DNA of 64,000 nucleotides, taken from the UHGV virus genome UHGV-1451962, one strand, 5' to 3'. A program made the position numbers and the translations under genes. The notes beneath the pieces are model-generated. The model was given only the letters and a program-made list of their open reading frames with translations. It searched no databases and was not told the origin of the DNA. Below are positions 1-64,000 of the stretch, one piece after another. Positions within the stretch are counted from its first letter, which is position 1, and each line of letters opens with the position of its first letter. Origin of the DNA: a virus.

Positions 1-65
1 CCTTAGAAGTTATTTTTTCAATGGAAATAAAGAAGATTAAGGGGAAGGAGTTTACGAATTAAAGA

Positions 66-170
66 GATGTTTTATTAAAATATATTTTAAAATAGAGAAA
101 AAAATAATCTAAAATATAGATGTTTTATTAAAATATATTTTAAAATAGAGAAGTTTTATTAAAATAGAGA
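66..170. repeat. direct repeats, 33-bp unit x2 plus truncated third copy
   Basis: 'gatgttttattaaaatatattttaaaatagaga' at 66-98 and 119-151; partial copy 'agttttattaaaatagaga' at 152-170. Confidence 0.85.
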
Positions 171-200
171 AGTGCTCTGCGCAACACTTGTCTACCCATT

Positions 201-266
201 ATCATCTTCAATTCTCATTTATCATCTTCAATTCTCATTTATCATCTTCAATTCTCATTTATCATT
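201..266. repeat. tandem 20-bp repeat, ~3.3 copies (iteron-like)
   Basis: 'atcatcttcaattctcattt' at 201-220, 221-240, 241-260, then partial 'atcatt'. Confidence 0.9.
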
Positions 267-272
267 ATTCCC

Positions 273-300
273 CTGTAAAAGGGGTTATCCCCTTTTACAG
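273..300 (-). terminator. stem-loop at 3' end of the 295..843 gene (possible terminator)
   Basis: perfect 12-bp stem ctgtaaaagggg/ccccttttacag with 4-nt loop; no clean U-tract, so function uncertain. Confidence 0.3.
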
Positions 301-843
301 TAGAGAGTTCAAAAACTTATTAATTCTTTCTGCATCATCATCAATCTTGTTACTAAAAGCCTTAGCAACAGAGAAAAGCTTATTCACCTTATCCAATTCC
401 TTAGTCATGCTTTCAGCCAAAAGATTGATACTATCATCATCAAGACTAATCTCATCAAGCATAGGACGCATAGCAGGAGCAATCTGATAAAGACCCTCAA
501 TCAAAAGAATAATAAAATCCTCAGTAGTAATCTTACCATTACTCAAATGAACAAGAGCATTATTAATTTTTACATGCAGATTACCAAAAATGAAATCTCT
601 ATCACCTTCAACAGGAGTCTTCACCAACCAAAAACTCTTCTTCTTATTCTGCTCTGCCTTAAAAGTAGACTCCGCGGCATTGGCTCGCTCAGAGATATAC
701 TTCATAATCTCATCCATAGACTTGCCCTTGCGCAGCTCATCCATAATATAATCCTCAAACTTCATAGTAGTCTTGCAGTTACAAGAGGAGTTAAGCTCGG
801 CAGTAGAGGCGTTACAGCAATCATTAACCTTATAAGTAGACAT
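295..843 (-). CDS. hypothetical protein
   Basis: 182-aa ORF; promoter/RBS cassette immediately upstream (881-909, RBS complement of 'ttcctttcc' at ~853-861). Confidence 0.5.
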   Translation of the reverse strand: MSTYKVNDCCNASTAELNSSCNCKTTMKFEDYIMDELRKGKSMDEIMKYISERANAAESTFKAEQNKKKSFWLVKTPVEGDRDFIFGNLHVKINNALVHLSNGKITTEDFIILLIEGLYQIAPAMRPMLDEISLDDDSINLLAESMTKELDKVNKLFSVAKAFSNKIDDDAERINKFLNSLL

Positions 844-880
844 AAATTTTTAATTCCTTTCCTTTTGTTTTTCTATATAT

Positions 881-909
881 ATTATATAATAATTTTTTAA
901 TATTTTCAA
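881..909 (-). promoter_or_regulatory. sigma-A-type promoter (TTGAAA-N17-TATAAT) for the 295..843 gene
   Basis: minus-strand -35 is complement of 'tttcaa' 904-909; -10 is complement of 'attata' 881-886; 17-nt spacer. Confidence 0.5.
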
Positions 910-1016
910 TTGCGGATATAGGGGAGTAGTTATTTTGAATTTTCATTTGGAAAAAATTGGGGAATGGAACTCACAATTTCTGAAGGGAAAATTGAAAGTG
1001 AGAGAGAAAAGTTAAT

Positions 1017-1089
1017 GGAATAATAAATCGACCGAAGGTCGATTTATTATTCCTTAGTAAATAAGTCATCCGAAGGATGACTTATTTAC
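1017..1089. other. two adjacent perfect stem-loops with GAA loops
   Basis: 1017-1053: 17-bp stem ggaataataaatcgacc/ggtcgatttattattcc, loop gaa; 1057-1089: 15-bp stem gtaaataagtcatcc/ggatgacttatttac, loop gaa. Confidence 0.85.
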
Positions 1090-1124
1090 GTTATGTAAGT
1101 AGAGTGGTGAAGTAAAATAATACT

Positions 1125-1403
1125 TAAAAAATTAACCTATTTTTTCTGTATGTGGTTATATATATTGGTATACATTTTTTTGAGGTTAATTTTAAATCCA
1201 GATTTTAACGTATTATTATCAATGAGTATGAGATCTTTGCTTCTTTTTTGTACCTATGGTTGAATATAACCATATACAATTTTTTGACGCAAAAATTTTA
1301 TGTTCATTGGTAAACAGTATATTAAAGCTGATTTAAAATTAACCTCAAAAAAATGTATACCAATATATATAACCACATACAGAAAAAATAGGTTAATTTT
1401 TTA
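1125..1403. repeat. 74-bp perfect inverted repeat (arms 1125-1198 and 1330-1403) flanking a 131-bp spacer
   Basis: reverse complement of 1330-1403 equals 1125-1198 base for base (checked manually); spacer 1199-1329 is AT-rich and non-coding. Confidence 0.9.
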
Positions 1404-1495
1404 GGTTATTTTTGTTAAATCTTCCTTATCCAGAATTTATATTTTAATAGTAGAATAAAAATTCTACAAATTTTATTTTAAGGAGATTTAACAAA

Positions 1496-2128
1496 ATGAT
1501 AATTACAAGAAGAAAACTTAGTGAAAAATATTCTATATCGCATAATGTTTGGGATAGAAAACATGATGAATTAATGCTTCATCTTCAAGAATATATGGAT
1601 ATAACTGAATTCAAATCCAATAAAGGCAGATATACCTATGAAATCAAAGGCGAAATGCCTGATGTAATCCCTTCATTAAGAACTGCTCAAACTAAACAAA
1701 AGAAAAAAGATTATGAGAAGTTCACTATTACCGCTTTAGGTACTGAATTCAAACCCAATAGTAAGAGCAAAATCGCCAGAGATGCTATTGCGGATTTTGG
1801 ATATGAAAAATATAAGCATAAATCTCAACGCTTTGTGGCCGAACAATACATCAAAGAGCCATTTAATAAATATGGCATTAGCGATGGAAACCAGTATTGG
1901 TGTTTTTATTCAACCTATGAGGTTATGGATGAAACCATCGTTACTGAGTGGCGCAAAATCCTCTCTGAAGAGAAGATTGGTGAAGAAGAAGCAGCCAATG
2001 CTTTTTACCGCCAAGCGCAAGGAGAAGATATCTCTACCGAACTGCAGTTCTACAAGAACGCCATGAATAGATTTAAAGAAAAGTATAATGATATACCGGT
2101 TCTAGTTAAAAAGTGGAAGTGTAAATAA
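1496..2128 (+). CDS. hypothetical protein
   Basis: 210-aa ORF preceded by 'aaggagatttaacaaaATG'; terminator hairpin downstream at 2228-2286. Confidence 0.55.
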   Translation: MIITRRKLSEKYSISHNVWDRKHDELMLHLQEYMDITEFKSNKGRYTYEIKGEMPDVIPSLRTAQTKQKKKDYEKFTITALGTEFKPNSKSKIARDAIADFGYEKYKHKSQRFVAEQYIKEPFNKYGISDGNQYWCFYSTYEVMDETIVTEWRKILSEEKIGEEEAANAFYRQAQGEDISTELQFYKNAMNRFKEKYNDIPVLVKKWKCK

Positions 2129-2227
2129 CACTTCCACTTTCAACAAACCGAGCGGGCATATGTGTTTCTCTTTCTTTTTCCTTTTCCTTTTGTTTATATA
2201 AATATTATATAATAATTTTAATTATTA

Positions 2228-2286
2228 ATCAACTTGACTTTTATTTTTTCTTTTGTTTTTTGAAAAGTCAAGTTGATTTTTTTTTA
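2228..2286 (+). terminator. rho-independent terminator-like hairpin
   Basis: 15-bp stem atcaacttgactttt/aaaagtcaagttgat with 20-nt loop, followed by a T-run. Confidence 0.5.
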
Positions 2287-2511
2287 TACCTTAAATTTTT
2301 AAAAAGTCAAATGCGGACTTTGACTTGACAAATTAAAAAAAATTTTTTTCCGAGCGGGTGAGCCACTTTCGGGAAAAACCCCGGCCATATGAAGGGTCGC
2401 TAGAAGTCTAGAAAAATCGCCATATGCTAGTGGAAAGGGGATTTCGGGCTGTGACCACTGTCCACAGCCCGCCACTCCTTATATATAGTATACCATAAAA
2501 CCAGCCTTATG

Positions 2512-2712
2512 TCAATCGGCATTTTCACCAAAAGTAAATTTTATTTTATTACTAGGACACTTCACGCACAAATACACATCTCCATTTTCTTCTTTTTGAA
2601 TATAAAAAGTAAATAACTGGCCGGTTTCCATTCCTAGATAATCTCTTAACTTAGAAGGGATAACTAATCGACCAGTCGAGTCCAGCTTTCTGGCAAATTC
2701 AGTTTTCAACAT
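2512..2712 (-). CDS. small AbrB/SpoVT-like DNA-binding protein
   Basis: 'GRLVIPSKLRDYLGMETGQ' resembles the AbrB swapped-hairpin N-domain motif (GRVVIP..LR..LGI). Confidence 0.45.
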   Translation of the reverse strand: MLKTEFARKLDSTGRLVIPSKLRDYLGMETGQLFTFYIQKEENGDVYLCVKCPSNKIKFTFGENAD

Positions 2713-2995
2713 ATCCAGATATTTTTTTCTGATGACCTAGACGTGCGAAATTTCAACCCTAAAACGGGCCTTTCTATCTCTAAAATCTTTAAAGTAATTT
2801 ACCACTCACAAGGCATCTTAGAACAGAAATCACGCATAACACAAACTTCGCAATTATCCTACTTTAGGCAGTATTCAATAATCACCGCAAGTACCTTTAA
2901 TAATTCACAGGTCATTAGAAAAGCTCCTTTCCTTAATTTCTATATATATTATAACATAATTTTTTAGAAAAAACAAAAAAGAACTCTGAGTATTC

Positions 2996-3463
2996 TCAGA
3001 GTTCTTTAGTTTCTGTCACAAAGTATTTGGCATTGTAATCCACCAGAATTTTCTTAACTTGGCTACTCTCCATTTGTGTGGCACAATAAACATTAAAAAT
3101 TGAATATTTACCTACATTTTCAATATAATTATGCGGAATTGAGTTTAGTCTTTCGTGAAGTTGTTTTGTAAATTCACCGGGGACAGTCACCTCAATTCGC
3201 CACAATTTTTCTTTTCTTCCTTTTGCTTCCGCCCACTTAACCGCATACACGCCAACCAGATTACAGCCAAAGGTAACTAATACCTTCTGCCACAGAGGGA
3301 AATCCGCGACTGTGTAAATAAGAACTATATTATAATAACCATAGTACAGAGCAGAAATCATGCTTGCGGAAAATGGTGTACCATTAATAGTTACAATGCT
3401 TTTGATTGTCGAAAAAACCACATTGGCAATGGAGAGACCAATAAATAACAAGAGTAAAGACAA
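2996..3463 (-). CDS. hypothetical membrane protein
   Basis: 155 aa with several hydrophobic segments (LLLLFIGLSIANVVF..., ALYYGYYNIVLIYTV...). Confidence 0.45.
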   Translation of the reverse strand: MSLLLLFIGLSIANVVFSTIKSIVTINGTPFSASMISALYYGYYNIVLIYTVADFPLWQKVLVTFGCNLVGVYAVKWAEAKGRKEKLWRIEVTVPGEFTKQLHERLNSIPHNYIENVGKYSIFNVYCATQMESSQVKKILVDYNAKYFVTETKEL

Positions 3464-3652
3464 TTAAATACCCGCCTTTCTGCACATCACAAAGAACTCT
3501 TCCAGAGGAACCCAAGCCCCATCAATAGTAATCAATGGCCACCAATCTCCTTCACATTCTTTGTCATAGTCCATGAAGTAGTCATAGGCTTTCTGCAAAG
3601 AATCAAACTTCGCAAAATCGCCGTTGTAGCGGTCAGTAATTTTGATAATCAT
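3464..3652 (-). CDS. hypothetical protein
   Basis: 62-aa ORF abutting the neighbouring ORFs in the same orientation. Confidence 0.35.
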   Translation of the reverse strand: MIIKITDRYNGDFAKFDSLQKAYDYFMDYDKECEGDWWPLITIDGAWVPLEEFFVMCRKAGI

Positions 3653-4242
3653 TATTCTTCATCCTCCTTTTCCCAGCAAACAATATATTGTGAGTATTCA
3701 CCATTTGGTTTAAGAAATTGAACCTTATAGCCTGCTTCCTCAAGTATTTGAGTAATAATTTTTGTATCTTCTAGAAGATTAATAGTAGCAGCAAATTTTC
3801 CATCTTCTGCGGCACTTAGAAGATTAAACATAATTTGCCCAAGGGCTTCAGTGATTACTGTAGATCTTGCTTGTAGTGTTTTATCAAGCATCCCTTTAGC
3901 ATCCAACCAGTTCGTAGGTTTTCTAATTTCTATTTCTACCTTCCTTTCTCTATGGAAGAGGGCTTTTCGGCCCTCTTCTTCTTCCATAACTACACCAGCA
4001 AGAATTAAAGTGTTGCAGATGCACTGCCAAGCATAAAGACCCATATTTTGGGGAATGGCTTCCCAAATCTCAGGCCGCAACTTCTTCAGGCCAGTTAGAA
4101 GCATACCGCCCCAGTCGCCACCGCAAGCAACGCACTTGTCCAAAAACTGGCCAAAGGTAATGTTTAACGGCTCACAGCTATCAATAGCTTCAAGAACATC
4201 CTCACCCCAGTTCTTTGCGATGAAGTCTCTGCGTTCATTCAT
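3652..4242 (-). CDS. hypothetical protein
   Basis: 196-aa ORF; promoter/RBS cassette upstream at ~4250-4300. Confidence 0.5.
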   Translation of the reverse strand: MNERRDFIAKNWGEDVLEAIDSCEPLNITFGQFLDKCVACGGDWGGMLLTGLKKLRPEIWEAIPQNMGLYAWQCICNTLILAGVVMEEEEGRKALFHRERKVEIEIRKPTNWLDAKGMLDKTLQARSTVITEALGQIMFNLLSAAEDGKFAATINLLEDTKIITQILEEAGYKVQFLKPNGEYSQYIVCWEKEDEE

Positions 4243-4560
4243 ACTATCAACCTCTTTCCTTAATTTCTGTATTCATTATAGCATCTTTGCCCTGGTTTGT
4301 CAAGACCTTTTTTATTTTTTTTGAAATTTTTAAATCCCCTTTCCTTTTGTGATTATATAATAACATAATTTTGGGAAAATGTCAATAAGTAAAATTGTAC
4401 AAATCAAAAGCAGAAAAATTGTGGAAAATGTATATTGACACGAATTCGGGCCACATCCACCAAGCGCGGCCCGTCGAGTTTTGTTATTGCTTTACTTTTG
4501 CTTATAACAAGTATAGGGATAAAAAAAGGATAGTGGCTATTAACCACTATCCTTTAATAA

Positions 4561-4812
4561 TCAAACATCTTCAATTACGATATTTTCGCCGATCTCTGCT
4601 AAGTTTTGCAAAATATCTGACGCTTCTCCCACTTTTGCGGCATCAATGGTTTCGTATTTGCCAATATAACTATTAGCAGACATCACCTCCCAAATTTGAT
4701 TAAGAATGTCAGAGGCTTGCTCAAGACGATCAATTTCTTCTTGGGATAAGCGAACCTCGCATTGCTTTTCAATAACAATCATGTTCTCTTCCTCCTTATA
4801 GTTCGATCTCAT
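4561..4812 (-). CDS. hypothetical protein
   Basis: 83-aa acidic ORF. Confidence 0.4.
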   Translation of the reverse strand: MRSNYKEEENMIVIEKQCEVRLSQEEIDRLEQASDILNQIWEVMSANSYIGKYETIDAAKVGEASDILQNLAEIGENIVIEDV

Positions 4813-5140
4813 AGGTTTTGCGGATAGTAACCTTTACTTTCTTGGGTTTTTGTTTACAGCAAAATCTGTCATTGCGGACAAATTCGCCGATAGAAGATTC
4901 CTGCCATGCTGCACGATTCTTATCCTCATATCGCAAAGTCGAATACTTAGACAAAGGCAGATGCCAATCATAGACAAACTTAGCGGATTTCGGCATAGTA
5001 AACTTAGGTGAACGCTTATAATTTCTGGTATGCTCTTGCTGTCTCCGGGCTAAATCATTAGTAGTGCCTATTTTGAGAATGTAGTTGCCTTCTACATCAA
5101 AATAGTGACCTACATACAAATACTCTTTCTTTTGTTGCAT
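4796..5140 (-). CDS. hypothetical protein
   Basis: 114-aa ORF. Confidence 0.45.
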   Translation of the reverse strand: MQQKKEYLYVGHYFDVEGNYILKIGTTNDLARRQQEHTRNYKRSPKFTMPKSAKFVYDWHLPLSKYSTLRYEDKNRAAWQESSIGEFVRNDRFCCKQKPKKVKVTIRKTYEIEL

Positions 5141-5197
5141 TTACATCACCTTTTTCGTCAAAATTAGCTCTTTTTTAAGTGAAAAGGGCCAAAAACT

Positions 5198-5587
5198 TTA
5201 CTTTTTGGCCCTTTTCTGAACTAAAGTCAACTCAAAGGCGTTATTATCAACAGAAAAAGCAATCTGTCGCTCAGGATTTGCAATTTTTACATCACAAATC
5301 CCCAAAGATTCAAGAAAACCTGCAAGTTCCGCAATCAAATTTGCTTTAGTGGGGTTCTCTTTTCTTTCTCTTTTAATAGGGGTCTTGCGGTCATGCTTCT
5401 TAGTATGTTGCCCGGTAATAGTATACTTCTTTGCTACCTTTTGTTGTTCCTCGGTCAAATCCCATTCATGCGGGATGCCTTTATCAACCTCGCAGTCTGC
5501 CTTATAGATTTCTACTGCTTTTTCATAACTGCACTTGATGCCAGCTTGGATTCTTGCGATTGCTTCTTTTGCTTTGTCCAAAAACAT
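5198..5587 (-). CDS. hypothetical basic protein, paralog of 9346..9708
   Basis: shares spaced motifs with the 9346..9708 product (D.G...L.EEQ.KV.KK ... NPER.I ... F..TL). Confidence 0.5.
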   Translation of the reverse strand: MFLDKAKEAIARIQAGIKCSYEKAVEIYKADCEVDKGIPHEWDLTEEQQKVAKKYTITGQHTKKHDRKTPIKRERKENPTKANLIAELAGFLESLGICDVKIANPERQIAFSVDNNAFELTLVQKRAKK

Positions 5588-5611
5588 ACCTCCCCTCTAG
5601 GGAAGAGGGCC

Positions 5612-6034
5612 TTAGCCCTCTTCCTCTTCTACCACGGCCTGCGCCTTGTAGAAATGGGCAATACCCTTGTGGGTATCCTTGTAAGCAATACCCTCAGAGA
5701 CAAGAGCCTTGCACATAGGGGCGATACGCTGGGGAGTCAAATCTTCCAGTTCAGGAATGGCCTTGCGGAGCATTGCAATGGTCATACCATCTTCGGTCAA
5801 CTGCTCGGCAATCAGAGCCTTAAAATGCTCATTCTCAGTCTGGCGGGCAGTCTGCTTGCGGGAATTAGAACCCTTCTTAGCATCCAGCAGGCGAATTTCA
5901 TTGGAGAGGAAATCGGTCAGACCCTCAAAGTCAAAACCTTCGTCCTCACGGCCTTCGCACAGTTCCACCAGCTCAATCAGAGACTGGAAACGCTCACGCT
6001 TAGTAATTCTCTTGTTAGTATTTTCCATAAACAC
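5612..6034 (-). CDS. hypothetical protein, paralog of 9768..10124
   Basis: C-terminal region 'TARQTENEHFKALIAEQL...IPELEDLTPQRIAPMCKALVSEGIAYKDTHKGIAHFY' parallels 'TATQTENARLIEVIADTL...IPELNGFTPQKVGPMLKKLVETGRATRDTNKGKAYY'. Confidence 0.5.
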   Translation of the reverse strand: MFMENTNKRITKRERFQSLIELVELCEGREDEGFDFEGLTDFLSNEIRLLDAKKGSNSRKQTARQTENEHFKALIAEQLTEDGMTIAMLRKAIPELEDLTPQRIAPMCKALVSEGIAYKDTHKGIAHFYKAQAVVEEEEG

Positions 6035-6369
6035 CTATCTCGCTTTTGGTTTTTAAGAGTTTGTCCTTCTCTTGATTACATGCTTATTATAGCATGTTTC
6101 TTGGGGTTTGTCAAGAGGTTTCGCAAACTTTTCACAAGATTTACGGCTTCCAGAGCATGTTGGGCAATAACAATTACCACATGATATAAGACTTACCACT
6201 TGATGTATTTCGTTTACTTCCTATACTTTCTCACAGGTCGGCCGCCCTAGGATTTCTTGGGCTACTTCCTCCTGACATTATTTATTATATCAGATTTCAC
6301 CCAAATTGCAATAGGCAAATTGTACAAAAAGCGGGATTTTCCTCAAATAAATTTTGTGCAGTTTAACTC

Positions 6370-6398
6370 TTGACAAATTTTGTGCCGCGTGGTATAAT
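6370..6398 (+). promoter_or_regulatory. near-consensus promoter on the plus strand, opposite to the surrounding genes
   Basis: TTGACA 6370-6375, 17-nt spacer, TGgTATAAT with TATAAT at 6393-6398. Confidence 0.5.
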
Positions 6399-6404
6399 TG
6401 AAAT

Positions 6405-6513
6405 TTCGGCGCTCCACAGTCGTGGGCGCCGCGCCATTGTATCATAAAGCTGCGGTTTTGTCAATAGGCAAAATGTACAAAAAAATGAGGGAAAAATCCC
6501 TCATTTCCTTTTC
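6405..6513 (+). ncRNA. candidate small RNA / antisense transcript
   Basis: downstream of promoter 6370-6398: GC-rich hairpin 'cggcgctccacagtcgtgggcgccg', no credible ORF, then hairpin 'atgagggaaaaatccctcat' (6486-6505) followed by a T-rich stretch. Confidence 0.25.
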
Positions 6514-6777
6514 CACTTTGTCAAGATCAGCTTTCAGACTGTCAAGTTCCTGCTCTTTGTCCATAGTTTTTAATTCAAGCGCAGTCTCTAAATAACGTAA
6601 GTAATTCTGATAGTCATCGGTGCTATACTCAGAAAAAGTGAACCCTTTTCCTCTGAACTTATCTCTTACACGAGTGACACTTTTATGACATTGAACACGT
6701 TCTTCATACACAGCATAACTATCAGTTCCTTTCTTAATTTCTGTATTTATTATAGCGTCTTTGCTTTGAATCGTCAA
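6442..6777 (-). CDS. doubtful ORF (true product probably shorter)
   Basis: ORF runs through its own promoter/RBS cassette (6725-6795) and uses a TTG start; first in-frame ATG is far downstream. Confidence 0.2.
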   Translation of the reverse strand: MTIQSKDAIINTEIKKGTDSYAVYEERVQCHKSVTRVRDKFRGKGFTFSEYSTDDYQNYLRYLETALELKTMDKEQELDSLKADLDKVEKEMRDFSLIFLYILPIDKTAAL

Positions 6778-6805
6778 TAGACAAATTGCACAAAGTGGAA
6801 GATTT

Positions 6806-7339
6806 TTATAACTTCATTCCATTTGTTTGAAATGCTTTAGCTACTTTATCAAAGCAATCTTCCATTTTAAGAATTTCCTGCTTCTTACTTTCTATCTGAA
6901 AAAGAAGATTTACATAAACTTCCTGAAGGTATTCCCGATACCCACTAGCATTGAAGGCGAAAGTATCTCGATAACAAATAGTAATATCACTTCTATTATA
7001 GTGGATGCCTAATTCTTCCCCACCATTAGCCGCGATCAGAGCTTCCTTTGCCGCCACCAGCAGCTCTCTGTATTCCTTATACTTCATAAGAAGCTCGCCG
7101 GCACGGTTTGTTACATAAGGAGCAGTTTCTCTGCATCTAGGCCCATTTGTATCATAGACCGGTGCTTTACCAACCACTTTGATGATATTGTGGTTGAAGA
7201 GAGTTTCCGCCTTAGAGCGTCCCTTACCACGAGCCGCATCATATTTATCAGAGGTGAAGGGTTTATCCCCGAACAGTTTAACAACCTGAGCAGCACCTTC
7301 CAGAACGCTATTGCAATTTTTGATAGAGAACATAATCAT
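6806..7339 (-). CDS. hypothetical protein
   Basis: ORF track start at 7342 is TTG; ATG at 7339 sits 5 nt after the RBS (complement of 'cctttcct'); promoter at 7366-7394. Confidence 0.55.
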   Translation of the reverse strand: MIMFSIKNCNSVLEGAAQVVKLFGDKPFTSDKYDAARGKGRSKAETLFNHNIIKVVGKAPVYDTNGPRCRETAPYVTNRAGELLMKYKEYRELLVAAKEALIAANGGEELGIHYNRSDITICYRDTFAFNASGYREYLQEVYVNLLFQIESKKQEILKMEDCFDKVAKAFQTNGMKL

Positions 7340-7365
7340 CAATTCCTTTCCTGTTTTCTGTTGTT

Positions 7366-7394
7366 ATTATATCATGCTTTTGCTTACTTGTCAA
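7366..7394 (-). promoter_or_regulatory. sigma-A-type promoter with extended -10 (TTGACA-N17-TGaTATAAT)
   Basis: -35 is complement of 'tgtcaa' 7389-7394; -10 is complement of 'attata' 7366-7371; TG at 7373-7374. Confidence 0.6.
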
Positions 7395-7611
7395 GAGATT
7401 TTATCAAATTGCTTGTATCTGTTTCAGTAAGAATTTTTTCCATCTCTTTGACAGATAAGCTGTCTACTTTTCTCTGGAAATCTTTGAGGAGTAAATCATC
7501 CCCACAGATTTCTTCCTCAATATCTACCCACTCTTTGTAAACATGGAGTAGTAAATATTCATCAGGTTCCATCAAAGAACCGCAGACAATGTAGCCATCA
7601 TCCAAAAGCAA
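7384..7611 (-). CDS. hypothetical protein
   Basis: 75-aa ORF. Confidence 0.35.
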   Translation of the reverse strand: MLLDDGYIVCGSLMEPDEYLLLHVYKEWVDIEEEICGDDLLLKDFQRKVDSLSVKEMEKILTETDTSNLIKSLDK

Positions 7612-7986
7612 ACCAGCGTGGACAACCCCTTCAAGGTCGAGAAATAATACCTACTTTGTCATTTGCAAAACTCCCTTTTGTTTTATTTTATCAGAGCGGC
7701 GCCTACTCTGACAGCTTTCTTGTTGTTTATTACTTTGGAGCAATAGAAAAAGCTAAGAAAATCTCCGCATCACTATATGGTTTTTATTTCGTTCATGTAA
7801 AACAACAGTGCAAACAAAATTCTGTAATAATTGGGTTAGCATGGCGGCGGGTGCCTGGTAATATCTATCATTCGCTTTACTCCTTTTTATTTATTTATTT
7901 GCCACTAAAACACTTTATCACCTCCCTTGACTGTACCTGTATTATATCACAGAAGAAAAGCTTTGTCAAGCCTTTTTTGCAATTTT

Positions 7987-8385
7987 TTAATCCTTAATAA
8001 GTTCTTTGGGAATAGTCCAACCAACGGCTCGGCAATAAGCAATAACCATACCAACCGCGGGAATGAAAGTGTCATTTGTTGTGGCTGTTGCTTTTCCAGT
8101 CAGGCGATGATTATTGCTGATAACTTCGCAAACAGTAGTTCTGCCCTCAATACTGAACTTTGCAGAAGTGCCATATAACATATGAGCATTGTCCTCTAAC
8201 CACTTCTGAGCAATAGAAGCCTTGCTTTCTGCGGATTGAACATACTTACGGAGAATAATTCCATCCGAACTGGTGCAAATTTCCAGTGGGTCTCCCTCCT
8301 GAATGTGCATGTTGCGGCGGATCTCCTTGGGGATGACCACCCGGCCCAGGTCGTCGATGCGGCGCACGATACCAGTAGTTTTCAT
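7987..8385 (-). CDS. AbrB-family transition-state-regulator-like DNA-binding protein
   Basis: N-terminus 'MKTTGIVRRIDDLGRVVIPKEIRRNMHIQEGDPLEI...GIILRKY' closely matches the AbrB N-domain (MKSTGIVRKVDELGRVVIPIELRRTLGI...IILKKY). Confidence 0.75.
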   Translation of the reverse strand: MKTTGIVRRIDDLGRVVIPKEIRRNMHIQEGDPLEICTSSDGIILRKYVQSAESKASIAQKWLEDNAHMLYGTSAKFSIEGRTTVCEVISNNHRLTGKATATTNDTFIPAVGMVIAYCRAVGWTIPKELIKD

Positions 8386-8452
8386 ATTTTTTTACTTCCT
8401 TTCTTTTACTGTATTTGTATTATACCATACAGTCCGGTCTTTGTCAAGCCTT

Positions 8453-9097
8453 TTATCTATCAAAACCGCTAAAATCCAAGATGATTGGGCGGTCATTTTT
8501 GTAACCAATGTTGGATTCGTGCAGGTCATTGATTCTGTTCTCAATGACAAACTCGCAAAGAGTTTTGCAAAGTCTTTTGCCATAGATAACAAGAGCCATC
8601 TTAGCCCAAAGAGGGTCTAAGTTTCTTGCATAGCGCCCATTAGGTGCCGCTTTCTTGAAACACTTGCCCATAAGCTGCGCTTTCTGGTCACTTGCGGTTT
8701 TGACCTTAGCCTTGTACTTCTTAAAGGTTTGATAGGAACAGCCACAAACCGCAAAGTCAATTTTCTCTTGCTTGATGAAGTTAATCCCATCTATCGTGCA
8801 GAAAAGCTCGGTCTTGGGGAAGAACATGCCCAAACCTGCTTTAACAGCTTTATTGTACATGTCAACCTCTTTAAGAGCTTCGTCATCAGTAAACTCATCA
8901 GGGTCAGAGTATGTCCACTTGATAACAAAGTCGGCTTTGTGAGGGATGAGACAAATTTTGCTGGAACCATAATCTATAGCGGCTTCACTTCCAAGCTTGA
9001 TTTCTCTCATTCTGCTCTGAATTTCCCAATCGGTCATGGAAGGGTCAATCCTTAACTCTTCAAGCCAATGAAGAACAGTCTGTTCCATCTTTGTCAT
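8453..9097 (-). CDS. hypothetical protein
   Basis: strong RBS (complement of 'ctcctccc' 9103-9110) precedes ATG at 9097 (MTKMEQ...); ORF track start 9166 is probably too far upstream. Confidence 0.5.
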   Translation of the reverse strand: MTKMEQTVLHWLEELRIDPSMTDWEIQSRMREIKLGSEAAIDYGSSKICLIPHKADFVIKWTYSDPDEFTDDEALKEVDMYNKAVKAGLGMFFPKTELFCTIDGINFIKQEKIDFAVCGCSYQTFKKYKAKVKTASDQKAQLMGKCFKKAAPNGRYARNLDPLWAKMALVIYGKRLCKTLCEFVIENRINDLHESNIGYKNDRPIILDFSGFDR

Positions 9098-9123
9098 GTT
9101 ATCTCCTCCCTTACTGTGATTAT

Positions 9124-9152
9124 AGTATAACACGGCAGGTCTTATTTGTCTA
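9124..9152 (-). promoter_or_regulatory. promoter (TAGACA-N17-TGtTATACT)
   Basis: read on the minus strand from 9152 down to 9124. Confidence 0.4.
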
Positions 9153-9211
9153 TTGGCGAAATGCACAAATTCGGAATTTTTGTCTGCCTAGTTTTTATGC
9201 ACTTTTGCCCA

Positions 9212-9240
9212 TTGACAAAAGTCGGATTACCTGGTATAAT
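9212..9240 (+). promoter_or_regulatory. near-consensus promoter on the plus strand, opposite to the surrounding genes
   Basis: TTGACA 9212-9217, 17-nt spacer, TGgTATAAT with TATAAT at 9235-9240. Confidence 0.5.
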
Positions 9241-9246
9241 TGAAAT

Positions 9247-9351
9247 GCGGCAGCGCTTGACCATGCGCGGGCCGCCAAACATTTACCATTGAGAAGTATT
9301 GGGCAAAAAAGAAAACCGGCCTATAAAAATAAGCCGGTTTTGTTATTATTT
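9247..9351 (+). ncRNA. candidate small RNA
   Basis: GC-rich hairpin 'gcggcagcgcttgaccatgcgcgggccgcc', no ORF, ends at bidirectional terminator hairpin 9312-9341 (aaaaccggc/gccggtttt) plus T-run. Confidence 0.25.
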
Positions 9352-9708
9352 TCTAGGAGCGCTTAATGTAATTTTGAAACGTCTTTCATTAAAAACTATC
9401 TCAATTTCTCGCTCTGGGTTATTGATGGTAGTTTCAATTTCAAGTTGTTCAAGAGATTCCGCAATAATCTCAATCAAGCGATGTTTGTCATTGTCAACCT
9501 TGCGCTGTCGGGGAGCATTCATAGTATATTTGCCTTTCTCTTTGCCGGATAACCGCATTTTCTTTTCTACTTTCTTTTGTTCATCAGTAAGTGGGAAAAG
9601 GTCTGCACCTTTATCTATTGCTTCATCATCAGCAATAACTGCCAAAGCTTGTTTTCTATCAAGGTCTAACACCTTCTGAAGATGTTTAACCCTAGCTTCA
9701 TCTATCAT
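9346..9708 (-). CDS. hypothetical basic protein, paralog of 5198..5587
   Basis: 120-aa ORF; see paralog motifs. Confidence 0.5.
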   Translation of the reverse strand: MIDEARVKHLQKVLDLDRKQALAVIADDEAIDKGADLFPLTDEQKKVEKKMRLSGKEKGKYTMNAPRQRKVDNDKHRLIEIIAESLEQLEIETTINNPEREIEIVFNERRFKITLSAPRK

Positions 9709-9732
9709 TAAACACCATCCTTTTTGAGAAAA

Positions 9733-9757
9733 TAAAGAGGGGCATTAAGCCCCTCTT
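9733..9757 (-). terminator. intergenic hairpin between 9768..10124 and 9346..9708
   Basis: stem aaagaggggc/gcccctcttt with 5-nt loop. Confidence 0.4.
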
Positions 9758-9767
9758 TATTTAATTA

Positions 9768-10124
9768 TTACACCATAGTGTAGTATGCCTTGCCCTTGTT
9801 GGTGTCACGAGTGGCTCGGCCAGTTTCAACCAGCTTCTTGAGCATGGGGCCAACCTTCTGAGGGGTAAAACCGTTCAGCTCAGGAATGGTCTTGGTAATG
9901 TCGGAAATGGTGAAAGCTTCGCCCTTGGGCAGAGTGTCAGCAATCACTTCAATCAGACGTGCGTTCTCAGTCTGAGTTGCAGTAGGCTTACCGCTACCAC
10001 GGCTCTTATTCTCCTGCTGATGAAGCAGAATCTCAATCTTGGCACGAACATCGGCAGGAATCTCGCAGTTGTCCAGAACATACTGAAGAGCGCCCTTGTT
10101 AGTAATCTTCTTCTCGTTAGTCAT
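9768..10124 (-). CDS. hypothetical protein, paralog of 5612..6034
   Basis: 118-aa ORF; see paralog motifs. Confidence 0.5.
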   Translation of the reverse strand: MTNEKKITNKGALQYVLDNCEIPADVRAKIEILLHQQENKSRGSGKPTATQTENARLIEVIADTLPKGEAFTISDITKTIPELNGFTPQKVGPMLKKLVETGRATRDTNKGKAYYTMV

Positions 10125-10233
10125 AATATCAATTCCTTTCTGTGCGGTAGGTCGCTACCCTAATTGTTAAGGAAGTGGGGAGGGTTTTCTCTCCCTCACT
10201 TCTCTTATATTATATCATTTTCCTTTTGTTTTG

Positions 10234-10941
10234 TCAAGCGGTTTTTTGATTTTCAAAAAGTTTTTTCCGCATTTTCTTCTTTTGCCGATAGCAGTAAATC
10301 ATAATCTCCCGCTCAATCCGCACATCGTCAAGACCTTTATGTTCTTCCTGAAAAGTGGGGTCTTTGATGATGAATCTATACAGATTTTCTGCTGTTGCTG
10401 AGAGTTTACCAGTTTTGGTTAAGAAACCGTGTTGTTCACAGAACCTTTTATAGGTAGGCATCTTTAGAATAACATCTCTTGCCATTTTGAGAGTATCCCA
10501 AATATCGGTACCATAGGGGAACCAATACCGATATTTACTCTTAGTAGTCCAGCGTTGAAGTAAATTCAATGCGTTCAGGTCGAATCTTGCATTGTGGGCG
10601 ACTACCTCTGTAATACCATATTCTGCCATGTCTGCAAGCATAGCTTGTCGAATCTGGTAAGTGTTAGCTATTTGTCGGATGCCCTGTCGAATATCTTCCA
10701 GATACTGGGGAATCTTTTCCGCATAATAGGCGGATTTCATAAGCTCACTTTCATCAAAGAAAATATCTCGATTAACAAAGGATTGTTCCTTGTAGATATT
10801 CCCTCTTGTATCCATAACACACCACCCGCAATCATAGACAAGAACTGAGGTCATGTCTAATCGGCCTTTTTGGTCAGTGATGGTGTTCGCTGTCTCAGTG
10901 TCCAGAAGCAGAACGTAATGTCTGCGCTTGTCAATGCTCAT
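10234..10941 (-). CDS. DnaQ-like (DEDDh) 3'-5' exonuclease
   Basis: Exo I motif 'LLLDTETAN' and Exo III motif 'VVAHNARFDLNAL'. Confidence 0.65.
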   Translation of the reverse strand: MSIDKRRHYVLLLDTETANTITDQKGRLDMTSVLVYDCGWCVMDTRGNIYKEQSFVNRDIFFDESELMKSAYYAEKIPQYLEDIRQGIRQIANTYQIRQAMLADMAEYGITEVVAHNARFDLNALNLLQRWTTKSKYRYWFPYGTDIWDTLKMARDVILKMPTYKRFCEQHGFLTKTGKLSATAENLYRFIIKDPTFQEEHKGLDDVRIEREIMIYCYRQKKKMRKKLFENQKTA

Positions 10942-10974
10942 GTTGCATCTACCTCTTCCTTAATTTCTGTACTT

Positions 10975-11003
10975 ATTATATCAGATTTTTTCTCATTTGT
11001 CAA
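10975..11003 (-). promoter_or_regulatory. sigma-A-type promoter with extended -10 (TTGACA-N17-TGaTATAAT)
   Basis: -35 is complement of 'tgtcaa' 10998-11003; -10 is complement of 'attata' 10975-10980; RBS complement of 'cctcttcc' 10953-10960. Confidence 0.6.
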
Positions 11004-11022
11004 GAACTTTTTGGCTCCCTGC

Positions 11023-11478
11023 TTAAAGCAGGGAAGCCAAGAAATCAATGATGTCACAAGTTTCAGGATTGACAGTTTCTCCCAAATGCCAACTGTCACG
11101 AACTTTCTTATTATCATCAATAAGAATTGCCTTAGATGCTTTTCTACGAACAGCATCCGCTTTAGTGGCTCCATACTTTAGACCATGAAAGTGGTCATAG
11201 GGGAAACCCCATTTCAAGAGCCAAGCCTTTTTAGCTTCTCGCACAGCCTTTGCATACTCAGGGCTGCTTTCTTTAGAAAGCCAAGTGATGATTGCAATCT
11301 CCCAACCAGCCTGTTTTAACTTGTTAATAAGCTCGTTAAGCTTATCCACGTCCCACATGGGTTTAGCTTCCAGGTAAGGGCTTGTATCTTCCTTCCGCAG
11401 CTTAGACAGCCAACCATTAACCCCATACAGGTCAGCAATAGTGCCGTCCATATCAAAAGCCAACATTTTGTCAGTCAT
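11023..11478 (-). CDS. HAD-superfamily phosphatase / nucleotidase-like protein
   Basis: HAD motif I 'FDMDGTIAD' near the N-terminus; start taken at the MTDK ATG (an in-frame TTG at ~11487 is also possible); ORF track start 11586 runs through the promoter. Confidence 0.55.
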   Translation of the reverse strand: MTDKMLAFDMDGTIADLYGVNGWLSKLRKEDTSPYLEAKPMWDVDKLNELINKLKQAGWEIAIITWLSKESSPEYAKAVREAKKAWLLKWGFPYDHFHGLKYGATKADAVRRKASKAILIDDNKKVRDSWHLGETVNPETCDIIDFLASLL

Positions 11479-11536
11479 AAGTGTCAACTTCTTTCCTTTA
11501 TTTCTATGGTAATTATACCACGGTAAGGCCCAAATG

Positions 11537-11722
11537 TCAAGCCTTAATTTCTTCAATGTCAAGAAGAATTTCACCAGTAGAATCATCTACCAAGTAATAC
11601 ATTGTAGTAGCATACTGAGCTAACCTATGAAAGAAATCCTCTGCCAATGAAAAGGAATCAAAAGGCCCGATAATTTCTTCATCGCCAACATGATAGATAG
11701 AATAAGTCTGCTTCATATGCAA
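11537..11722 (-). CDS. hypothetical protein
   Basis: 61-aa ORF. Confidence 0.3.
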   Translation of the reverse strand: MHMKQTYSIYHVGDEEIIGPFDSFSLAEDFFHRLAQYATTMYYLVDDSTGEILLDIEEIKA

Positions 11723-11731
11723 TACCTCCTA

Positions 11732-11889
11732 TCAAAAGATATGAATGAGAGTTTCATTCCCATTCTCTTCCAGATGACACTCATAGACAGAGCCTTTCTT
11801 GCGGGTTGCGTTCCGCATTGCGATACCCTTGTTATCAAAGTGTATCTGCCAACCATTGGGGAAAACTACCAGCCAGTCACGGTATTCGG
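11732..11889 (-). CDS. hypothetical small protein
   Basis: RBS (complement of 'ggcctccttttg') precedes 'MTEYRDW...'; the longer ORF-track version (to 12124) crosses promoter sequence. Confidence 0.35.
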
Positions 11890-12049
11890 TCATACTTTTG
11901 GCCTCCTTTTGTTTTCTGTAATTATTATAACAAAAATTTTTAAGAAATTCAATAATCAATTTTGATGATGTTTTGTCGCTATACTTTTTATAAACAAATG
12001 CCATTTCGGGATGAATACTTCCGGGTAAAATCACCAAACTTTCCTCTAA

Positions 12050-12115
12050 ATTTTTGTGCAATTTGCGCATTGACAGAATTTCGGCGCACACTGGGAGGTC
12101 ATGGTCGTGTGCGCG
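12050..12115 (+). other. third copy of the GC-rich hairpin element (cf. 6405-6440, 9247-9280)
   Basis: 'gaatttcggcgcacac...gtgtgcgcgccgccgc' shares the 'aatttcggcgc...gcgcc' core with the 6400 element. Confidence 0.3.
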
Positions 12116-12185
12116 CCGCCGCAATTATTATACCATACTTTTGCTTTGTTGTCAATAGATAAATTGAACAAAAAATTTTTATTTA

Positions 12186-12203
12186 TTTTTTTTTTTTTTT
12201 TTT
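12186..12203. repeat. 18-nt homopolymer T tract
   Basis: uninterrupted run of 18 T on the plus strand. Confidence 0.9.
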
Positions 12204-12250
12204 ACTGCTAGAAGCCTAGAAGTTTCATCATATAAGCATATAGCAAAAAT

Positions 12251-12273
12251 AAAAAGGGCCGCAAGGCCCTTTT
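12251..12273. terminator. bidirectional rho-independent terminator
   Basis: 'aaaaagggccgcaaggcccttttt': GC stem gggcc/ggccc, loop gcaa, flanked by A-run and T-run. Confidence 0.6.
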
Positions 12274-12570
12274 CACTTCCAAGTTTTTTCAAGTGGATTT
12301 TTGTTTATTTTACCGGAACCTTAATGGCCCACAAGCTTTCTAAACAGTCAAGCCCTATGTAAGACTCGCTCGCTTTTTCAAAAAGCTTTTTCTCCACTTC
12401 CTCCAAAGTCATGCAGAGATATTCTTCAAAGAAGTCAGGAGAAGCGTCTTTCTGTATCCTCGCAATCATCTCTTTTATTGTTGTTGCTTTGTCATAGGCT
12501 CATTACCATACTGGTCAGAAACTATAATGACGTAAGCATCTTTCTTTATAATAATCAACTCCTTTTCTTT

Positions 12571-12903
12571 TTACCACATGTCAACGTAGTGCTGTTTGTC
12601 ATTGGGATACTTGTGCTTAACAAGCGTGGCACATTCCTCATCATCGGTCGCAAGTCTGAGTTTGCTATCCACCAGAGCCACCAGCTCAGGAGCAGCTTCC
12701 TTGTAAAGAACTTCCAGCAGTTCTTTCAGAGCGCCTTTACCATAATAGCGGTAGTCCTCAGCAGTAATCTTCCAGACCATGATTTTCTCAGGGTCATAAC
12801 CGCAGTTGGGATAGTAGAGAGTCAAGTCTCCATCGTGAAGCACATAAGCGCTTTCATAGTAGGTTGCGGTGTACTGACTGTCGAATAGTTCCTTGTTAGT
12901 CAT
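12571..12903 (-). CDS. hypothetical protein
   Basis: 110-aa ORF with promoter/RBS cassette upstream. Confidence 0.55.
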   Translation of the reverse strand: MTNKELFDSQYTATYYESAYVLHDGDLTLYYPNCGYDPEKIMVWKITAEDYRYYGKGALKELLEVLYKEAAPELVALVDSKLRLATDDEECATLVKHKYPNDKQHYVDMW

Positions 12904-12934
12904 CTTTTGTTTCCCCTTTTTTTATCTTGATTAT

Positions 12935-12963
12935 ATAATACCATAATTTTGAGAAAACGTCAA
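12935..12963 (-). promoter_or_regulatory. promoter (TTGACG-N17-TATTAT)
   Basis: almost identical to the promoter upstream of 3652..4242 ('ttttcYcaaaattatgKtattatataatca'). Confidence 0.5.
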
Positions 12964-13054
12964 TAAGTAAAAATGCACAAATTAAGAATAAAAATTTGTA
13001 CAATACAAACAAAAGAAAAAGGAAGGCCGCAAAACCTTCCTTTTTCACTGCTGT

Positions 13055-13420
13055 TTAGAACAAATCTTGAAGCTGTTGAATAGCTTCATCAATATTGCAC
13101 CAGTTACCAGTGTGTTCATTGAGCACCAAGAGGGCTTCTTCTCCCGGAGTAAGAGAAGGAATTTTACAGTTGAAGCTAATGAAATAGCGCTTGAGCAATT
13201 CAACGGCTTCTTTATTACCATCGCACAAGATAGCAATAATAGGTGCAGGATTAGCTTTAAGGTTGAGCTTGACTTCGCCGAGCTTATCATACAGCTTGAA
13301 GCTATCCTCGCAACGCTTCGCCATTTCTTCCATCTCATGCAAGTTGCAGCTGTCATAGTCCTCAAAAACCTCACCGCAATACTCACAGAAGTAGACTGTC
13401 TTTTTCAACATAAAAATCAT
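13055..13420 (-). CDS. hypothetical Cys-containing (zinc-binding-like) protein
   Basis: 'CEYCGEVFEDYDSCNLHE' near the N-terminus. Confidence 0.45.
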   Translation of the reverse strand: MIFMLKKTVYFCEYCGEVFEDYDSCNLHEMEEMAKRCEDSFKLYDKLGEVKLNLKANPAPIIAILCDGNKEAVELLKRYFISFNCKIPSLTPGEEALLVLNEHTGNWCNIDEAIQQLQDLF

Positions 13421-13477
13421 CCTTTCTTTTATTATGGTCTTATTATACCACAGACTAAGCTTCTTGTCAAGACTTTT

Positions 13478-13650
13478 TTACAAACATTCAACCACTTCCC
13501 AAATCTGCTGATACTCTTCATAAGAGTTGGCGAAATCATTCTTACTGGCTTCATCGCGGCCCTCTTCTTTAATCCATTCCTTCCACTTGTCAAGGATCGC
13601 CTTGTTAGCTTTGTCCATCTTAACACCAATGATCTTCTTGATGTTCTTCA
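13478..13650 (-). CDS. hypothetical small protein
   Basis: RBS (complement of 'cccctttcctttt') precedes ATG of 'MKNIKKIIG...'; ORF track start 13726 overlaps the promoter. Confidence 0.4.
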
Positions 13651-13893
13651 TTTGTTTTATCCCCTTTCCTTTTGTAATTATATAATAACACACTTGCCGC
13701 AATAGGTCAATAGGCATACTGCACAATTCGGGATCCCAATTCTCTCTCTAAATTTAGCTATTTTGACTATTGATTTTGAGCAGACTTTGTGGTATACTGA
13801 TTCGGAAAGTTGCCTTGTAAAACGAAGACATTCGTTTATAACAAGTATGTTAAACAAAAGGAAAGAGATAAGCTAAGCTTACCTCTTCTCCTA

Positions 13894-14109
13894 TCATACT
13901 ACTTCATACTCATCATACTTCTTAGCCAAGACTAATACTTCCTGATATATCTTCTTTGGTATAATGTAAGCCCTCCAACGCAGGTCGCCATTAGGTTTGA
14001 AAGAAGTCTTTCTCCAACCAAAGAAGCATCTCCATAGAAAGCTTTTGCCCTCACAATACATTTCAATAAAATCTATCATACATTCATTGTCTATCCAGTA
14101 TTTTTTCAT
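13894..14109 (-). CDS. hypothetical protein
   Basis: 71-aa ORF. Confidence 0.35.
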   Translation of the reverse strand: MKKYWIDNECMIDFIEMYCEGKSFLWRCFFGWRKTSFKPNGDLRWRAYIIPKKIYQEVLVLAKKYDEYEVV

Positions 14110-14309
14110 ACTTCTCCAACCTCTCTTTTATTTTTAACCTTACAAAGTTCAATCTTGATTGCCTGACCATCAGGAAAGACTAAGCACTTGCGCAAACCAG
14201 AAGGAAAGCGAAACCATTGAACTTTAGCCCACTGCCAACTTTCTCCCTGGTAGTTGTTTCGCCATGTCTTAACAGGTGAGCAAGCATAGAACTCAAAAGT
14301 CTTTTTCAT
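14106..14309 (-). CDS. hypothetical protein
   Basis: 67-aa ORF overlapping the next gene start by 4 nt (coupled arrangement). Confidence 0.35.
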   Translation of the reverse strand: MKKTFEFYACSPVKTWRNNYQGESWQWAKVQWFRFPSGLRKCLVFPDGQAIKIELCKVKNKREVGEV

Positions 14310-14415
14310 TTGATCTTTCCTCCTTTTACTATCTATAGTATACCATACCTTAACCAGAATGTCAATACCTTTTTCATTTATTTATTTATAAAATAAAAAA
14401 GAAAAATGGTTCTGC

Positions 14416-14763
14416 TCATTTAAGAGCAGAACCATTCCAGAAGCCAAGAATCATGTCATCATAGACAAAACCTGGTGTAGCATTGTCATCAATAGCAATG
14501 AGAACGTCCTCACCTTTCACAAGGCCATCATCATCAATGGCGTACAGGTTGCCATCACGCATGTCTTTCAATGTCACACATCCATCATCATGAGTTGCAG
14601 TAACAGTAGCGCGAACCAGACGAACAGTATTCATACCATAGTGGATGCTGTTTGTTGCACAGTATCTGGCATTTTCAGCAGGAGTGCTAAGAGCGCAAGC
14701 AGAAGTAGTGAGAGCAGAGATAACGATTGCCAGAACAGCGATGATAGAGAAGAACTTTTTCAT
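14416..14763 (-). CDS. secreted protein / possible lipoprotein
   Basis: N-terminal signal peptide 'MKKFFSIIAVLAIVISALTTSACA' with a lipobox-like L-T-T-S-A-C. Confidence 0.5.
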   Translation of the reverse strand: MKKFFSIIAVLAIVISALTTSACALSTPAENARYCATNSIHYGMNTVRLVRATVTATHDDGCVTLKDMRDGNLYAIDDDGLVKGEDVLIAIDDNATPGFVYDDMILGFWNGSALK

Positions 14764-15104
14764 AGGTCATTGACCCCTTTCCTTAATTTCTGTATTTATT
14801 ATACCATCAAGACAGCCTTTTGTCTATTGACACATTGAACAAAAGAAAAAGAAATTAAAAGTTCTTCTTTGTGCATTTTGCTGAAGAATAATTTTGTTTA
14901 ATTCGCCTATTGACAAGACCATTTTTCTTTTGATTAATGAATAGTTGTTTACAGAAGATACTGTTTGATGGGGCCTTTGTGGGGTTAATGGATATTTACC
15001 AATGAAAGATAGTTTAATGGTTTGGCGTACTCCGGGGTAGTTTTCGGGAAAAAAATTATATTTGTTATTAAAAACCATTTGGCCTGGACACTTCTCTCTC
15101 TAAG

Positions 15105-15240
15105 TCAATTTTAAATTTAAAAAACGAATTTTTCTAAATCAATTTCAAATTTAAAAAACGACTTTCCATAAACTATTTTCAAATTTAAAAAACGAATTTT
15201 TCTAAATCAATTTTAAATTTAAAAAACGAATTTTTTAAAA
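15105..15240. repeat. 4 tandem copies of a ~34-bp repeat
   Basis: 'tcaattttaaatttaaaaaacgaatttttctaaa' at 15105-15138, 15139-15172 (variant), 15173-15206, 15207-15240. Confidence 0.85.
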
Positions 15241-15533
15241 TATATTTTTTTAGAATCAATATAATTATGAAATTTTTTATATTCTTCATAATTTTGAAAA
15301 ATATATATAGTTTTTGTTTTATAATTATAAATAAAATATTCTTTAAAAATAATATTTTTTAATGCTTTCGCCTCAATTTTATAATTACATTTGAATTCTT
15401 TTACTAATTTATTATATTTATATTTAGTAAATAATCCATTTACTAAATATTTATCTGTTTCAATTACTAAATAACTAAGTATAAGAGTTATCACAGAAAT
15501 AAATAATATTAGTACCACAAACTCCAAATACAT
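15219..15533 (-). CDS. hypothetical membrane protein
   Basis: N-terminal hydrophobic helix 'LEFVVLILFISVITLILSYLVI'. Confidence 0.4.
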   Translation of the reverse strand: MYLEFVVLILFISVITLILSYLVIETDKYLVNGLFTKYKYNKLVKEFKCNYKIEAKALKNIIFKEYFIYNYKTKTIYIFQNYEEYKKFHNYIDSKKIYFKKFVF

Positions 15534-15868
15534 TCCTTCAAAACATCAAATAAATCATTTTTTGCCGCATCTCTTTTAGCAAAATTTTCATATTCCCAAG
15601 TGTCAAGAATAATTTTACAATCTTCAATCATTCTAAAAATACACTCTTTTTCATTCAGCTTTTCGCCATTAATATTATATTTATGCTCTGTTAAATCAAT
15701 ATTAACATTAGCCTCATCATAATAGGCTTGTAAATGTTCATAAAGCCAAGCAATTAAAGAAGTATCCAAATTAAAACAATCTCTTTGGTCTAATCCCGCA
15801 TAAGTTTTTTCCGCATAAGGAAAAGGAATTTCTTTAAGATTTTTAAAATATTTATTATCCCTCATCAA
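15509..15868 (-). CDS. hypothetical protein
   Basis: 119-aa ORF. Confidence 0.4.
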   Translation of the reverse strand: MMRDNKYFKNLKEIPFPYAEKTYAGLDQRDCFNLDTSLIAWLYEHLQAYYDEANVNIDLTEHKYNINGEKLNEKECIFRMIEDCKIILDTWEYENFAKRDAAKNDLFDVLKECIWSLWY

Positions 15869-16535
15869 AACTCCCCTTTTCTATCCAAATTACATTATCT
15901 CTTTTACAAAAACAATCATTTACTTTAAAACGAATGTCTCCAGGATAAATATGACAATATCCATTGGGCCTTTTTTCTATTGCAATCGTATAATTTTTTC
16001 CTAAAAATTTTTCTATTTCTGAAATATTATTACCATCATATAAAATAGTTTCAACTACAAAAATATCTTTTCCTTCCTGAATAATATTTAAAATAACTTC
16101 TTCTAATTTTACATTTTTATTAATAGCAATAATATTTTCTTTATTTGTTGTTTCTTCAATATCTCTAATCCAATTTTCCGCAATCAAAGAAACAAAAGAA
16201 TCAGAATTAACGCCGTTTTCCCTTCTGCGGATTCTATCTAAATAAAAATCTTTGCCAAAACTTTCCAAATTGGGGTACACAACATAGTAGTTAATTCCTG
16301 CGGCTTTAAGGGCATCCCGCGCTTCTTTATGCGAACTTGTTAAAACAACACTATTTTCATTGTCTATTGATTTAATATAGTTTGCGGGAAAATCTGGGTT
16401 GCGACCTTTGGAGTGGTCATTTTTATCAATCCATGAAAAATTTGAACTATCTGAATCATAAATTTTTATATTTGAATAAATCCAATTTTGAACTGTAAAA
16501 GTTTTTCCTATTCCTGGAAAACCACATATTACCAT
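15855..16535 (-). CDS. P-loop NTPase / kinase-like protein
   Basis: Walker A 'GFPGIGKTF' at the N-terminus. Confidence 0.55.
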   Translation of the reverse strand: MVICGFPGIGKTFTVQNWIYSNIKIYDSDSSNFSWIDKNDHSKGRNPDFPANYIKSIDNENSVVLTSSHKEARDALKAAGINYYVVYPNLESFGKDFYLDRIRRRENGVNSDSFVSLIAENWIRDIEETTNKENIIAINKNVKLEEVILNIIQEGKDIFVVETILYDGNNISEIEKFLGKNYTIAIEKRPNGYCHIYPGDIRFKVNDCFCKRDNVIWIEKGSFDEG

Positions 16536-16537
16536 TT

Positions 16538-16924
16538 TTAATCCCTCAATATAACAGGTGTTAATCCTGTTTTACTTTTTGTTTTATTACTATAATAACC
16601 TTTTCTCATTAAATCAATTTTTTCATCAATAATATTTCTATCCTTCAAACAAAGAATTCCAGCTAATCTATCATTATTACTATATTCATGTGAAGATACT
16701 ACAACCTTTTTAGGTGCAGAAGATACTTTTCCTTGCGATGATAAAATTAAACTTTCTTGCAGAATACTATCACTTGACCCTAATTTAGGATTATAAGGGG
16801 TAGTATTAAATTTAATTTTATTATTGTTAGTCTGATTTAATACAATCATTTTAATCAATTCATCTCTAGCTTCATCAGATAAATTATATTTATTTGCAAA
16901 GTTTAATATATCAGTAATTGTCAT
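16538..16924 (-). CDS. hypothetical protein
   Basis: 128-aa ORF. Confidence 0.4.
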   Translation of the reverse strand: MTITDILNFANKYNLSDEARDELIKMIVLNQTNNNKIKFNTTPYNPKLGSSDSILQESLILSSQGKVSSAPKKVVVSSHEYSNNDRLAGILCLKDRNIIDEKIDLMRKGYYSNKTKSKTGLTPVILRD

Positions 16925-17141
16925 ATCAATAATCTTCCTTTAGAATCATAAATAAATTTATTATGCTTCTCAATTCTTTCATTAATTAATCTTAATTTTT
17001 CTTGCTGAATATTTTTATTGGTTTGTTCATTTATTTTTCTACTATTTCTCCCCACTCTTTAATATTATTAATTTTTCCACTACAATATAAATTCATAGTA
17101 TTAAAACACATTTTTCTAAATAAACACCAATTTTTTCTACT

Positions 17142-17714
17142 TCAGCCATAACAAAAGTACGTGGTAGACTTCCACCAACCTGTGTCAACTTTACTCACCT
17201 CATAAGTTCCTTTTCCTTGGCGAAATTGCGCTTGATAAATTACATTTTTGGGGCAATTAACTCTACCTTCAAGCGCCAATCTAGCATTATCATAACATCT
17301 TTGTGAAATTTGCGGTCTTGCAGTTACGTACCATGCGGCATACTGCCGAGGCTGCATAACAACAGCCTTAACAGTACTGGGGAATCTGGAATCTGCAACT
17401 CTATTCAAAACTACTTGCGCCACTAATTGCTGATGGCGATCCGGGCAATTACCAGCTTCATAATGAATAACAGTAGCAAGAATCCGCAAATCTTCATCGG
17501 AATAAGTTTTAGTGTTATATACTTCCCACCAAACTTCTTTAGCTCTTGTTATAATAGGGTCGCTTTCCGGCAAACCCATAGAACGTGCAGTTTCTGCGAT
17601 ATTATGCGCCTTATCTAATTGCGCTGCTTTTTCAGCAGTAGTGAAACTGCACATAGTTAAAATACAAAAAATACTTGCGGCGATGAGGCCGCATTGTCGA
17701 AACTTTCTTTTCAT
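17142..17714 (-). CDS. SleB/CwlJ-like cell-wall hydrolase (candidate endolysin)
   Basis: signal-peptide-like N-terminus plus 'VIHYEAGNCPDRHQQLVAQVVLNRVADSRFPSTVKAVVMQPRQYAAW', typical of Hydrolase_2 / SleB. Confidence 0.6.
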   Translation of the reverse strand: MKRKFRQCGLIAASIFCILTMCSFTTAEKAAQLDKAHNIAETARSMGLPESDPIITRAKEVWWEVYNTKTYSDEDLRILATVIHYEAGNCPDRHQQLVAQVVLNRVADSRFPSTVKAVVMQPRQYAAWYVTARPQISQRCYDNARLALEGRVNCPKNVIYQAQFRQGKGTYEVSKVDTGWWKSTTYFCYG

Positions 17715-17727
17715 TTATTTCTCTCCT

Positions 17728-18327
17728 TTAATTTTTGTAATAGCCGTTAGCTAAACCTAACTCAATGGCTTTATCCGCAGGAATATACCATTCAGCTTTT
17801 CTGTTAATATAATCATCTAATGTCTCTTGCTCAATAGCAGAAGTAGAAGTAATTTCTTTACAAATAATTTTTTGTAATCTTAGTGTTTCATCTAATTCCT
17901 GTTTAATGCCCGCAGTTTTATCCCAAATCCACGAAGCAATATCATGGAACATTAAAGTTGAATGTTCACCTACATATCTCTTATGACCTGCAAGATAAAT
18001 CCAAAAACCCATACTCATACTAGAACCAATAGAAATAGTATACACCGGGGTTTTACTCTGTTTAATGACATCTACTAAACTAAGTCCATCATAAACACTA
18101 CCACCAAAACAGTTAATAAAGAGTTTAATAGGTTCTCTTTTCCAATCTTTATAATCTTCTTCTTTGCAATCGTCATCATAATTAATTTTCATAATTGTCT
18201 CAATAATATTTTTAACTGATTCTGCTTTAATATCTTCGCTTAGAAAAATATTGCGGTAGGTTGGAATAGGTTTACTCATAATCTTCAAAATCCTCCTCAT
18301 TCTCTTCTTCAAAAGAAGAACTTTCAA
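17728..18327 (-). CDS. ClpP-family serine protease (possible prohead protease)
   Basis: 'FINCFGGSVYDGLSLVDVIK...PVYTISIGSSMSMGFWIYLAG...LMFHD' resembles ClpP/S14 motifs. Confidence 0.5.
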   Translation of the reverse strand: MKVLLLKKRMRRILKIMSKPIPTYRNIFLSEDIKAESVKNIIETIMKINYDDDCKEEDYKDWKREPIKLFINCFGGSVYDGLSLVDVIKQSKTPVYTISIGSSMSMGFWIYLAGHKRYVGEHSTLMFHDIASWIWDKTAGIKQELDETLRLQKIICKEITSTSAIEQETLDDYINRKAEWYIPADKAIELGLANGYYKN

Positions 18328-18697
18328 TTTCTTCTGGATAAAAATAATTTATAGAATTATCTGGATAAATAACTAAAACCATTAAAGGTTTTCCTATTAC
18401 ATTAATTAATTGATTAGGTTTGTGGAATTCTACGTCATTCGCTTGCCGCATATGAACAGCAAAAGGCTCGAATGAAGTAATTTTAGATAAATCCCAATAG
18501 TCAATTACTTTATTTCTTTGATCTTTTGTTTTTCTATAAATAATTTCTACTATATCAATTCCATAATAAAATTGCGTTCCTTGCGGAAAATCTTCTCTGA
18601 CAAAACCCTGATAAGTCATTGTTAATTCTCCTTTTGTTAAAAAGTTATTTTCTTTAATCTTTAAAATTATTATAACATTATTTTTCTGTTTTGTCAA
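18272..18697 (-). CDS. hypothetical acidic protein
   Basis: 141-aa ORF with acidic C-terminus. Confidence 0.4.
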   Translation of the reverse strand: MTKQKNNVIIILKIKENNFLTKGELTMTYQGFVREDFPQGTQFYYGIDIVEIIYRKTKDQRNKVIDYWDLSKITSFEPFAVHMRQANDVEFHKPNQLINVIGKPLMVLVIYPDNSINYFYPEEIESSSFEEENEEDFEDYE

Positions 18698-18782
18698 AAA
18701 TAATTACTTTTAATAAAACTCGCCAAAGGCGAGTTTTATTAAAAATTTTTTTTCATTTTTAATTAATATATCTAAAAATTTT

Positions 18783-18812
18783 TTGACTTTTGTAGTTGCG
18801 ATGTAGTATAAT
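18783..18812 (+). promoter_or_regulatory. promoter for the plus-strand module (TTGACT-N18-TATAAT)
   Basis: TTGACT 18783-18788, TATAAT 18807-18812, RBS 'aaaggagatg' before ATG 18847. Confidence 0.5.
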
Positions 18813-18846
18813 AATAGTATAAGATAAAGGAGATGATTATTGTAAT

Positions 18847-19893
18847 ATGATTAAATTAGATTATACATTAGAATCTCCTGAAGAGCGTAAAGAATTAGTT
18901 GAAAAAATAATCGCAGAAAACCCTGATCTAAATTCTTCTTATTTAGAAGTGCTTGCGGATTATCTAATTCTTTGTATGGAAAAACAAGAGAAAAAAGAAA
19001 AGAAAATTTTAACAGAAAATCGTTTAACTACAGTTAATAAACGTGAAACTTCTTTTGAGGGTCTTGTCAGCCAGTTAGAAAATGGCGAAGACGGCATTTA
19101 TAATTTAATTTCTGAAAATAAAAATACAATTTTTCAACCTAAAATTTCAATTACTAAAAAAGATTTAGAAAATATACCTTATTTGCAGCAATTAAGAAAT
19201 ACAATTAATGATTGGGATGCCGTCCTTAAACGCACTTCAGGTAGAGATGCGTATATTATGAAAAAGGCTTTAATAGATATGCGGAAAGATCAATATATAA
19301 TAAAGCAAGCATATCAACGTCCAATTATTTTTAATAAATTAACTCGTTCATTGAGTGGTTTTATTAAACTAGAGGATAATTCTACTATTGATGAAGATGG
19401 AGAAGTACATATTAGTGGAGTTTCATTAATGAACCCTGAAATATGTTCTGCAATTTTATGTAACTATTCACGATTAAAGCAAGATAGTTATGATAATTTT
19501 GAAGGAGATACTTGGTATTTAATTCAATCTTTTGATGAAATTAGTGAGTTAGCTTTAGCTAATTTTCCCCTATATGAAAGATTAGTTGAATATAAAATTG
19601 ATGGAAAGCAGAATATTGAAATTCAACAATTATTACAAACAGAATTTGGTATTAAACATAGTTTAGAATATATTTCTAGTTTATGGCGGAATAAAATTCC
19701 TAAGCTAATAGCGCAAGCCGCCAAAGAAGATTTTATTTTTTGGCAATATAAACTTTTAAATAAACCTTTGAAAAAATGTTCAAAGTGTGGTCAACTTAAA
19801 CCAGCTCATAATGATTTCTTTTCAAAAAATAAAACAAGTAAAGATGGTTGGTACAGTATATGTAAATGTTGTAGAAACAAGAAAAGAGGTTAA
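18847..19893 (+). CDS. hypothetical protein with C-terminal Cys cluster
   Basis: 348 aa; 'CSKCGQLKP...CKCCRNK' at the C-terminus; first gene of the plus-strand block. Confidence 0.5.
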   Translation: MIKLDYTLESPEERKELVEKIIAENPDLNSSYLEVLADYLILCMEKQEKKEKKILTENRLTTVNKRETSFEGLVSQLENGEDGIYNLISENKNTIFQPKISITKKDLENIPYLQQLRNTINDWDAVLKRTSGRDAYIMKKALIDMRKDQYIIKQAYQRPIIFNKLTRSLSGFIKLEDNSTIDEDGEVHISGVSLMNPEICSAILCNYSRLKQDSYDNFEGDTWYLIQSFDEISELALANFPLYERLVEYKIDGKQNIEIQQLLQTEFGIKHSLEYISSLWRNKIPKLIAQAAKEDFIFWQYKLLNKPLKKCSKCGQLKPAHNDFFSKNKTSKDGWYSICKCCRNKKRG

Positions 19894-19897
19894 AATT

Positions 19898-21091
19898 ATG
19901 GCAGGAGAAACAGCTTATTGTGAAAAATGTGGTCGCACTATGTCAGTTAATCAATTTTATTTGTCTAAAAATCTTGAAAAATATCCTAATGGTGGTGTGA
20001 TGAGACAGTGCAAAAAATGTCTCACCATGCACGTAGATAACTGGGATCCAGAAACTTTCAAGTGGATTTTACAAGAAATTGATGTACCATACATTGAAGA
20101 TGAGTGGAATAAAGTATTAGAAAAATATAGTGCAGACCCCAAAAAACTTACAGGTACTACTATTCTTGGGCGCTATCTTTCTAAAATGAAGTTAAAGCAA
20201 TGGAAAAATTATCATTGGAAAGATACAGAAAAACTCCAAGAAGAAAATCGGCAAGAAAAAATTAAAATAATGCAAGCTGCGGGTTTATCAGGAGAAGAGA
20301 TTGAAAAAGAACTTAAAGTAGATCATCGACCAGATAAACCGGATCTTACACGAATTTTAGATTCTAAAGGTACTGACGTTTCTTCTTCTGATTTTCCTGA
20401 AGAAGAAGATGACTTTTCTGATAAACTTACTGAGGAAGATAAAACTTATTTGCGATTAAAATGGGGTAGAGGTTATCAACCAGAAGAATGGATTAAAATG
20501 GAACAGTTGTATGAAGATATGATGGCTTCTTATGATATTCAAAGTGCTGGTCATAAAGATACTCTTATTATGATTTGCAAAGCATCTTTGAAAGCTAATC
20601 AACTTATTGATGTTAATGATGTTGAAGGATTTCAAAAAATATCTAAAGTATATGATTCACTTATGAAGAGTGGTCGTTTTACTGCTGCTCAGAATAAAGA
20701 AGCAGATGGAGAATTTATTGATTCAATCGGTGAGTTAGTTAGTATTTGTGAAAAAGATGGTTTTATTCCTAAGTATTATGTAGATCAGCCAAAAGATAAA
20801 GTTGATAGAACATTAGAAGATATTCAAAATTATACAAGACGTTTAGTTTTGGAAGAAACTAATTTGGGTAATATGATTGAAGCTTCTATGAAAGAAATTC
20901 AAAGAGATAAAGAAAGAGAAGCATTAGCAAATACAGATGAAGTAGATTCAGAAGAAACTTTTGAAAAACAATTATTCAAAGATGAAGCTGAACCTATTAA
21001 AGATGAAGATTATTTAGAATTTAAGAAAATGGAACAAAAACAGCAAGAAGAGGATGATGCTTTCTATGCTTCTCTTGAGAGAGGAGAATGA
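19898..21091 (+). CDS. hypothetical zinc-ribbon protein (terminase small subunit not excluded)
   Basis: RBS 'aagaaaagaggt' then ATG 19898 (MAGETAYCEKCG...); CxxC...CxxC; acidic C-terminal half; lies just upstream of the terminase gene. Confidence 0.45.
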   Translation: MAGETAYCEKCGRTMSVNQFYLSKNLEKYPNGGVMRQCKKCLTMHVDNWDPETFKWILQEIDVPYIEDEWNKVLEKYSADPKKLTGTTILGRYLSKMKLKQWKNYHWKDTEKLQEENRQEKIKIMQAAGLSGEEIEKELKVDHRPDKPDLTRILDSKGTDVSSSDFPEEEDDFSDKLTEEDKTYLRLKWGRGYQPEEWIKMEQLYEDMMASYDIQSAGHKDTLIMICKASLKANQLIDVNDVEGFQKISKVYDSLMKSGRFTAAQNKEADGEFIDSIGELVSICEKDGFIPKYYVDQPKDKVDRTLEDIQNYTRRLVLEETNLGNMIEASMKEIQRDKEREALANTDEVDSEETFEKQLFKDEAEPIKDEDYLEFKKMEQKQQEEDDAFYASLERGE

Positions 21092-21720
21092 TAATGGCAT
21101 TACAACAATTATTAGAATTATCTAATAATAGAAAGAAAATAGGTATTTCAGAAGAGAGAATAAGAGCTATCTTGCCTGTTGCTCGTCAATATGTTTCTTT
21201 TTGGCGAGAATATCCAGATTTATTTGTGGATTTTTTACAGGATGGAGGAGATAGTTCTCGTAAAAAACAGCTAGAATTTTACTACTATCAGCGTGTCTTC
21301 CTTAGGGCTGCGATGCGCTACAAATATGTATACATGACCTTTCCTCGAGCGTACAGTAAATCTTTCCTTTCAATTTTGGTTTTGATGTGTCGTTGTGTAC
21401 TTTATCCTGGTGCAAAATTGTTTGTTACTTCTGGCGGTAAAGAGCAGGCAGCTACAATTGTGAAAGAAAAGGTAGAAGAAATATGTAAACTTGTACCAGC
21501 CTTTAAAAAAGAAATTGATTGGGGAAGAGGACAAACTCAAATTAGTAAAGATTATTGTATATATAAATTTAAAAGTGGTAGTTATTTTGATATTGTAGCA
21601 GCTAAAGAAAGTTCACGTGGTAAACGTAGACATGGTGGACTAGTTGAGGAATGCGTTGGTGTAGATGGAACTATATTAAATGAAGTGATAATCCCTAGTT
21701 CGTGGGGCCTTATAGCGTGA
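21088..21720 (+). CDS. terL: terminase large subunit, N-terminal (ATPase) portion; 3' end is an exon/intron junction, not a true stop
   Basis: 210-aa ORF with deviant Walker-A-like 'PRAYSKS'; partner ORF 23961..24971 carries the nuclease-domain motifs; RBS 'gagaggagaa' precedes ATG 21088 and 21094. Confidence 0.5.
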   Translation: MIMALQQLLELSNNRKKIGISEERIRAILPVARQYVSFWREYPDLFVDFLQDGGDSSRKKQLEFYYYQRVFLRAAMRYKYVYMTFPRAYSKSFLSILVLMCRCVLYPGAKLFVTSGGKEQAATIVKEKVEEICKLVPAFKKEIDWGRGQTQISKDYCIYKFKSGSYFDIVAAKESSRGKRRHGGLVEECVGVDGTILNEVIIPSSWGLIA

Positions 21721-21997
21721 GCTATAAGTGAAAATGACGTGAACCTAAGAAAAAAGGGTGTGAGATTTTTATCTTGCTAACGGTAAAGAGTCAAGAATAC
21801 CGTGCTAAGCCTAGAAATAGGAAAGTGTAGAGACTAGAACTGATGAGTGTAAGTTCGTAGAATGGAGTTTATCACCATTCGAAGCGCGTCACAACTAATT
21901 TTTTTGGACAAAAGTATATATATAGCATTTTATTTAAAAATAAATTATACATAGAAGGAATTATTCCTAAAATGAATATAAAAGGAGTTTAGATAAA

Positions 21998-22717
21998 ATG
22001 TGGAAAAAAATCATTTTAAATAATACAATTACTGATTATAGCGTATCAACAGAAGGAGAAGTAAAAAAAGATACTACAAATTACTTTTTATCTCAAAGTA
22101 TACAACAAGATTATAAATTTGTTTCTTTATTAATAAATGGACAAGTGAAAAGAATGCGAGTACATAGATTAGTAGCTATGACTTTTATTCCAAATCCAGA
22201 AAATAAACCTTATGTAAATCATATTAATGGAGATAAAGGAGATAATAATGTTGAAAATCTTGAATGGGTGACGCCTTCTGAAAATACTATTCATGCAGTA
22301 AAAACTGGTTTAATGTCAAATGGAAGAAAAAGACCTGTTATTCAATATAATTTAAATGGAGAAAAAATGGCTACTTTTGAAAGTGCTTCTGAAGCTGCTA
22401 GGCAAACAGGTGGTTCTCAAAGTAAAATTACTATGTGTTGTAGAAGGCAAAGAGAAAGTGCTAATGATTATCAATGGAGATATTATGATGATTTACAAGA
22501 CGTCCAAAAAATTGAAAAAAAATTTATAACTGGAAAAAAAGTTGCACAGTGTGATGAAGAAGGAAATATATTAAATATATATCCTAGTTATAAAAAAGCT
22601 GCTGAAGCAGTTAATGGAACTTCATCTGCAATTAGTCGTGTGTGTAGTGGAACGAATGTTAGACATAAAGGTTATAAATGGAAATTAGTTGAAGAGATAG
22701 TCCAAGAAAATATATAA
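21998..22717 (+). CDS. HNH homing endonuclease
   Basis: '[24 protein letters not shown]' HNH motif; 239 aa; embedded between the terL pieces. Confidence 0.75.
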
Positions 22718-22886
22718 ATATTTTTTGACAATGAACGTTTCACGTAGATGCATGGATGGTTCTGTCCACCCTGAAGAGTCCTTAAACAAGTCACAAATAT
22801 ACGTTAATTTTTTGGTCAAAAAAGTTACAAGAGTATAAGCTAATTTTCATTATAAATAGATGATATTAATGAAAAGAGGTTTAATT

Positions 22887-23669
22887 ATGTATTTTATTTA
22901 TAAAATTGAAAATTTAAAAAATCATAAAAAGTATATAGGTTTAACAAATAATATTGCTAGATGCAGAGCGAGACATTTTACTGATTTAAAAGGTGGATAT
23001 CACGATAATAAATTTTTACAAAAAGAATTTATTAGAGATGGAATTGAGAATTTTTCATTTGAGATTGTTTATTCTGGAGATATTTCTTATGAAGAGATAA
23101 GTGAAAAAGAAAGATATTATATAAAGGAATATGATTCATATTTTAATGGATATAATCAAAATGAAGGTGGTAATTTTGGCCCTTCAAATGGTGGAAGTCA
23201 TTTAACTAAATCTGATATTTTTAATATATTAGCGGCTTTAGAGTTTATGTCTAGGCCAGGACAAATTTTAGCTAATATGTATGATATTTCTAGAACTACT
23301 GTTAGTAGAATTAAACAAGGCGTTAATCATATTGAATTTAAAAATGAATATGATAATTTACCTTTAAATCAGCGCAAAGAAATTTATAGAATTTTTTGTG
23401 AAAGTTCTAATTTTTATGAAAATAAAGTAAATTCTACAATTATAAAGAGTAAACGTAAATTGAATGAAAAACAAGTTCATTTAATTCTTTTAAATGAAGA
23501 ATTAGGAAGAATTAGACCTATTACTGATTTAACTTATAAATTTAAACTTAATAGTGATAATACTATTTATACTATTTTAAGAAAAAAAAGTTATAAAGAT
23601 TATATATATAGTTACTCTAAATTAACTCAAGAACAAAAAAATGAATTAGCGTCGGCATTAAGAAATTAA
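22887..23669 (+). CDS. GIY-YIG homing endonuclease
   Basis: N-terminal 'MYFIYKIENLKNHKKYIGLTNNIARCRARH' GIY-YIG motif; RBS 'aaaagaggt' precedes ATG 22887 (ORF track start 22860). Confidence 0.75.
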   Translation: MYFIYKIENLKNHKKYIGLTNNIARCRARHFTDLKGGYHDNKFLQKEFIRDGIENFSFEIVYSGDISYEEISEKERYYIKEYDSYFNGYNQNEGGNFGPSNGGSHLTKSDIFNILAALEFMSRPGQILANMYDISRTTVSRIKQGVNHIEFKNEYDNLPLNQRKEIYRIFCESSNFYENKVNSTIIKSKRKLNEKQVHLILLNEELGRIRPITDLTYKFKLNSDNTIYTILRKKSYKDYIYSYSKLTQEQKNELASALRN

Positions 23670-23960
23670 TGTTTGTAATCTTTTGAATTGCGGGGAAGCC
23701 TGAGATGGTAATCCGCAGCTAAGCCTTTTAAAAAAGGAAAGTTCAACGACTAGTTCTTAGGAACGTAGAGAATAAGCGTTTGATTCTCGAAGCGGAAGAC
23801 CCCTAACGTAAAGCCGAGGGTGAAGAGATAGTCTATTCTGCATAGAATATGAATATGTAGCAGTTCATTAAAGAACGTATATAATGTAGCGAATTATATA
23901 GAATAAATAAGAACAACAGCCGGTTGGAAGAATACATTTCCATACGAAAAACTTATTACT

Positions 23961-24971
23961 TTGTTAGTACGTATGGTAGTTGATCCAGGGCAAAGTATTG
24001 TTATGGGTGGTTCTTGGCGTATACCTGTGTTAGTCGGATTATTAGATTCTGATTTCTTAATTAATTTAAAGCGTGACCCCACTTTTAATGAAGCTTCTTT
24101 TGGCCGAGAGTACGAGTCGATCTGGAGTGGAACTGTCGAAGATGCTTTCTTTAATAGTGAAGTTTTTGATAGAAATAGAAAAATTCAAAAGCCAGAATAT
24201 GAATATTCTGGAAGATCGTCTGCTTCTTCTTATTATGTAGTTTCTGTGGACGTTGGACGTAAAGGTTGCGATACAGTTGCCAGCATTTTAAAGGTTATCC
24301 CGCAACCACAAGGCCCATCTATTAAATCATTAGTTAATATAGTAACTATGGAAGATGAACATTTTGAAAATCAAGCTATTATGTTGAAAAAATTATATTA
24401 TAAATATAAAGCAAAACGCTTGGTGATAGATGCGAATGGCTTAGGCATTGGACTTATTGATTATATGATAAAAGTTCAAGAAGATGATAAAACAGGTGAA
24501 TATTATCCACCTTTTGGTGTTTATAATGATGAAGAAAATTATTATAAAAAATTTAGAACTGATGATACAGAAGATGAAGCAATGTATTTGATTAAAGCAA
24601 ATGCTACAATTAACACTGAAGCTCATGCTAATCTGCAAACACAATTAAATGCTGGTAAAGTAAAATTTTTACTTGATGAACGTGAAGCAATGATGAAATT
24701 AATGGAAACTAAATTGGGCCAAGGTATGACTCCACAAGAAAGGTCAAAATATGTTATTCCATTTAGTCTAACTTCTATACTTAAAGAAGAGTTAACTAAC
24801 CTTCGAGAAGAAAACGAAGGTGTTAATATTATTCTCAAACAAGTAAATAGAAAAATTAAAAAAGATAAAGTATCTTCTTTAGAATATGGTTTATACTACA
24901 TTAAACAAGAGGAAGATAATAGACGTAAACGCAAACATTTTAAGGTAGCAGATTTGATGTTTATGAACTAA
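23961..24971 (+). CDS. terL: terminase large subunit, C-terminal (nuclease) portion; 5' boundary approximate
   Basis: RNaseH-like nuclease motifs 'YVVSVDVGRKGCDT' and 'LVIDANGLGIGLIDYM'; no ATG start or RBS. Confidence 0.55.
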   Translation: MLVRMVVDPGQSIVMGGSWRIPVLVGLLDSDFLINLKRDPTFNEASFGREYESIWSGTVEDAFFNSEVFDRNRKIQKPEYEYSGRSSASSYYVVSVDVGRKGCDTVASILKVIPQPQGPSIKSLVNIVTMEDEHFENQAIMLKKLYYKYKAKRLVIDANGLGIGLIDYMIKVQEDDKTGEYYPPFGVYNDEENYYKKFRTDDTEDEAMYLIKANATINTEAHANLQTQLNAGKVKFLLDEREAMMKLMETKLGQGMTPQERSKYVIPFSLTSILKEELTNLREENEGVNIILKQVNRKIKKDKVSSLEYGLYYIKQEEDNRRKRKHFKVADLMFMN

Positions 24972-25014
24972 GAGTAAAAACTCTTAGTTCATAAATTTAA
25001 AAGGTGGTGAAATA

Positions 25015-25371
25015 ATGAGGGCTTCAAGAGCAGAAATTAAAATTGAAGAAATTTTAAGAAATAATAATCTTAATTTTAAAGAAGAATACGAGTTTCCTGG
25101 TTTAGCAAGTTCAAATGGAAGACCTCTTAGATTTGATTTTGCTGTTTTTGATGATGATGATAATTTAGATTTTTTAATTGAATATCAAGGAAAACAGCAT
25201 TACATGCCAGTTAGTAAATTTGGTGGTAGTAGAGGATTACATCAACAGAATTATAATGATAAGCAAAAGCGTAGATTTTGTGCATTAAAAAATATAAATT
25301 TGATAGAAATTCCCTATACCGAAGAAAATTTAATCAGTTATGATTATATTATGAAAAAAGCTGGATATTAA
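25015..25371 (+). CDS. small putative endonuclease (PD-(D/E)xK-like) or free-standing homing-endonuclease-like protein
   Basis: 118 aa, 'RFDFAVFDDDDNLDFLIEYQGKQHY'; sits between terL and portal, a common homing-endonuclease site; weak call. Confidence 0.3.
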   Translation: MRASRAEIKIEEILRNNNLNFKEEYEFPGLASSNGRPLRFDFAVFDDDDNLDFLIEYQGKQHYMPVSKFGGSRGLHQQNYNDKQKRRFCALKNINLIEIPYTEENLISYDYIMKKAGY

Positions 25372-25390
25372 TAGGAGGTGAATTATTTAA

Positions 25391-27013
25391 ATGCGAGATA
25401 GACAAGTAGAAATTAAAAATAAAGGTTTTAATATGCTACACGGAAATCCTATTACTAAATCAGAATATGAAGCTCAATTTGGAAAAGATAGCGTACCAGA
25501 AGATTTTTCAAAAATTCGAGTAGGCTTAAAAACTTTAGATGATGCGGTAATGAATTTAGGTATTTATAGAAAAGTAAACCGCAATTATGGCGATAAGGCT
25601 TTTATTCTTAATGCTATTGATAAACATGATTACGAAACTTTAAGAGAAGTTTCTAAATACTTTTATGAGGCTAGTGGTATTTATCAAAGAATGTGTAAAT
25701 ATTTAGCTCTATTGTATAAATATGATTGGTTTGTTACTACTTCTTTTGTTAATAATAATCGGGCTAAAGAATCAAAAAAAGTATTAAATGATTTTATGAA
25801 AGCTTTGGATTATTTAGATAATTCTGATATTAAACGTCTTTTTGGAAATATTGCATTAGAAGTAATTAAATGTGGTTCTTACTATGGTTATATTTTAGAA
25901 TTTAGTGATAAATTTAGTATACAACAGTTACCCGCAAAGTATTGCCGCAGTAGATTTAATAGAGGTATTGATCCTGTTGTTGAATTGCATATGAGTTTTT
26001 TTAATGTTTATTTTACTGATCCGCAATATAGAATAAAAGTTTTAAAAATGTTTCCTAAAGAAATTCAAAAAGCTTATGTAGATTATGAAGAAAATAGACT
26101 TAAAGGTGACTATCCTGGAGATTCAATGGGTTGGGCAATGTTAGACCCAGATTGTACTGTAAAATTTAATTTAGGCGATAATGATTTTCCTATGTTGGTA
26201 GGAGCAATTCCTTCAATTATAGATTTAGATCAGGCGCAAGAATTAGATAGAAAAAAAACTATGCAGCAATTATTAAAAATTGTTATTCAAAAATTACCAT
26301 TAGATAAAAATGGTGATTTAATTTTTGACGTTGATGAAGCAAAAGATATACATAATAATGCGGTTGCGATGCTTCGTCGGGCAGTGGGAGTGGATGTTCT
26401 TACTACTTTTGCTGATATTGATGTTGCAGATATGCAAGATTCTAATAGTACAACTAAAACTGATGATTTAGAAAAAGTTGAACGTACTGTTTATAATAAT
26501 TTGGGTGTTTCTCAAAATCTATTTAATACAGATGGTAATTTATCTTTGGAAAAATCAATAGCCAATGATGAAGCAGTAATGAGAGATTTGATTTATCAAT
26601 ATCAAAATCTTTTAAATAGAATTGTTAAAAAGTTTAATAAAAATTCTTATAATTTTAAAGTTTGCATTTTAGAGACAACTATTTATAATTATAAAGATTT
26701 ATCCAAAATGTATAAAGAACAAACTCAAATTGGTTATTCAAAAATGTTACCGCAAATTGCTTTGGGACATTCTCAATCAAGTATTTTAGCTTCTATTCAG
26801 TTTGAGAATGATATATTGAAACTTTCTGATATTATGATTCCTCCTATGATGAGTTCTACTATGAGTAGTAAAAACCTTAATAATAATAAAGATAATAATA
26901 ATAATGCTCAGGCTAAAATACAACAACAGCAAGAAACTGGAGCTGGCAGACCTGAAAAAGCAGATGAACAGAAAAGTGATAAAACAATAGCTAATAGAGC
27001 AGCTATGAATTAA
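25391..27013 (+). CDS. portal protein (by position and size)
   Basis: 540 aa, immediately downstream of terminase, strong RBS 'aggaggtg'. Confidence 0.5.
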   Translation: MRDRQVEIKNKGFNMLHGNPITKSEYEAQFGKDSVPEDFSKIRVGLKTLDDAVMNLGIYRKVNRNYGDKAFILNAIDKHDYETLREVSKYFYEASGIYQRMCKYLALLYKYDWFVTTSFVNNNRAKESKKVLNDFMKALDYLDNSDIKRLFGNIALEVIKCGSYYGYILEFSDKFSIQQLPAKYCRSRFNRGIDPVVELHMSFFNVYFTDPQYRIKVLKMFPKEIQKAYVDYEENRLKGDYPGDSMGWAMLDPDCTVKFNLGDNDFPMLVGAIPSIIDLDQAQELDRKKTMQQLLKIVIQKLPLDKNGDLIFDVDEAKDIHNNAVAMLRRAVGVDVLTTFADIDVADMQDSNSTTKTDDLEKVERTVYNNLGVSQNLFNTDGNLSLEKSIANDEAVMRDLIYQYQNLLNRIVKKFNKNSYNFKVCILETTIYNYKDLSKMYKEQTQIGYSKMLPQIALGHSQSSILASIQFENDILKLSDIMIPPMMSSTMSSKNLNNNKDNNNNAQAKIQQQQETGAGRPEKADEQKSDKTIANRAAMN

Positions 27014-27027
27014 GGAGGAAAAATAAT

Positions 27028-28326
27028 ATGTATACAAGTATACCAATAGAAAATTCAGTCGAACTTATTAATATTCGAGAAGATAATCCTAATGTTTCTT
27101 ATTGTCAAATAAAAGTGTTATATGTGGGCGATAACCGCAATCATACTAGCATATCTAAAGAAGTAGCTTGGAAAATGGGTAGTAAATTACCTGGTTCGCC
27201 CATTGTTGGATATTATAATTTTGATTCTCAGGATTTTGAAGAGCATAATCGAGATATTCAAATTAATGATAATGGTACTTTTGCTTTAATTGATATGACT
27301 AAGCCTTATGGTTATATTGACTCACAAGCTAAGGTTTGGTTTCAAAAATTTCAAGATGCTGATGGAGTAATTAGAGAATATTTAATGACTGAAGGACAAA
27401 TTTGGACAGGTATTTATCCAGAAAGTCAAAGAATTATAGAGAAAGGTAATAATCAATCTATGGAATTAGGAAAAGTTCAAGGTTCTTGGACAGGAAGTAA
27501 CAATTCTAATGAGAGATTCTTTATTATCAATGAAGCGGTAATTGATAAACTCTGTATTTTAGGCGAAAATTTTGAACCTTGTTTTGAAGGTGCTCAAATA
27601 ATGTCAGAGTTTGCTTTAGGTCAAATTACGCAATTACGACAAAATATATATACATTACTTGATAATATAAAAGGAGGTCTGGCAAATCAAATGGCTGAGA
27701 ACAAGAATTTAAATAATGAGCCTGAGAATCAGATTGTTGAACCTGATAACTCTTATGCTAAAAATAAAGAGAACGAAGAGCCTGAGAAGAACCAGGATCA
27801 GAATAAAACTACTAATGAACCTGATGATTCTAAGAAAAATCAAAAGTCTGAGGACAATTCTGAGCAAGAAAATAAGGATGAAAATGAGGATAAGAAGAAG
27901 AAGGAATATAACTTATCTGAAATTACAGAATATGTTGAGCTAAAAGCTAAATATGATAATCTTGCTACAGATTTTGCAGTTTTAAAGAAAACAAATGAAG
28001 ATTTAACTGCTGAAATTGAGCCTTTAAGAGATTTTAAGCTTAAAGCTGACAGAAAGAGTAAGGAAGATATTATTAGTAAATTCTTTATGCTTTCTGACGA
28101 AGATAAGAAGGATGTTTCTGAAAATATTGATAAATATAGTTTAGAAGATATTGAATCTAAGTTATCTGTTATTGCTTTCCGCAAGAAAGTTAATTTTGAT
28201 TTAGATCCTGACAATGCTTCTAAAAAAGATGATTCTGCTCCTACTAGCTTTAATTTAAATAATATTGCTAAGCAGGAAGATACTAATGCTTTACCTGATT
28301 GGGTGAAAGCTGTAAAAGGAATGTAA
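27028..28326 (+). CDS. scaffold-like / prohead assembly protein
   Basis: 432 aa; globular N-terminal ~200 aa followed by a highly charged low-complexity region (EPENQ..., KKKKEY...). Confidence 0.4.
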   Translation: MYTSIPIENSVELINIREDNPNVSYCQIKVLYVGDNRNHTSISKEVAWKMGSKLPGSPIVGYYNFDSQDFEEHNRDIQINDNGTFALIDMTKPYGYIDSQAKVWFQKFQDADGVIREYLMTEGQIWTGIYPESQRIIEKGNNQSMELGKVQGSWTGSNNSNERFFIINEAVIDKLCILGENFEPCFEGAQIMSEFALGQITQLRQNIYTLLDNIKGGLANQMAENKNLNNEPENQIVEPDNSYAKNKENEEPEKNQDQNKTTNEPDDSKKNQKSEDNSEQENKDENEDKKKKEYNLSEITEYVELKAKYDNLATDFAVLKKTNEDLTAEIEPLRDFKLKADRKSKEDIISKFFMLSDEDKKDVSENIDKYSLEDIESKLSVIAFRKKVNFDLDPDNASKKDDSAPTSFNLNNIAKQEDTNALPDWVKAVKGM

Positions 28327-28343
28327 TAAGGAGGATATAACAA

Positions 28344-29006
28344 ATGGCAATTAAAAGATTAAGCGGTGCTCAGTTTGTTAAGCGTGGTTATAGCCAGGTT
28401 GAGCCTAACCATTTATCTGCTCAGCGCACTGGTCAGATTTACGCGCAGCTTCCCGCTAAGAGAGATATTGAAGTTTTGGAAAATGGCCAGTTTGTGAAGT
28501 ATGACTATGTGAATAAAGAAGTTAATTTCACTGGTAAGGGCGAATGGATGATGGTCTTTAATGAAGTTAAGACTTACAGAGACCGTGAGACTTATGAAGA
28601 TTTTGCTATGATTAAGCAGAATTATAATGCTCGTGTTTATAGTCCTGTTGGTCAGAGTAATTCTGATTTAAAACATGTGATGGATTATAGTAAGGCTGCT
28701 TTCCGTGAGGGTTCCAGCGAGGGCTTTACTTGGGATATTCCTAAGTTAAGTTATCCTCAGAATATGGCTGATGGCACTACTATGGTTCCTCGTGTTATCA
28801 AGACTAATATCGGCGATATTTATACTACCAATGGTGTTGATGAAACTAGCCTACAAGAGGGCGATGAATTAGCTCCTAACGAGAAGGGCTTTTTGGATAA
28901 GGCTTCTGCTGCTTCTGCCGGTGCTGGCGATATGAAGTGGATTGTTGTTAAGGTTTATACTTTAGCCGATAATCAGCCCGCAGTTAAATTACAGCGTATT
29001 GCTTGA
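28344..29006 (+). CDS. head protein (decoration or minor capsid candidate)
   Basis: 220 aa, strong RBS, between scaffold-like and capsid-like genes. Confidence 0.35.
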   Translation: MAIKRLSGAQFVKRGYSQVEPNHLSAQRTGQIYAQLPAKRDIEVLENGQFVKYDYVNKEVNFTGKGEWMMVFNEVKTYRDRETYEDFAMIKQNYNARVYSPVGQSNSDLKHVMDYSKAAFREGSSEGFTWDIPKLSYPQNMADGTTMVPRVIKTNIGDIYTTNGVDETSLQEGDELAPNEKGFLDKASAASAGAGDMKWIVVKVYTLADNQPAVKLQRIA

Positions 29007-29024
29007 TGAAAGGAGAAAGTGTAA

Positions 29025-30062
29025 ATGTTACAGAAGAATGATCTTTTAGCTTTAATGAAGGCTGTTGCTAAGAGTGAGCCTTCAAAGACTTATAGTTTTC
29101 AAAAAGTTTCTATGACTTATGAAGAAATGAATAATACTTTGCGTGATGAGCTAAATGCTCTTGCTGGTACTTATTCTTTATATCGTGAAAATAAGAATTT
29201 AATTTTCTCTTTATTAGAAGAGACTATGAATGAAGTTCTTCCTGTTCGTGTTTTAGAGCGCTATGGTCAATTTGCTGAGTCTAAGACTTTTAAACAGGGT
29301 GATCGTCCTGTCTTTACTCGTAAGATGGGTACCATGAGAGCTAAGCAGTTTGTTACTCGTGTTGGTCTGGCTGCCGTGTATGAAGTCTTTAAGCTTGGCC
29401 AAGAGAGCTTTGAAGTTCAGACAAGTGCTATCGGCGGAGCTGCTCAGATCGGTTTTGAGGAATTTTTGGATGGTCGTGCTGATTTTGCAGAGCTAACTAA
29501 TATTATTATGGAAGGCATGGATGAGCTGATTTATCGTGAGATTGCCGCGGCTTTAATGGCTTCTATTTCTCAGCTGCCTCAAGCCAATACCGTTCAGACT
29601 AATGGTTTTAATGAGGTTGGTATGGATCATTTGATTCAGACTGCTTCTGCTTATGGTAAGCCTACTATTTATTGCACTTATGAGTTCGCTGTTAAAATGA
29701 TTCCTGCTACTGGTTGGGTTTCTGATAATATGCGTGATGAAATGTGGAGCCAGGGTTATCTTGGTAATTACAAGGGTTGCCAGGTTATTGTTCTTCCTCA
29801 GTCTTTTGAGGATGAAACCAATAGCCGTAAGGTCATTGATCCTGGTTATGCTTGGGTGATTCCCGCAGGTGCAGATAGTCGTCCTGTCAAGATTGCTTTT
29901 GAGGGTGCTACTCATGTTCGTGAGCGCGAGAATGAAGATTGGTCTCGTGATATCCAGGTTTATCGTAAGGTTGGCGTGGGTGTTATGTTGACTAATAATA
30001 TTTGCTCTTATGTTGATACTACTCTTGCTGGTAAACTTGATAATAAGGTTGATCTATCTTGA
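29025..30062 (+). CDS. major capsid protein candidate
   Basis: 345 aa (typical HK97-fold size), strong RBS, followed by terminator hairpin at ~30095-30133. Confidence 0.45.
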   Translation: MLQKNDLLALMKAVAKSEPSKTYSFQKVSMTYEEMNNTLRDELNALAGTYSLYRENKNLIFSLLEETMNEVLPVRVLERYGQFAESKTFKQGDRPVFTRKMGTMRAKQFVTRVGLAAVYEVFKLGQESFEVQTSAIGGAAQIGFEEFLDGRADFAELTNIIMEGMDELIYREIAAALMASISQLPQANTVQTNGFNEVGMDHLIQTASAYGKPTIYCTYEFAVKMIPATGWVSDNMRDEMWSQGYLGNYKGCQVIVLPQSFEDETNSRKVIDPGYAWVIPAGADSRPVKIAFEGATHVRERENEDWSRDIQVYRKVGVGVMLTNNICSYVDTTLAGKLDNKVDLS

Positions 30063-30094
30063 TTATTTCTGAAAAATAAGATATAATAATAATA

Positions 30095-30133
30095 GGGGGG
30101 AAGGGGATTTTCCCTTCTTCCCTTTATTTTTTT
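30095..30133 (+). terminator. rho-independent terminator after the capsid gene
   Basis: 'ggggaaggggattttcccttcttccc' hairpin followed by 'tttatttttttg'. Confidence 0.5.
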
Positions 30134-30153
30134 GAGAAAAAGGAGAATTTATA

Positions 30154-30711
30154 ATGGAAAATTTTAATAAAGATACTATTTTACAGGTGACTAATCGTAG
30201 TAATGGTATTGTGATTTATTCTGTTCCAGATATGCATGTAAGCAGAGAGTTTAACCGCAAAGAAACTAAAAAAATTCCCTATGGTGAGCTTCTTGCTTTA
30301 GCACAGCAACCTGGAGGTAGAGAATTAATTTATAATTATTTATTTGTTCAAAATGCAGAAGCTTTAGAAAGTGCTTTAAATATTAAAGAACAACCTGAAT
30401 ATTGGTTAAAGGAAAGCGATATTCCTAAGTGGATTAACTCTTGCTCTCTTAATGAGTTCAAGGATGCTCTTGATTTTGCTCCTGAAGGAATCCTTAGTTT
30501 AATCAAGAAGTACGCAGTTGAGGTTCCTCTTAATGCCGCGGATAAAAGAGAAGCTTTAAAAGAACAGTTAAAATTTGATGTTGACAAAGCGATTATTAAT
30601 GCTTCTGTTGAAACAGAAGATGGAAAAACTGTCGCTCCTGGTCAGCAGATAGAGACAACTAAGCGTCGCTCTAATCCTACTTATAAAAAGATTGTAAAGA
30701 AAGACGAGTAA
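30154..30711 (+). CDS. hypothetical head/connector protein
   Basis: 185 aa, strong RBS. Confidence 0.4.
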   Translation: MENFNKDTILQVTNRSNGIVIYSVPDMHVSREFNRKETKKIPYGELLALAQQPGGRELIYNYLFVQNAEALESALNIKEQPEYWLKESDIPKWINSCSLNEFKDALDFAPEGILSLIKKYAVEVPLNAADKREALKEQLKFDVDKAIINASVETEDGKTVAPGQQIETTKRRSNPTYKKIVKKDE

Positions 30712-30731
30712 ATATAAAGGAGGACATTATT

Positions 30732-31226
30732 ATGTCAGATTATCCTATCATTGGGCCAAATACTACTTTTAAAGAAATTTATGATAGATTTTTTGGCAAA
30801 ATTACTGATGATATGTATGTGGAATGGACGAAAGAGGATACTGAAAAAGATGTAAAAAATATTTTAATTGACGCTATTCCTGGTTTTGAATTTCCACGTT
30901 TTCCTTTATATGATTACAATGAAGATTCTTATAATTGTCATTTAACTAGCGAGGAAATAAATATCCTTGCTATTTTAATGTATAATACTTGGCTTCAAAG
31001 ACAAGTAGCTTCTATTGAAAATACTAGGCAAAAATTTTCAGGTTCTGATTTTAAAATGACCAGTCAAGCTAATCATTTAGATAAACTTATCAAACTTAAA
31101 CAAGAAGGCGAAAGACAAGATCGCCACATGCAACGTTTATATAAACGTAGAAAAATTATTGATTCTAAGGGGTCAATTAAATCTAATTGGTCTACTCTTG
31201 CGGAGATAAGTACCTTTAATGATTAA
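30732..31226 (+). CDS. hypothetical head-tail connector protein
   Basis: 164 aa, strong RBS 'aaaggagga'. Confidence 0.4.
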   Translation: MSDYPIIGPNTTFKEIYDRFFGKITDDMYVEWTKEDTEKDVKNILIDAIPGFEFPRFPLYDYNEDSYNCHLTSEEINILAILMYNTWLQRQVASIENTRQKFSGSDFKMTSQANHLDKLIKLKQEGERQDRHMQRLYKRRKIIDSKGSIKSNWSTLAEISTFND

Positions 31227-31524
31227 TAAATATAATTTTGAGTTTGATAAAAAAGTGATTAAAGCAGACACTCACAGATTGGTTAATCAATTATGGAAAT
31301 TAATTCCAATGAGAGAAAATAATGAACCTTGGGATACACATTTATCAGTAATGATAGAAGAAATTAGTGGATTAAATGAAATATATCAAAATCAAATTGA
31401 TTTTTTAGTTTTATTATCTAAACTTGAAGGATTAAAATCTGAAGTTTGTGATGATTTTATGATATATAGAAAAACAGTTTTTCGTTGTATAGATTTATTA
31501 GTGAGGTTAATGCCTTATGAATAA
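31219..31524 (+). CDS. hypothetical protein
   Basis: 101 aa, overlapping coupled start. Confidence 0.35.
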   Translation: MINKYNFEFDKKVIKADTHRLVNQLWKLIPMRENNEPWDTHLSVMIEEISGLNEIYQNQIDFLVLLSKLEGLKSEVCDDFMIYRKTVFRCIDLLVRLMPYE

Positions 31525-32482
31525 TTTAAAATTAATGCACAAACGTCTTGAGTATTTTGGTGGGTTAAAACAAGAAGATAGAATGATAAATGATAAGTAT
31601 AGAGCTTTCTTAAAAAGTTTATTATATTCTTATCAAGGTTGTAATGTAGAATTAGTTCAAAGATATACAGATTGCTTTGAACTAGAAGAGATTCAACCGC
31701 AATATAGAGCTTTGATTAATCCTGATAAATTAAAACAAGACTATGATGATAAAGTTCTTTCTATTGATTATAAATATAATTATGATTTAGGAGATATTTT
31801 TAAGTGGGTTGGCACTGATACTAATTGGATTATTTATTTAAGAGCCTTAACAGAGGATGCTTATTTTAGAGGTGAAATTAGGCTTTGTCGCCATAAAATA
31901 AAATTTAAGGATGAAAAAGGAAATATTTGTTCTACTTGGGCGGCGATCAGAGGCCCTGTAGAAACACAAATTGAGTCTATCCAAAAAGGACAAGTTCGAA
32001 TTGATAAACCAAATTTAAGTTTAAATATTTTATTACCTAAAAATGAACAAACTTTATTTGCTTTTGATAGATATTCAGAATTTTTATTTGCTGGAAAATG
32101 CTGGCAAGTACAAGCCCCAGATTCGATTTCAATGAAGAATATTATTGAAGTTAATGCCGAAGAATATTATATTAATAAGGAAACAGATGATAAAATAGAA
32201 GAAATTAAAAATGGTTTAGTTATAGAGCCTGTTGATCCTTCTCCTGATACAACTATAAAGGGAGAAACTTTTATTAAGCCTAATATTGCTGAAATATATG
32301 AAGCCCCAGATGTGGGAGGAAAATGGAAAGTTGTTGAAAATTATCCAGTTTGTTTAATTCCTATTGATGATTTGCGGGTTAAAGTGATTTGGCAAAAATC
32401 GGTTAGTGGACAATTTACTTTAGAATGGTATAAAGACCATATTGTAGAAACAAAAACAATAGTGGTAGAATCATTATTCTAA
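31517..32482 (+). CDS. hypothetical structural protein
   Basis: 321 aa, coupled start. Confidence 0.4.
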   Translation: MNNLKLMHKRLEYFGGLKQEDRMINDKYRAFLKSLLYSYQGCNVELVQRYTDCFELEEIQPQYRALINPDKLKQDYDDKVLSIDYKYNYDLGDIFKWVGTDTNWIIYLRALTEDAYFRGEIRLCRHKIKFKDEKGNICSTWAAIRGPVETQIESIQKGQVRIDKPNLSLNILLPKNEQTLFAFDRYSEFLFAGKCWQVQAPDSISMKNIIEVNAEEYYINKETDDKIEEIKNGLVIEPVDPSPDTTIKGETFIKPNIAEIYEAPDVGGKWKVVENYPVCLIPIDDLRVKVIWQKSVSGQFTLEWYKDHIVETKTIVVESLF

Positions 32483-32501
32483 AGTTAAAGGAGAAAAAGG
32501 A

Positions 32502-33038
32502 ATGAAAAAAAATTTATATGAATTTCCAAAGTCTAGTTTTTTGGGTATGGCCAAAGATACAGCTTTGATTATAAATAAAATTTTAACCAATAAAAATATT
32601 TTAAAATTAATTTATTATACTTCTAAAGATTGGAAAGATAAACCTGATTTAAATAGTCAACAAATAAAAGAATTATTTGAAAATAAACAAATATCTAATA
32701 TACCTAAGATTACTGTTTTTCCAGATAAAGCTACTTATCTGAGAATTAGTTATGATGATTTTGTTCCGAATGATACTAATCCTTATTATAGAAATCATAT
32801 GATAGATATTAAAATTATTTGCCATTATGATTCATGGGATTTAGGAGATTTTGAGTTAAGACCTTATCGCATAGCTGGGGAGTTAGATTCTATTTTAGAT
32901 GGACAACATTTAACTGGAATTGGAGAATTACAGTTTCTTAGTGCAGAACAAATTCTCATAGATAATGAATTTGCAGGAATTAATTTAAGATATTGGGCCG
33001 TTAGAGGTAATGAAGATAAGGTTAATCCTTTGAATTAA
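32502..33038 (+). CDS. hypothetical structural protein
   Basis: 178 aa, RBS 'aaaggagaaaaagg'. Confidence 0.4.
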   Translation: MKKNLYEFPKSSFLGMAKDTALIINKILTNKNILKLIYYTSKDWKDKPDLNSQQIKELFENKQISNIPKITVFPDKATYLRISYDDFVPNDTNPYYRNHMIDIKIICHYDSWDLGDFELRPYRIAGELDSILDGQHLTGIGELQFLSAEQILIDNEFAGINLRYWAVRGNEDKVNPLN

Positions 33039-33039
33039 T

Positions 33040-33774
33040 ATGGATATTAAATTAGCATTAATGGCAGGTGTAGATATTCCTATACCTGAGTTACAAGCAA
33101 TTATTCATCAACCGCAATTAAAAGAAATTGCGAGGATGGGTGAACAAAATTTTTTTATGGCAATTCATTATTTATGTTTAAATAAAGAAGCTTTGTTAGA
33201 GGACGAAAGTCTTTTACAGAGTTTAACAAATTTTCAAGTATTGATGAAAGTTATTGAACAATCAGAAGATGCTGAGAAGAAAATAGCTTTAATAACTTTA
33301 CTTTCTCTTTTGTTTCCAGGATTTAAACCAATAATTACTCCAAAGAGCATTATTCTTAATAATTTGCAAACAAAACAAAGCATTTTGATAGATGATAATA
33401 ATTATGTTTTTTTACAAGAAATATTAAAACAAATGTTTTGTATAAGTAGTATTTTTCAGGGAGATAATGTTGTTTATAATCCTGCGAATGAAGCTGCAAA
33501 AAAAATTGCCGATAAATTAATGAAAGGCAGAAAAAGAGTTGCAGAATTAAAGGGAAAAAATCAAGAAAGCGTGTTAAGCAGATATGTTTCTATTTTAACG
33601 ATAGGGATTTCCTCTATGTCTTTAGAAAATTGTCTGGCTTTAACAATATATCAACTATTTGATTTAGTTGAAAGATATAATCTGTTTATTGAATGGGATT
33701 TAAATTTGCGGGTTAAACTTGCAGGTGGAGACCCCAAGCAAGATGCGGAAAATTGGATGAAAAACATTCATTAA
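33040..33774 (+). CDS. hypothetical structural protein
   Basis: 244 aa. Confidence 0.4.
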   Translation: MDIKLALMAGVDIPIPELQAIIHQPQLKEIARMGEQNFFMAIHYLCLNKEALLEDESLLQSLTNFQVLMKVIEQSEDAEKKIALITLLSLLFPGFKPIITPKSIILNNLQTKQSILIDDNNYVFLQEILKQMFCISSIFQGDNVVYNPANEAAKKIADKLMKGRKRVAELKGKNQESVLSRYVSILTIGISSMSLENCLALTIYQLFDLVERYNLFIEWDLNLRVKLAGGDPKQDAENWMKNIH

Positions 33775-33795
33775 TTTATAAGGAGGAAATTAAAC

Positions 33796-34737
33796 ATGAG
33801 ATTTGGTGTACGCGAAATCTGTGATGTTGTGTTGCGTGCTAAAGCAAGACAAACTCTAGGTACTCGTACTTTTTATAAGAATGAGCCTGTTCTTTATTTT
33901 GATACTTTAAAGACTTCTAGCCTAGAAGGTCAAGCTACCACAGTTTATGCTCAAGGCGGACGTGGTAACTCTAGATTAATTGCCTGGGAAGGCGAGAAGA
34001 CTCTTACATTTACAATGGAAGATGCACTGCTTTCTCCTGAAAGTTTTGCAATTCTTTCCGGTGCTGGTTTGATGGATGCTTCTGCGGAAGCCCCTATTTA
34101 TGTTCATACTACTTCTCAAGTGCAGGTTGATGCTCAAGGCAAGTTTACTGTGGATGGTAAAATTTGTTGGAATGGCGGTCGTGCACAAGAAGGAAATAAA
34201 GAAGGAACAAATTATGACTACCATAAAGAAGCAGATGTTTTCTGCATGGCTCTTGATGATGCTGGAGAGGTTAAAGTCGAGCCTTGTGTTCCTGCTTCCA
34301 TGACTTATGATGATACTAAGAAGAAAACTACTATTGTTTGTTATGCTGATGCTGAAGGTGTTGAGAAATTAGCTGAAGGTTCTGTTGTTCTTGTTGATTA
34401 TTATGTTAAGAAGATCGGCAATGCTAAGATGATTGAGATTACTCCTGATGAATTTGCTGGTAGTTATTACCTAGAAGGTTCTACTTTATTCCGTAGAGAG
34501 TCCGATGGTGTTGACATGCCTGCTGAGTTCATCATTCCTAATGGTAAGATTCAGTCTAACTTTACTTTCTCTATGGCAAGTTCTGGCGATCCTTCTACCT
34601 TTACCTTTACTATGGATGCTTTCCCTGGATATACTAAGTTTGATCCTACTAAAAAGGTTCTTGCTGCTATTCAGGTAATTGAAGATAGCACTGGTGAAGA
34701 TACCGCTTACCGCGAGAATTGTAAGGCGACTTTTTAA
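33796..34737 (+). CDS. major tail protein candidate (possibly C-terminally extended by frameshift)
   Basis: 313 aa, strong RBS 'aaggagga'; stop codon lies in a 'tttttaa' context followed by a start-less in-frame(-1) ORF. Confidence 0.4.
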   Translation: MRFGVREICDVVLRAKARQTLGTRTFYKNEPVLYFDTLKTSSLEGQATTVYAQGGRGNSRLIAWEGEKTLTFTMEDALLSPESFAILSGAGLMDASAEAPIYVHTTSQVQVDAQGKFTVDGKICWNGGRAQEGNKEGTNYDYHKEADVFCMALDDAGEVKVEPCVPASMTYDDTKKKTTIVCYADAEGVEKLAEGSVVLVDYYVKKIGNAKMIEITPDEFAGSYYLEGSTLFRRESDGVDMPAEFIIPNGKIQSNFTFSMASSGDPSTFTFTMDAFPGYTKFDPTKKVLAAIQVIEDSTGEDTAYRENCKATF

Positions 34738-35126
34738 TTACCCCAAATAGTAACGTTAAAATTAGTCAGCTAGGGAATACCTATTCTTTAGTTGGCACTG
34801 TAGATAAAACTGATATTCCCGTAGAATATCAAGGGCTATTTGGGGATATAGCAACAGAAGATACTTTAAATAAGTATGTGCTTGTTAGATTAAATAATAT
34901 TATTCCTAAAAATGGTGCTACTATTATTCAAAAGAATGAAGCTTTAAAATATTATTATAATAAAGGTGATGTTAATATCACTGAAGTTGGTGGCATTTAT
35001 ACCAAGACTAAGGAATATGATGGAACTGATTCTGATTATGCTTTGTTAATTAAGATTGGTTCTACTGCGGAAGTTACTATTAATGATACTAAATATATTA
35101 TTGATGGTTCTAAATTAACTAATTAA
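34725..35126 (+). CDS. start-less ORF in the -1 frame: candidate frameshift extension of 33796..34737
   Basis: -1 frame is open from 34725 to 35126 with no ATG or RBS; the ORF-track version (34878) needs a GTG start without RBS. Confidence 0.35.
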   Translation, partial: GDFLITPNSNVKISQLGNTYSLVGTVDKTDIPVEYQGLFGDIATEDTLNKYVLVRLNNIIPKNGATIIQKNEALKYYYNKGDVNITEVGGIYTKTKEYDGTDSDYALLIKIGSTAEVTINDTKYIIDGSKLTN

Positions 35127-35131
35127 TAAAA

Positions 35132-35169
35132 ATAGGGAAGAGTTTTACTCTTCCCTATTTTTTGTTTTA
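35132..35169 (+). terminator. rho-independent terminator
   Basis: stem atagggaagag/ctcttccctat, loop tttt, then 'ttttttgtttt'. Confidence 0.55.
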
Positions 35170-35179
35170 AGGAGAAAAT

Positions 35180-36586
35180 ATGAGTAGTGATTTTGTTTTT
35201 GAATATGATGGAACTAGTTATCCTAATATTCATAGTAAACCTGAACATTATATAGGAGGAACTTTAATTCCTTATGCTCAAACAACAAATAAAATGGCAG
35301 CTATCAAAACAAGATACTTAAATATGATGAAAGCGCAACTCGCCAGCCAACAAACAGATGCTAAAAAGAAAGCTTTTATAGAAGGTATGGAATTAGCAAA
35401 ATTTGAAAAAATGGAAAAACAAATAGAAAATAAAATTGTTGAAGAATATAATAAAGCTGCGAGCAAATTAGGAGGAAATATTGGTGGATATAATATGGGA
35501 GTTGATGGATATGTTGCAGCTTTAAAATCAGGAGATAAAGATGGAGCAATAAAATCATTAGCTCAAATAATAGCTGTTTTTCACCAAAATAAAGATGCTG
35601 TTGCTTTATATGAAATGTTAAAAGATAATCCTCAACAAATTTATTCTGATATTTCTATAAACGAATTAATTAATGTTCAAGCTTTTATGAAAGTTATTGA
35701 AGCTGCTATGAATGGAGAAAATTATCGGAATACTCTAAATTCAATTTTAACTAAACCTTCAGAAGCTTTAGCAGCTTTAATAGGAACATATGCTGAAGCA
35801 AAAAGTGATACAGAAGTAAAAGATTTATTACTTGGTACTCAATCACAAAATATTAGAGTAAGTTTTAGTGGAGAATTTAAAGAAATTCAATCTAAATCCG
35901 CGGATATTAGTTTAGGAAATTCATATTTTTCTTATAATATGGGTGGTTCACAAGGCAGTCAAGGTATTGAGCTTTATGACACTTTTGATGTAGAAACTTT
36001 TGCTACTGTAAAGACTTATAGAACCGCGGGAGGTTTGTCTTTAACAAGTTATTCTGGAAAAAATTCTTTCTTAATTCCAGCTTTACATCAATTGTATGGT
36101 GGTGGAAACTCAATTGATTATCAAATATATAATACTTTAGCTTTTAGTGCAGGGCAAGAATCAGGAGCATTGGATACTAACTTTAGAATTATTCGGCAGG
36201 ATTTAATTGCTAAATTTGCGGAAAACTTTTTAATTGGTTTTAATACGGCTGAAGCACAAAGAGTATTAGTATATAATTTTAGAGCATATCCAGTATTAAC
36301 TATATTAGCTGATATAGTTAATGATGCTAAAAATGCGGTTAGAGAAGGAAATTTATATGGTTCTTTAAGTAGTGGTGATTTATTTAGTATTTCTTTGACT
36401 AAAAGTGCTGTTGATAATAGTTGGGTTGGTCAAAAAGATATAACAAATAAAGCAAATAAAGCTGTTCGTGTAAAAAGAGCTTATAATCAAATTAATAGTA
36501 TTGCAATGCAAGGTCATATTAGTGGTAGATATGTTAGTTCTAATTTAAGAAAATATTTAACAGCGGCGAATGGAATACCTATTTAA
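35180..36586 (+). CDS. hypothetical tail protein
   Basis: 468 aa, RBS 'aaggagaaaat'. Confidence 0.4.
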   Translation: MSSDFVFEYDGTSYPNIHSKPEHYIGGTLIPYAQTTNKMAAIKTRYLNMMKAQLASQQTDAKKKAFIEGMELAKFEKMEKQIENKIVEEYNKAASKLGGNIGGYNMGVDGYVAALKSGDKDGAIKSLAQIIAVFHQNKDAVALYEMLKDNPQQIYSDISINELINVQAFMKVIEAAMNGENYRNTLNSILTKPSEALAALIGTYAEAKSDTEVKDLLLGTQSQNIRVSFSGEFKEIQSKSADISLGNSYFSYNMGGSQGSQGIELYDTFDVETFATVKTYRTAGGLSLTSYSGKNSFLIPALHQLYGGGNSIDYQIYNTLAFSAGQESGALDTNFRIIRQDLIAKFAENFLIGFNTAEAQRVLVYNFRAYPVLTILADIVNDAKNAVREGNLYGSLSSGDLFSISLTKSAVDNSWVGQKDITNKANKAVRVKRAYNQINSIAMQGHISGRYVSSNLRKYLTAANGIPI

Positions 36587-36650
36587 AATTTGCTTTTTTG
36601 TTAAATAAGTAGTATAATAAAAATAGAAATGATAAAAAGGAGATTTAAAA

Positions 36651-37199
36651 ATGTCTAAAGTTACTTTTAGTAAAATAAATATGAAAATGAAGATGAAAGA
36701 TGAATATGCGACTATTTATCTTAATCCAGAACTTGATGAGGAATTTAAAGTAGAAGTGCGTCAATATTTACCAATTGAGCAAAAGGCAGCTTTAATTACT
36801 TTTATTGCAGAAAACGCGATTGATGAAAAGACTGGTTGCTTTAGTGAAATTAGAATTGAGACTTATTTTGCTCTTGCTATTGCTAAGTATTATGCAGGAA
36901 TTGCTTTTACTGACAAGCAAATTGAAAATGCTGCTAAAATTTATGATGTATTAGAGAGTAATGGAGTTTTTACTAGAATTATGAGTGCTATTCCTGAATC
37001 TGAGTTTAACTTTTTAACTAATGCCGTTAGTAAAACTATTGCCGATATTGCAAGATTTAATAATTCTTTTGCCGGAATGTTGAATATGATCTCTGATAAT
37101 GCGGGCGGCATGGATGAACAGTTTACTGAAATTTTAGAGAAGATTAAGAATGGTGAAGGTTTAGAGACTCTTTCTGAAATTAAGAATATTGTTGGCTAA
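36651..37199 (+). CDS. tail assembly chaperone candidate
   Basis: 182-aa acidic protein directly upstream of the tape-measure gene. Confidence 0.35.
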   Translation: MSKVTFSKINMKMKMKDEYATIYLNPELDEEFKVEVRQYLPIEQKAALITFIAENAIDEKTGCFSEIRIETYFALAIAKYYAGIAFTDKQIENAAKIYDVLESNGVFTRIMSAIPESEFNFLTNAVSKTIADIARFNNSFAGMLNMISDNAGGMDEQFTEILEKIKNGEGLETLSEIKNIVG

Positions 37200-37250
37200 A
37201 TTAAGATAATATATTTCTAATAAATATTAAAATTTTATAGAGAATTTTTT

Positions 37251-37286
37251 AAAGCTCTGAGAAATTTCTCAGAGCTTTAATTTTTT
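37251..37286 (+). terminator. perfect 28-nt palindrome plus T-run
   Basis: 'aaagctctgagaaatttctcagagcttt' followed by 'aatttttt'. Confidence 0.5.
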
Positions 37287-37316
37287 ATATGCACAAAGAG
37301 TGAAAGGAGATTAATT

Positions 37317-40300
37317 ATGGCTAAAAGACTTAATTATGAAGTAGGCTTTACTGGCGATACTTCACAATTAAAAGCGTCTTTAAATGATGCTGTAAAAGCT
37401 TTACAAAAATTAGGTACTTCTTCAACTACTCAAATGACTCAGGGTATGCGGGAAGCATCTAAATCTGCATTAGAATTAGCTAATAATTTAAAAACTGCTA
37501 CTAATCAAGAAACAGGAAAATTAGATTTAGTAACTTTTAATAGAAATTTAGCTAATAGTAAGATGACCATTAGTGATTATGCTAAGCAATTATCTCAATT
37601 AGGCCCTACTGGTCAGCAAGCTTTTATGAAAGTTGCGCAAGCAGTTACTTCTGCGGAATTACCAATGAGACGTACTAATAAAGTATTGGATGAATTGTGG
37701 ACAACAATGAAAAATACTGCTCGTTGGCAATTAACCTCAAGTGCGTTGCATGGATTTATGGGAGCTTTAAATACTTGTGTTGGATATTCTAAAGCTTTAG
37801 ATAAATCTTTAAATTCTATCAGAATTGTTACTGAACAATCAGCTGAACAAATGGCTGATTTTGCAGTTCAAGCTAATAGTGCTGCAAAAAATTTAAGTAC
37901 AACAACAACAGATTATACGGATGCAGCATTGATATATTATCAACAAGGTTTAAATGACAAAGAAGTTCTTGATAGAACTGATATTACTATTAAAATGGCC
38001 AATGCCGCAAATGAAAGTGCTCAAGTAGTTTCTGACCAATTAACTGCGGTTTGGAATAACTTTTATGATGGTTCACAATCATTAGAGCATTATGCTGATG
38101 CGATGGTGGCGTTAGGTGCTGCTACTGCTTCTAGTTCAGATGAAATTGCTGGCGGCTTAGAGAAGTTTGCATCAATCGCAGACATGATTGGGTTAAGCTT
38201 TGATTATGCTGCTTCTGCTTTAGCAACAATTACTGCTACAACTCGTCAAAGCGAAGATGTTGTTGGTACTGCTTTGAAAACTATTTTTGCTCGTATTCAA
38301 GGTTTGAATTTAGGAGAGACCCTTGAAGATGGCACTGATTTAAATAAATATTCAGAAGCTTTGAGCAAAGTTGGTGTTTCAATTAAAGATTCTAATGGCG
38401 ATTTGCGTAATATGGATGCTATCTTAGATGATATAGGCGCAAAATGGGGTACTTTAACAAAAGACCAACAAGTAGCATTAGCGCAAACAGTAGCCGGCGT
38501 TCGTCAATACAACCAGTTAGTTTCTTTAATGGATAATTGGGATTTCTTTGAAGATAATTTAAAGATTGCCCAAAATTCTGAAGGTGAATTAAATAAGCAG
38601 GCTGATATTTATGCAGAATCTTGGGAGGCCGCGAGAAAAAGAGTTAAAGCTGCGGCAGAAGATATTTATGATAGCATTTTGAATCCTGAGAGCATTGTTG
38701 CTATTGATGATGTTTTAACTCCATTTTTAAGTGGAATAGCGCAAGTTGTTAATGCTTTAGGTGGATTAAAAGGTATTGCTTTAGTTGTTGGTTCTGTCCT
38801 TACTTCTGTTTATAGTGGTAAATTGGTAAATGGTTTACAAAATTTTGCTACTAATATTCAGATTATGACTGGACTTCAAGGAAAATTAACAAGAAGCTTA
38901 CAAGAACAAACCGTAACTGAAGCAGAAAATCTTGATATTATAATTGGTGGTAATCGTGCTTTAGAAACTGAAATTTCTTTGATGCGAGAAAAAGTTCAGT
39001 TACAAGGTATGATTAATAAATATACCAAGAATTATGACCAAAGTCAAATGTTACAAGTCAATCAGCGAGTAGGCGTTATTGATGCTTTGCGTCAACAAAT
39101 TATGGCTTCTGCTCAAAAACAAACTGCTTTGTTGGGTGAAGCTGAAGAATTTAAAACAACTATATTGTTAGATATAGAGCCAAAACCTGGTTGGGAAGAA
39201 AGATTTAGACAGAAAATTTTACAATTTAATACTAATATGGTTAATGGGCCATTAAAAAATCTTAATTCTGTCTTTTTATTTGATGAAAAAGATGATATAA
39301 CAAGAACTACTGAAAAAGTTACAGCAAGTATGCAAAAGTTAGCTTCTCAAGCTAGTTCTATAGAAGCAGTAAGACGAGCTTATAGCAATTTAAATATAGA
39401 TCAAAAAGAAAGTGCCGTTGTTTTACAAGAATTAATTCAAAAGACTGGTTTATGGAAAGCAGAAATGCAAAATTGGTCTACTCCTAAATTACAAGAATTT
39501 TTGAATAACTTAGGTACTCAATCAATAGAAGCTTCTAAAGGGATGCAACTTTTAAAACAAGCTTTAATGGAATTAAGTTATTCTCCTGAAGCTATTGATC
39601 AATTTATTAATTCGATAAGAAGATTAGCCGCTGAAGAACATAGTGCCGCAGAATATACAAGATTAATTAATGAAGAAATAAAAAAATTTACGAACAGTTT
39701 GCAAACTGGTAGTATTCAAAGTGAATCGGGTTGGGCAAAAACTGTTGTAAGCATGTCTAATCATCTTATGAATTTCGGAATGACTCTTTCCGCAGTTAGT
39801 AATATGGGTAAAGTTTTCAAAGAATCTATGGAAGGAAATATTACTGCGGGAGAAGCTTTCATTCAAATTATGACTAATTTGGGTATGATTTTGATGAGTG
39901 GCAGTAGCCTTTTCATGGCTTTGTCAAAATCAATGGGTGCTCTTGTTTCAGTTTATACTGGTGTAAATACTTCAGTAGCAGCTCTTACTTTTGTTACAAA
40001 ATTAAATACTGCGGCTGAAGAAGGAAATATAGCTGCAAAAATAGCTAATGTTGCAATTACAAAATTGCTTACTGTTTCAGAAGGTAGTTTAGCTGCTGCT
40101 ATGGGTATAACTATTGGCGTTTTAGCTCTTTTTGCGGCTGGAATTGTGTTTGCTGTAAAAATAATTGATGGTTTAATTGTAACTCAAAAAGAAGCCAGTC
40201 AAGCTATTGCGGATGCTACTCAAAATTATACTGATCAAAAGAGCAAATTAGATGAGTTAAATAGTTCTTTAGAGCAAACTAGACAAAAGATAGAAGAATT

Positions 40301-43300
40301 AGAATCTAAAGATTCTTTATCTCTTGTTGAACAAGATGAGCTAGCTAATTTAAAACAGCAAGAAGCTTCTTTAGAGAGACAAGCTGATCTAAGAGAGCGT
40401 ATAGTTAAAGCTAAACAAGCAGAAATGGCTTATGCTATTGCAGATAATTTTGACAAAAAATATGACAAGACTTATAAGGTAGAGCCAAAAGGTAGAACTG
40501 GTGCTGACACTTCTAATTTTAAAACACAAGAAGATTTAGATAAATGGTATAATAGTTTAAATTCTGACCAACAGGCAAAAGCATTAGACCAATATCAGAA
40601 TTGGACGCAACAGATAGCAGAAGCTACTGCTCAAATGACTTCTGAAGTAGGAGAAGATTTAGCTGAATTAGAACAAGACTATGCTAATTATTTAGGTGCT
40701 GTTGATTCTGGAGCAATTGTGGCCGATCCGTCTAAGATTGCAGATATGCAGGATAAATTAGCAGAATTAAGAAAATTAATATATCCTACTGATAATCAGT
40801 ATTATGAAATGGTTATCCGTCCGGTATTAGATGATGAATCTTTTGATGAAGTAAGAGATAAGATTTTTAGAGCTTTATCTTCTGGAGATATTAAAGGTGC
40901 TGGATTAGCCTTAACAGATGAAATGCGTTCTGCCATTGAAGCTGCTGGAATTTCTGTTGATGATTTATTTAATCAAATTGCAGAAAGAATGTCTCAGGCC
41001 AGAGAGACCATTAAATCTGAAATGGGCGGTACCGAAGAGCAATTAAATAAATTAACTGCCGAAGATTGGGATATTATTCTTACCTTGGATTTAGAAAACA
41101 TTGGTTCTTTTAGAGAATTAATGAAAGCTATTGAAAATGCTAAAAATACAGACCTTAAAGTTAAAGTAGATACTTCTGAGTTAGATGCAGCAAAAGATAA
41201 AATAGAAAGTTTAAATACTAATGAAGAGCCATTGGAAAAAGCCTTGATGTCTTATAAAGAACAAGGTTATCTTACTATGGATCAGACTTATGAATTAATT
41301 AAAGCTAACGAAGAATATGCTCAATATATTAAAAAAGTTGGAGATGAGTATGTTTTAACTACTCAATCTTTAACTGACTTTACTGAAATGGAAAAAGCTG
41401 AGAAATTGGCTTTAGACCAAGCTATTGAAGCTATGCAAAACAAAGGTAAAGTTGATAGAGATTATGCTCAGCAGTATGTTGATCTTTATAGTAGTTTAAT
41501 TGAAAGTAGTAAAAATTGGTCTGACCAAGAACGTGCAGATAGCGGAGAAAATTTTGATAAAAATACTGAAGCACTTAGAAGACAAGCTCAAGCGTTCCAA
41601 GAAGGAAAGATTAGCGCAAGTGAATATTTTGATGCAATAAATCAAAGAGTTAGTGAAACTGGGGATAATTTTGCAAAATTAAGTGATGGTATAGATGGTC
41701 TTAAAGAATCTGATTATGCAAAAACTATGATTTCCTCTACTACTGCTTTGGCTGATGGTTTTAAAGATTTAATCAGTGAAGTTGAAGCTGGCGGTACTAA
41801 TATGCAAGAGTATTATGCTGGTGCAGTTAAAGGTACTAAAGCTTTAATGAATATCACTGCTAAATCTAATAAATATATCACCAAAACAGCAGATGGTTAT
41901 AAAGTTGTTACTGATAATATTGATGATGCAACTAAAGCTACACAAGACTACAAAGATGCTCAGAAAAAAGTTCAAAATTTAAATACTTGGGAAAAACAAG
42001 TTGATCAAGCTGAAGGATTTAAAAAAGCAATAGATGATATTACTTCTTATTATGATTATTTAAAAAATTATTTAAATGATAATAATTGGCTTGAGTTACC
42101 TGATAATTTTGATACAACAACAACCAAATTTAAAAATATGTGCGATACTATGGCTGCTGATATTTGGTCTTTAAAAGATACAAATGCTGAAGCTTTTAGT
42201 GCGATTATGGCTCACATGGAAACTGAAAATGCTGGTTTTGATTCTAGTTTAATTACTTCTCAAAGTCAATTAGCTAGTGCTATGCAAGGAAATGCAACAA
42301 TAGCTTCTTCTGCTATTAATGGTCTAGCTGCTCAAAGTCAGATTAGTATTGGTACTTTATGTCAAATTGGTGGACAGTTATTACAATCTTTGGCAAGTGC
42401 TATTAGCAGTTTTAGTTATACTATTCAGGCGACTGGTGTTGTTGATAATCCTGGTGGTATTGGTTTAGGCGGAGGATTAGTCGATAAAATTGGTGCTTTA
42501 CTTACAACAGGAGGGAAAATTCCTTTTGAATGGGATATGCCTTCTGCCCATATTGATTTAACAGGTTCTGGTTCTGGTGGTTCACCTATGTTTAGCACTA
42601 CTGGTTCTGCAAGAGCGCAAAAAGTTAATGGCTCTGGTAAATCAAATTATATTCGTTCAAAAGACACTGGTGCTGCTAGCAAAGGTGAGTCATCAGGACT
42701 TTTAGAAAATATTTCTAAATTTGGTACTGCATTAGAAGAATATGGTAAACAATCTGTATTGTCTCAAGGTTTAAAAGCATTTGCCCCTTCAGGAGGAGGA
42801 ACTGGTGGTAGAACTCTTAACCCTAGTGGTATTTCTACTGATAACAATCGTCCTTCTGGTGGAGGAGGAGGAAAAGGCAAAGGTGGTAAAGGAAAAGGCG
42901 GAGGTGGTAAAGGAAAGGGAGGAAAAGGAAAAGGCGGAGGTGGTGGCTCCGGCTCAGATGATTCTCCTGAAATCGAAGATGAAGAAATTTTTGATGATAG
43001 ATACCACGATATTAATAATAGACTAGAAGAACAAAGTCAGCTACTAGATAAGATTGATACTGCTAAAGATAGAGCTTTTGGTGTTAAGAAATTAGAAAAA
43101 TATAAAGAAAAAATTGAAGCAATTAATAAAGAACAAGAATTATATAAAGAAAAATTAAAAAAGACTGAGGAATATTTAAAAGAAGATTTAACTGATTTAC
43201 AAAAGAACTTTTCTGGTGTTAAATTAAATATAGACTCTGATAGTAAAGCTTTATTAAATTATGAAGATTTAGAAAAATGGGCAATAGAAGAATATAATAA

Positions 43301-45932
43301 AGTAGTAAGAAAATATAATGCTTTAGGTTCTAAGACCGCGCAGGAATCTTTTAAAGATACTCTTGATGCTGCAAAGAAAACACTTGATTTAAGAAAAGAA
43401 ATTCTAGAGCAGTATGAAAATGATCAAAAGCAAAGAGTTGAACTTTTAGAAAATATTGCTGAAGAGGCTAGAAAGAAATTTAATGAAAAATTAAGTAGTA
43501 TTAATGCTGTTATAGAAGTTAAATTAAAGATTAAAGATTTTAAAGATACTAATAGAGAAATAGGTAAAAATGTTGTTGAAGCTTTTGGCGATGCTGTTAA
43601 TTGGGGCAAAAAACCTGGACAAATTGATTTCTTTGGTATGCAAGATAACTTAGCTAAAGCTAAAGACTTAGAAGAACATATGAATCAAATATTTAATCTT
43701 ATGTCTGAGTCTGAAGATAGTGCTGATTTTGAAAGTGTTATAGATTCTTTAGAAGATTTACATGGTAATATTGCTGATACTGTTTCTGATTTAAAAGATT
43801 GGTTAGAAAATCTTAGAGAGTATTTAACTGATGTTATTGATGCAGCAGCTGACAGATTTGCACAATTTACTGATCAATTAGACCATAATGGTACTGTATT
43901 AGATTCAGTAAAAGAATTATTAGATTTACAAGGAATAACTTATAAAACTGGTAAGAATTTTGAACTTTTACAGAAAACTATTCAAGGAAGATTGGAAACA
44001 GCTACTTCTACTGCCAAATTACAAAAGCAATGGATGGAAAAAGCTGCGGAACAATTAGCGGAAGCAGAAAAAGCTTTGGCAGGAGTTACTGAAGAAGATG
44101 CAGCTTATGATACTCTTAAAAATAATCGTGATGCTTTATTAAAACAATTTAATGAATCTCAAGAAGCTATGTTAGATGCAGCTAAAGAAGCTATGGAAAC
44201 GGCAAGAGAGTATTATACTAATGCTATTGAGAAAGCTGCTTATGATTTTGAGCAAGCTATTAGTGGCGGAATGGGTTTAGAATTATTGCAGCAAAAATAT
44301 GATAATTTAATTAGTAAAGAAGAAAGATATTTAGATAAAGTTAATGAAACATATGAAGTAAGTAAATGGAATAGACAACTTCAAAAAGCAATAGATGAAG
44401 AAACTAATGAAGCTTCTAAGAATAGATTAAAAACATTACAAAAAGAAATTGAAGTAAGACGTGAAGGTAATAAATTATCTAAATATGATTTGGATATTTT
44501 AGAAGCAAAATATCAAATGACTCTTGCTCAAAATGCTTTGGATGAAGCTCAAAATGCTAAAAATTCAGTGCGGTTAGTCCGCAATGAATCCGGCAACTGG
44601 GATTATCAATTTACAGCTGATCAGTCTAAAATTGATGAAGCTACACAAAAGTATGAAGATGCGGCAAATAACTATTACAATATAGCAAAAGACCAAGTTA
44701 AAAATATGATGGATGAAATTCTGCGATTAAAACAAGATACTTTAGACCAAATTAAAGATGTTTATGAAGATGAAAGTTTAACTGAGGAAGAACGTGGAGA
44801 AAAGATTGCAGAAATTCGTAGAAATGCAAATGATAAAATCCTTTATATTCAGCAAGAATATCAAGTATCTTTAGAAGATATGACAGATGCAGGTGGAGAG
44901 ATAATTACAGAATATGGAAATACTTATAATGATGTAATGAAAATTATGGAAATGGGTACTTCTGACTTTACTGCATATTTTGAAACTGCTCTTGATGAAA
45001 TGGAAAATGCTGCTGATAATTACAATAGCACTATGGAAGAAGTCACTGGGACTACTGGTTCAAATGTAGATGCTTTAAAACAAATTATTGATGATACTAC
45101 CAAATCTACTCAAGATTTAACTACTGCGGGTACTCAAGCCGCAGATGCTGTTTGGAAGAAAATTGAAGAAGTTCGCCAAGCTTCAGAGCAATGGTCTAAT
45201 TATGCAGCGTGTGTACGTCAAGCATTAGATACTTTGTATGAAATGTCTAACTTTGTAACTACTAGAACAGTTGCCGCTTCTGTTGGTGATATGAAAGGGT
45301 ATAATTCTAATATTGACTATTCTTCTGTTATGAATGATTATTTAAGCCAAGGTGGACAAGTTGGAGATGAAATATTTAAGAGTTTAGAATATCAAAGATA
45401 TTTGAAAATTCTTGGAGAAAATTTTGAACAAGGTAAACAGTATATTTATTCTAATGAAGATTATTATAATAAGCAAAATGATCCAGAGTTTCAGAAATGG
45501 CTAAAAGATAATGGCGGAACTGGCAAATATGAGGATTTTGTTAAGAGTCATACAATAGGTTACGCAACAGGAGGCTATACTGGTTCTTTTGATAATGAAG
45601 ATGGTAAATTAGCATTTTTACATGAGAAAGAATTAGTTTTAAATCAAGAGGATACTGAAAATATTCTTTCTGCGGTTTCCGCGGTTAGAACATTAGGGCC
45701 TAATTTGTTTAAACAAATAGAAAGAATTTTGGATAATAATATAATGGCAGGGCAAAATTTATTAAATGCTCGTATGGCTAGTTCTACTACTGTTTCTAGT
45801 GATGGGCAAATAGTTGAACAGATAGTGCATATTCAAGCTGATTTCCCTGGTGTATCCAGTGCAGCAGAAATCGAAGCAGCTCTTAATAATATTGTTAATG
45901 ATGCGGCTCAATATGCTAGTATTAGAAAATAA
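37317..45932 (+). CDS. tail tape-measure protein candidate (2871 aa)
   Basis: very long, largely alpha-helical/coiled-coil-looking sequence with hydrophobic segments and a Gly/Lys-rich repeat; positioned after chaperone-like gene and before large tail proteins. Confidence 0.55.
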   Translation: MAKRLNYEVGFTGDTSQLKASLNDAVKALQKLGTSSTTQMTQGMREASKSALELANNLKTATNQETGKLDLVTFNRNLANSKMTISDYAKQLSQLGPTGQQAFMKVAQAVTSAELPMRRTNKVLDELWTTMKNTARWQLTSSALHGFMGALNTCVGYSKALDKSLNSIRIVTEQSAEQMADFAVQANSAAKNLSTTTTDYTDAALIYYQQGLNDKEVLDRTDITIKMANAANESAQVVSDQLTAVWNNFYDGSQSLEHYADAMVALGAATASSSDEIAGGLEKFASIADMIGLSFDYAASALATITATTRQSEDVVGTALKTIFARIQGLNLGETLEDGTDLNKYSEALSKVGVSIKDSNGDLRNMDAILDDIGAKWGTLTKDQQVALAQTVAGVRQYNQLVSLMDNWDFFEDNLKIAQNSEGELNKQADIYAESWEAARKRVKAAAEDIYDSILNPESIVAIDDVLTPFLSGIAQVVNALGGLKGIALVVGSVLTSVYSGKLVNGLQNFATNIQIMTGLQGKLTRSLQEQTVTEAENLDIIIGGNRALETEISLMREKVQLQGMINKYTKNYDQSQMLQVNQRVGVIDALRQQIMASAQKQTALLGEAEEFKTTILLDIEPKPGWEERFRQKILQFNTNMVNGPLKNLNSVFLFDEKDDITRTTEKVTASMQKLASQASSIEAVRRAYSNLNIDQKESAVVLQELIQKTGLWKAEMQNWSTPKLQEFLNNLGTQSIEASKGMQLLKQALMELSYSPEAIDQFINSIRRLAAEEHSAAEYTRLINEEIKKFTNSLQTGSIQSESGWAKTVVSMSNHLMNFGMTLSAVSNMGKVFKESMEGNITAGEAFIQIMTNLGMILMSGSSLFMALSKSMGALVSVYTGVNTSVAALTFVTKLNTAAEEGNIAAKIANVAITKLLTVSEGSLAAAMGITIGVLALFAAGIVFAVKIIDGLIVTQKEASQAIADATQNYTDQKSKLDELNSSLEQTRQKIEELESKDSLSLVEQDELANLKQQEASLERQADLRERIVKAKQAEMAYAIADNFDKKYDKTYKVEPKGRTGADTSNFKTQEDLDKWYNSLNSDQQAKALDQYQNWTQQIAEATAQMTSEVGEDLAELEQDYANYLGAVDSGAIVADPSKIADMQDKLAELRKLIYPTDNQYYEMVIRPVLDDESFDEVRDKIFRALSSGDIKGAGLALTDEMRSAIEAAGISVDDLFNQIAERMSQARETIKSEMGGTEEQLNKLTAEDWDIILTLDLENIGSFRELMKAIENAKNTDLKVKVDTSELDAAKDKIESLNTNEEPLEKALMSYKEQGYLTMDQTYELIKANEEYAQYIKKVGDEYVLTTQSLTDFTEMEKAEKLALDQAIEAMQNKGKVDRDYAQQYVDLYSSLIESSKNWSDQERADSGENFDKNTEALRRQAQAFQEGKISASEYFDAINQRVSETGDNFAKLSDGIDGLKESDYAKTMISSTTALADGFKDLISEVEAGGTNMQEYYAGAVKGTKALMNITAKSNKYITKTADGYKVVTDNIDDATKATQDYKDAQKKVQNLNTWEKQVDQAEGFKKAIDDITSYYDYLKNYLNDNNWLELPDNFDTTTTKFKNMCDTMAADIWSLKDTNAEAFSAIMAHMETENAGFDSSLITSQSQLASAMQGNATIASSAINGLAAQSQISIGTLCQIGGQLLQSLASAISSFSYTIQATGVVDNPGGIGLGGGLVDKIGALLTTGGKIPFEWDMPSAHIDLTGSGSGGSPMFSTTGSARAQKVNGSGKSNYIRSKDTGAASKGESSGLLENISKFGTALEEYGKQSVLSQGLKAFAPSGGGTGGRTLNPSGISTDNNRPSGGGGGKGKGGKGKGGGGKGKGGKGKGGGGGSGSDDSPEIEDEEIFDDRYHDINNRLEEQSQLLDKIDTAKDRAFGVKKLEKYKEKIEAINKEQELYKEKLKKTEEYLKEDLTDLQKNFSGVKLNIDSDSKALLNYEDLEKWAIEEYNKVVRKYNALGSKTAQESFKDTLDAAKKTLDLRKEILEQYENDQKQRVELLENIAEEARKKFNEKLSSINAVIEVKLKIKDFKDTNREIGKNVVEAFGDAVNWGKKPGQIDFFGMQDNLAKAKDLEEHMNQIFNLMSESEDSADFESVIDSLEDLHGNIADTVSDLKDWLENLREYLTDVIDAAADRFAQFTDQLDHNGTVLDSVKELLDLQGITYKTGKNFELLQKTIQGRLETATSTAKLQKQWMEKAAEQLAEAEKALAGVTEEDAAYDTLKNNRDALLKQFNESQEAMLDAAKEAMETAREYYTNAIEKAAYDFEQAISGGMGLELLQQKYDNLISKEERYLDKVNETYEVSKWNRQLQKAIDEETNEASKNRLKTLQKEIEVRREGNKLSKYDLDILEAKYQMTLAQNALDEAQNAKNSVRLVRNESGNWDYQFTADQSKIDEATQKYEDAANNYYNIAKDQVKNMMDEILRLKQDTLDQIKDVYEDESLTEEERGEKIAEIRRNANDKILYIQQEYQVSLEDMTDAGGEIITEYGNTYNDVMKIMEMGTSDFTAYFETALDEMENAADNYNSTMEEVTGTTGSNVDALKQIIDDTTKSTQDLTTAGTQAADAVWKKIEEVRQASEQWSNYAACVRQALDTLYEMSNFVTTRTVAASVGDMKGYNSNIDYSSVMNDYLSQGGQVGDEIFKSLEYQRYLKILGENFEQGKQYIYSNEDYYNKQNDPEFQKWLKDNGGTGKYEDFVKSHTIGYATGGYTGSFDNEDGKLAFLHEKELVLNQEDTENILSAVSAVRTLGPNLFKQIERILDNNIMAGQNLLNARMASSTTVSSDGQIVEQIVHIQADFPGVSSAAEIEAALNNIVNDAAQYASIRK

Positions 45933-45936
45933 TTTA

Positions 45937-45968
45937 AAGGGGAGAATTTTTCTCCCCTTTATTTTTTT
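45937..45968 (+). terminator. rho-independent terminator
   Basis: stem aaggggaga/tctcccctt, loop atttt, then 'tatttttttg'. Confidence 0.55.
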
Positions 45969-45986
45969 GAGAGAAAGGAGTTTATA

Positions 45987-48900
45987 ATGAATAATATATC
46001 AGAGCAAATTCTTCAAGCAGCTGATATTTTAGCGCAAAAAAGATTATCCGAATTAAAATATGATATAACAGTTCAAGGCACTGTTGAGTCTTTAGTTAAT
46101 TTAAATACTGGTGAATATAAAGTTAAATATAATGGTAATATATTTTCTGCTTTTAGTAATGATTTAAAAACTACTTATAGAATTGGAGATAATATTTATA
46201 TAAAAATTCCAGAAGGAGATTTTTCTAATAAAAAATTAATTGAAAATAAAGTTACTGATAAGTCTTTAACTGAAAATAATTTAAATGAGCTAGAAAATTC
46301 TGTTTCTCCTGTTGGGCCTACTTTTGATGTTTTTTATAATTATGACAAAATAAAAGAATATGGGGTAGTTGCAGGAGCACCCAAAGATGATAAATTGTCT
46401 ATTACAGAGATTTTCAACAGAGAAACTGTAAGTAATTTTTCCGATATTCCTTTTTTACAATATGCTAATAAATATGAATATATTAAAATTCAGGCCGATT
46501 TTTTAACACTCTTTAGTGATATTCATTCTGAGGGAAATTATGGCTTAGAATTGGCATTTTCATCTAATGGAGAAGATGTTTTTTATAGACTTGATGTTTC
46601 AAATTTTAATGGTAGTCCTTATTCTTTTAATACTTATAGCACGCAATCAGTTACTGTAAAAATACAAACAAAATTTTTAACTGGTTTAAAAAGTATTAAG
46701 TTATTTGAAGAAGGATTTCAATACGATAAATATTTATCTAATGGTGAATATATTTATTTAGATAAAGCAACAGGCAAAGAATTAATACATGATAATGAAA
46801 CCAATGAATATTATTATTTAAATGATAATAATGAAAAAATAATTGTAAATCAAGAGAATAGAATAGAAAAAATAAATGATAAATCACCGAATATTTTTGT
46901 TAAAAATATTCAAGTACAGTATGTAGAAGTAAAAAATTTAATAGACAATCTATATTATTTAAGAATTAAAACACCTAATGGTCAAATGTTTACAGACCAA
47001 ATAGATGAAATTACTTTACAAGGACAATTAATTTACAATGGCAATTCAGTTTTAACAGAAAAGAATAGTACCTGTTATTGGTATGAAAGAGATTATTCTG
47101 TGATGATAGGTGATGAGGCCTATGATAAAAATGTTGGTTTTGGATGGCGACCAATTTCCGCAAATTTTGATACTCTTGTTTTAAAAGATGAAGATGTGGT
47201 ATATAAAAAAGTATTAAAATTAATGGTAGTTTATTCTGATAATGTTGTAATGTCTGAAGAGATAGTTATTAGTAATTATAATACTGATTATAATTGTTGG
47301 CTAGAGCAATTAACTGTTGGAGATACTATTGATTTACATATTAAAAATAATAGAGATGAAGATGAATTAGTCGGTGATTGGTATTTATCTTTACCTGATG
47401 GAAGTTATCAAGAGGTACCTAATGGTAAACAAAAATCTGAAATAGAAGTTAAGCAATATCTTTTATATTCTGCTGTAACTTTTTATTGTAGTATTTATGA
47501 TAAAGATAGAAAAAATATTATTGCCACTGAAGAATATACAATCACTAATACTGAATCACAAGAAGATTTAAGTATAAAGTATATTGGAGAAGATTCTTTT
47601 AGATATGATTCTAATGGTGATATTACTATTGAGGATTCTGAAAAAGAACGTACTATTGAATGTCAATTTGCCTGGAAAGATGGAGTCGGCACTTCTTATG
47701 ATATGACATGGTATAGTCCAGATGGGAGTTTATTAACAACAGGTGAAAGAGTTAATCCTGTTGATTCAATGATAGAAAATCTCTGGGTTGACAAATATAA
47801 TATTTTGCATTATACTATTAAACAGAAGTATAAAATAAATTTTAACAATAATACTATTCAAATTAAAGTTACTACTTTAGACCAAAAGGAATATATTTTT
47901 AATAAAGAAATTCTTTTTGTTAAAGATGGTGATCAAGGTACTAATGGTACTACTTATATCGCAGCTATTCGTCCTTGTGATGATAATGGTATTAAATTAA
48001 GTGGTTTACAGCCTTTGGTTTTTAATCCTTTAACCAAAGAGCTTTTAGATGAACAAGAAAGGATTAGAAATGATAATACTCTTTCTAATGAAGAAAAAAT
48101 AAAACAAATTTTAGAAGTTAGAAAAAGAGGATGGAATACTTTAAAGTTAAGAGTGTATGTTTATAAAGATGGAGAATTAATCAATAATTTAAATGGTAAT
48201 AAATATACTATTAAATATGAATGGTCTGGGACAAATATAAAATTACCTGAAGCAGAAACTGATGATGAATATATTAGCATTTCCGGCAATAGTGATCCAG
48301 TTATAAACTTTTATTCTACTTCTGATAAATATGAATTTTATATAAAAATTAAAATAACTGTTAGAGAAAAAGCAGGAGATTCTACTGTTTATCTTTATTC
48401 TATTTATCCTATTGATGTTGCAGTTAATGGTTTTGAATATAATAGAGTTGACATAAATGAAATTCCTTCTTATATTAAATATAATTCTTCTGGTTTAAAT
48501 CCTTCTTTTTATAGTAATGCTTTAAAATATACTTTTGATGAAATAGATCAAACTAAATTAGTAGAATCATTAAATAAAGATATTTTAGTAATTGAAGATA
48601 AACAACAAAAGGAATCTGAAATTATAGATAGATATTTAGTACCTTCTTCTAATTTTATTTTTGAAAGAGATTCAGATAAAAATAATAGTAGTATTGGTAT
48701 TTTAAAATGCCCCGACCCGCAATATAATACTAGATATTTATTACACTCTATTGTTATGTATCTTGATACATATGGCAATGAAGCTATTAATGGCTGGGAT
48801 GGAACACAGTTAGATATAGATAACAAAGGCCAATATGTTTTTGCCCCGCAGGTTGGTGCAGGTACTAAAAATGAACAAAATCAATTTACCGGCGTTGTTA

Positions 48901-50306
48901 TGGGTAAAGATAGCGGGCAGAAAAAAATTGGTTTATATGGTTATCAAAATGGTATTACTACTTTTGGTTTAATGCAAGATGGTTCTGCATTTTTTGGTGC
49001 TTCTACTAGCGGAAGAATTAATATTGATGGAACAAAAGCAAATATTTATGGCGGTTTAACAGAAAATGGCGCAAATAGTATGAAATTAACTTTATCTGAT
49101 ATGCGGATGACTGGTAGTACAAAAGCTATTAATATTAATGATTCAAAAGGTGAATCTGCTTTTTATGTAACTTATAATGGTTATATGTATGCTAATAATG
49201 TTAAAATAAAAGGTAATGTTGAAGCAACCACTTTAACAGCAACTAAAAGCGGCAAGATAGCTGATTTTACTATTGATTCAACTGGATTAAGAGGAGGTTC
49301 AATTACTTGTAGAAATTTAGTTGCTAACACTGATGGAGAAATTGCTGGTTGGAAAATTACTGGGCAAAGTTTAAAAAGTCCTAACGCTTCAGTAAATCAG
49401 CCTTCTGAGGCGGGAGGAGTGCCAACTTGGACAGGCACTACTTTAAATAGTAGTGGACAAATTTATACTCAGAAATTATATGCAAGTGGTGGAGATATTG
49501 GTGGCTGGCAGATTAATTCTACTAATTTATACGGAAGTGCTGAAGGAAAATTTCAAAGTATTACTTATGATGATGAAGGTAATATGAGTGTATCTGAAAT
49601 AACAGGTATTAAATTTACTGAATTACAAAAAGGCGGCCAGATTAAAACCAATACAGTACAAATTTTTAGTGATCCACAAGCTGAAGGACAAATAGGGAAT
49701 TATATTGGATATATGGGTCTTGTCTACGGAAGCACTACCAGTAAAGATACTACATATAACATAGGTATATATAGTCTTACTGGTGCTCGTCTTGAAGCTA
49801 AAGGAGATATAGCAATAGCCGCAGGAAAAGGTAGTATTTGGATGCATGGTAATATAATGGCGAGAAAAGGTTTTTATTGTGGAAATAGTTCTAATATTGA
49901 TAATTTAGATAAAAAATTTCTTGTTGAAAATAGAATTATTAGACTGGGTGCAGAGACAGATGCTGACCAATTGTATATTAGAAGTTCTTGGTTAGTTTTA
50001 AAAGATGATGGAATGTCTATTAAAAAGCCTACAACAATTACAAAAGATGTAACAATTTCTGCTAATCAAAAATTAAGTTTGTCTGGAAATGGTTATATTT
50101 CAACTCCAACTATACAGACTGATAAAATTCAACCAGTGGGTAAAGAGACTGGTACAATAACAGTGAGTGGAACTATGAGCGGTAGTTTTAAGGGTAGTCT
50201 TTCTACATCAAGTGGTTATTATTATAATAGTAGTGGAGCTTACACAAAACTTTTAGCAGGTAGTATAATAGATGATAGTATTAAAGTTTTTGCTAAATTT
50301 TCGTGA
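45987..50306 (+). CDS. large tail/baseplate protein (1439 aa)
   Basis: follows the tape-measure gene; beta-rich repeats such as 'GWKITGQSLKSP' and 'GWQINSTNLYGS'. Confidence 0.45.
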   Translation: MNNISEQILQAADILAQKRLSELKYDITVQGTVESLVNLNTGEYKVKYNGNIFSAFSNDLKTTYRIGDNIYIKIPEGDFSNKKLIENKVTDKSLTENNLNELENSVSPVGPTFDVFYNYDKIKEYGVVAGAPKDDKLSITEIFNRETVSNFSDIPFLQYANKYEYIKIQADFLTLFSDIHSEGNYGLELAFSSNGEDVFYRLDVSNFNGSPYSFNTYSTQSVTVKIQTKFLTGLKSIKLFEEGFQYDKYLSNGEYIYLDKATGKELIHDNETNEYYYLNDNNEKIIVNQENRIEKINDKSPNIFVKNIQVQYVEVKNLIDNLYYLRIKTPNGQMFTDQIDEITLQGQLIYNGNSVLTEKNSTCYWYERDYSVMIGDEAYDKNVGFGWRPISANFDTLVLKDEDVVYKKVLKLMVVYSDNVVMSEEIVISNYNTDYNCWLEQLTVGDTIDLHIKNNRDEDELVGDWYLSLPDGSYQEVPNGKQKSEIEVKQYLLYSAVTFYCSIYDKDRKNIIATEEYTITNTESQEDLSIKYIGEDSFRYDSNGDITIEDSEKERTIECQFAWKDGVGTSYDMTWYSPDGSLLTTGERVNPVDSMIENLWVDKYNILHYTIKQKYKINFNNNTIQIKVTTLDQKEYIFNKEILFVKDGDQGTNGTTYIAAIRPCDDNGIKLSGLQPLVFNPLTKELLDEQERIRNDNTLSNEEKIKQILEVRKRGWNTLKLRVYVYKDGELINNLNGNKYTIKYEWSGTNIKLPEAETDDEYISISGNSDPVINFYSTSDKYEFYIKIKITVREKAGDSTVYLYSIYPIDVAVNGFEYNRVDINEIPSYIKYNSSGLNPSFYSNALKYTFDEIDQTKLVESLNKDILVIEDKQQKESEIIDRYLVPSSNFIFERDSDKNNSSIGILKCPDPQYNTRYLLHSIVMYLDTYGNEAINGWDGTQLDIDNKGQYVFAPQVGAGTKNEQNQFTGVVMGKDSGQKKIGLYGYQNGITTFGLMQDGSAFFGASTSGRINIDGTKANIYGGLTENGANSMKLTLSDMRMTGSTKAININDSKGESAFYVTYNGYMYANNVKIKGNVEATTLTATKSGKIADFTIDSTGLRGGSITCRNLVANTDGEIAGWKITGQSLKSPNASVNQPSEAGGVPTWTGTTLNSSGQIYTQKLYASGGDIGGWQINSTNLYGSAEGKFQSITYDDEGNMSVSEITGIKFTELQKGGQIKTNTVQIFSDPQAEGQIGNYIGYMGLVYGSTTSKDTTYNIGIYSLTGARLEAKGDIAIAAGKGSIWMHGNIMARKGFYCGNSSNIDNLDKKFLVENRIIRLGAETDADQLYIRSSWLVLKDDGMSIKKPTTITKDVTISANQKLSLSGNGYISTPTIQTDKIQPVGKETGTITVSGTMSGSFKGSLSTSSGYYYNSSGAYTKLLAGSIIDDSIKVFAKFS

Positions 50307-50324
50307 GAAAAAGGAGATAATAAA

Positions 50325-50684
50325 ATGACATTATTAAATGATGAAATTTATGGTTTATATGAAGCATTATATGAATTAAAAGAAAAAAATGAAATTTCTT
50401 TACCAGTTACTTTAGCTTATCAATTAGTTAGAAATATGCAAAAGTTAGAACCTTTGTATATGGCTATTGAAGAAGCTAGAAGAAATTTATTTAAAGTTTA
50501 TGTAGATGAAAATGATATTATACCAACTAATAAAATGAATGAAGTAAATCAAAAGCTTAGAGAATTAGGAATGATAAAAGAAGAGCTTGATTTATATATG
50601 GTTAGATTAAAGGATATATCATATATTAATTTACCTATTGATATTGTAAGAAAATTAATGCCAATTATTAAAGAGGACGATTAA
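50325..50684 (+). CDS. hypothetical protein
   Basis: 119 aa, RBS 'aaaaggagataat'; palindromic terminator 50671-50703 overlaps the stop. Confidence 0.4.
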   Translation: MTLLNDEIYGLYEALYELKEKNEISLPVTLAYQLVRNMQKLEPLYMAIEEARRNLFKVYVDENDIIPTNKMNEVNQKLRELGMIKEELDLYMVRLKDISYINLPIDIVRKLMPIIKEDD

Positions 50685-50779
50685 TCGTCCTCTTTTTCTT
50701 TTTATTGGACAAGGATAGTTCATATTTTAAATTAAAAAATTAAAATAAATAGATAAATGAGATAAAGGAGTGTGATTTT

Positions 50780-53506
50780 TTGGCAACTGGTATTTTTCCT
50801 CCATTGATAAATAGTTCGCAGCCTGCTTTTACTTATGATGTTTCTGACTATATTATTTATTTTACATTACCTGATTTGATGTCTTTAAGTAGTATAAAAC
50901 ATATTCAAATTAGATTAGTAAAACAAACTAATAACAGAACAATAGTAAATACTTCTATTTATCCAGATGGAATTATTTATAAATCGAAAGATGAAATTGG
51001 TCAAAAAGGCTCACAATATACTATTTCTATAAATTTACAAGATTTAGAATCTGGGTGGAGTGCTGGAGAATTATATAAGGTACAATTACGTTTTGGAATA
51101 AATACACTTTATAATTCAATATCAGATTTTGCTAATTGGAAAAAACAGCAAATAGAAAAAAGTGCATTTTCTGAATGGTCAACAGTTATGGCAATAAAGG
51201 CTATTAATGAACCAGTAATTGAAATAAAAAATGCTACTTCTGTGAAAGAAAGCGTTCAATCAGCAAAAAATCTTGAAACTTCTTTAACGCCACTGATTAT
51301 AGGAGCTTGCAATTTTGTTACAAGTAATAGAGAATCAGTAGATAAATATAAATTTATTTTATATAATTCACATGGTAATAAAATTGAAGATAGTGGTTGG
51401 TTACAACATAATGCTTCCGCAGATAATACAGATTCACATCGTTTTTCTACTGTTTTAGAAAATGGACAAGATTATAGTGTTATTTATCAAATTGTTTCAA
51501 TAAATGGCTATGAAATTAGTTCTGCACGATATAATTTTCAGGTAAGAGAGACATATTTAAGTCAATTAGTTGGAGTAACCCTTAATGTTGATGATTCAGA
51601 TATTTCATGTATAGAAAATGCTTGTTTAAAGATATATATAAATTCTGATTCTCCTTTAAGTGGTAACTATGTATTAATTAGAACTTCTGAAAAAAGTAAT
51701 TATACAATATGGGAAGATTTAAGTTATTTCTTATATTCTAACCATACTTTTGTTAATGAATTAATTTATACTGATTATACTATTGAAAATGGCATTAAAT
51801 ATAAATATGCTTTTCAACAAGAAAATAGTGCAAGATTGCGGACTTCTCCTTTATTTGAAATTGATAAGCCTGCCAGAGGAATTAATTTTGAACATAGTTA
51901 TTTATATAAAGATGGAGTTCAATTAAAATTAGAATATAACTTTGAGTTATCTAGTTTTAAACATAGTGTCTTAGAGTCAAAGAGTGATACATTGGGTTCT
52001 AAATATCCTACTATTTTCCGCAATGGTCATGCTTATTATGCAGAATTTCCTGTTTCAGGATTAATTTCTTTTCACATGGATGATGATAATACTTTTTTTG
52101 AACTTAAAAGAGATGGGTATTATTATAAAAATAAGTTGATTATTCCTTTTGATAATATTGAAGATACAAAAATAGATACTAATCTAACACATAGTAATAT
52201 TTTTATTGAAAAAATTTTTAGAGATAAAGTAGAAGAATTTTTAAATGATGGAAGTAGTAAATTATATAAATCTGCGACAGAAGGAAATATTATTATAAAT
52301 TTAATGAATATTTCTTTAAGTCCTGAAAAAACATTAAGTAGAATGATTTACAAATTTTCTGCTACTGCTTATGAAGTTGCGGATTTTAATTTAAGTAATT
52401 TAAATAATTTAAATATTATTGATATAGGTAATTTTGAAGAATTTTCTGCTGAAGAAACTGTAGATTTATTTGGTCAATTAAGTGGAATGTATATTGGCAC
52501 TTTAAGTTTAAATAATAACTTAAATACTGATAGACCCACAAGTATTATAAATAACAATACTAAAGAAAATCTTTTAGAAAAAATAAAAGAACAAGTTGAA
52601 TATAATGTTGGCGGTGGTTATAGATATAAATTTAATAATTTAACTTCAATTTGGGTAGAACAATATCCTGTATTAACTTTTGAAGCTGAATTAAGAGAAT
52701 TAAATGCGGAACGCGCAGATTTGGCGCATCAAGGATTATCAACAAAAGAAGTTGATGAAAAAATCGCTGAATATAATAAGTTAATTAATTTTATAACTAC
52801 TGAACAAACTTATCCTTTAATTACATTAGTTATTAATGGTAAAGATTTTTCTTTAGGCAAGAATAAAGTTTTTGTTTTACAAGATGTTTTTGATAATTTA
52901 TCTAATATCTATTTAAAATACAGTGGCCCTATTATTATAAATTATACTTGTAAAGTTACACAAGTGGAAGATATTTCTAAAACAGTTCAAGCTATTGAAA
53001 CTTCTTTAGTATGGGGTCAATTAGCTGGAATTTTTACTTCTACTGATAAAACTTTATTGAGTTATAACTTTAGATATAATGATATAAAGCAATATCAAAT
53101 TCCTGATATAAATGGGGATTATGATAATATTAATTTTGATTTATTTAAATCTGAGAATATTTTTGATATTGTTAAAGAAAAAAGTAGATTCCAAATAGAA
53201 GAAATTTATGATATAGAAAATGGTTTTTCTAATTATGATAAAGATACTGATACTTGGGATAATGGAACTATTTTTTATAATTTTACTGATATATTATCTA
53301 TGGAAATTGAAGCAGACCAAGGTAGTGTATTATTACTTGATAATAATGATGGTTCAACTACTCAAATTACGATTGGTACAACTGAAAAATATGTTTTGAA
53401 CCCTTCTGATACTTTAATAAAAGGTATTCGCTTTGAAAAACCTACTTATGCAATTATAAATTATAAATGTGCTACAATGCAAACTACTAAAAATGTTGGT
53501 GGATAA
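50780..53506 (+). CDS. large tail protein (908 aa)
   Basis: TTG start 9 nt after RBS 'aaaggag'. Confidence 0.4.
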   Translation: MATGIFPPLINSSQPAFTYDVSDYIIYFTLPDLMSLSSIKHIQIRLVKQTNNRTIVNTSIYPDGIIYKSKDEIGQKGSQYTISINLQDLESGWSAGELYKVQLRFGINTLYNSISDFANWKKQQIEKSAFSEWSTVMAIKAINEPVIEIKNATSVKESVQSAKNLETSLTPLIIGACNFVTSNRESVDKYKFILYNSHGNKIEDSGWLQHNASADNTDSHRFSTVLENGQDYSVIYQIVSINGYEISSARYNFQVRETYLSQLVGVTLNVDDSDISCIENACLKIYINSDSPLSGNYVLIRTSEKSNYTIWEDLSYFLYSNHTFVNELIYTDYTIENGIKYKYAFQQENSARLRTSPLFEIDKPARGINFEHSYLYKDGVQLKLEYNFELSSFKHSVLESKSDTLGSKYPTIFRNGHAYYAEFPVSGLISFHMDDDNTFFELKRDGYYYKNKLIIPFDNIEDTKIDTNLTHSNIFIEKIFRDKVEEFLNDGSSKLYKSATEGNIIINLMNISLSPEKTLSRMIYKFSATAYEVADFNLSNLNNLNIIDIGNFEEFSAEETVDLFGQLSGMYIGTLSLNNNLNTDRPTSIINNNTKENLLEKIKEQVEYNVGGGYRYKFNNLTSIWVEQYPVLTFEAELRELNAERADLAHQGLSTKEVDEKIAEYNKLINFITTEQTYPLITLVINGKDFSLGKNKVFVLQDVFDNLSNIYLKYSGPIIINYTCKVTQVEDISKTVQAIETSLVWGQLAGIFTSTDKTLLSYNFRYNDIKQYQIPDINGDYDNINFDLFKSENIFDIVKEKSRFQIEEIYDIENGFSNYDKDTDTWDNGTIFYNFTDILSMEIEADQGSVLLLDNNDGSTTQITIGTTEKYVLNPSDTLIKGIRFEKPTYAIINYKCATMQTTKNVGG

Positions 53507-53520
53507 AGAGGAGGAAGAAT

Positions 53521-55416
53521 ATGTTTGAATATCTTAAAGACTATGATTTTTTAAACAAGTTAGATAAATTGCGAGTTCGCGTTCAATATGCGAAACTTAT
53601 TCTTCTTTCTTTTGATGAAAAACCTATTAAAGAAATTCAAGGTAATATTACTGCCGGTTCATTGTCAATTAATGGTTCTTCCGCAATTAGAAGAACTATT
53701 AGCTTAACTATGTTAGCTAATTTAAATAATAATGATTTAACAAATTTAGATAATGATATTTCTTTAAATAAAAAAATTAAAATTTTAATTGGATATAATA
53801 ATCCTTTAAGAGAATATCAAAAATATGGAGAAATTATTTGGTTTCCTTGCGGGGTTTTTTTGGTTTCTACTGCTAGTATTACTAGAGCAACTGGTGGTTG
53901 GACTATCAGTATTTCTGGTAAAGATAAAATGGTAATGTTAGATGGCAGTGTAGGTGGAATGCTACCTGCTTCTGTTACTTTCCATGAATCATATGTGTAT
54001 AATAAGGATAAAACAGAAGCAGTAGTTAATTATCCTACTATTTACCAAATTATTCAAGAAACAGTTAATCATTGGGGAGAAGAGCCAATAAATAATATTT
54101 TTATTACAGATTTAGAGGAAACCGCAAAACTTTTAGTAAAATATATTGGAGAGCAACCTATATATCTAAGTAATAATTATTCTAGTTTAAGTTATACTCC
54201 TGGAGATACTTATCCTTATATGTTTATAAATGGGCAAGATATTGGATATAAAGAAACAGATTTTACTTATCCTGGAGAATTGATTTTAAAAGCTGGCGAT
54301 AGTGTAGTTACTTTATTAAATAAGATTTGCGATACTTTAGGTAATTTTGAATTTTTTTATGATATAGATGGACGTTTTATTTTTCAAGAAAAGAAAAATT
54401 ATTTAAATACTGGAAGTCCGCTATTAGATTTAAATATTGAAGATTATGTACAGAATTATTCAAATACAAAATATGCTTATAGTTTAACTGATTTAGATAA
54501 TATTACTTCTCTTGCTATTGCTCCAAAATATGATGAAATTAAAAATGATTTTATTGTATGGGGAAAAAGAAAAACAACAGATGGTGCAGAAATAGATATT
54601 CGTTATCATTTAGCTATTGATGCTAAACCAATTCTTAATTATTGTTTACAATATATGTGGGCTATTTATGAAAATGAAGTTTTATTAAGATACGAATTTA
54701 CTTATATAAATAATCCTCCTGTTAATGGTAAATTAATAGCTAGTCCTTGTAAAGAATGGCGAGAAGAATTATATAGACAAGCTTTAATTGCTTCCTTAAA
54801 TAATTTAACAAATAGTAATTATGATATGGAACTATTAGCTGAATGGCGTAATTTATATGACCCTGAAAATGCAGATTGGAAAGTAACAGATAATTGGAAT
54901 CCAAAAGTTTATTCTGACCCTAGAAATTTAAATTATTGGCTAGATTTTATAGATACTGGTACAGCAATTGGTAAATACTCAGTCAATATGATTGGACGTC
55001 GCACAAAAGTTATTAATAGTTCTGAAGTAACTTGTATATATAATACAGAAGTTCCTGATGTTATTTTTATGACCCAAGAACAATGGGAAAATGTAGAAAA
55101 AAGAAAATATTATGATTCTATTGGTCAAAAATATTTTAGAATTACTGATAATTATAAATCTATTTTTGCTAGTAGTTCTACTGGTTCTAGTGCTTTTGAT
55201 CAAATTCGAGAATTATTATATCAAAATTTAAGTTATAATACTCAAGTCACTATACAAGGAGTACCCAAGTATTATTTAGAACCAAATAATATTATTTATA
55301 TAGAAGATATGGAAAGTAATATTATAGGAAATTATGCGATTTCTCAAATTACTTTACCTTTAACTTATTCAGGCACAATGTCAATTACAGCTACAGAAGT
55401 GCTAACTAGAGTATAA
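53521..55416 (+). CDS. tail/baseplate protein (631 aa)
   Basis: strong RBS 'agaggaggaag'. Confidence 0.4.
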   Translation: MFEYLKDYDFLNKLDKLRVRVQYAKLILLSFDEKPIKEIQGNITAGSLSINGSSAIRRTISLTMLANLNNNDLTNLDNDISLNKKIKILIGYNNPLREYQKYGEIIWFPCGVFLVSTASITRATGGWTISISGKDKMVMLDGSVGGMLPASVTFHESYVYNKDKTEAVVNYPTIYQIIQETVNHWGEEPINNIFITDLEETAKLLVKYIGEQPIYLSNNYSSLSYTPGDTYPYMFINGQDIGYKETDFTYPGELILKAGDSVVTLLNKICDTLGNFEFFYDIDGRFIFQEKKNYLNTGSPLLDLNIEDYVQNYSNTKYAYSLTDLDNITSLAIAPKYDEIKNDFIVWGKRKTTDGAEIDIRYHLAIDAKPILNYCLQYMWAIYENEVLLRYEFTYINNPPVNGKLIASPCKEWREELYRQALIASLNNLTNSNYDMELLAEWRNLYDPENADWKVTDNWNPKVYSDPRNLNYWLDFIDTGTAIGKYSVNMIGRRTKVINSSEVTCIYNTEVPDVIFMTQEQWENVEKRKYYDSIGQKYFRITDNYKSIFASSSTGSSAFDQIRELLYQNLSYNTQVTIQGVPKYYLEPNNIIYIEDMESNIIGNYAISQITLPLTYSGTMSITATEVLTRV

Positions 55417-55431
55417 GGAGGAATAAATTAA

Positions 55432-56040
55432 ATGGCGAATGTTGGTCAGATAATTTATAATTTAGAAGATTATAATTCTAGTGGCGGATATATTTCTACA
55501 GCTAATGGCAATACTACTCAAACTATTACTTCTGCTACTGATCCAGATTATGAAACTAATAAAATAGATATTTTTACTCGTAATCTAGTAGAAATTTATG
55601 CAAGTAAACAATTTTCTAAAGTAGGAATACAGGCTCCTCCTGGTACTAAATTAGTAATGAATACTAATAAAAATATTATGATAGGCCGCACAGGAGTTTA
55701 TGAGTTGGATGAAGATATTGCTATTACTGGATTATATTTTCTTCGCCCTAAAAATTACATATTAGATACTGAAACAACAGAAAAAAATCTTTCAGATGGT
55801 AAGAAAAAATTAGAAGCTGCGGAAACAGCTCGAAAAGTTTCTATGGCAGAGCTTGAAAAAAAATATCCTGAACATAATAATGCTTATTGGGCTGAATATA
55901 ATCAGATTCAGGCTGTGTATGATGAAGCTTACCGAGTGGCATTAGCGCAATATAATACTGGTATTAATGGTGTGTATAAACTTGACGCAGAAAATCCATA
56001 TAAAGATTTATATAATGTAATTATAGATTTTATTTATTAA
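55432..56040 (+). CDS. hypothetical tail protein
   Basis: 202 aa, RBS 'aaggaggaat'. Confidence 0.4.
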   Translation: MANVGQIIYNLEDYNSSGGYISTANGNTTQTITSATDPDYETNKIDIFTRNLVEIYASKQFSKVGIQAPPGTKLVMNTNKNIMIGRTGVYELDEDIAITGLYFLRPKNYILDTETTEKNLSDGKKKLEAAETARKVSMAELEKKYPEHNNAYWAEYNQIQAVYDEAYRVALAQYNTGINGVYKLDAENPYKDLYNVIIDFIY

Positions 56041-56053
56041 GGAGGTGCTATAA

Positions 56054-58243
56054 TTGTTTAGTTTTTATGGTGGACAGCAAGGAAAAAACTTTGAGATAAA
56101 ACAAATATTTAAAAATAAAGTTGCTATGGTAGCCGATTTAGACAAAAGATGGCAATCTCCTATTGGAGTTGGAGAAATTGTAATGATTTCTTATGGCCTA
56201 CCTGGTGGAACTCCTGAACAACGAGCAATTTATGATGCTAATAAAAATGTAGATACCGCAAAATATAAAAGAGCTTATAACTCTACTCTTTGGCAAAAAA
56301 TTTTTACTGAAGAAGAACATGCGGGAGAAGAACCAATTAGAGGGATAGAAATTTTATATTTGTCAGACAAAAATTATGGTCTTGGTTATAAATTAATTAC
56401 TTCTTTAACTGGTGAAACTCCTAGAATTAAAATTATTTTGCCATCTACTGTTCTTAATGCAGACCAAGAACCAACAGTAGATGTAGATAATAACGATACA
56501 GATTTCCCTTCGGTTTTATTCAGTTTGCCACAAAGTCAAGTAATGGTTATGGCAGATTTAATTACCAAAAAACCTGGCGAAACTGTTATTCCTACATTAA
56601 ATTATAATGAAGATGATATTAATCATCCTATTATTACTTTTACTTTACCAGAGATGTGGGAATTTGAAATTGGAAATATTGAATATATTTCTGCGGATTC
56701 TGAGCCAAGGGCAACGATTACTTTGGACGAAGATAAACAAACAAAAAAATTGAATATGTGGTTGCCTAAAGGTTATGATTTTGCTCCTATTGATTTTAGC
56801 ACTTTAGAACCAGGTCAAACACCTGAATGTTCTTTGACCTATGATAATGACCACATAGTAACAATTCATTTAAAGATTCCACGCTCACAAAAATTCCGCA
56901 CTGATGTTATTACTAATCATTTAGCTCCTGCGGAATTACCAACAGTTGAAATCTCTGCTGATCCCGATAATCCGCAGTTTACTTTTAATTTGCCAGAATC
57001 AGCAGAATTTTTTTATGGAGATTTATTAGGACAATCAAAAGATATAACTTATTCTTTAGGTACTATTGTTCCTAACGCGAAGGTAGGAGATTATTATATA
57101 AATAAAGATACTGGTTTTATTTATTATATTAGTCAGATTACTGAAACTTCTACTACTTTTGTTTATTGTGCTTGTTTGGCTGGTAAAACTCCTGAAGTAC
57201 AAACTGATATAAAAGATCCGTTTACTGAATCAGGAGAAAGAGTAGACGTTAGTGTTGAGTCTAGTTATAAAGACCCTATTGAAAAAACTGGCCCTATTCA
57301 TAAATTTATTTTTCCAACAATTCCAAATATTACTTCTACTTATGAAGATGTTGGTTCCGCGGATCAAGGAACAGTAGAAAAAAGTATTGTTGGTACTGAT
57401 ACTATTAATTTTAAATTTATACTACCTAGCGGCGCACGTTGGTTTGTCGGCGATGAAGTGAATGATAATAAATTAAATACTGTTATTGAAGGCGCTCAAA
57501 ATGGAGACTATTACCTTTATTCTGTTGATGATATGACAGATGATTTTAGAGGTAATATATATTTATTTAATGGTACAGCTTGGACTAAAACCGATAAAAA
57601 CATAGAAGGCCCAGTTGGTAAAGCTCTTAATATTAAAAATTCATATACTTTCACTGAAGCAGATGGTGTTGATACACTTGAAAATATTGGAAATAAATTA
57701 AAAGCTTATTATCCTAATGGTATAAGTTCAGATGAAATTTTACAAGTGACTTATTCTTCTGTTGAAAATGGTGATACTGCATATTGGTATTATTATACAA
57801 ATAATACTTGGGGAAGAGCGCAATTAACTGGTGGTGTAGCCAGCTTATTACAAGATAAGTATGATATAGATAATAGCACTAATAAAACATATACAGCTAA
57901 TTATATTAATAATTTAATTGTTAATGAAATTTTAGCCGCGGATTTAGAGCGAAAAACCTATACCGCAAAAGCTATTAATGAGAAAAATGAAGCATTACAA
58001 ACAAAAATAAATGAAGTTGCAGCTTTAATCAGTGATGAACCTGCTGATAAAACAAAAGGTACTTACACTGCTAAAGTAATAGATAATTTAATTACTACTG
58101 TCGGCAATAGAATTAATTCCAATCCAGTAGATAAAGATAAAGAAACATATAATGCTAAAACTTTGGATACAAAAATAGAAGAAATTATTACCCAAATTAA
58201 TAGTATTAATACATGGGGTAGAATTTCAGATTTATTAAACTAA
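56054..58243 (+). CDS. tail fibre-like protein (729 aa)
   Basis: C-terminal repeats 'TYTANYINNL / TYTAKAINEK / TYTAKVIDNL / TYNAKTLDTK'; TTG start after RBS 'aaggaggtg'. Confidence 0.45.
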   Translation: MFSFYGGQQGKNFEIKQIFKNKVAMVADLDKRWQSPIGVGEIVMISYGLPGGTPEQRAIYDANKNVDTAKYKRAYNSTLWQKIFTEEEHAGEEPIRGIEILYLSDKNYGLGYKLITSLTGETPRIKIILPSTVLNADQEPTVDVDNNDTDFPSVLFSLPQSQVMVMADLITKKPGETVIPTLNYNEDDINHPIITFTLPEMWEFEIGNIEYISADSEPRATITLDEDKQTKKLNMWLPKGYDFAPIDFSTLEPGQTPECSLTYDNDHIVTIHLKIPRSQKFRTDVITNHLAPAELPTVEISADPDNPQFTFNLPESAEFFYGDLLGQSKDITYSLGTIVPNAKVGDYYINKDTGFIYYISQITETSTTFVYCACLAGKTPEVQTDIKDPFTESGERVDVSVESSYKDPIEKTGPIHKFIFPTIPNITSTYEDVGSADQGTVEKSIVGTDTINFKFILPSGARWFVGDEVNDNKLNTVIEGAQNGDYYLYSVDDMTDDFRGNIYLFNGTAWTKTDKNIEGPVGKALNIKNSYTFTEADGVDTLENIGNKLKAYYPNGISSDEILQVTYSSVENGDTAYWYYYTNNTWGRAQLTGGVASLLQDKYDIDNSTNKTYTANYINNLIVNEILAADLERKTYTAKAINEKNEALQTKINEVAALISDEPADKTKGTYTAKVIDNLITTVGNRINSNPVDKDKETYNAKTLDTKIEEIITQINSINTWGRISDLLN

Positions 58244-58262
58244 AGAATAAGATATTCTTTTC

Positions 58263-58297
58263 TAAGGGGAAGATTTTATTCTTCCCCTTATGTTTTA
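58263..58297 (+). terminator. rho-independent terminator
   Basis: stem taaggggaaga/tcttcccctta, then 'tgttttat'. Confidence 0.5.
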
Positions 58298-58313
58298 TAT
58301 AAGGAGGAAAATT

Positions 58314-58916
58314 ATGGCTTTATTTAAAGTTTTTTATGGAACAGAAGCTGAGATGAATCAAGTCGCAGTAAAAGAGTCTTATGCTTATATCCTAGAAGAG
58401 AATGATTGTATGTATGTCGATTTTAATAATGCTAGACATAAATTAAATGCGGGATATGCAGAAAAACTTCGGAAATTTAATGCGGCTGGAGCAGTTGAAA
58501 TAGAAATTGATCCAGAAGAATTGGTTTTAAATTCTGATATTATTGATATAGAACATGGTGGCACTGGTGGCAAAACTGCGGCTGAAGCAAGAACTAATTT
58601 AGATGTTTATAGTAAAACAGAAGTAAGCGATAATATTAAAACTGCTACTGATAAGGTCACTTCTAAGGCTTATCCTGCTACATTGTCCGTAGGAGCTTGG
58701 ACATTAGATGGAGAAGTTTATAAAATGTCTTATTTAATTGAAACTTTGAAGTGTGGTGCTGATGGTACGGTTCCGCCAATTATTACTTACACCAACAATT
58801 TAGAAGAATATTCTAAAATTGAAAAGGCTACTGCTACTCCTGGTTTTGGAGTTACTTTCGAGATAAAAGAAAAACCTACTGATAGTATAGGTATTATTAT
58901 TGTAGATAATTGTTAA
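58314..58916 (+). CDS. hypothetical protein (last plus-strand gene)
   Basis: RBS 'aaggaggaaaatt' precedes ATG 58314 (MALFKVF...); ORF track start 58290 is upstream of the RBS. Confidence 0.45.
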   Translation: MALFKVFYGTEAEMNQVAVKESYAYILEENDCMYVDFNNARHKLNAGYAEKLRKFNAAGAVEIEIDPEELVLNSDIIDIEHGGTGGKTAAEARTNLDVYSKTEVSDNIKTATDKVTSKAYPATLSVGAWTLDGEVYKMSYLIETLKCGADGTVPPIITYTNNLEEYSKIEKATATPGFGVTFEIKEKPTDSIGIIIVDNC

Positions 58917-58927
58917 TAAAAATAAAA

Positions 58928-58965
58928 TGGGTAAGAGCTAAATGCTCTTACCCATTTTTTTGTTT
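58928..58965. terminator. bidirectional terminator between convergent genes
   Basis: stem tgggtaagagc/gctcttaccca, loop taaat, T-run on plus strand and A/T-run on minus. Confidence 0.55.
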
Positions 58966-59402
58966 TATATAATATGATAATAAGGTTTTTCTTCATCAAA
59001 GATTTTCCATCTAAGAAAATCATCTAAAATAATTCCTATTAGACCTAGAATAAACCAAAGACAACTAAAAGATAAACATATTTGTCCTTTATAATTAAAA
59101 GGTAAATGTGAATAATCCCAAATATTAAGTTGTAATTGAATGTTTAAAATATATCCAAATAAAAATTCTAAACTTGTTATAATTGCGGTTCCAATTAATC
59201 CTTGAGCCAATAAAGACCAATTCCAAGGAATATTTTCATTTAAGCTACCTAAAATTAAAAAAGATAAACCGCCTAAGATAAACATTGACCAATGAGTATT
59301 TCCTGAATGTATATATGTTTTGTAAACAAATTCAATTAACCAGTAAATACTTCCGCCAATCAAAAATAATATAGAATTTCTAAAAAAAGAATTAATTTTC
59401 AT
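58965..59402 (-). CDS. multi-pass membrane protein (holin-like or other)
   Basis: 145 aa with about 4 hydrophobic helices. Confidence 0.4.
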   Translation of the reverse strand: MKINSFFRNSILFLIGGSIYWLIEFVYKTYIHSGNTHWSMFILGGLSFLILGSLNENIPWNWSLLAQGLIGTAIITSLEFLFGYILNIQLQLNIWDYSHLPFNYKGQICLSFSCLWFILGLIGIILDDFLRWKIFDEEKPYYHII

Positions 59403-60051
59403 ATTTTAATTCTATGGCTTTAATTTCCTTATAATTTTTAGCAGTATAAATTTGTGTTTTATATTGTTGCATTTTTTTATAATAAGGATAAACAAAATCA
59501 GAAATAGCTAAAGCTAAAGCAGTCAAATTTTCAACTGTCCAAGATGTACATTCTTCTTGGCGAGCATGCCATTCTAATCTAGGATTCTCTGCTCCAGCCT
59601 GAACTGCCATAGAATATTGATTCATATTTAGGCTAATTTCTGATTGATCTTCTTCTGTAACTCCATATTGCTTTCCATCAATCCAAGTCAAAGGATTATT
59701 AATGAGGAAATTAGCGAAAGCTTTTTTATTTTCTTCTTGTTTCATTTTTTGATATTCTTCTAAAGAATAGTAATATGTTAATTCATTTTTTTCATTATCA
59801 TATTTATAAAAATTAGGTTCATAATCTTCTGGAATATTACCATCAAAAGATAAGATTCTTACTGCATCAATAGAACCTGTCATATCTGAATTAGCCAAAA
59901 TGAAATGGCTATTGCAATCTGAGCCTATTACTCCTGTAGCTTCACCTTCCGAGCAAGCAATGACAATACTTGGGTTGGATTGTAATTTGATGTAGCGGAT
60001 TTCCGCAAGGATATCGACTACTATATTTTCTCTATTGATTAATAAATACAT
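59392..60051 (-). CDS. hypothetical protein downstream of the DGR reverse transcriptase
   Basis: 219-aa ORF whose start overlaps the RT stop. Confidence 0.4.
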   Translation of the reverse strand: MYLLINRENIVVDILAEIRYIKLQSNPSIVIACSEGEATGVIGSDCNSHFILANSDMTGSIDAVRILSFDGNIPEDYEPNFYKYDNEKNELTYYYSLEEYQKMKQEENKKAFANFLINNPLTWIDGKQYGVTEEDQSEISLNMNQYSMAVQAGAENPRLEWHARQEECTSWTVENLTALALAISDFVYPYYKKMQQYKTQIYTAKNYKEIKAIELKYEN

Positions 60052-61307
60052 TATAATATTTCAACTCCTTTAAATAATGAATGGAAATAATTATCAAGAT
60101 TTTGTATAATATAAAAAGTAGTACCTTTATTTATATGTTCTCTAAAACCTCGATATGATTCTTGAATTTCTATATCAGTTATTTTACCTTGTAGCCAAAG
60201 TTGGTGCATTTTTCTCATTTTTCTATATTGTCGCTTTATTTTCTTTTTAAATGGAGTTTGAATAATTTTATTCGTATTAGTTAAATAAAAATCCCATTTT
60301 AAATATTTAAATGGATTATGTTTATCCGAACGTCTTTTATGAGGATAATTATTTTTATCTAGTTTTATTGGACTAATTTTAATTATTTTAGTTTTTCTTT
60401 TGTTACATTTTAAATGTATTTTATTTAATTCATTTTCAATTTTATTAAGACATTCTTTTAAATAATCTTTGTCATTATGCAAAATATAAATATCGTCCAT
60501 ATAACGTCCATAATATTTTAAATGCAAATGCTCTTTTGCATAATGGTCAATTCCATTTAATGCCAATAAAGCTAATAATTGAGATGCTTGACTACCTAAA
60601 CCTAAACTTTTATGATTAAATTCATAATAAGTACAATTTTTATAAAATTGTTTAGGATAAATTATCTTATATTTTTGTTTTTTGATGATATAGTATTGTT
60701 TATTAGGAATAGGAACTGTATCTTTTGTGACTGAAAAACAAAAGGTATCAATAATATAATCAATTAATTTAAATACTCGTTTTTCTTTAATATAATGTTT
60801 TGCCATTTGCTTTAAAGAATTATGGTCTATTGAATCAAAAAATTTTTGAATATCAATTCTTAAACCATAAAAAGATTTTCCTAAACCATATGTTCTGTGC
60901 GCTGCTTGTAAATGTTTACGCACTTCTAGCAAAGCAAAATCAATTCCTTTTCCTTTTAATGTAGCACAATTATCATAAATAAATTTTGGAGTTAGTTCTG
61001 GAATAAGAACTTGCGAACATAATGTATTTTGTGCCAATCTGTCATAAATATGGCACGCTCTTATATCTCTGGGTTTGCCCCGCTCAATTATACTAAAACT
61101 GTTAAAAACTAATTGTTCATAACTGTCATTTTCTAATTGTTCTTTAAGCGTTAAGATGTTATTTAATCTATTTTCTTCAAAATTAACTGTACTATCTTTC
61201 CATCTTACGTTTCGGCAAATAGAATAAGAAGAATCATAAAAAGCGTCAAAATTACAAAAACGCTGGAAAAGATTTTCTTCTATAAAAAATTCTCCTTTTT
61301 TTATCAT
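60051..61307 (-). CDS. DGR reverse transcriptase
   Basis: RT motif 5 'YGRYMDD' and 'LGLGSQ' (SQ motif typical of DGR RTs); sits next to TR/VR repeats showing adenine-specific mismatches. Confidence 0.85.
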   Translation of the reverse strand: MIKKGEFFIEENLFQRFCNFDAFYDSSYSICRNVRWKDSTVNFEENRLNNILTLKEQLENDSYEQLVFNSFSIIERGKPRDIRACHIYDRLAQNTLCSQVLIPELTPKFIYDNCATLKGKGIDFALLEVRKHLQAAHRTYGLGKSFYGLRIDIQKFFDSIDHNSLKQMAKHYIKEKRVFKLIDYIIDTFCFSVTKDTVPIPNKQYYIIKKQKYKIIYPKQFYKNCTYYEFNHKSLGLGSQASQLLALLALNGIDHYAKEHLHLKYYGRYMDDIYILHNDKDYLKECLNKIENELNKIHLKCNKRKTKIIKISPIKLDKNNYPHKRRSDKHNPFKYLKWDFYLTNTNKIIQTPFKKKIKRQYRKMRKMHQLWLQGKITDIEIQESYRGFREHINKGTTFYIIQNLDNYFHSLFKGVEIL

Positions 61308-61584
61308 GCGGTGCTAGATTGTGTGCTCTGACACGCACATCCGCAATCTTAATTAATTATCTGTATAGATAAAAGGTTAAATTCTCCTTAAATGAAAGCT
61401 ATCTATTATAATCTAAGTCTTTTATTTAATATTTCCTCTCCTTCTTGGTTTTAAAACCAATGCGTCCAGAAAATACCAAAATAGATGAGTTATAACATAG
61501 GTTATAATTTTCTGGGGTAACACTTAGTCGTCTCAGTCGATGTCGCCTGCGGCTCCATCACCAGAGACAGTTAGAGTTCTCATC

Positions 61585-61693
61585 TAATCGGGCGCGAGGT
61601 AATTGTTGTTGTTGTAGTTGGTATTGTTCGCATTACCATCAGAGTTGACATTGCACACATTGTTCGTGTTGTTCGAGTTGTAGTAGCGAGACC
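61585..61693 (-). repeat. DGR template repeat (TR)
   Basis: aligns to 62383-62491 at constant offset 798; in coding (minus) sense it reads GSRYYNSNNTNNVCNVNSDGNANNTNYNNNNYLAP, with 17 AAC/AAT codons. Confidence 0.85.
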
Positions 61694-61726
61694 CGCGATA
61701 TTTTAGAATTTAACCAAATAAAAAAA

Positions 61727-62191
61727 TTATTTGTATCGCTGAGAATAAATTAGATTATCTCTATTTATTCTATCAAGAAGATTTTGTTTTAATTTGTAAG
61801 TAAGTTTAGCAACATATTTGAAAGATTTATTTTTCTTTTTATTATTTAACCCATATTCATAAATACATAAATCTAATTGCCTTAAAATTGAATCACAATA
61901 TCTTATTGATTTATTAAAGTAATCTGCTCTTTCAACTAAAGTTTTTTTATTTTTTAGATTGATTAAACTAGCAGAGAAAGCATATCCATGTGCGTTTTTG
62001 GCACATTTTAAAATATCTGCACCAAAAGCTGAATAATAGTATGGATTACCAAGAATACCTGGTTTAATATGAGAACCATCATCTAATTCTTGATATGGAC
62101 GAACTAAAATTAATACTTGATGGACTAACTTTCTTGCATCATTTAAATAATCATTTTTAGATTGATGCCTATCTTTTTTTCTTACTGACAA
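61727..62191 (-). CDS. avd: DGR accessory protein (Avd-like) candidate
   Basis: 154-aa basic protein between target gene and TR (canonical avd position); TTG start preceded by strong RBS 'aaaggagg'; assignment by position, not motif. Confidence 0.45.
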   Translation of the reverse strand: MSVRKKDRHQSKNDYLNDARKLVHQVLILVRPYQELDDGSHIKPGILGNPYYYSAFGADILKCAKNAHGYAFSASLINLKNKKTLVERADYFNKSIRYCDSILRQLDLCIYEYGLNNKKKNKSFKYVAKLTYKLKQNLLDRINRDNLIYSQRYK

Positions 62192-62315
62192 ATTAAAAAC
62201 CTCCTTTAAATAACGTACAAGAAATATTATACCAGAAAATTTTTAAAAAGTCAAAGAAAAAAAATTTTTAGAAAAAATTTTTTTCCCAGAAAAGGTGAAA
62301 GCATTTTTATACTAT

Positions 62316-62341
62316 GGCATTGGCCCTTTTGGGCCAATGCC
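62316..62341 (-). other. perfect hairpin 41 bp downstream of VR
   Basis: 11-bp stem ggcattggccc/gggccaatgcc, 4-nt loop. Confidence 0.7.
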
Positions 62342-62369
62342 AATATAACCTTACTGTATAACTTTACAG

Positions 62370-63998
62370 TTATCCAATAACGAAAGCGGGCGCGAGGTAA
62401 CGGTAGTTGGCGTAGTAGGTAAAGTCCGCACCACCATCAGAGTCGACACGGCACACATAGCCCGTGTAGTCCGAGTAGTAGTTGCGAGACCGCTCCCAAT
62501 ACCATTTGGAATCTCCTGAACTGTTACCATTAGCATCTTGAATGTTTTTTATACGGGAGCTGTCACTTGTGTAATAATCATAAGCAGCATTATATCCTTT
62601 AGTACATTCTGCATTGGAAACAGTAGAATTAGCAGTGCTGATTGGAGAATAACTATCTAATCCCATTTCTCTCTCAGAAGGAATCCAAACAGTTTCGTTA
62701 TTATAACTAACATTAGCACTTCTATTATCATCCCAATTATCGCAAGTACCTTTAGATACTGTTTTTATAGATGCTTTAGCAGCACAAGCATTATAAAAAT
62801 TTTGACAATAACTTCTAGCATTAGAACCAATCCATTGTGCGCTATTATCACCAAAAGTAGTCATATTCGGCAAGAGATAAACACTATGAAAAGCTAAAGT
62901 TTTATCTCCATCTTTGTCATAGCCAATACAACGCATTGTAACAGCATTTGCTCCTAAAACATTAGTAGATAAATTCATCTTTTTAGTTTTACCAACTAAA
63001 GCTTGACGTTCTGAAGCAGAAGAATTGTTAAGCCAAGACTTTAAGCCAGCCCACCAAGAAGCATCTCCCGCAGCACTCTCATTTCCCCAAGTCCAATATG
63101 TAGCAGTAGCAGTAATTTTTTTATTCGCGGGAGTTGTATAATTGGTACTGGCTGCTATTGATACAGTAATAGTAGCAGTTCCCGCGGTTGTACCATTGCC
63201 TTTAATGGTAATTGTTTTACCGCTTACTGTTGCTGAAGCCACATTAGAATTAGTAGAAGTTACAGAAATTGTACCAGTAGAATTAGTGGTCACAGTAACT
63301 TTTACACCAGTAGAATAATTAGATGCGTCAATAGAAACAGTAGAAGTGCTTAGACTTAATGTTCCTGTTGCTTTTTGAATAGACCAATCAACATTTTTCG
63401 CGGTTGTTGTCTTATCAGGCCATCTGTAATTATTTTTAGGAGTAAAAGTAGCTGTATATTTTCCTGCATTAATTCCCGATGTAGTTCCTCCAATAGTCAT
63501 GTAACTTGTATTATAATTTGACCAATTTGGACTTTGCGAATTGGCGTTATAAGTTAAAGTTCCAGTTTGAGAAGGAATAGGAACTGTTTTTCTTTCTACT
63601 GTTACAGAAAAAGTAGTAGTTTTAGTAATACTATTTTCTGTATAAGAAACAGTAATTGTTTGAGTACCAACTGTATTTAAAACAGAAGGTGAAGTTGTCC
63701 AACCAGAAACAGTAGCGGTTTTACCATCAGAATAAGTGGCAGTAACAGACATTCCGGCAGATTCAAATGTCTCGCCATATTCATAAATTGTCTTAGTTGG
63801 TTTTGTGCTTGTGATGCTGGTTAGTGCATGGATAACAGTAACTGCTTGCTCGGCGGTACAAGTAACTCCTCCTTCAGAGTAAGTAATAGTAACTTTAGTT
63901 ACTCCATCAGTTAAAGGAGAAGGTGTTACAGTATATCCAGTTACCGCAGTAGAAGAAACAACAATATTATCAATGGCATAATTGGCAGTTATAACCAT
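62370..63998 (-). CDS. DGR target (variable) protein with Ig-like repeats; N-terminus probably beyond the window
   Basis: Big_2-like segments (e.g. 'GTISVTSTNSNVASATVSGKTITIKGNGTTAGTATITVSIAAS'); C-terminal 40 residues encoded by VR; stop TAA is complement of 62370-62372. Confidence 0.8.
   Translation of the reverse strand: MVITANYAIDNIVVSSTAVTGYTVTPSPLTDGVTKVTITYSEGGVTCTAEQAVTVIHALTSITSTKPTKTIYEYGETFESAGMSVTATYSDGKTATVSGWTTSPSVLNTVGTQTITVSYTENSITKTTTFSVTVERKTVPIPSQTGTLTYNANSQSPNWSNYNTSYMTIGGTTSGINAGKYTATFTPKNNYRWPDKTTTAKNVDWSIQKATGTLSLSTSTVSIDASNYSTGVKVTVTTNSTGTISVTSTNSNVASATVSGKTITIKGNGTTAGTATITVSIAASTNYTTPANKKITATATYWTWGNESAAGDASWWAGLKSWLNNSSASERQALVGKTKKMNLSTNVLGANAVTMRCIGYDKDGDKTLAFHSVYLLPNMTTFGDNSAQWIGSNARSYCQNFYNACAAKASIKTVSKGTCDNWDDNRSANVSYNNETVWIPSEREMGLDSYSPISTANSTVSNAECTKGYNAAYDYYTSDSSRIKNIQDANGNSSGDSKWYWERSRNYYSDYTGYVCRVDSDGGADFTYYANYRYLAPAFVIG
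62383..62491 (-). repeat. DGR variable repeat (VR) at the 3' end of the target gene
   Basis: 109-bp match to TR with 23 mismatches, 22 at TR adenines (coding sense); encodes '...SRNYYSDYTGYVCRVDSDGGADFTYYANYRYLAP' followed by 'AFVIG' and the stop. Confidence 0.85.
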
Positions 63999-64000
63999 TC

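Follow-up and report, generated by a model that had tools for sequence, protein, structure and literature searches.

Why does one block of small genes in this phage genome differ so clearly in base composition from the DNA on either side of it? The window analysed here, a stretch of 64,000 nucleotides from the 137-kb genome of a human-gut phage, had first been read from its letters alone, and this sequence-only reading reported a GC-richer early block for which it offered three origins: a horizontally acquired or mosaic module, a different codon-usage regime, or a chimeric assembly. Our preferred explanation, to which we give a probability of about 0.6, is that the block is a conserved immediate-early array with a long-lived, module-specific high-GC regime, in a genome whose backbone is held AT-rich.

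Composition, genes and promoters of the island

The borders of the island were set by a two-change-point likelihood fit (log-likelihood gain 175) over a test span of 39.7 kb, made up of window positions 1-30000 and the adjoining 9.7 kb fetched on the left side. The island has 39.6% GC, against 30.0% in the rest of the span (~27 kb), and the uniform composition that would have refuted the first reading was not found. Since the fitted block starts at 2346, the first 2 kb of the block as originally drawn at 295-14800 (positions 295-2300) lie outside the island, and most of that extent stands (38.3% GC for 295-14800, 39.4% for 2500-14800 and 30.1% for 14801-64000). The local values estimated by eye were reproduced by computation: 52.4% at 5600-6000, 54.1% at 9780-9840, 24.9% at 46000-46200 and 28.3% at 15200-18700. 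The two-fold split claimed from them is real as a contrast but too large as a figure, the ratio being 1.3-fold for overall GC and ~2.9-fold only at third codon positions. Likewise, the block is GC-richer than the rest but insular, because low-GC genes of the same minus strand border it on both sides within the leftward arm (~29% GC in the 9.7 kb to the left of the window).

It is chiefly the silent sites that carry the contrast: GC3 is strongly split and GC2 is not. Median GC3 is 0.40 in 26 island genes (0.28-0.57) and 0.16 in 41 others (0.09-0.35; Mann-Whitney p = 9e-12), GC1 is slightly higher in the island (0.47 vs 0.40) and GC2 does not differ between the two sets (p = 0.25), a silent-site difference between the two gene sets beyond what amino-acid content explains. 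In the pooled codon table, GC3 is ~0.42 in the island and 0.145 elsewhere. The shift is global, affecting all codon families, and is directed toward both C3 (0.206 vs 0.051) and G3 (0.213 vs 0.094), with for instance CTG at 0.20 vs 0.01 and GAC at 0.43 vs 0.09. It is unlike the T3/AAG-type bias of the capsid genes and so differs from what highly expressed genes show.

The island comprises ~26 small genes, every one on the minus strand (Table 1). The exonuclease also matches phrog_192 (DNA polymerase exonuclease subunit, 2e-4), has 4108 metagenome homologues at E<=1e-10, and its counterpart in Enterococcus phage H1 carries the annotation exodeoxyribonuclease; the nucleotidase is 54% identical to a phAss-1 gene, and the H1 neighbour is annotated as HAD-like hydrolase. 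Homologues in relatives are 62-72% identical for the T5orf172-domain protein and 44-64% for the likely membrane protein, and most relatives have a homologue of the island's final gene. The two paralogous gene pairs (45% and 32% identity) contain the GC maxima, pair A that of 5600-6000 and pair B the second one (GC3 of 9768-10124, 0.57). No integrase or transposase match was found among the 20 larger island proteins searched against Pfam and 10 searched against PHROGs.

Table 1. Features of the island and of its flanks (window coordinates)
Feature	Position	Strand	Basis
GC-richer island, putative early-gene array	2346..14745	-	change-point fit, per-gene GC1/2/3, codon table
Small AbrB/MraZ-like protein, island's final gene	2512..2712	-	PF02381 2.9e-5
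Likely membrane protein, module core gene	2996..3463	-	hydrophobic N-terminal two-thirds, by-eye call on translation
T5orf172-domain protein, module core gene	4796..5140	-	PF10544 1.3e-4
Gene pair A (5612-6034 + 5198-5587)	5198..6034	-	paralogous to pair B
AbrB/MazE-type DNA-binding domain protein	7987..8385	-	PF04014 8.8e-12; homologues in relatives
Gene pair B (9768-10124 + 9346-9708)	9346..10124	-	paralogous to pair A
DnaQ-like exonuclease, module core gene	10234..10941	-	phrog_20187 1.5e-45
HAD/NT5C-like nucleotidase, module core gene	11023..11586	-	phrog_2643 (5'-3' deoxyribonucleotidase) 9e-8
Extended -10 promoter, example of the 18	14337..14365	-	consensus scan
Promoters, end of second hexamer	2487, 4275, 4357, 6086, 6436, 6749, 7366, 7941	-	consensus scan
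Further promoters, end of second hexamer	8419, 10209, 10975, 11512, 12127, 13442, 14798	-	consensus scan
Promoters, end of second hexamer	6398, 9240	+	consensus scan
34-bp x 4.2 tandem repeat array, right island edge	15099..15239	.	tandem repeat finder
Low-GC right flank: ClpP-like protease, SleB-type cell-wall hydrolase, unknowns	15219..18697	-	GC3 0.09-0.31
Packaging genes, divergent from island; 'backbone' reference in relatives	18847..21720	+	GC3 0.18

A consensus scan found 18 near-consensus sigma-A promoters in the island, 12 of them perfect (12/12; TTGACA-17-TATAAT with an upstream TG) and 6 at 11/12; over positions 1-19000 the scan gave 111 sites, against 62.6 +/- 7.3 in shuffles. Many terminators accompany these promoters, and conserved promoter-leader cassettes of 30-80 nt (families D1-D3, D5 and D7) are repeated ~15 times. 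Non-ORF DNA of the island, where these promoters lie, has 34.8% GC and its coding sequence 41.0%, so the earlier description of the promoter cassettes as AT-rich islands was accurate. This layout is what an immediate-early array would look like, with the genes split into ~16 short transcription units that would each start from a near-consensus promoter for the host sigma-A, and the promoters suggest that expression is early. The low-GC operon of the right flank (15.2-18.7 kb) also has a 12/12 promoter (18669-18697), and "early" alone is thus not predictive of high GC.

Continuity of the edges and conservation of the module

An artefactual join of two phages at shared repeats was one of the origins initially suggested. 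In its favour, the Logan assembly of ERR1137165 places the island on a contig of its own (13.75 kb, window 1374-15124), whose two ends fall at the 34-bp tandem array and an 84-nt inverted repeat. These repeats are by themselves sufficient causes of the breaks: the array (4 motif copies, none in shuffles) is a place where assemblers break and where copy number varies, a second ENA assembly being ~39 nt longer there, the Logan contigs stopping on either side and strain L076 having lost part of it. Two assemblers gave one and the same closed genome of 137.5 kb, with differing start points, and members of the portal cluster occur on contigs of 134-137.7 kb (one protein on 9 contigs, another on 5). 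Strains from other runs and samples also traverse the edges. L076 (Logan SRR8555110, 93-96% identical) is unbroken over window 16542->2135 and crosses both, and the right-hand junction is present in three further samples, in L132 (JGI 3300045988), L133 (SAMEA3664526) and L134 (SAMN07448981). The cultured Enterococcus phage H1 has this gene order too, and the independent strains refute a chimera.

The core genes of the module keep their position, with the packaging genes transcribed away from them, in 36 IMG/VR relatives, in phage H1 and in phAss-1; the module is conserved and syntenic in a large family of SPbeta-related gut Firmicutes siphoviruses of 100-150 kb. It is GC-richer than the packaging genes in 17/17 relatives, which amount to perhaps 10 independent lineages as many are close to each other, and in phAss-1. 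The module-minus-packaging difference is +0.22 to +0.36 for GC3 and +0.11 to +0.18 for GC in 16 relatives (+0.07 and +0.03 in one), the window's own values being +0.245 and +0.107, and the regression slope is 0.86 (r = 0.61). For phAss-1, GC3 is 0.68-0.73 in the module and 0.35-0.44 in the portal/packaging genes (offset ~+0.3). The more distant phage H1 has no such offset (module GC3 0.225 vs 0.202), and its small-gene array carries 17 consensus promoters with HAD and exonuclease genes at its end. Because the split is present in all the related phages examined except H1, it is a long-standing feature of the module rather than a misassembly or a recent insert.

These data bear directly on the proposal of a mosaic module, in the form of a recent recombination from a related phage of ~41-42% GC whose import has not yet ameliorated. 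Several observations fit it: the right edge is sharp and located at the variable array, the island GC3 of 0.42 is the value of family members at ~42% GC (calibration GC3 = 2.0*GC - 0.42), homologues occur in GC-richer contigs (L002, 41%; L077, 42-50%), strains differ by whole-cassette indels and by differences clustered within the island (variance/mean 1.5-2.7), and third positions on the branch of the window itself changed 4 times W>S and 16 times S>W. However, the nearest non-conspecific homologues are just 68-77% identical in protein, the module is core and syntenic, and the offset persists between relatives so far apart that their silent sites are saturated. Strains differ from one another as much in the flank as in the island, and no matching direct repeats were found at the two island edges. 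The base-composition-corrected signature of the island resembles that of its own genome (delta* of 60-99 against the genome's own segments, 67-106 for backbone segments among themselves), with a CpG rho of 0.66, within the 0.47-0.79 of the resident genome and below the 0.89-0.99 of the modules of GC-richer relatives; this counts against a foreign donor. Finally, island singletons are 34:49, while decay to the backbone value would need ~34:126. A recent import is accordingly unlikely, and the acquired-module proposal, taken as recent or foreign, was not sustained; the codon-usage regime was, being global, conserved in the family and stable.

Substitution balance in the island and the backbone

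Singletons at third codon positions were polarised between strains as W>S or S>W. The island has 34 W>S and 49 S>W, implying an equilibrium GC3 of 0.36 (rough interval 0.26-0.47, the counts being small) for a current value of 0.45, and the backbone has 153 and 48, implying 0.42 for a current value of 0.186. Per-site rates are alike in the two compartments (island vs backbone, u 0.060 vs 0.066 and v 0.106 vs 0.091). Together, these counts imply an equilibrium GC3 of ~0.36-0.42 in both, with the island near it and the backbone (0.15-0.19) far below, which suggests that outside the island AT-richness is kept up by selection. Two other species of the family have modules at equilibrium (W>S/S>W 60/58 and 43/45) and backbones below theirs; with the offset in 17/17 relatives and phAss-1, this shows the compositional difference to have lasted over evolution.

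The W>S excess of the backbone could alternatively mean that the backbone itself is out of equilibrium. The lineage would have newly entered a GC-richer mutational or host environment, its backbone would be drifting up from an AT-rich past, and the fast-recombining early array would already have been replaced or equilibrated. The 3:1 excess is unclustered, and the backbone of this species is among the most AT-rich of the sampled relatives, as expected under such a shift. But other species, whose backbones are much GC-richer, also lean toward W>S, though less strongly, exchange with a 7.4%-diverged sister clade is almost balanced (201 vs 241), and the family-wide offset is more readily explained by a standing mutation-selection balance than by many shifts at the same time, so that we hold this account to be unlikely.

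Another possibility is that the array is a recombination hot spot, in which the repeated promoter-leader cassettes drive homologous exchange and GC-biased gene conversion raises GC. The cassettes themselves, the relatives with shuffled gene order and duplicated genes in the module, and the clustered strain differences all agree with frequent exchange. Yet substitutions in the modules lack a W>S bias (34 vs 49 here, 60 vs 58 and 43 vs 45 in the other species), the W>S excess is found instead in the backbone, where changes are unclustered, and phage H1, whose cassettes are laid out alike, lacks a GC offset. Biased conversion therefore seems very unlikely as the source of the island's composition.

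Under the conserved-array explanation, the early genes (GC3 0.42-0.45) would sit near substitution equilibrium, and the middle and late backbone would be kept far beneath it, most probably by selection that favours codons ending in A/T, or AT-rich DNA or mRNA, and that spares the early array. As the reason for such selection we favour a temporal partition of translation, in which early genes would be read by the naive host and later genes would use an AT-rich codon set, backed in family members by large phage tRNA arrays (36 tRNAs in phAss-1, 18 in H1 and 9 in the relative L137). No tRNA genes were found within 81 kb of this genome (window plus fetched extensions). As for the host, a search with the SleB-like query gave no match, and the exonuclease profile matched 5 short contigs whose MAGs disagreed in taxonomy.

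Relation to known systems

Like acquired islands and morons, the block stands out in GC and codon usage, is sharply delimited and has a repeat on one side; unlike them, it is syntenic in all relatives examined, has a resident dinucleotide signature and a composition that is stable rather than decaying, and is without a mobility gene. In layout it resembles the host-takeover module of SPO1, which lies in the terminal redundancy, comprises 24 small genes arranged as 12 operons under strong early promoters and is transcribed by the host RNA polymerase. Both are compact, and their small genes, for the most part uncharacterised, nearly all have a strong sigma-A promoter and a ribosome-binding site of their own. 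We know of no compositional offset in the SPO1 module.

The genome plan is that of SPbeta-like siphoviruses and of the Enterococcus phages EF1, H1 and VRE9 (~140 kb), with Yon/Yom structural families, a genome of ~137 kb, a very long tape measure protein and an early array that adjoins the packaging genes and includes HAD and exonuclease genes; it differs from them in that protein identity is only 23-39% and that the early array of H1 has no GC offset. The structural matches (YonG_N, also found in the second packaging gene, YonD_N, YonB, YomW, YomV_2nd, YomU_Tube and YomO) are precomputed Pfam matches read on strain loci collinear with the window. The nearest named relative is phAss-1 (portal 38-40% and capsid protein 50% identical), which shares the genome plan and the GC polarity (late region 31-40%, early/tRNA region ~50%). 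It is a stop-codon-recoded phage using code 15 (PMC10607447), and the family has means of keeping the translation of late genes separate. Signs of code 15, namely in-frame TAG and a suppressor tRNA-CTA, were absent from 81 kb of this genome, and under code 11 its structural ORFs are all uninterrupted, one of 2871 aa among them. None of the genes of this phage ends in TAG.

An early/late split in codon usage was reportedly noted in T4 by Cowe and Sharp in 1991. As in such partitions, the presumed temporal classes within one phage genome differ here at silent sites and in GC, the timing in our case being suggested by the promoters. Early/late differences in codon usage and GC have been documented in phages (Mioduser et al. 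2017, PMC5683454), and in lambda the early genes are nearer to host codon usage (PMC5737525). Compared with the known partitions, the present split is very large (GC3 0.42 vs 0.15), sharply bounded, family-conserved and confined to one promoter-dense module instead of extending to all non-structural genes. The island is a strong example of this known kind of early/late codon-usage split, for which we infer a selective cause.

Extent and continuity of the GC-richer block

By a likelihood fit with two change points, in which window 1-30000 was joined to 9.7 kb fetched from its left to give a span of 39.7 kb, the GC-richer block runs from 2346 to 14745; GC is 39.6% within these limits and 30.0% in the rest of the span. 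The sequence-only reading had drawn the block at 295-14800, misplacing the left boundary, and had described a two-fold contrast with the rest of the genome. Its spot values agree with ours, both the high ones (sliding-window profile and direct counts: 52.4% at 5600-6000 and 54.1% at 9780-9840) and the low ones (24.9% at 46000-46200 and 28.3% at 15200-18700). The contrast is thus real, but "two-fold" is too large: 295-14800 has 38.3% GC against 30.1% for 14801-64000. A split into an early and a structural arm does not describe it either, same-strand low-GC genes being found on both sides. Left of the window, GC returns to ~29% and GC3 (GC at third codon positions) is mostly 0.1-0.25; genes of the same strand on the right (15.2-18.7 kb) are likewise low in GC. 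The leftward arm thus encloses an island of higher GC. Median GC3 is 0.40 in the 26 island genes versus 0.16 in the 41 others (p = 9e-12), with a modest difference in GC1 and none in GC2, so that the shift sits mainly at silent sites.

Chimeric assembly, one of the explanations first put forward, is refuted. Exact-protein look-ups matched the window to two ENA assemblies, ERZ28662716 scaffold_29 of 137,488 bp and ERZ27261203 k119_109814 of 137,671 bp. Their start points differ, which fits a genome that is circular or circularly permuted. Logan contigs of run ERR1137165 match the window as well. In the Logan assembly the island forms a separate 13.75-kb contig (window 1374-15124), and the contigs break there because a tandem array and an inverted repeat lie at these places (see the table). 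Strain L076, recovered from another run (SRR8555110), crosses both island edges: it extends from window 16542 to 2135 at 92-96% identity, with similar values in flank (93.3%) and island (92.4-95.7%). The right-hand junction recurs in strains of three other samples (JGI 3300045988, SAMEA3664526 and SAMN07448981), and the layout is the same in Enterococcus phage H1.

The copy number of the tandem array differs between assemblies; strain L076 lacks half of it, together with most of an adjoining 104-aa ORF (15219-15533) of only 14% GC. The inverted repeat is 95% complementary, with a 131-nt spacer, and lies between the divergent genes 295-843 (minus) and 1496-2128 (plus); it could be an invertible switch. 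A gene for a 205-aa serine recombinase (Pfam Resolvase) was found ~3 kb past the right end of the window (3951-4568 of metagenome locus L125). Finally, a complete diversity-generating retroelement occupies 60051-64000 on the minus strand, and 21 of the 22 mismatches between its template and variable repeats fall at template adenines.

Coordinates of annotated features in the window
Feature	Position	Strand	Remark
Inverted repeat, 84 nt	arms 1115-1198 and 1330-1413		Logan contig break
AbrB/MazE-fold proteins, two	7987-8385 and 2512-2712		
Likely membrane protein	2996-3463		
T5orf172 protein	4796-5140		
Duplicated two-gene cassette	5198-6034 and 9346-10124		holds both GC maxima spotted by the sequence-only reading
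DnaQ-like exonuclease	10234-10941		
HAD/NT5C-like nucleotidase	11023-11586		
Tandem array, 34 bp x 4.2	15099-15239		Logan contig break
Reverse transcriptase	60051-61307	minus	
Template repeat	61586-61693	minus	
Accessory gene, 154 aa	61727-62191	minus	
Variable repeat	62384-62491	minus	3' end of Big_3-domain target gene
Big_3-domain target gene	62370 to ~64133	minus	extends beyond window end

Genes and promoters of the island

The credible island genes are all on the minus strand and small (50-237 aa), and most of the products searched, 20 of the larger ones with Pfam and 10 with PHROGs, could not be annotated. A consensus scan of 1-19000 returned 13 sites that match TTGACA-17-TATAAT perfectly and have a TG upstream, 12 of them in the island and ten of these on the coding strand; six further island sites match at 11/12. 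Many intrinsic terminators stand alongside, and the promoters are embedded in conserved promoter-leader cassettes of 30-80 nt, so that the block resolves into ~16 short, strongly promoted transcription units. By these predicted units, its anatomy is that of a putative immediate-early or host-takeover module. A 12/12 consensus promoter is also found ahead of the low-GC operon at 15.2-18.7 kb.

Two consensus promoters, perfect or near-perfect, oppose each other ~40 nt apart (6370-6398, plus; 6436-6464, minus), and a third plus-strand 12/12 promoter (9212-9240) points antisense into gene 9346-9708. Such an arrangement suggests that antisense RNA or transcriptional interference may operate within the early array. 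GC-rich hairpin leaders without an ORF follow several island promoters (2299-2486, 6399-6435 and 12060-12126, minus strand) and end in ...GCGCCGAAAT or ...GCCCGAAAT; they are candidate small RNAs, and the one at 2325-2480 terminates in a U-run. This last candidate (minus strand) was rejected, since it folds no better than shuffled sequences (z = -1.36) and has no Rfam match. Rfam detected no RNA family in the whole window at the gathering threshold, nor in the island at E<=0.1.

A resident offset and the compartment out of line

Structural genes match Pfam families based on proteins of Bacillus SPbeta (YonG_N, YonD_N, YonB, YomW, YomV, YomU and YomO; precomputed matches). The nearest named phages are phAss-1 from the human gut (code 15; portal 38-40% identity, capsid protein 50%) and the ~140-kb Enterococcus phages EF1, H1 and VRE9 (portal 30%, exonuclease 39%), in a large family with >6000 portal and >4100 exonuclease homologues in metagenomes. 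A megablast search of 50,697 phage records with the island and with the structural block turned up nothing beyond a 100-bp match, and the species itself was not found in IMG/VR; one metagenome scan provided only ~4 kb more of a related strain (91% identical protein) and one distant relative. Enterocloster phage PMBT24 (OQ326496, host E. bolteae) was discarded as a cultured relative, being only marginally related and, in the first 50 kb of its 100-kb record (32.8% GC), devoid of the module.

In 36 IMG/VR loci collected by exonuclease profile, the core module genes lie at a constant place with respect to the packaging genes, though some reordering and duplication occurs. In all 17 loci having both gene sets, the module exceeds the packaging genes, by +0.11 to +0.18 in GC and +0.22 to +0.36 in GC3 apart from a single outlier (+0.03 and +0.07); the window's own differences are +0.107 and +0.245. 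Module GC3 climbs with backbone GC3 (slope 0.86, r = 0.61), so the offset travels with each genome, and a common pool giving one module GC in all phages is ruled out by this slope. Recent foreign acquisition, another early suggestion, is not supported: besides synteny and an offset in 17/17 relatives, the composition-corrected dinucleotide signature of the island is as near to its own genome as backbone segments are to one another. Its CpG rho (0.66) fits the resident genome (0.47-0.79) and not the modules of GC-richer relatives (0.89-0.99). Compositional jumps in metagenome-assembled phages are routinely taken as misassembly or recent gene transfer; here the jump is neither, but a conserved property of one functional module, recognisable as such by inspecting the same module in relatives.

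What does stand is a different codon-usage regime, distinct from the backbone and conserved in relatives. Every codon family is shifted (C3 0.206 vs 0.051, G3 0.213 vs 0.094), and on the calibration line across relatives (GC3 = 2.0*GC - 0.42) the island resembles a 42%-GC genome and the backbone a 28%-GC genome. The capsid-region (28344-30062) and tail-tube (33796-34737) genes form smaller GC peaks (40% GC) whose pattern (T3 0.57, A3 0.14, with AAG, CAG and GAG favoured) is typical of translational selection, unlike island and backbone. As these genes are T3-rich and the island is C3/G3-rich, the pattern of highly expressed genes was ruled out as an explanation of the island. Among the packaging genes, HNH (NUMOD) and GIY-YIG homing-endonuclease genes (21998-23669) have extremely low GC3 (0.10 and 0.09), and their presence and position vary among strains (L131, L132, L134 and L135).

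Third-position singletons, sites where one strain differs and all others agree, were counted as A/T to G/C (W>S) or the reverse (S>W). In the island (4 strains, 3.8 kb), 34 W>S and 49 S>W changes imply an equilibrium GC3 of 0.36 (rough range 0.26-0.47) for a current 0.45; in the backbone (5 strains, 8.7 kb), 153 and 48 imply 0.42 for a current 0.186. This five-strain count replaced a three-taxon polarisation of the backbone, dropped as prone to mis-polarisation, since the outgroup differs at 32% of third-position S sites. Variance/mean is ~1 for the backbone changes, which are Poisson-scattered, and 1.5-2.7 for the island changes, which are clustered. Per-site W>S and S>W rates are alike (0.060 and 0.106 in the island, 0.066 and 0.091 in the backbone), so that both compartments receive the same input of change, aimed at GC3 ~0.4; the early array is near this value and the genome bulk far below. 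The pattern recurs in further species of the family, with equilibrium in the modules (60 vs 58, 43 vs 45) and a GC3 short of it in the backbones (current/implied 0.38/0.43, 0.41/0.50 and 0.36/0.46).

The simplest reading is a mutation-selection balance favouring A/T-ending codons or AT-rich nucleic acid in the backbone only, with a scaled selection coefficient, calculated from the rates, of ~ -1.15, ordinary for codon-level selection; the main alternative is lineage-wide non-equilibrium. Constraint appears to act on the AT-rich remainder of the genome rather than on the island. The strain-level counts suggest the bulk, and not the early array, as the unusual compartment and, if this holds, give a handle on the AT-richness of large phages beyond mutation alone.

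A proposed timing of translation and comparison with known phages

Early/late differences in codon usage and GC are documented in phages, and lambda early genes resemble the host (PMC5683454, PMC5737525); the early array is a strong case of this known split. One branch of the family recodes TAG in late genes (PMC10607447). Taken with the tRNA arrays of relatives, these precedents lead us to favour a temporal partition of translation, in which the early genes would have to be read by a naive host and the later ones would use an AT-rich codon set, backed in family members by large phage tRNA arrays. The caveats are substantial: scans of the window and fetched extensions found no tRNA in 81 kb of the 137-kb genome, the low-GC operon has a consensus promoter, and H1 is free of the offset. 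No tRNA was found in any of the strain loci either. As clues to the host, a SleB-like hydrolase had no relative in 185,579 genomes, and the exonuclease profile hit five short MAG contigs labelled Treponema, Oscillospiraceae, Clostridia, Bacteroidales and Acutalibacteraceae, which were treated as binning noise.

TAG is neither a stop nor a sense codon in 102 genes of the species, which could therefore be a TAG-free intermediate towards recoding. The check covered the whole window and metagenome loci L073, L125, L131, L132 and L135: TAG ends 0/66 window genes, 0/36 in fetched extensions and none in three other strain loci. Of all stop-type triplets ~21% are TAG, and it occurs commonly out of frame. 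The lack of TAG stops may mean that the species is TAG-free, or that a suppressor tRNA lies in the remaining 56 kb. The joint reading, namely a two-regime genome kept by selection (immediate-early genes that the naive host can read, later genes in an AT-rich codon set that needs phage-supplied tRNAs for efficient decoding, and codon usage as a timing device), phAss-1 stop-codon recoding as an escalation of that strategy in a sister lineage, and the present species as a TAG-free intermediate, seems improbable as a whole (roughly 0.15).

Relatives end ~14-45% of their genes in TAG, and phAss-1 reads it as an amino acid. A distant relative, L137, has 9 tRNAs and a tmRNA, the latter adjoining the tRNA array (20592-20940 of a 165-kb contig). 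The cultured H1 has 18 tRNAs, many with U34 anticodons. It shares the layout of the window, in that small genes dense in promoters form an array which closes with the HAD and exonuclease genes and diverges from terminase and portal genes, but it has no GC offset (GC3 0.225 vs 0.202); H1 being more distant, the offset is a trait of the family's gut-clostridial branch. The phage phAss-1, with 36 tRNAs of which three are suppressors, has the same polarity (module GC3 0.68-0.73 vs 0.35-0.44 in portal and packaging genes; late region 31-40% GC, early/tRNA region ~50%), and the present case links a phage without recoding to the biology of its stop-codon-recoded relatives.

Follow-up and report, generated by a model that had tools for sequence, protein, structure and literature searches.

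A 74-nt perfect inverted repeat in a gut siphophage genome forms the outer part of a three-unit, palindrome-like region of probable control function

Introduction

Why should a non-coding, AT-rich stretch of a phage genome carry two 74-nt arms that are exact reverse complements of each other? We address this question for a locus near the left end of the window, the 64,000-nt stretch of virus genome UHGV-1451962 that was analysed here. Such a repeat may be read as an invertible switch, a mobile element, a structure-forming site such as a replication origin, an RNA element, or a set of static control units. We weigh these readings against the sequence of the locus and of its relatives.

The window belongs to a long-tailed phage of ~137 kb that encodes a tape-measure protein of 2,871 aa and has portal, protease and sigma-like genes. 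Strong Shine-Dalgarno sequences are evident in the window, and a tRNA/tmRNA scan of it found none. Megablast and blastn searches with the region against 50,697 deposited phage genomes gave no match and hence no close relative. By portal identity, the nearest were a 12-kb human-faecal phage record (53.5%), phAss-1 (38%) and ~140-kb Enterococcus siphophages (30%). phAss-1 is an uncultured gut phage; siphovirus morphology has been given for its group, and hosts in the class Clostridia have been discussed (PMC10607447).

Results

The inverted repeat is authentic and stands alone in the window

Exact reverse complementarity over 74 nt, first noticed in a sequence-only reading of the window, was confirmed between the following two arms.

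1125..1198, plus strand: left arm (L unit), TAAAAAATTAACCTATTTTTTCTGTAT-GTGGTTATATATATTGGT-ATACATTTTTTTGAGGTTAATTTTAAATC, the exact reverse complement of 1330-1403
1330..1403, minus strand: right arm (R unit), gene-proximal, its centre 129.5 nt upstream of the ATG at 1496

When mismatches were allowed, the arms extended to 1115-1198 and 1330-1413 (84 nt, 95%), with 131 nt between them. The G+C content of the repeat region was 22%. Two arm matches were found in the 64 kb, and the number expected from 100 shuffles was 0. This was by far the longest inverted repeat of the window; the others were ordinary terminator-sized hairpins. Folded alone as single-stranded DNA, the L unit formed a weak hairpin (z -1.05), and the R unit alone likewise formed a weak local hairpin (z -1.9).

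The same ~137-kb gut siphophage was present in three assemblies, namely the window and two ENA contigs from other samples (L002, 137,671 bp; L003, 137,488 bp), and the repeat was found in each of them. Arms and spacer of L002 and L003 were identical to those of the window. Over 7 kb, all differences between L002 and the window amounted to one 20-bp tandem-repeat unit and two substitutions. In the k=31 Logan assembly of run ERR1137165, contigs broke at window positions 1154 and 1374, i.e., 30 nt (k-1) inside each arm, which is the effect that a true 74-nt repeat is expected to have on a de Bruijn graph. The identical copies in L002 and L003, together with this break pattern, ruled out an assembly artefact. 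The practical effect of the 74-bp repeat is that short-k assemblies break at the locus.

The repeat lies between divergent genes, one of which has a structured leader

The divergent context described in the sequence-only reading was also confirmed. The repeat sits within a 650-bp non-coding stretch (844-1495), between a minus-strand gene for a 182-aa protein (295-843) on the left and a plus-strand gene for a 210-aa protein (1496-2128) on the right. The latter is the sole plus-strand gene of the early region. The features around the repeat are as follows.

881..909, minus strand: sigma-70-type promoter match TTGAAA-17-TATAAT for the 182-aa gene; the block recurs at 2193 and 2937
1017..1089, minus strand: two perfect AT-rich hairpins of 17 and 15 bp (1017-1053 and 1057-1089), terminator-like for leftward transcription
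1404..1505, plus strand: leader RNA hairpin directly after the right arm, in which the Shine-Dalgarno sequence and the start codon of the 210-aa gene are paired with 1404-1425
1496..2128, plus strand: gene for an orphan protein of 210 aa that has a winged-helix-like domain at its N-terminus and is a candidate for binding the units

The twin hairpins lie between the promoter match of the left gene and the repeat, and their centres read CC-GAA-GG. Their stems were conserved in relatives; their loops varied (GAA, AAA or TTT).

The predicted fold of the leader RNA was strong in the window (-26.4 kcal/mol, z -5.4) and in the homologous leader of a close relative, L008 (z -7.0). The leader pairing was perfect over 18 bp in L008 and in a second relative, L010, and a similar structure was found in L068. 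The predicted pairing with the ribosome-binding site implies translational control of the 210-aa gene. Because the leader hairpin starts at 1404, directly after the arm, transcription must start in or before the R unit.

The spacer is self-complementary and holds a third unit

The spacer has the length of 131 bp given for it in the sequence-only reading, but it is not neutral filler, since it is 64% self-complementary and contains a third unit. Identity of the spacer to its own reverse complement was 64% (z 4.2 against shuffles). The three parts of the whole element are as follows.

1115..1413, no strand: full quasi-palindrome, with 84-nt arms at 95% and a self-complementary centre; dyad centre at 1264/1265
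1199..1329, no strand: spacer, kept among close relatives, holding the M unit
1243..1290, plus strand: M unit, CTTTTTTGTACC-TATGGTTGAATATAACCATA-TACAATTTTTTGACGC, a diverged third copy with a hairpin (1255-1274) on the dyad centre

The hairpin of the M unit, TATGGTT-GAATAT-AACCATA, had a z of -4.8 and shares the dyad centre with the arms. The arm core motif TGTATRTGGTTATAT occurred in the window at 1147 (+), 1263 (-; 1263-1278) and 1366 (-) only. The distances between the centres of L and M and of M and R were 103 and 102 bp, roughly ten helical turns; the unit spacing in L008, L010 and L034 was 103-104 bp. In each unit of the window, a T (or A) run flanks the core on both sides, and the local stem of these units is thereby broken. 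The whole element spans ~300 bp with perfect outer parts, and its single-stranded DNA fold reached -90.6 kcal/mol (z -21.6). These findings demonstrated that the perfect repeat is the outer part of a ~300-bp palindrome-like region with three related units, probably a control region.

Close relatives carry the units but not the long repeat

The close relatives compared were contigs that encode a 210-aa protein 88-90% identical to that of the window (L008/L009, L010/L011, L031-33 and L034-36). The intergenic region was collinear in them, and the twin hairpins, the centre and the leader were well conserved. The long inverted repeat was absent from every close relative compared. Identity between L and the reverse complement of R was 100% in the window, 69% in L008, 68% in L010 and 62% in L034. 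At the R position, L008 and L010 carried a strong self-contained hairpin (z -9.4 and -10.2, respectively) with a stem of 20-24 bp and a loop of 18-24 nt.

The asymmetric centre GTGGTTATATATA at R faced the gene in L010 and L034 and had the opposite orientation in L008, L031 and the window; its orientation was constant within each lineage (2-3 samples each). L034 had all three units in direct orientation, with neither a strong local hairpin at R nor a long-range one. L031 had a fusion of the M and R units, consistent with unequal recombination between units. The fusion in L031 and the direct copies in L034 indicate that the units recombine. The units thus evolve in concert, through inversion, fusion and conversion, and the repeat of the window is one outcome of this process. 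On these comparisons, the perfect long-range repeat is a lineage-specific homogenisation of two inverted units. The simplest history for the perfect identity would be a recent gene conversion, or template switching during replication, between L and R in inverted register.

A self-contained palindrome accompanies the gene in distant relatives

The distant relatives comprised viral and metagenome loci (about 22 distinct sequences; 37-68% protein identity). They carried a self-contained palindrome of 50-64 bp located 60-180 bp upstream of the gene. Gene tables showed that the palindrome accompanies the gene whatever the upstream neighbour or its orientation. The stem was 13-32 bp long, in most cases with 0-2 mismatches. 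The centre was mostly 16-24 nt and AT- or TATA-rich; L012 and L040 were palindromic right to the centre. The conserved core TTTTTGTGTAT-N18-ATACACAAAAA, or a close variant of it, was found in most of the 22 relatives. The palindrome ends a few tens of nucleotides before the leader hairpin that sequesters the ribosome-binding site. Relative to this family the window phage is an outlier, with its local stems broken.

In the inner stem (10-20 nt from the centre), an arm was paired at 90% of positions with its own partner and at 51% with the arm of another phage. In the outer stem (21-28 nt from the centre), the corresponding values were 90% and 37 +/- 3%, and the outer 5' arms of different phages had a mutual identity of only 37%. 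These pairing rates show compensatory covariation around a conserved inner core. When IMG/VR was searched with the H1 loop motif from the clade at 60% identity, nothing came up beyond the two contigs already known.

We also noted where the contigs of relatives end. Those of many relatives (L015, L017, L021, L027, L028, L060 and L064-L068) ended 0.3-1 kb upstream of the 210-aa gene, and the break points lay in or near palindromes, tandem repeats or long TA-rich low-complexity stretches. The locus upstream of this gene is a recurrent assembly breakpoint across the family.

The downstream gene belongs to an orphan family

The 210-aa protein had 304 homologues at E <= 0.001 in a large protein database, and the family comprised 180 clusters at 50% identity. 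The homologues were about 210-260 aa long, and all were without a Pfam domain. No relatives were found among the 185,579 bacterial and archaeal species-representative genomes of GTDB, from which the family looks strictly viral and non-integrating; tblastn of the protein against phage records also gave none. A winged-helix-like fold is the sole sign of DNA binding in the protein and makes it the candidate binder of the units. The element is a marker for the control region of this orphan family, which is found in large uncultured gut phages.

The units are possible promoters and operators

Most units can be parsed, in one direction or in both, as TTGnnn followed after 17-19 bp by a TATA-rich centre. 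A perfect TTGACG-17-TATAAT was present in L055, where the 5' arm holds the -35 element and the loop holds the -10 element. When 20 hairpins were scored as sigma-A promoters in both directions, the mean equalled that of shuffled controls. We hypothesise from these motifs that the units are promoters. As to operators, conserved inverted half-sites were found at fixed spacing near the gene, i.e., the arrangement of a dyad-symmetric operator.

Of the mismatches in the stems, counted by eye, two would be G-T on the plus strand, as many would be so on the minus strand, and a further two were non-wobble. This lack of bias, together with the flips in orientation of GTGGTTATATATA, favours action as duplex DNA over action as RNA.

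Discussion

The static element that the sequence-only reading had kept as a fallback is the direction in which the evidence points. Our preferred reading, which we hold with about even confidence, is that the units are static control units (promoter core plus operator) of the winged-helix gene and that L and R have been homogenised in this lineage. The sequence comparisons themselves show the anatomy of the region, its conservation, the covariation of the stems, the lineage-specific homogenisation and the absence of signatures of inversion or mobility. We infer the biochemical function of the units, and likewise infer protein binding, promoter activity and autoregulation.

The proposed mechanism is as follows. 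Across the wider family the gene-proximal unit is a self-contained palindrome, with the conserved core and lineage-specific complementary outer stems. In this lineage L and R have become identical in inverted orientation, presumably through gene conversion or template switching; each local hairpin was made weaker by this homogenisation, and a single long-range repeat without mismatches arose. The units would act as static, orientation-independent control sites in double-stranded DNA; they would set rightward transcription of the winged-helix gene and probably also that of a short leftward RNA terminating at the twin hairpins (1089-1017). A dimeric protein would bind the dyad-symmetric cores of the three units, phased at ten helical turns, and the simplest choice of binder would be the product of the winged-helix gene itself.

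The preferred model leaves one observation unexplained: the lineage-specific outer stems stay complementary. This complementarity keeps a structure-dependent role alive. The palindromes might serve replication, as an origin or a priming site, or might be a promoter that depends on cruciforms or on supercoiling. They would then be recognised as extruded cruciforms or single-strand folds, and the 74-bp long-range pairing of the window would take the place of the local hairpins of relatives. We consider such a role rather doubtful. The covarying outer stems fit it, and so do the AT-rich centres (the palindromes of L012 and L040 are perfect to the centre), the iteron-like tandem repeats 1 kb leftward (65-265) and the contigs of relatives that often break nearby. 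In the window, moreover, the loss of local hairpins goes together with the gain of a long-range one of very high stability. Repeat-rich non-coding regions are typical of the origins of Gram-positive phages, and three phased repeat units with 22% G+C are compatible with an origin. However, DnaA boxes with at most one mismatch were absent from 1100-1420 (with TTATCCAGA at 1426 as the exception), and replication genes were not found in the scanned neighbouring ORFs; nor were packaging genes. The sequence-only reading had suggested a cruciform-forming origin or packaging element, and either may still apply. The element goes with the 210-aa gene whatever the gene context, and at R the L034 lineage has no hairpin, local or long-range. 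With a centre of 131 bp, a cruciform is also unlikely to be extruded from duplex DNA.

It is conceivable, but we would not expect it, that the covarying 50-64-bp AT-rich palindrome with its invariant core is a previously undescribed structure-dependent element, such as a cruciform- or hairpin-dependent promoter or an origin, recognised by the orphan winged-helix protein. This reading would apply throughout a widespread family of virulent gut phages with genomes of 130-150 kb. If it were true, the window would be a natural experiment in which 74-bp pairing at long range has taken over from the local hairpins, so that selection keeps pairing rather than sequence. Phages of Firmicutes-like hosts would then provide a new and tractable example of control or initiation that depends on DNA structure.

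Two motif candidates that bear on replication were tried and rejected. TGTGGTTA, likened to TGTGGATAA as a DnaA box, fails the consensus. An HUH or rolling-circle Rep, suggested by TAATATTAT in some loops, was dismissed because no HUH motif was seen in the alignment consensus and the fold search gave nothing Rep-like.

Action as RNA is improbable. Both arms, or the local hairpin in relatives, would be transcribed into a long double-stranded RNA that serves as an RNase III site, an attenuator or terminator, or an antisense regulator of the downstream gene. An A-run or no run at all follows the stem in L012, L015, L016, L020, L029 and L055; the loop orientation flips between lineages; the stem mismatches show no G-U strand bias; and no Rfam match was found on 1-4000 (E <= 1). 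The consensus promoter within the hairpin of L055 would, in addition, leave the 5' arm untranscribed. As a separate matter, a general terminator role was rejected because the T-run after the hairpin is inconsistent, being present in about half of the relatives only. A scan of the arms revealed no terminator-like site.

The invertible switch proposed in the sequence-only reading is not supported, and we give it a very slim chance. Recombination between the arms would flip the 131-bp centre and redirect a promoter inside it. Perfect 74-bp inverted repeats are indeed recombinogenic, and the conserved centre has divergent genes on either side. However, the window, L002 and L003 share one spacer orientation, as far as assemblies tell (a rare minority orientation is possible); one long assembly is a MEGAHIT contig named k119, whose k-mer was probably longer than the arm and would resolve the orientation. 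The close relatives keep the centre and its orientation, yet are without the long repeat, and since the centre is quasi-symmetric, a flip would change little. The 20 neighbouring ORFs scanned (295-18327 and 60051-63998) contained no Resolvase or Phage_integrase domain; over 5 kb leftward in L002, the called genes encode proteins of 33-94 aa and one 240-aa Metallophos protein. The locus has the flanking inverted repeats of an inverton (74-nt arms, 131-nt centre); neither dual orientation in the three assemblies nor a recombinase in the scanned ORFs was found.

A miniature inverted-repeat transposable element in the intergenic region, another of the earlier suggestions, has the small size and terminal inverted repeats of the locus in its favour and is nevertheless rejected as having virtually no chance of being correct: a search for a target-site duplication flanking 1125 and 1403 found none, the flanks (AAAATAATACT on the left, GGTTATTTTTG on the right) showing no direct duplication; the element is single-copy, with no further copies in the 64-kb window, in INPHARED (no match of the arms to other phage genomes in 50,697 records) or in IMG/VR (no match in an exact arm-core search); and relatives are homologous and collinear at both arm positions, with no empty site seen.

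The comparison of relatives illustrates concerted evolution of repeated palindromic control units, and a striking perfect inverted repeat need not mean a switch or a transposon.

Among known systems, the closest functional analogue documented would be the p4 sites of phage phi29. Several p4 sites (5'-CTTTTT-15 bp-AAAATG-3') lie between promoters A2c/A2b and A3 (PMC3100819). As in the p4 region, the locus belongs to a Firmicutes-type phage and has several phased imperfect palindromes with T-run/A-run outer half-sites; it is AT-rich and lies between oppositely transcribed genes, and its duplex sites would be expected to bend or loop DNA. In contrast to the p4 sites, the half-sites here are ~30 bp apart rather than 15, the palindromes are 50-64 bp long with covarying outer stems, and the candidate binder is an unrelated 210-aa winged-helix protein.

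In symmetric bidirectional bacterial promoters, overlapping -10 elements on opposite strands give divergent starts. Like them, the units have a symmetric, TATA-rich centre that is flanked on each side, at 17-19 bp, by TTGnnn-like hexamers; a leader starts just past one arm, and hairpins of terminator type lie past the other. However, promoter scores here equal those of shuffles, and the complementarity exceeds what two -35 elements need.

A looser analogue is the injection-stop region of phage T5, which contains repeats, palindromes and one 131-bp 'IR-spacer-IR'; its palindromes and repeats are conserved while neighbouring genes vary (bioRxiv 10.1101/866236). Both are found in large siphophages, in a long repeat-packed non-coding region among small early genes. 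The locus differs from that of T5 in having no DnaA boxes, no sequence similarity to it, and an element tied to one specific downstream gene. 

The HSV origins oriL and oriS are large AT-centred palindromes. They resemble the locus in that a long AT-centred palindrome with conserved inverted arm motifs lies between divergent genes. Unlike the locus, they belong to an unrelated type of virus; the centre here is 131 bp with imperfect symmetry, and neither an origin-binding protein nor replication genes were found among the scanned neighbouring ORFs.

Other features of the window

Iteron-like tandem repeats were found at 65-265, downstream of the 182-aa gene and ~1 kb left of the palindrome. In this array the 20-bp unit TTATCATCTTCAATTCTCAT occurs in 3.3 copies, a 35-bp unit occurs twice and TTAAAATAGAGAAGT three times. 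L002 (3500-3770) has one 20-bp copy fewer than the window, and the end of the L003 contig falls within the array. The contig of one relative (L015, 1-100) starts within a comparable repeat, AAAATAGGAGTTGTGCTGT, in the corresponding place. The array could be an origin, a terminus or merely an assembly breakpoint.

A second intergenic repeat set lies at 2227-2330. It contains a perfect hairpin of 16 bp whose loop is 20 nt long (AATCAACTTGACTTTT...AAAAGTCAAGTTGATT); more copies of AAAAGTCAA and TTGACTT come after this hairpin, and the set adjoins a gene for an AbrB/MazE-like 66-aa protein (2512-2712). It looks like another operator-type array.

Two further promoter matches were found on the minus strand. 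The first (2515-2487), TTGACA-17-TATACT with an upstream TG, is the best sigma-70-type match in the first 3.2 kb. It aims into a G+C-rich stretch of ~180 nt (2290-2515) without a convincing ORF or an Rfam match, whose fold was only moderately above shuffles (z -2.2); this stretch may encode a minus-strand non-coding RNA. The second (2232-2204, within 2160-2232), TTGATT-17-TATAAT, is antisense into the 3' end of the 210-aa gene and carries a 5'-leader block that it shares with other early genes. Downstream of it there are only a 17-codon ORF and a shared bidirectional terminator hairpin (2110-2140).

The minus-strand genes at 4000-14000 have a G+C content of 38-42%, compared with 26-33% in most of the window, and numerous overlapping mechanical ORFs occur there on both strands.

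A diversity-generating retroelement is located within 60051-63998. Its reverse transcriptase (phrog_1423, RVT_1) is encoded at 60051-61307 on the minus strand. The 108-nt template repeat (TR) lies at 61586-61693, and the variable repeat (VR) at 62384-62491, at the 3' end of the gene for a 542-aa Big_3-domain protein. Between TR and VR, 21 of the 22 mismatches fall on template adenines.

What the first reader, a model, noticed from the sequence alone, without database searches (positions are those of the whole stretch)
2700..14850. Array of 20+ small early genes, each with its own near-consensus promoter and RBS cassette
Almost every minus-strand gene between ~0.3 and 14.8 kb is preceded by the same module, read on the minus strand as TTGACA, a 17-nt spacer, often an extended -10 (TGnTATAAT), then AAGGAAAGG a few nt before the start. 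Verified examples: 881-909, 7366-7394, 9124-9152, 10975-11003, 12935-12963. Two promoters (upstream of 3652..4242 and 12571..12903) are nearly identical over ~30 nt. Because of these cassettes the ORF track over-extends several gene starts. Independent strong promoters on each small gene suggest a shufflable early/accessory gene array.
Basis: seen in the sequence. Interest (0 to 1): 0.5.

Follow-up and report, generated by a model that had tools for sequence, protein, structure and literature searches.

The report
Shufflable early-gene promoter cassette array
A 12-kb stretch of this roughly 137-kb gut phage holds about 30 small genes of unknown function, driven by some 22 near-perfect host-type promoter and ribosome-site cassettes; related strains gain and lose genes exactly at these cassettes, an arrangement already known in principle from phages T4 and SPO1 but not described for this very common gut phage lineage.

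Summary
On the minus strand of 1-15000 there are 17 sites matching TTGACA-N17-TATAAT at 11/12 or better, against 0.12 expected; 15 of them carry the extended -10 TG. Only 2 such sites lie on that strand in the other 49 kb. "One promoter per gene" is overstated. About 22 promoters serve about 30 genes in one- to four-gene units, and six promoters have no ORF behind them.

The promoters show purifying selection across strains: 0.3-0.6% substitutions in the hexamers against 7.1% in the spacer. The architecture is shared by a large phage lineage, including cultured Enterococcus phage EF1.

Among strains 90-96% identical to the window, whole units are missing. The junctions lie inside two promoter cassettes and overlap by 28-55 bp. 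That fits homologous recombination between cassettes, as with T4 PeSLs, so "shufflable" is supported.

Early timing is inferred, not shown.

Three further features emerged:
- Array genes are a compositional island (GC3 0.42, against 0.15 in late genes).
- A polar GC-hairpin element with covarying stem pairs occurs two to five times per array, always antisense. It often has its own promoter, facing a sense promoter, and predicts antisense RNAs of about 100 nt.
- There are signs of TAG-to-Gln recoding.

Verdict: a new variant of a known kind, of moderate interest.

The parts
14798..14826 (-). Promoter cassette P14826 (TAGACA-17-TGgTATAAT) with the AATACAGAAATTAAGGAAAGG leader; drives gene 14416-14763
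14416..14763 (-). Gene, 115 aa, N-terminal signal/lipoprotein-like peptide; no Pfam or PHROG hit
14403..14438 (-). Intrinsic terminator-like hairpin plus T-run
14337..14365 (-). Promoter P14365 (11/12 plus TG); drives the two-gene unit 14106-14309 and 13894-14109
13894..14309 (-). Two overlapping small genes (67 aa and 71 aa). The 71-aa gene is replaced by a 76-aa allele in sister strains
13862..13888 (-). Terminator-like hairpin
13682..13710 (-). Promoter P13710 (class with upstream TTGTGCA motif; 10/12 plus TG); drives gene 13478-13651 (57 aa)
13442..13470 (-). Promoter P13470 (12/12 plus TG); drives gene 13055-13411 (118 aa). This unit is absent in L105 and L106, with the junction in the -10/leader
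13015..13046 (-). Terminator-like hairpin (bidirectional)
12935..12963 (-). Promoter P12963 (10/12 plus TG; 80% identical over 81 nt to the P4385 cassette); drives gene 12571-12903 (110 aa), followed by the frameshifted remnants 12305-12554
12246..12273 (-). Terminator-like hairpin (GGGCC-TTGC-GGCCC plus T-run), read by eye
12127..12155 (-). Promoter P12155 (12/12 plus TG, upstream TTGTTCA motif). It is followed by the hairpin element, not by an RBS and ORF
12075..12131 (+). Copy of the polar GC-hairpin element (model R1, 23.9 bits). It has a sense promoter only; the antisense promoter is decayed
11924..11952 (-). Promoter P11952 (10/12 plus TG); drives genes 11732-11893 (53 aa) and 11537-11716 (59 aa)
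11512..11540 (-). Promoter P11540 (12/12 plus TG), lying inside the end of the upstream gene; drives the HAD-like gene 11023-11478 (151 aa)
10975..11003 (-). Promoter P11003 (12/12 plus TG); drives gene 10234-10941 (235 aa; phrog_20187, weak similarity to an exonuclease)
10209..10237 (-). Promoter P10237 (12/12 plus TG) with an 85-nt structured leader; drives 9768-10124 (118 aa) and 9346-9708 (120 aa). This pair is a diverged duplicate of the pair 5612-6028 and 5198-5587
   Evidence: family D13
9312..9341 (.). Bidirectional terminator: ends gene 9346-9708 and the predicted antisense RNA
9212..9240 (+). Antisense promoter (12/12 plus TG), back to back with P9152
9241..9345 (+). Predicted antisense RNA of about 100 nt: hairpin element 9241-9287 (R1, 30.6 bits) plus terminator. 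The region at about 9204-9285 flanks a 1.5-1.9 kb insertion in strains L112, L113 and L117
9124..9152 (-). Promoter P9152 (10/12 plus TG); drives gene 8453-9097 (214 aa)
8419..8447 (-). Promoter P8447 (12/12 plus TG); drives the AbrB/MazE-fold gene 7987-8385 (132 aa). This unit is absent in L113, with a promoter-to-promoter junction
7941..7969 (-). Promoter P7969 (12/12 plus TG) with an RBS followed by GTG TTT TAG: an empty cassette
7384..7662 (-). Gene with an in-frame TAG at codon 4 (92 aa if read through); the codon is CAG in sister strains
7366..7394 (-). Promoter P7394 (12/12 plus TG); drives gene 6806-7339 (177 aa). This unit is absent in L112, L113 and L117, with a 55-bp junction overlap
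6749..6777 (-). Promoter P6777 (11/12); drives an apparently frameshifted gene (ATG at 6716 gives 16 aa; the long frame 6442-6711 follows)
6479..6510 (.). Bidirectional terminator: ends the upstream sense unit and the predicted antisense RNA
6436..6464 (-). Promoter P6464 (11/12 plus TG), face to face with the antisense promoter at 6370-6398
6370..6398 (+). Antisense promoter (12/12 plus TG)
6400..6512 (+). Predicted antisense RNA of about 108 nt: hairpin element 6400-6446 (R1, 38.2 bits) plus terminator; fold z-score -6.3
6284..6311 (-). Promoter-like site (TTGCAA-16-TGaTATAAT, 10/12) with no clear ORF behind it
6086..6114 (-). Promoter P6114 (12/12 plus TG); drives the four-gene unit 5612-6028, 5198-5587, 4796-5140 (T5orf172 domain) and 4561-4782
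4525..4555 (-). Terminator-like hairpin at the end of the four-gene unit
4357..4385 (-). Promoter P4385 (11/12 plus TG) with the RBS AAAAGGAAAGGGGA but no ORF: an empty cassette lying directly upstream of P4303
4275..4303 (-). Promoter P4303 (12/12 plus TG); drives 3652-4242 (196 aa), 3464-3652 (62 aa) and 2996-3463 (155 aa, membrane-like)
2978..3007 (.). Bidirectional terminator-like hairpin
2800..2975 (-). Cassette with an extended -10 (TGTTATAAT) and the AAATTAAGGAAAGGAG leader, plus a 38-codon Cys-rich gene 2800-2915 with an in-frame TAG (CAG in sister strains)
2512..2712 (-). Gene, 66 aa, AbrB/MraZ-like fold
2487..2515 (-). Promoter P2515 (11/12 plus TG), followed by a copy of the hairpin element
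2438..2484 (+). Weakest window copy of the hairpin element (R1, 19.8 bits, E 0.008)
881..909 (-). Outlying cassette P909 (11/12) driving gene 295-843 (182 aa). The plus-strand gene 1496-2128 separates it from the main array
18669..18812 (.). Divergent promoter pair (P18697 on minus, 12/12 plus TG; P18783 on plus, 11/12). It marks the boundary between the leftward block and the rightward block, which starts with the conserved 348-aa protein

Best explanation
Window 2.4-14.9 kb, probably continuing past the left end, is the hyperplastic early/accessory region of a roughly 137-kb tailed phage of gut Bacillota.

It is built from autonomous units. Each unit has an A-rich or TTGTGCA-bearing upstream stretch, a near-consensus housekeeping-sigma promoter (TTGACA, 17 nt, TGnTATAAT), a conserved leader of about 30 nt ending in a strong Shine-Dalgarno site, one to four small genes, and often an intrinsic terminator.

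[quoted passage not shown] Their products act on the host or its defences.

Shown by comparison: because the cassette of about 60-80 bp is repeated some twenty times in direct orientation, homologous recombination between cassettes deletes, inserts and swaps whole units. Each incoming gene then arrives already wired for expression. This explains strain-to-strain gene flux, empty cassettes, tandem promoters and gene remnants. It also explains why the array genes are compositionally foreign to the backbone: they come from a gene pool shared among related phages.

A second conserved component is a polar GC-hairpin element. It is often transcribed from its own antisense promoter, facing a sense promoter. 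It probably yields antisense RNAs of about 100 nt and/or blocks its facing promoter. Its function is not established.
For: Promoters are real and under selection:
- Enrichment is 17 sites against 0.12 expected, and 15 of the 17 carry the extended -10 TG.
- In orthologous copies from strains, substitutions are 1/324 in the -35 hexamer and 2/324 in the -10, against 54/756 in the spacer and 4-4.5% in the flanks.

The architecture is a lineage trait:
- Nearly every one of the 53 loci with a full 10 kb upstream of the conserved 348-aa gene carries 4-21 such sites on the array strand.
- The 10 kb downstream of that gene holds almost none beyond two conserved sites at the gene itself.
- Cultured Enterococcus phage EF1 also has such an array.

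Recombination at cassettes:
- Four unit-sized indels in sister strains have 28-55 bp junction overlaps at equivalent positions of two promoters.
- In L052 versus L055, a 567-bp indel is bounded by two promoters, and L052 has an extra tandem promoter.
- Family-wide, 53-57% of block ends fall at cassettes, against 20-21% at random.

Traces of gene flux in the window: empty cassettes P4385 and P7969, frameshifted remnants, and a duplicated two-gene module.

Foreign composition: GC3 is 0.42 in array genes, 0.15 in late genes and 0.20 in the proximal leftward genes. Array GC is at or above that of the downstream 10 kb in all 53 related loci, by 0.00-0.12.

Timing: in TAG-recoded relatives the array strand has 2.6 in-frame TAG per 1000 codons, against 10.0 in the rightward genes. 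This fits translation of the array genes before a suppressor is available.

Hairpin element:
- 7 of 8 stem pairs show compensatory changes; 0 of 500 shuffles reach the observed score.
- Model R1 gives 50 hits, all inside arrays and all antisense to the array genes.
- The predicted RNAs end in bidirectional terminators, with fold z-scores of -6.3 and -3.2.
Against: - No transcript data exist. Promoter activity, early timing and the antisense RNAs are all sequence inferences.
- Block ends at cassettes are partly expected simply because cassettes are conserved, so alignments run into them. In addition, the breakpoints counted are not independent events.
- Several swaps occur at gene boundaries rather than at promoters: 13872-14104 and 12260-12552.
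- No function is known for almost any array protein. 'Host takeover' is therefore an analogy.
Confidence: 0.75

Rival explanations
1. The units are 'morons' in the sense used for lambdoid phages. That is, they are autonomous promoter-gene-terminator insertions of foreign composition, expressed from a prophage to benefit the lysogen, rather than early lytic genes.
For: - Each unit has its own promoter and often its own terminator.
- Array genes differ sharply in composition from the backbone: GC3 0.42 against 0.15.
- AbrB/MazE-like 'antitoxin' folds are present.
Against: - There are thirty genes in one co-oriented block beside the genome's divergent control region, not scattered single insertions.
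- All 66 genome-collection hits are MAG contigs. The long ones run to 175 kb, about the size of a whole phage, and none is from an isolate genome.
- The same architecture occurs in Enterococcus phages isolated as plaque formers.
- TAG depletion separates the array from the late genes in recoded relatives. This fits an early lytic class.
- I did not look systematically for integrase or repressor genes outside the window.
Confidence: 0.08
2. Cassette similarity reflects only convergent selection for maximal expression: a consensus promoter, a good leader and a good RBS. Gene turnover happens by illegitimate recombination or whole-segment exchange, and the cassettes are not themselves the recombination substrate.
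For: - Cassettes within the window are only 61-92% identical over 36-81 nt, which is short and imperfect for homologous recombination.
- Some replacements have boundaries at gene ends rather than promoters.
- Alignments would end in conserved cassettes in any case.
Against: - Four independent unit-sized indels have junctions where 28-55 bp align to both flanking cassettes at equivalent positions.
- The same holds for a fifth case in another sublineage.
- Tandem extra promoters and empty cassettes are the expected by-products of unequal exchange between cassettes.
- Recombination between short regulatory cassettes of this kind has been shown experimentally in T4-type phages (PMC2839356).
Confidence: 0.12
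3. The dense consensus promoters act mainly as a sink that titrates host RNA polymerase away from host genes. The small ORFs are secondary.
For: Six strong promoters have no ORF behind them. Tandem promoters occur 80-130 bp apart.
Against: - Most promoters are followed at a fixed 27-38 nt by a strong RBS and an ORF whose reading frame is kept intact among strains.
- ORF-less promoters are explained by cassette recombination or by the hairpin RNA element.
- About 22 sites per genome copy is a small sink.
Confidence: 0.03
4. The matches are chance products of an AT-rich genome.
For: The genome is 30% G+C. At the lax 9/12 threshold the shuffles already give about 50 matches in 16.5 kb.
Against: - At >=11/12 there are 17 sites against 0.12 expected.
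- The sites are strand-specific and confined to the array, which is the least AT-rich part of the window.
- TG is co-enriched.
- The hexamers are more than tenfold better conserved than the spacer.
Confidence: 0.01

Closest known systems
PeSL (promoter-early stem-loop) cassettes in the hyperplastic regions of T4-type phages (Arbiol et al. 2010, PMC2839356; Comeau et al. 2014, PMC4122927)
   Same: - Repeated cassettes with an AT-rich upstream region, a sigma-70 consensus promoter, a Shine-Dalgarno site and a start codon, placed in front of small ORFans.
- Clustered in variable regions.
- Insertions, deletions and replacements between close relatives have end points in the cassettes.
   Different: - The host type is Gram-positive and the phage lineage is unrelated: its late genes hit the SPbeta-type YonB, YonD and YonG families.
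- The stem-loop is not embedded in the promoter motif; terminators are separate hairpins upstream.
- The leader is conserved in sequence.
- There is an additional polar hairpin/antisense-promoter element.
- The array is a strong GC3 island.
- Mini-circles are not tested.
[quoted passage not shown] 1998, as described in PMC6873191)
   Same: - About 26 small genes in about 12 kb.
- Grouped in short operons with promoters and ribosome-binding sites typical of highly expressed early genes.
- The host is a Firmicute, and the early genes depend on the host's sigma-A.
   Different: - No detectable homology of the products (Pfam and PHROG searches).
- Location in a terminal redundancy is not known here.
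- To my knowledge, cassette-mediated shuffling, antisense hairpin RNAs and a composition shift have not been described for SPO1.
- A phage sigma factor is not confirmed here.
Morons of lambdoid phages (concept of Hendrix and co-workers; cited from memory)
   Same: Autonomous promoter-gene-terminator units whose base composition differs from that of their surroundings.
   Different: - Here there are thirty units in tandem, forming what looks like the early region of a large phage.
- There is no evidence of expression from a prophage.
Face-to-face promoter switches of P2 and 186 type phages, and convergent-promoter antisense control such as prgQ/prgX of pCF10 (cited from memory)
   Same: Two strong promoters face each other, with start sites a few tens of bp apart, so the transcripts overlap at their 5' ends. 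Window examples: 6464(-) versus 6370(+), and similar pairs in many relatives.
   Different: - Neither transcript encodes a repressor.
- The element occurs 2-5 times per array.
- Between the promoters it carries a conserved GC hairpin plus a GGAAATTTCC-like flank.
phAss-1 / 'Phassvirus' group of TAG-recoded gut phages (PMC10607447)
   Same: - Distantly related backbone: the 434-aa protein of 19787-21091 matches at 33% identity.
- The wider group named in that paper also includes Enterococcus phage EF1.
- TAG-to-Gln recoding is common in relatives of the window.
   Different: - That paper does not mention promoters or early genes.
- The 41-kb phAss-1 stretch I examined has one such promoter and no array.
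- phAss-1 gave no tblastn hit to the 348-aa protein.

Membership tests
PeSL cassette system (T4-type phages) | Repeated motif with a sigma-70 consensus -35/-10, an AT-rich upstream region, then a Shine-Dalgarno site and a start codon | tested here: met
   Many cassettes have an A-rich stretch such as AAAAAGGC directly before TTGACA.
PeSL cassette system (T4-type phages) | A stable stem-loop forms part of the motif: within, overlapping or directly adjoining the promoter boxes | tested here: not met
   In most units the hairpins lie 20-60 nt upstream, as separate terminators. A hairpin directly follows the -10 only in the 4-6 hairpin-element promoters.
PeSL cassette system (T4-type phages) | Concentrated in variable regions, in front of ORFans | tested here: met
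PeSL cassette system (T4-type phages) | Indels and replacements between close relatives have end points in the cassettes | tested here: met
PeSL cassette system (T4-type phages) | Recombination between nearby cassettes produces small circular DNAs | not testable with these tools
   Needs reads or PCR from a lysate.
SPO1-type host-takeover module | A cluster of roughly two dozen small genes in short operons with strong early (host sigma-A) promoters and strong ribosome-binding sites | tested here: met
   Met at sequence level only.
SPO1-type host-takeover module | Products homologous to SPO1 gp37-gp60 | tested here: not met
   No Pfam or PHROG family links them. I made no direct comparison with SPO1 sequences.
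SPO1-type host-takeover module | Located in the terminal redundancy, expressed early, and shuts off host functions | not testable with these tools
   Genome ends and expression are unknown. TAG depletion in recoded relatives is indirect support for early expression.
Moron | A single gene flanked by its own promoter and terminator, with atypical base composition | tested here: met
Moron | Carried by a temperate phage and expressed from the prophage | not tested
   I ran no search for integrase or repressor genes. Genome-collection hits are MAG contigs only.
Integron-like gene cassette array | Promoterless cassettes, each ending in an attC site, with an adjacent integrase and a common promoter | tested here: not met
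   Cassettes carry their own promoters. The hairpin element occurs only 2-5 times per array. No integrase turned up among the neighbouring genes scanned against Pfam or PHROGs.
Phage-encoded sigma factor (for the 348-aa protein 18847-19893) | Recognisable sigma-70 regions 2 and 4, or a sigma fold | tested here: inconclusive
   - PHROG 5767, labelled 'sigma factor', matches at E 1e-40, and GenBank annotators of the VRE9 phages use that name.
- There is no Pfam hit and no PDB sequence or profile hit.
Known RNA families (for the hairpin element and the antisense RNAs) | A match to an Rfam covariance model | tested here: not met
   No match at gathering scores. Only chance-level matches at E <= 5.

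The most novel reading that the evidence does not exclude
The most novel reading is that the polar GC-hairpin element is a new phage regulatory RNA/DNA module. The element comprises a conserved GGAAATTTCC-like flank, an 8-10 bp stem with covarying pairs and a semi-conserved loop. It is always antisense to the array, and it often sits between face-to-face consensus promoters.

On this reading it organises the array in two ways. First, it produces stable antisense RNAs of about 100 nt and switches or insulates blocks of early genes by promoter interference. Second, it acts as a preferred exchange point for multi-gene segments, as at window position 9204.

Together with the cassette promoters this would make the array a self-wiring, integron-like gene-capture platform. 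It would be shared by a very abundant gut phage lineage whose accessory genes come from a common pool kept in the standard genetic code.
Probability: 0.2. Interest if true: 0.7.

Novelty: new variant of a known kind. Interest (0 to 1): 0.45.

Why it matters
The conserved 348-aa marker of this lineage has more than 6,600 homologues in metagenome protein sets, and it appears in hundreds of large gut phage contigs. Its accessory genes are almost all of unknown function.

If the array is an early host-takeover or anti-defence region, it is a large, naturally indexed library of small proteins. Each gene marks itself by a recognisable promoter and leader cassette, so the library can be mined by a simple pattern search. 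Gene gain and loss can then be followed at strain level.

It would also extend cassette-mediated modular shuffling, so far shown for T4-type phages of Gram-negative bacteria, to an unrelated lineage of Gram-positive gut phages.

Cultured Enterococcus relatives (EF1, H1, VRE9) carry a similar array. The promoter, timing and antisense-RNA predictions can therefore be tested directly.

Tried and rejected
- Megablast of the array against 50,697 deposited phages found only a 100-bp match.
- Rfam found nothing at gathering scores and only noise at E <= 5. There are no tRNA genes in the window.
- Pfam and PHROGs gave no hit for most array proteins.
- Relatives fetched through the 226-aa protein of 15855-16535 are distant (30-42% identity) and have no array near that gene. 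The 41-kb phAss-1 stretch has none either.
- The genome-collection scan gave only MAG contigs binned to many taxa, mostly Clostridia, Bacilli and Erysipelotrichaceae. The host is therefore only 'gut Bacillota, probably'.
- I considered the hairpin element as a solitary CRISPR-repeat mimic (an RNA anti-CRISPR). I set that aside without a formal test. The four window copies have four different stems and loops of 9-17 nt, and they lack a repeat-like 3' handle at the usual distance.
- I considered the element as a lambda nut- or HK022 put-like antitermination site, or as a 5' stabiliser hairpin. Neither is excluded.
- I looked for a shared promoter motif in late intergenic regions and saw nothing obvious by eye.

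Full report
**What is there**

The window is one arm of a large tailed phage. From about 18.7 kb leftwards, genes run on the minus strand. From 18.8 kb rightwards lies a long plus-strand block of portal and other virion genes. The two blocks start at a divergent promoter pair at 18669-18812.

The window is the same strain (99.98-100% identity) as a 137,488-bp ENA scaffold. Its late proteins hit the SPbeta-type Pfam families YonB, YonD_N and YonG_N. The nearest deposited phages are the Enterococcus phages EF1, EF5, H1 and VRE9_1-4, at 38-40% protein identity, followed more distantly by phAss-1.

**The observation**

With a fixed 17-nt spacer, the minus strand of 1-15000 has 17 sites matching TTGACA/TATAAT at 11 of 12 or better, ten of them perfect. 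Simulations that keep dinucleotide composition give a mean of 0.12. The remaining 49 kb has two such sites on that strand. Fifteen of the 17 also carry TG at -15/-14, which the scan did not ask for.

The sequence after the -10 is conserved as well, as AATACAGAAATTAAGGAAAGAGG and variants. In 14 of 16 coding units the start codon lies 27-38 nt after the -10. The repeat finder recovers the cassettes independently as families of 36-81 nt.

By hand curation, the array from 2.4 to 14.9 kb holds:
- about 22 promoters;
- about 30 genes in units of one to four genes;
- at least 11 terminator-like hairpins;
- six promoters with no ORF behind them. Two of these are complete cassettes with an RBS and no gene (P4385, P7969).

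It also holds two frameshifted gene remnants and a diverged duplication of a two-gene module. "Each gene has its own promoter" is therefore too strong.

**Are the promoters functional?**

Nothing here measures transcription, but there is a selection test. I compared 20 window promoters with their non-identical orthologues in strain-level relatives:

| Region | Substitutions | Rate |
|---|---|---|
| -35 hexamer | 1/324 | 0.3% |
| -10 hexamer | 2/324 | 0.6% |
| Spacer between them | 54/756 | 7.1% |
| Upstream flank | 85/2135 | 4.0% |
| RBS-region leader | 70/1549 | 4.5% |

Choosing consensus-like sites in the window biases this test against the result, not towards it.

**A lineage trait**

An exact search for 25 bases of -10 plus leader found 11 viral contigs with the same dense arrays.

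The conserved 348-aa protein that opens the rightward block (18847-19893) has homologues at 62-72% identity in at least 157 IMG/VR contigs, and more than 6,600 homologues in metagenome protein sets.

In nearly every one of the 53 loci with a full 10 kb upstream of that gene, there are 4-21 sites at 11/12 or better on the array strand. The 10 kb downstream holds almost none beyond two conserved sites at the gene itself. Enterococcus phage EF1 has about 20 cassettes in the equivalent place. The paper describing the phAss-1 group does not mention promoters or early genes.

**Shuffling**

Contigs whose 348-aa protein is identical to the window's, or that share its 120-aa array protein, are 90-96% identical in DNA but differ in array gene content. 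The junctions in window coordinates are as follows.

| Segment absent | Size | Content | Strains lacking it | Junction overlap | Position in the flanking promoters |
|---|---|---|---|---|---|
| 7331-6766 | 564 bp | gene 6806-7339 | L112, L113, L117 | 55 bp | +63 of P7394 / +11 of P6777 |
| 8408-7976 | 431 bp | AbrB-like gene | L113 | 47 bp | +39 of P8447 / -7 of P7969 |
| 13660-12943 | 716 bp | two genes | L113 | 31 bp | +50 of P13710 / +20 of P12963 |
| about 12943-13421 | about 480-510 bp | gene 13055-13411 | L105, L106 | 28 bp (L105) | -10/leader of both promoters |

At 9204, in the hairpin-element region, sister strains carry 1.5-1.9 kb with six extra small genes, or replace 2.8 kb of the window by 2.0 kb of other genes.

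In another sublineage, L052 and L055 (97% identical) differ by a 567-bp promoter-to-promoter unit and by an extra tandem promoter.

Over 45 distinct arrays, 53% of left block ends and 57% of right block ends fall in the cassette, against 20-21% for random positions.

Three caveats apply. These ends are not independent events. Alignments tend to run into conserved cassettes anyway. Some swaps have boundaries at gene ends rather than promoters. The overlapping junctions are nevertheless what homologous exchange between direct repeats leaves behind. This is the mechanism shown experimentally for the PeSL cassettes of T4-type phages (PMC2839356; PMC4122927).

**Composition**

The array is 39% G+C in a 30% genome.

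| Gene set | GC3 |
|---|---|
| Array genes | 0.42 |
| Late genes | 0.15 |
| Conserved leftward genes next to the control region | 0.20 |

In all 53 related loci the array is at least as GC-rich as the 10 kb downstream, by 0.00-0.12. In EF1 it is not GC-richer.

I read this as a gene pool that circulates among related phages of different backbone composition. Selection for host-like codon use in genes translated before any phage tRNAs are made is an alternative. I could not separate the two readings.

**Timing**

Many relatives have 1-12 in-frame TAG codons in the 348-aa gene, so they are TAG-recoded like phAss-1 (PMC10607447). In those relatives, long frames of the rightward block carry 10.0 TAG per 1000 codons. 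Long frames on the array strand carry 2.6.

Stop-codon recoding is reported to mark mainly late genes (statement in PMC10607447). This is therefore indirect support that the array is read early, under the standard code.

**The hairpin element**

Two perfect promoters lie on the plus strand, antisense to the array: 6370-6398 and 9212-9240. Each is followed by TGAAAT, a GC-rich hairpin and, about 100 nt on, the bidirectional terminator of the upstream sense gene. The predicted RNAs fold with z-scores of -6.3 and -3.2.

The first faces the sense promoter P6464, with only about 37 bp between the two -10 boxes.

The same arrangement recurs through the family. Of 84 distinct antisense promoters in arrays, 52 are followed by a stretch of 70% G+C or more.

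In an alignment of 32 copies, an 8-bp stem shows compensatory changes at 7 of 8 pairs. No shuffle out of 500 reaches the observed covariation score, and slid controls score far lower.

A covariance model built from the alignment finds 50 copies in 20 sources. All lie inside arrays, and all are antisense to the array genes. This includes two window copies that have only a sense promoter: 12075-12131 and 2438-2484.

No Rfam family matches. Function is unknown. Candidates are promoter interference or insulation, a stable antisense RNA, a 5' stabiliser for the transcripts, or a protein-binding site (the flank GGAAATTTCC is palindromic).

**Comparison and verdict**

In logic, the array matches the T4-type PeSL regions and the SPO1 host-takeover module (PMC6873191). 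Each unit also fits the definition of a moron.

It is not a member of the PeSL family in the strict sense, because the stem-loop is not part of the promoter motif and the phage lineage is unrelated. Its proteins show no link to SPO1's.

I file it as a new variant of a known kind. The principle is known. The lineage, the conserved leader, the composition island and the polar hairpin/antisense module are new.

Noticed in passing
window 60051-63998: A diversity-generating retroelement. Its parts are a reverse transcriptase gene at 60051-61307(-) (Pfam RVT_1), a 108-nt non-coding template repeat at 61586-61693, and a variable copy at 62384-62491 in the 3' end of gene 62370-63998(-). Of 22 mismatches between the two copies, 21 are adenines in the template copy.
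   Followed up: partly
window 2800-2915 and 7384-7662; whole window: Signs of TAG-to-Gln recoding. None of 64 confident genes ends in TAG (49 end in TAA, 15 in TGA). The only two in-frame TAGs seen lie in small array genes, and both are CAG (Gln) in sister strains. Many relatives have 1-12 in-frame TAGs in the conserved 348-aa gene. The alternative is two ordinary nonsense mutations. There is no tRNA gene in the window.
   Followed up: partly
window 21088-24971: A gene that is one 579-581 aa ORF in strains L104, L105 and L107 is split here into 21088-21720 and 23961-24971. The split is made by two inserts, each carrying a homing-endonuclease ORF: HNH/NUMOD at 21998-22717 and GIY-YIG at 22860-23669. 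Both inserts have GC-richer non-coding flanks and are probably group I introns. Rfam found none at gathering score.
   Followed up: partly
window 1115-1413: An 84-nt inverted repeat, 95% complementary (arms 1115-1198 and 1330-1413, 131 nt apart). It lies in the non-coding stretch between the outlying cassette gene 295-843 and the plus-strand gene 1496-2128.
   Followed up: no
window promoters 14826, 13710, 12963, 12155, 9152, 6777, 6464, 6311, 4385 (minus strand) and 6370, 9212 (plus strand): A subset of promoters carries a conserved upstream motif, TTTGTRCA-N9-CTA, directly before the -35. The others have an A-rich AAAAAGGC-type upstream stretch. The motif marks all hairpin-element promoters and may be a regulator binding site. 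Two AbrB-fold proteins are encoded in the array.
   Followed up: partly
window 17728-18300 and 17142-17714: The conserved leftward genes next to the control region include a ClpP-family protease and a cell-wall hydrolase (Hydrolase_2). Both are kept in all strain-level relatives.
   Followed up: no
L118 (Enterococcus phage EF1, MF001358.1) 9800-16600: This cultured phage has about 20 promoter cassettes on the strand leading away from its copy of the 348-aa gene. It also has two antisense promoters followed by GC hairpins (locus 11035 and 12987). All the genes involved are annotated as hypothetical. It offers an experimental model for the whole architecture.
   Followed up: partly
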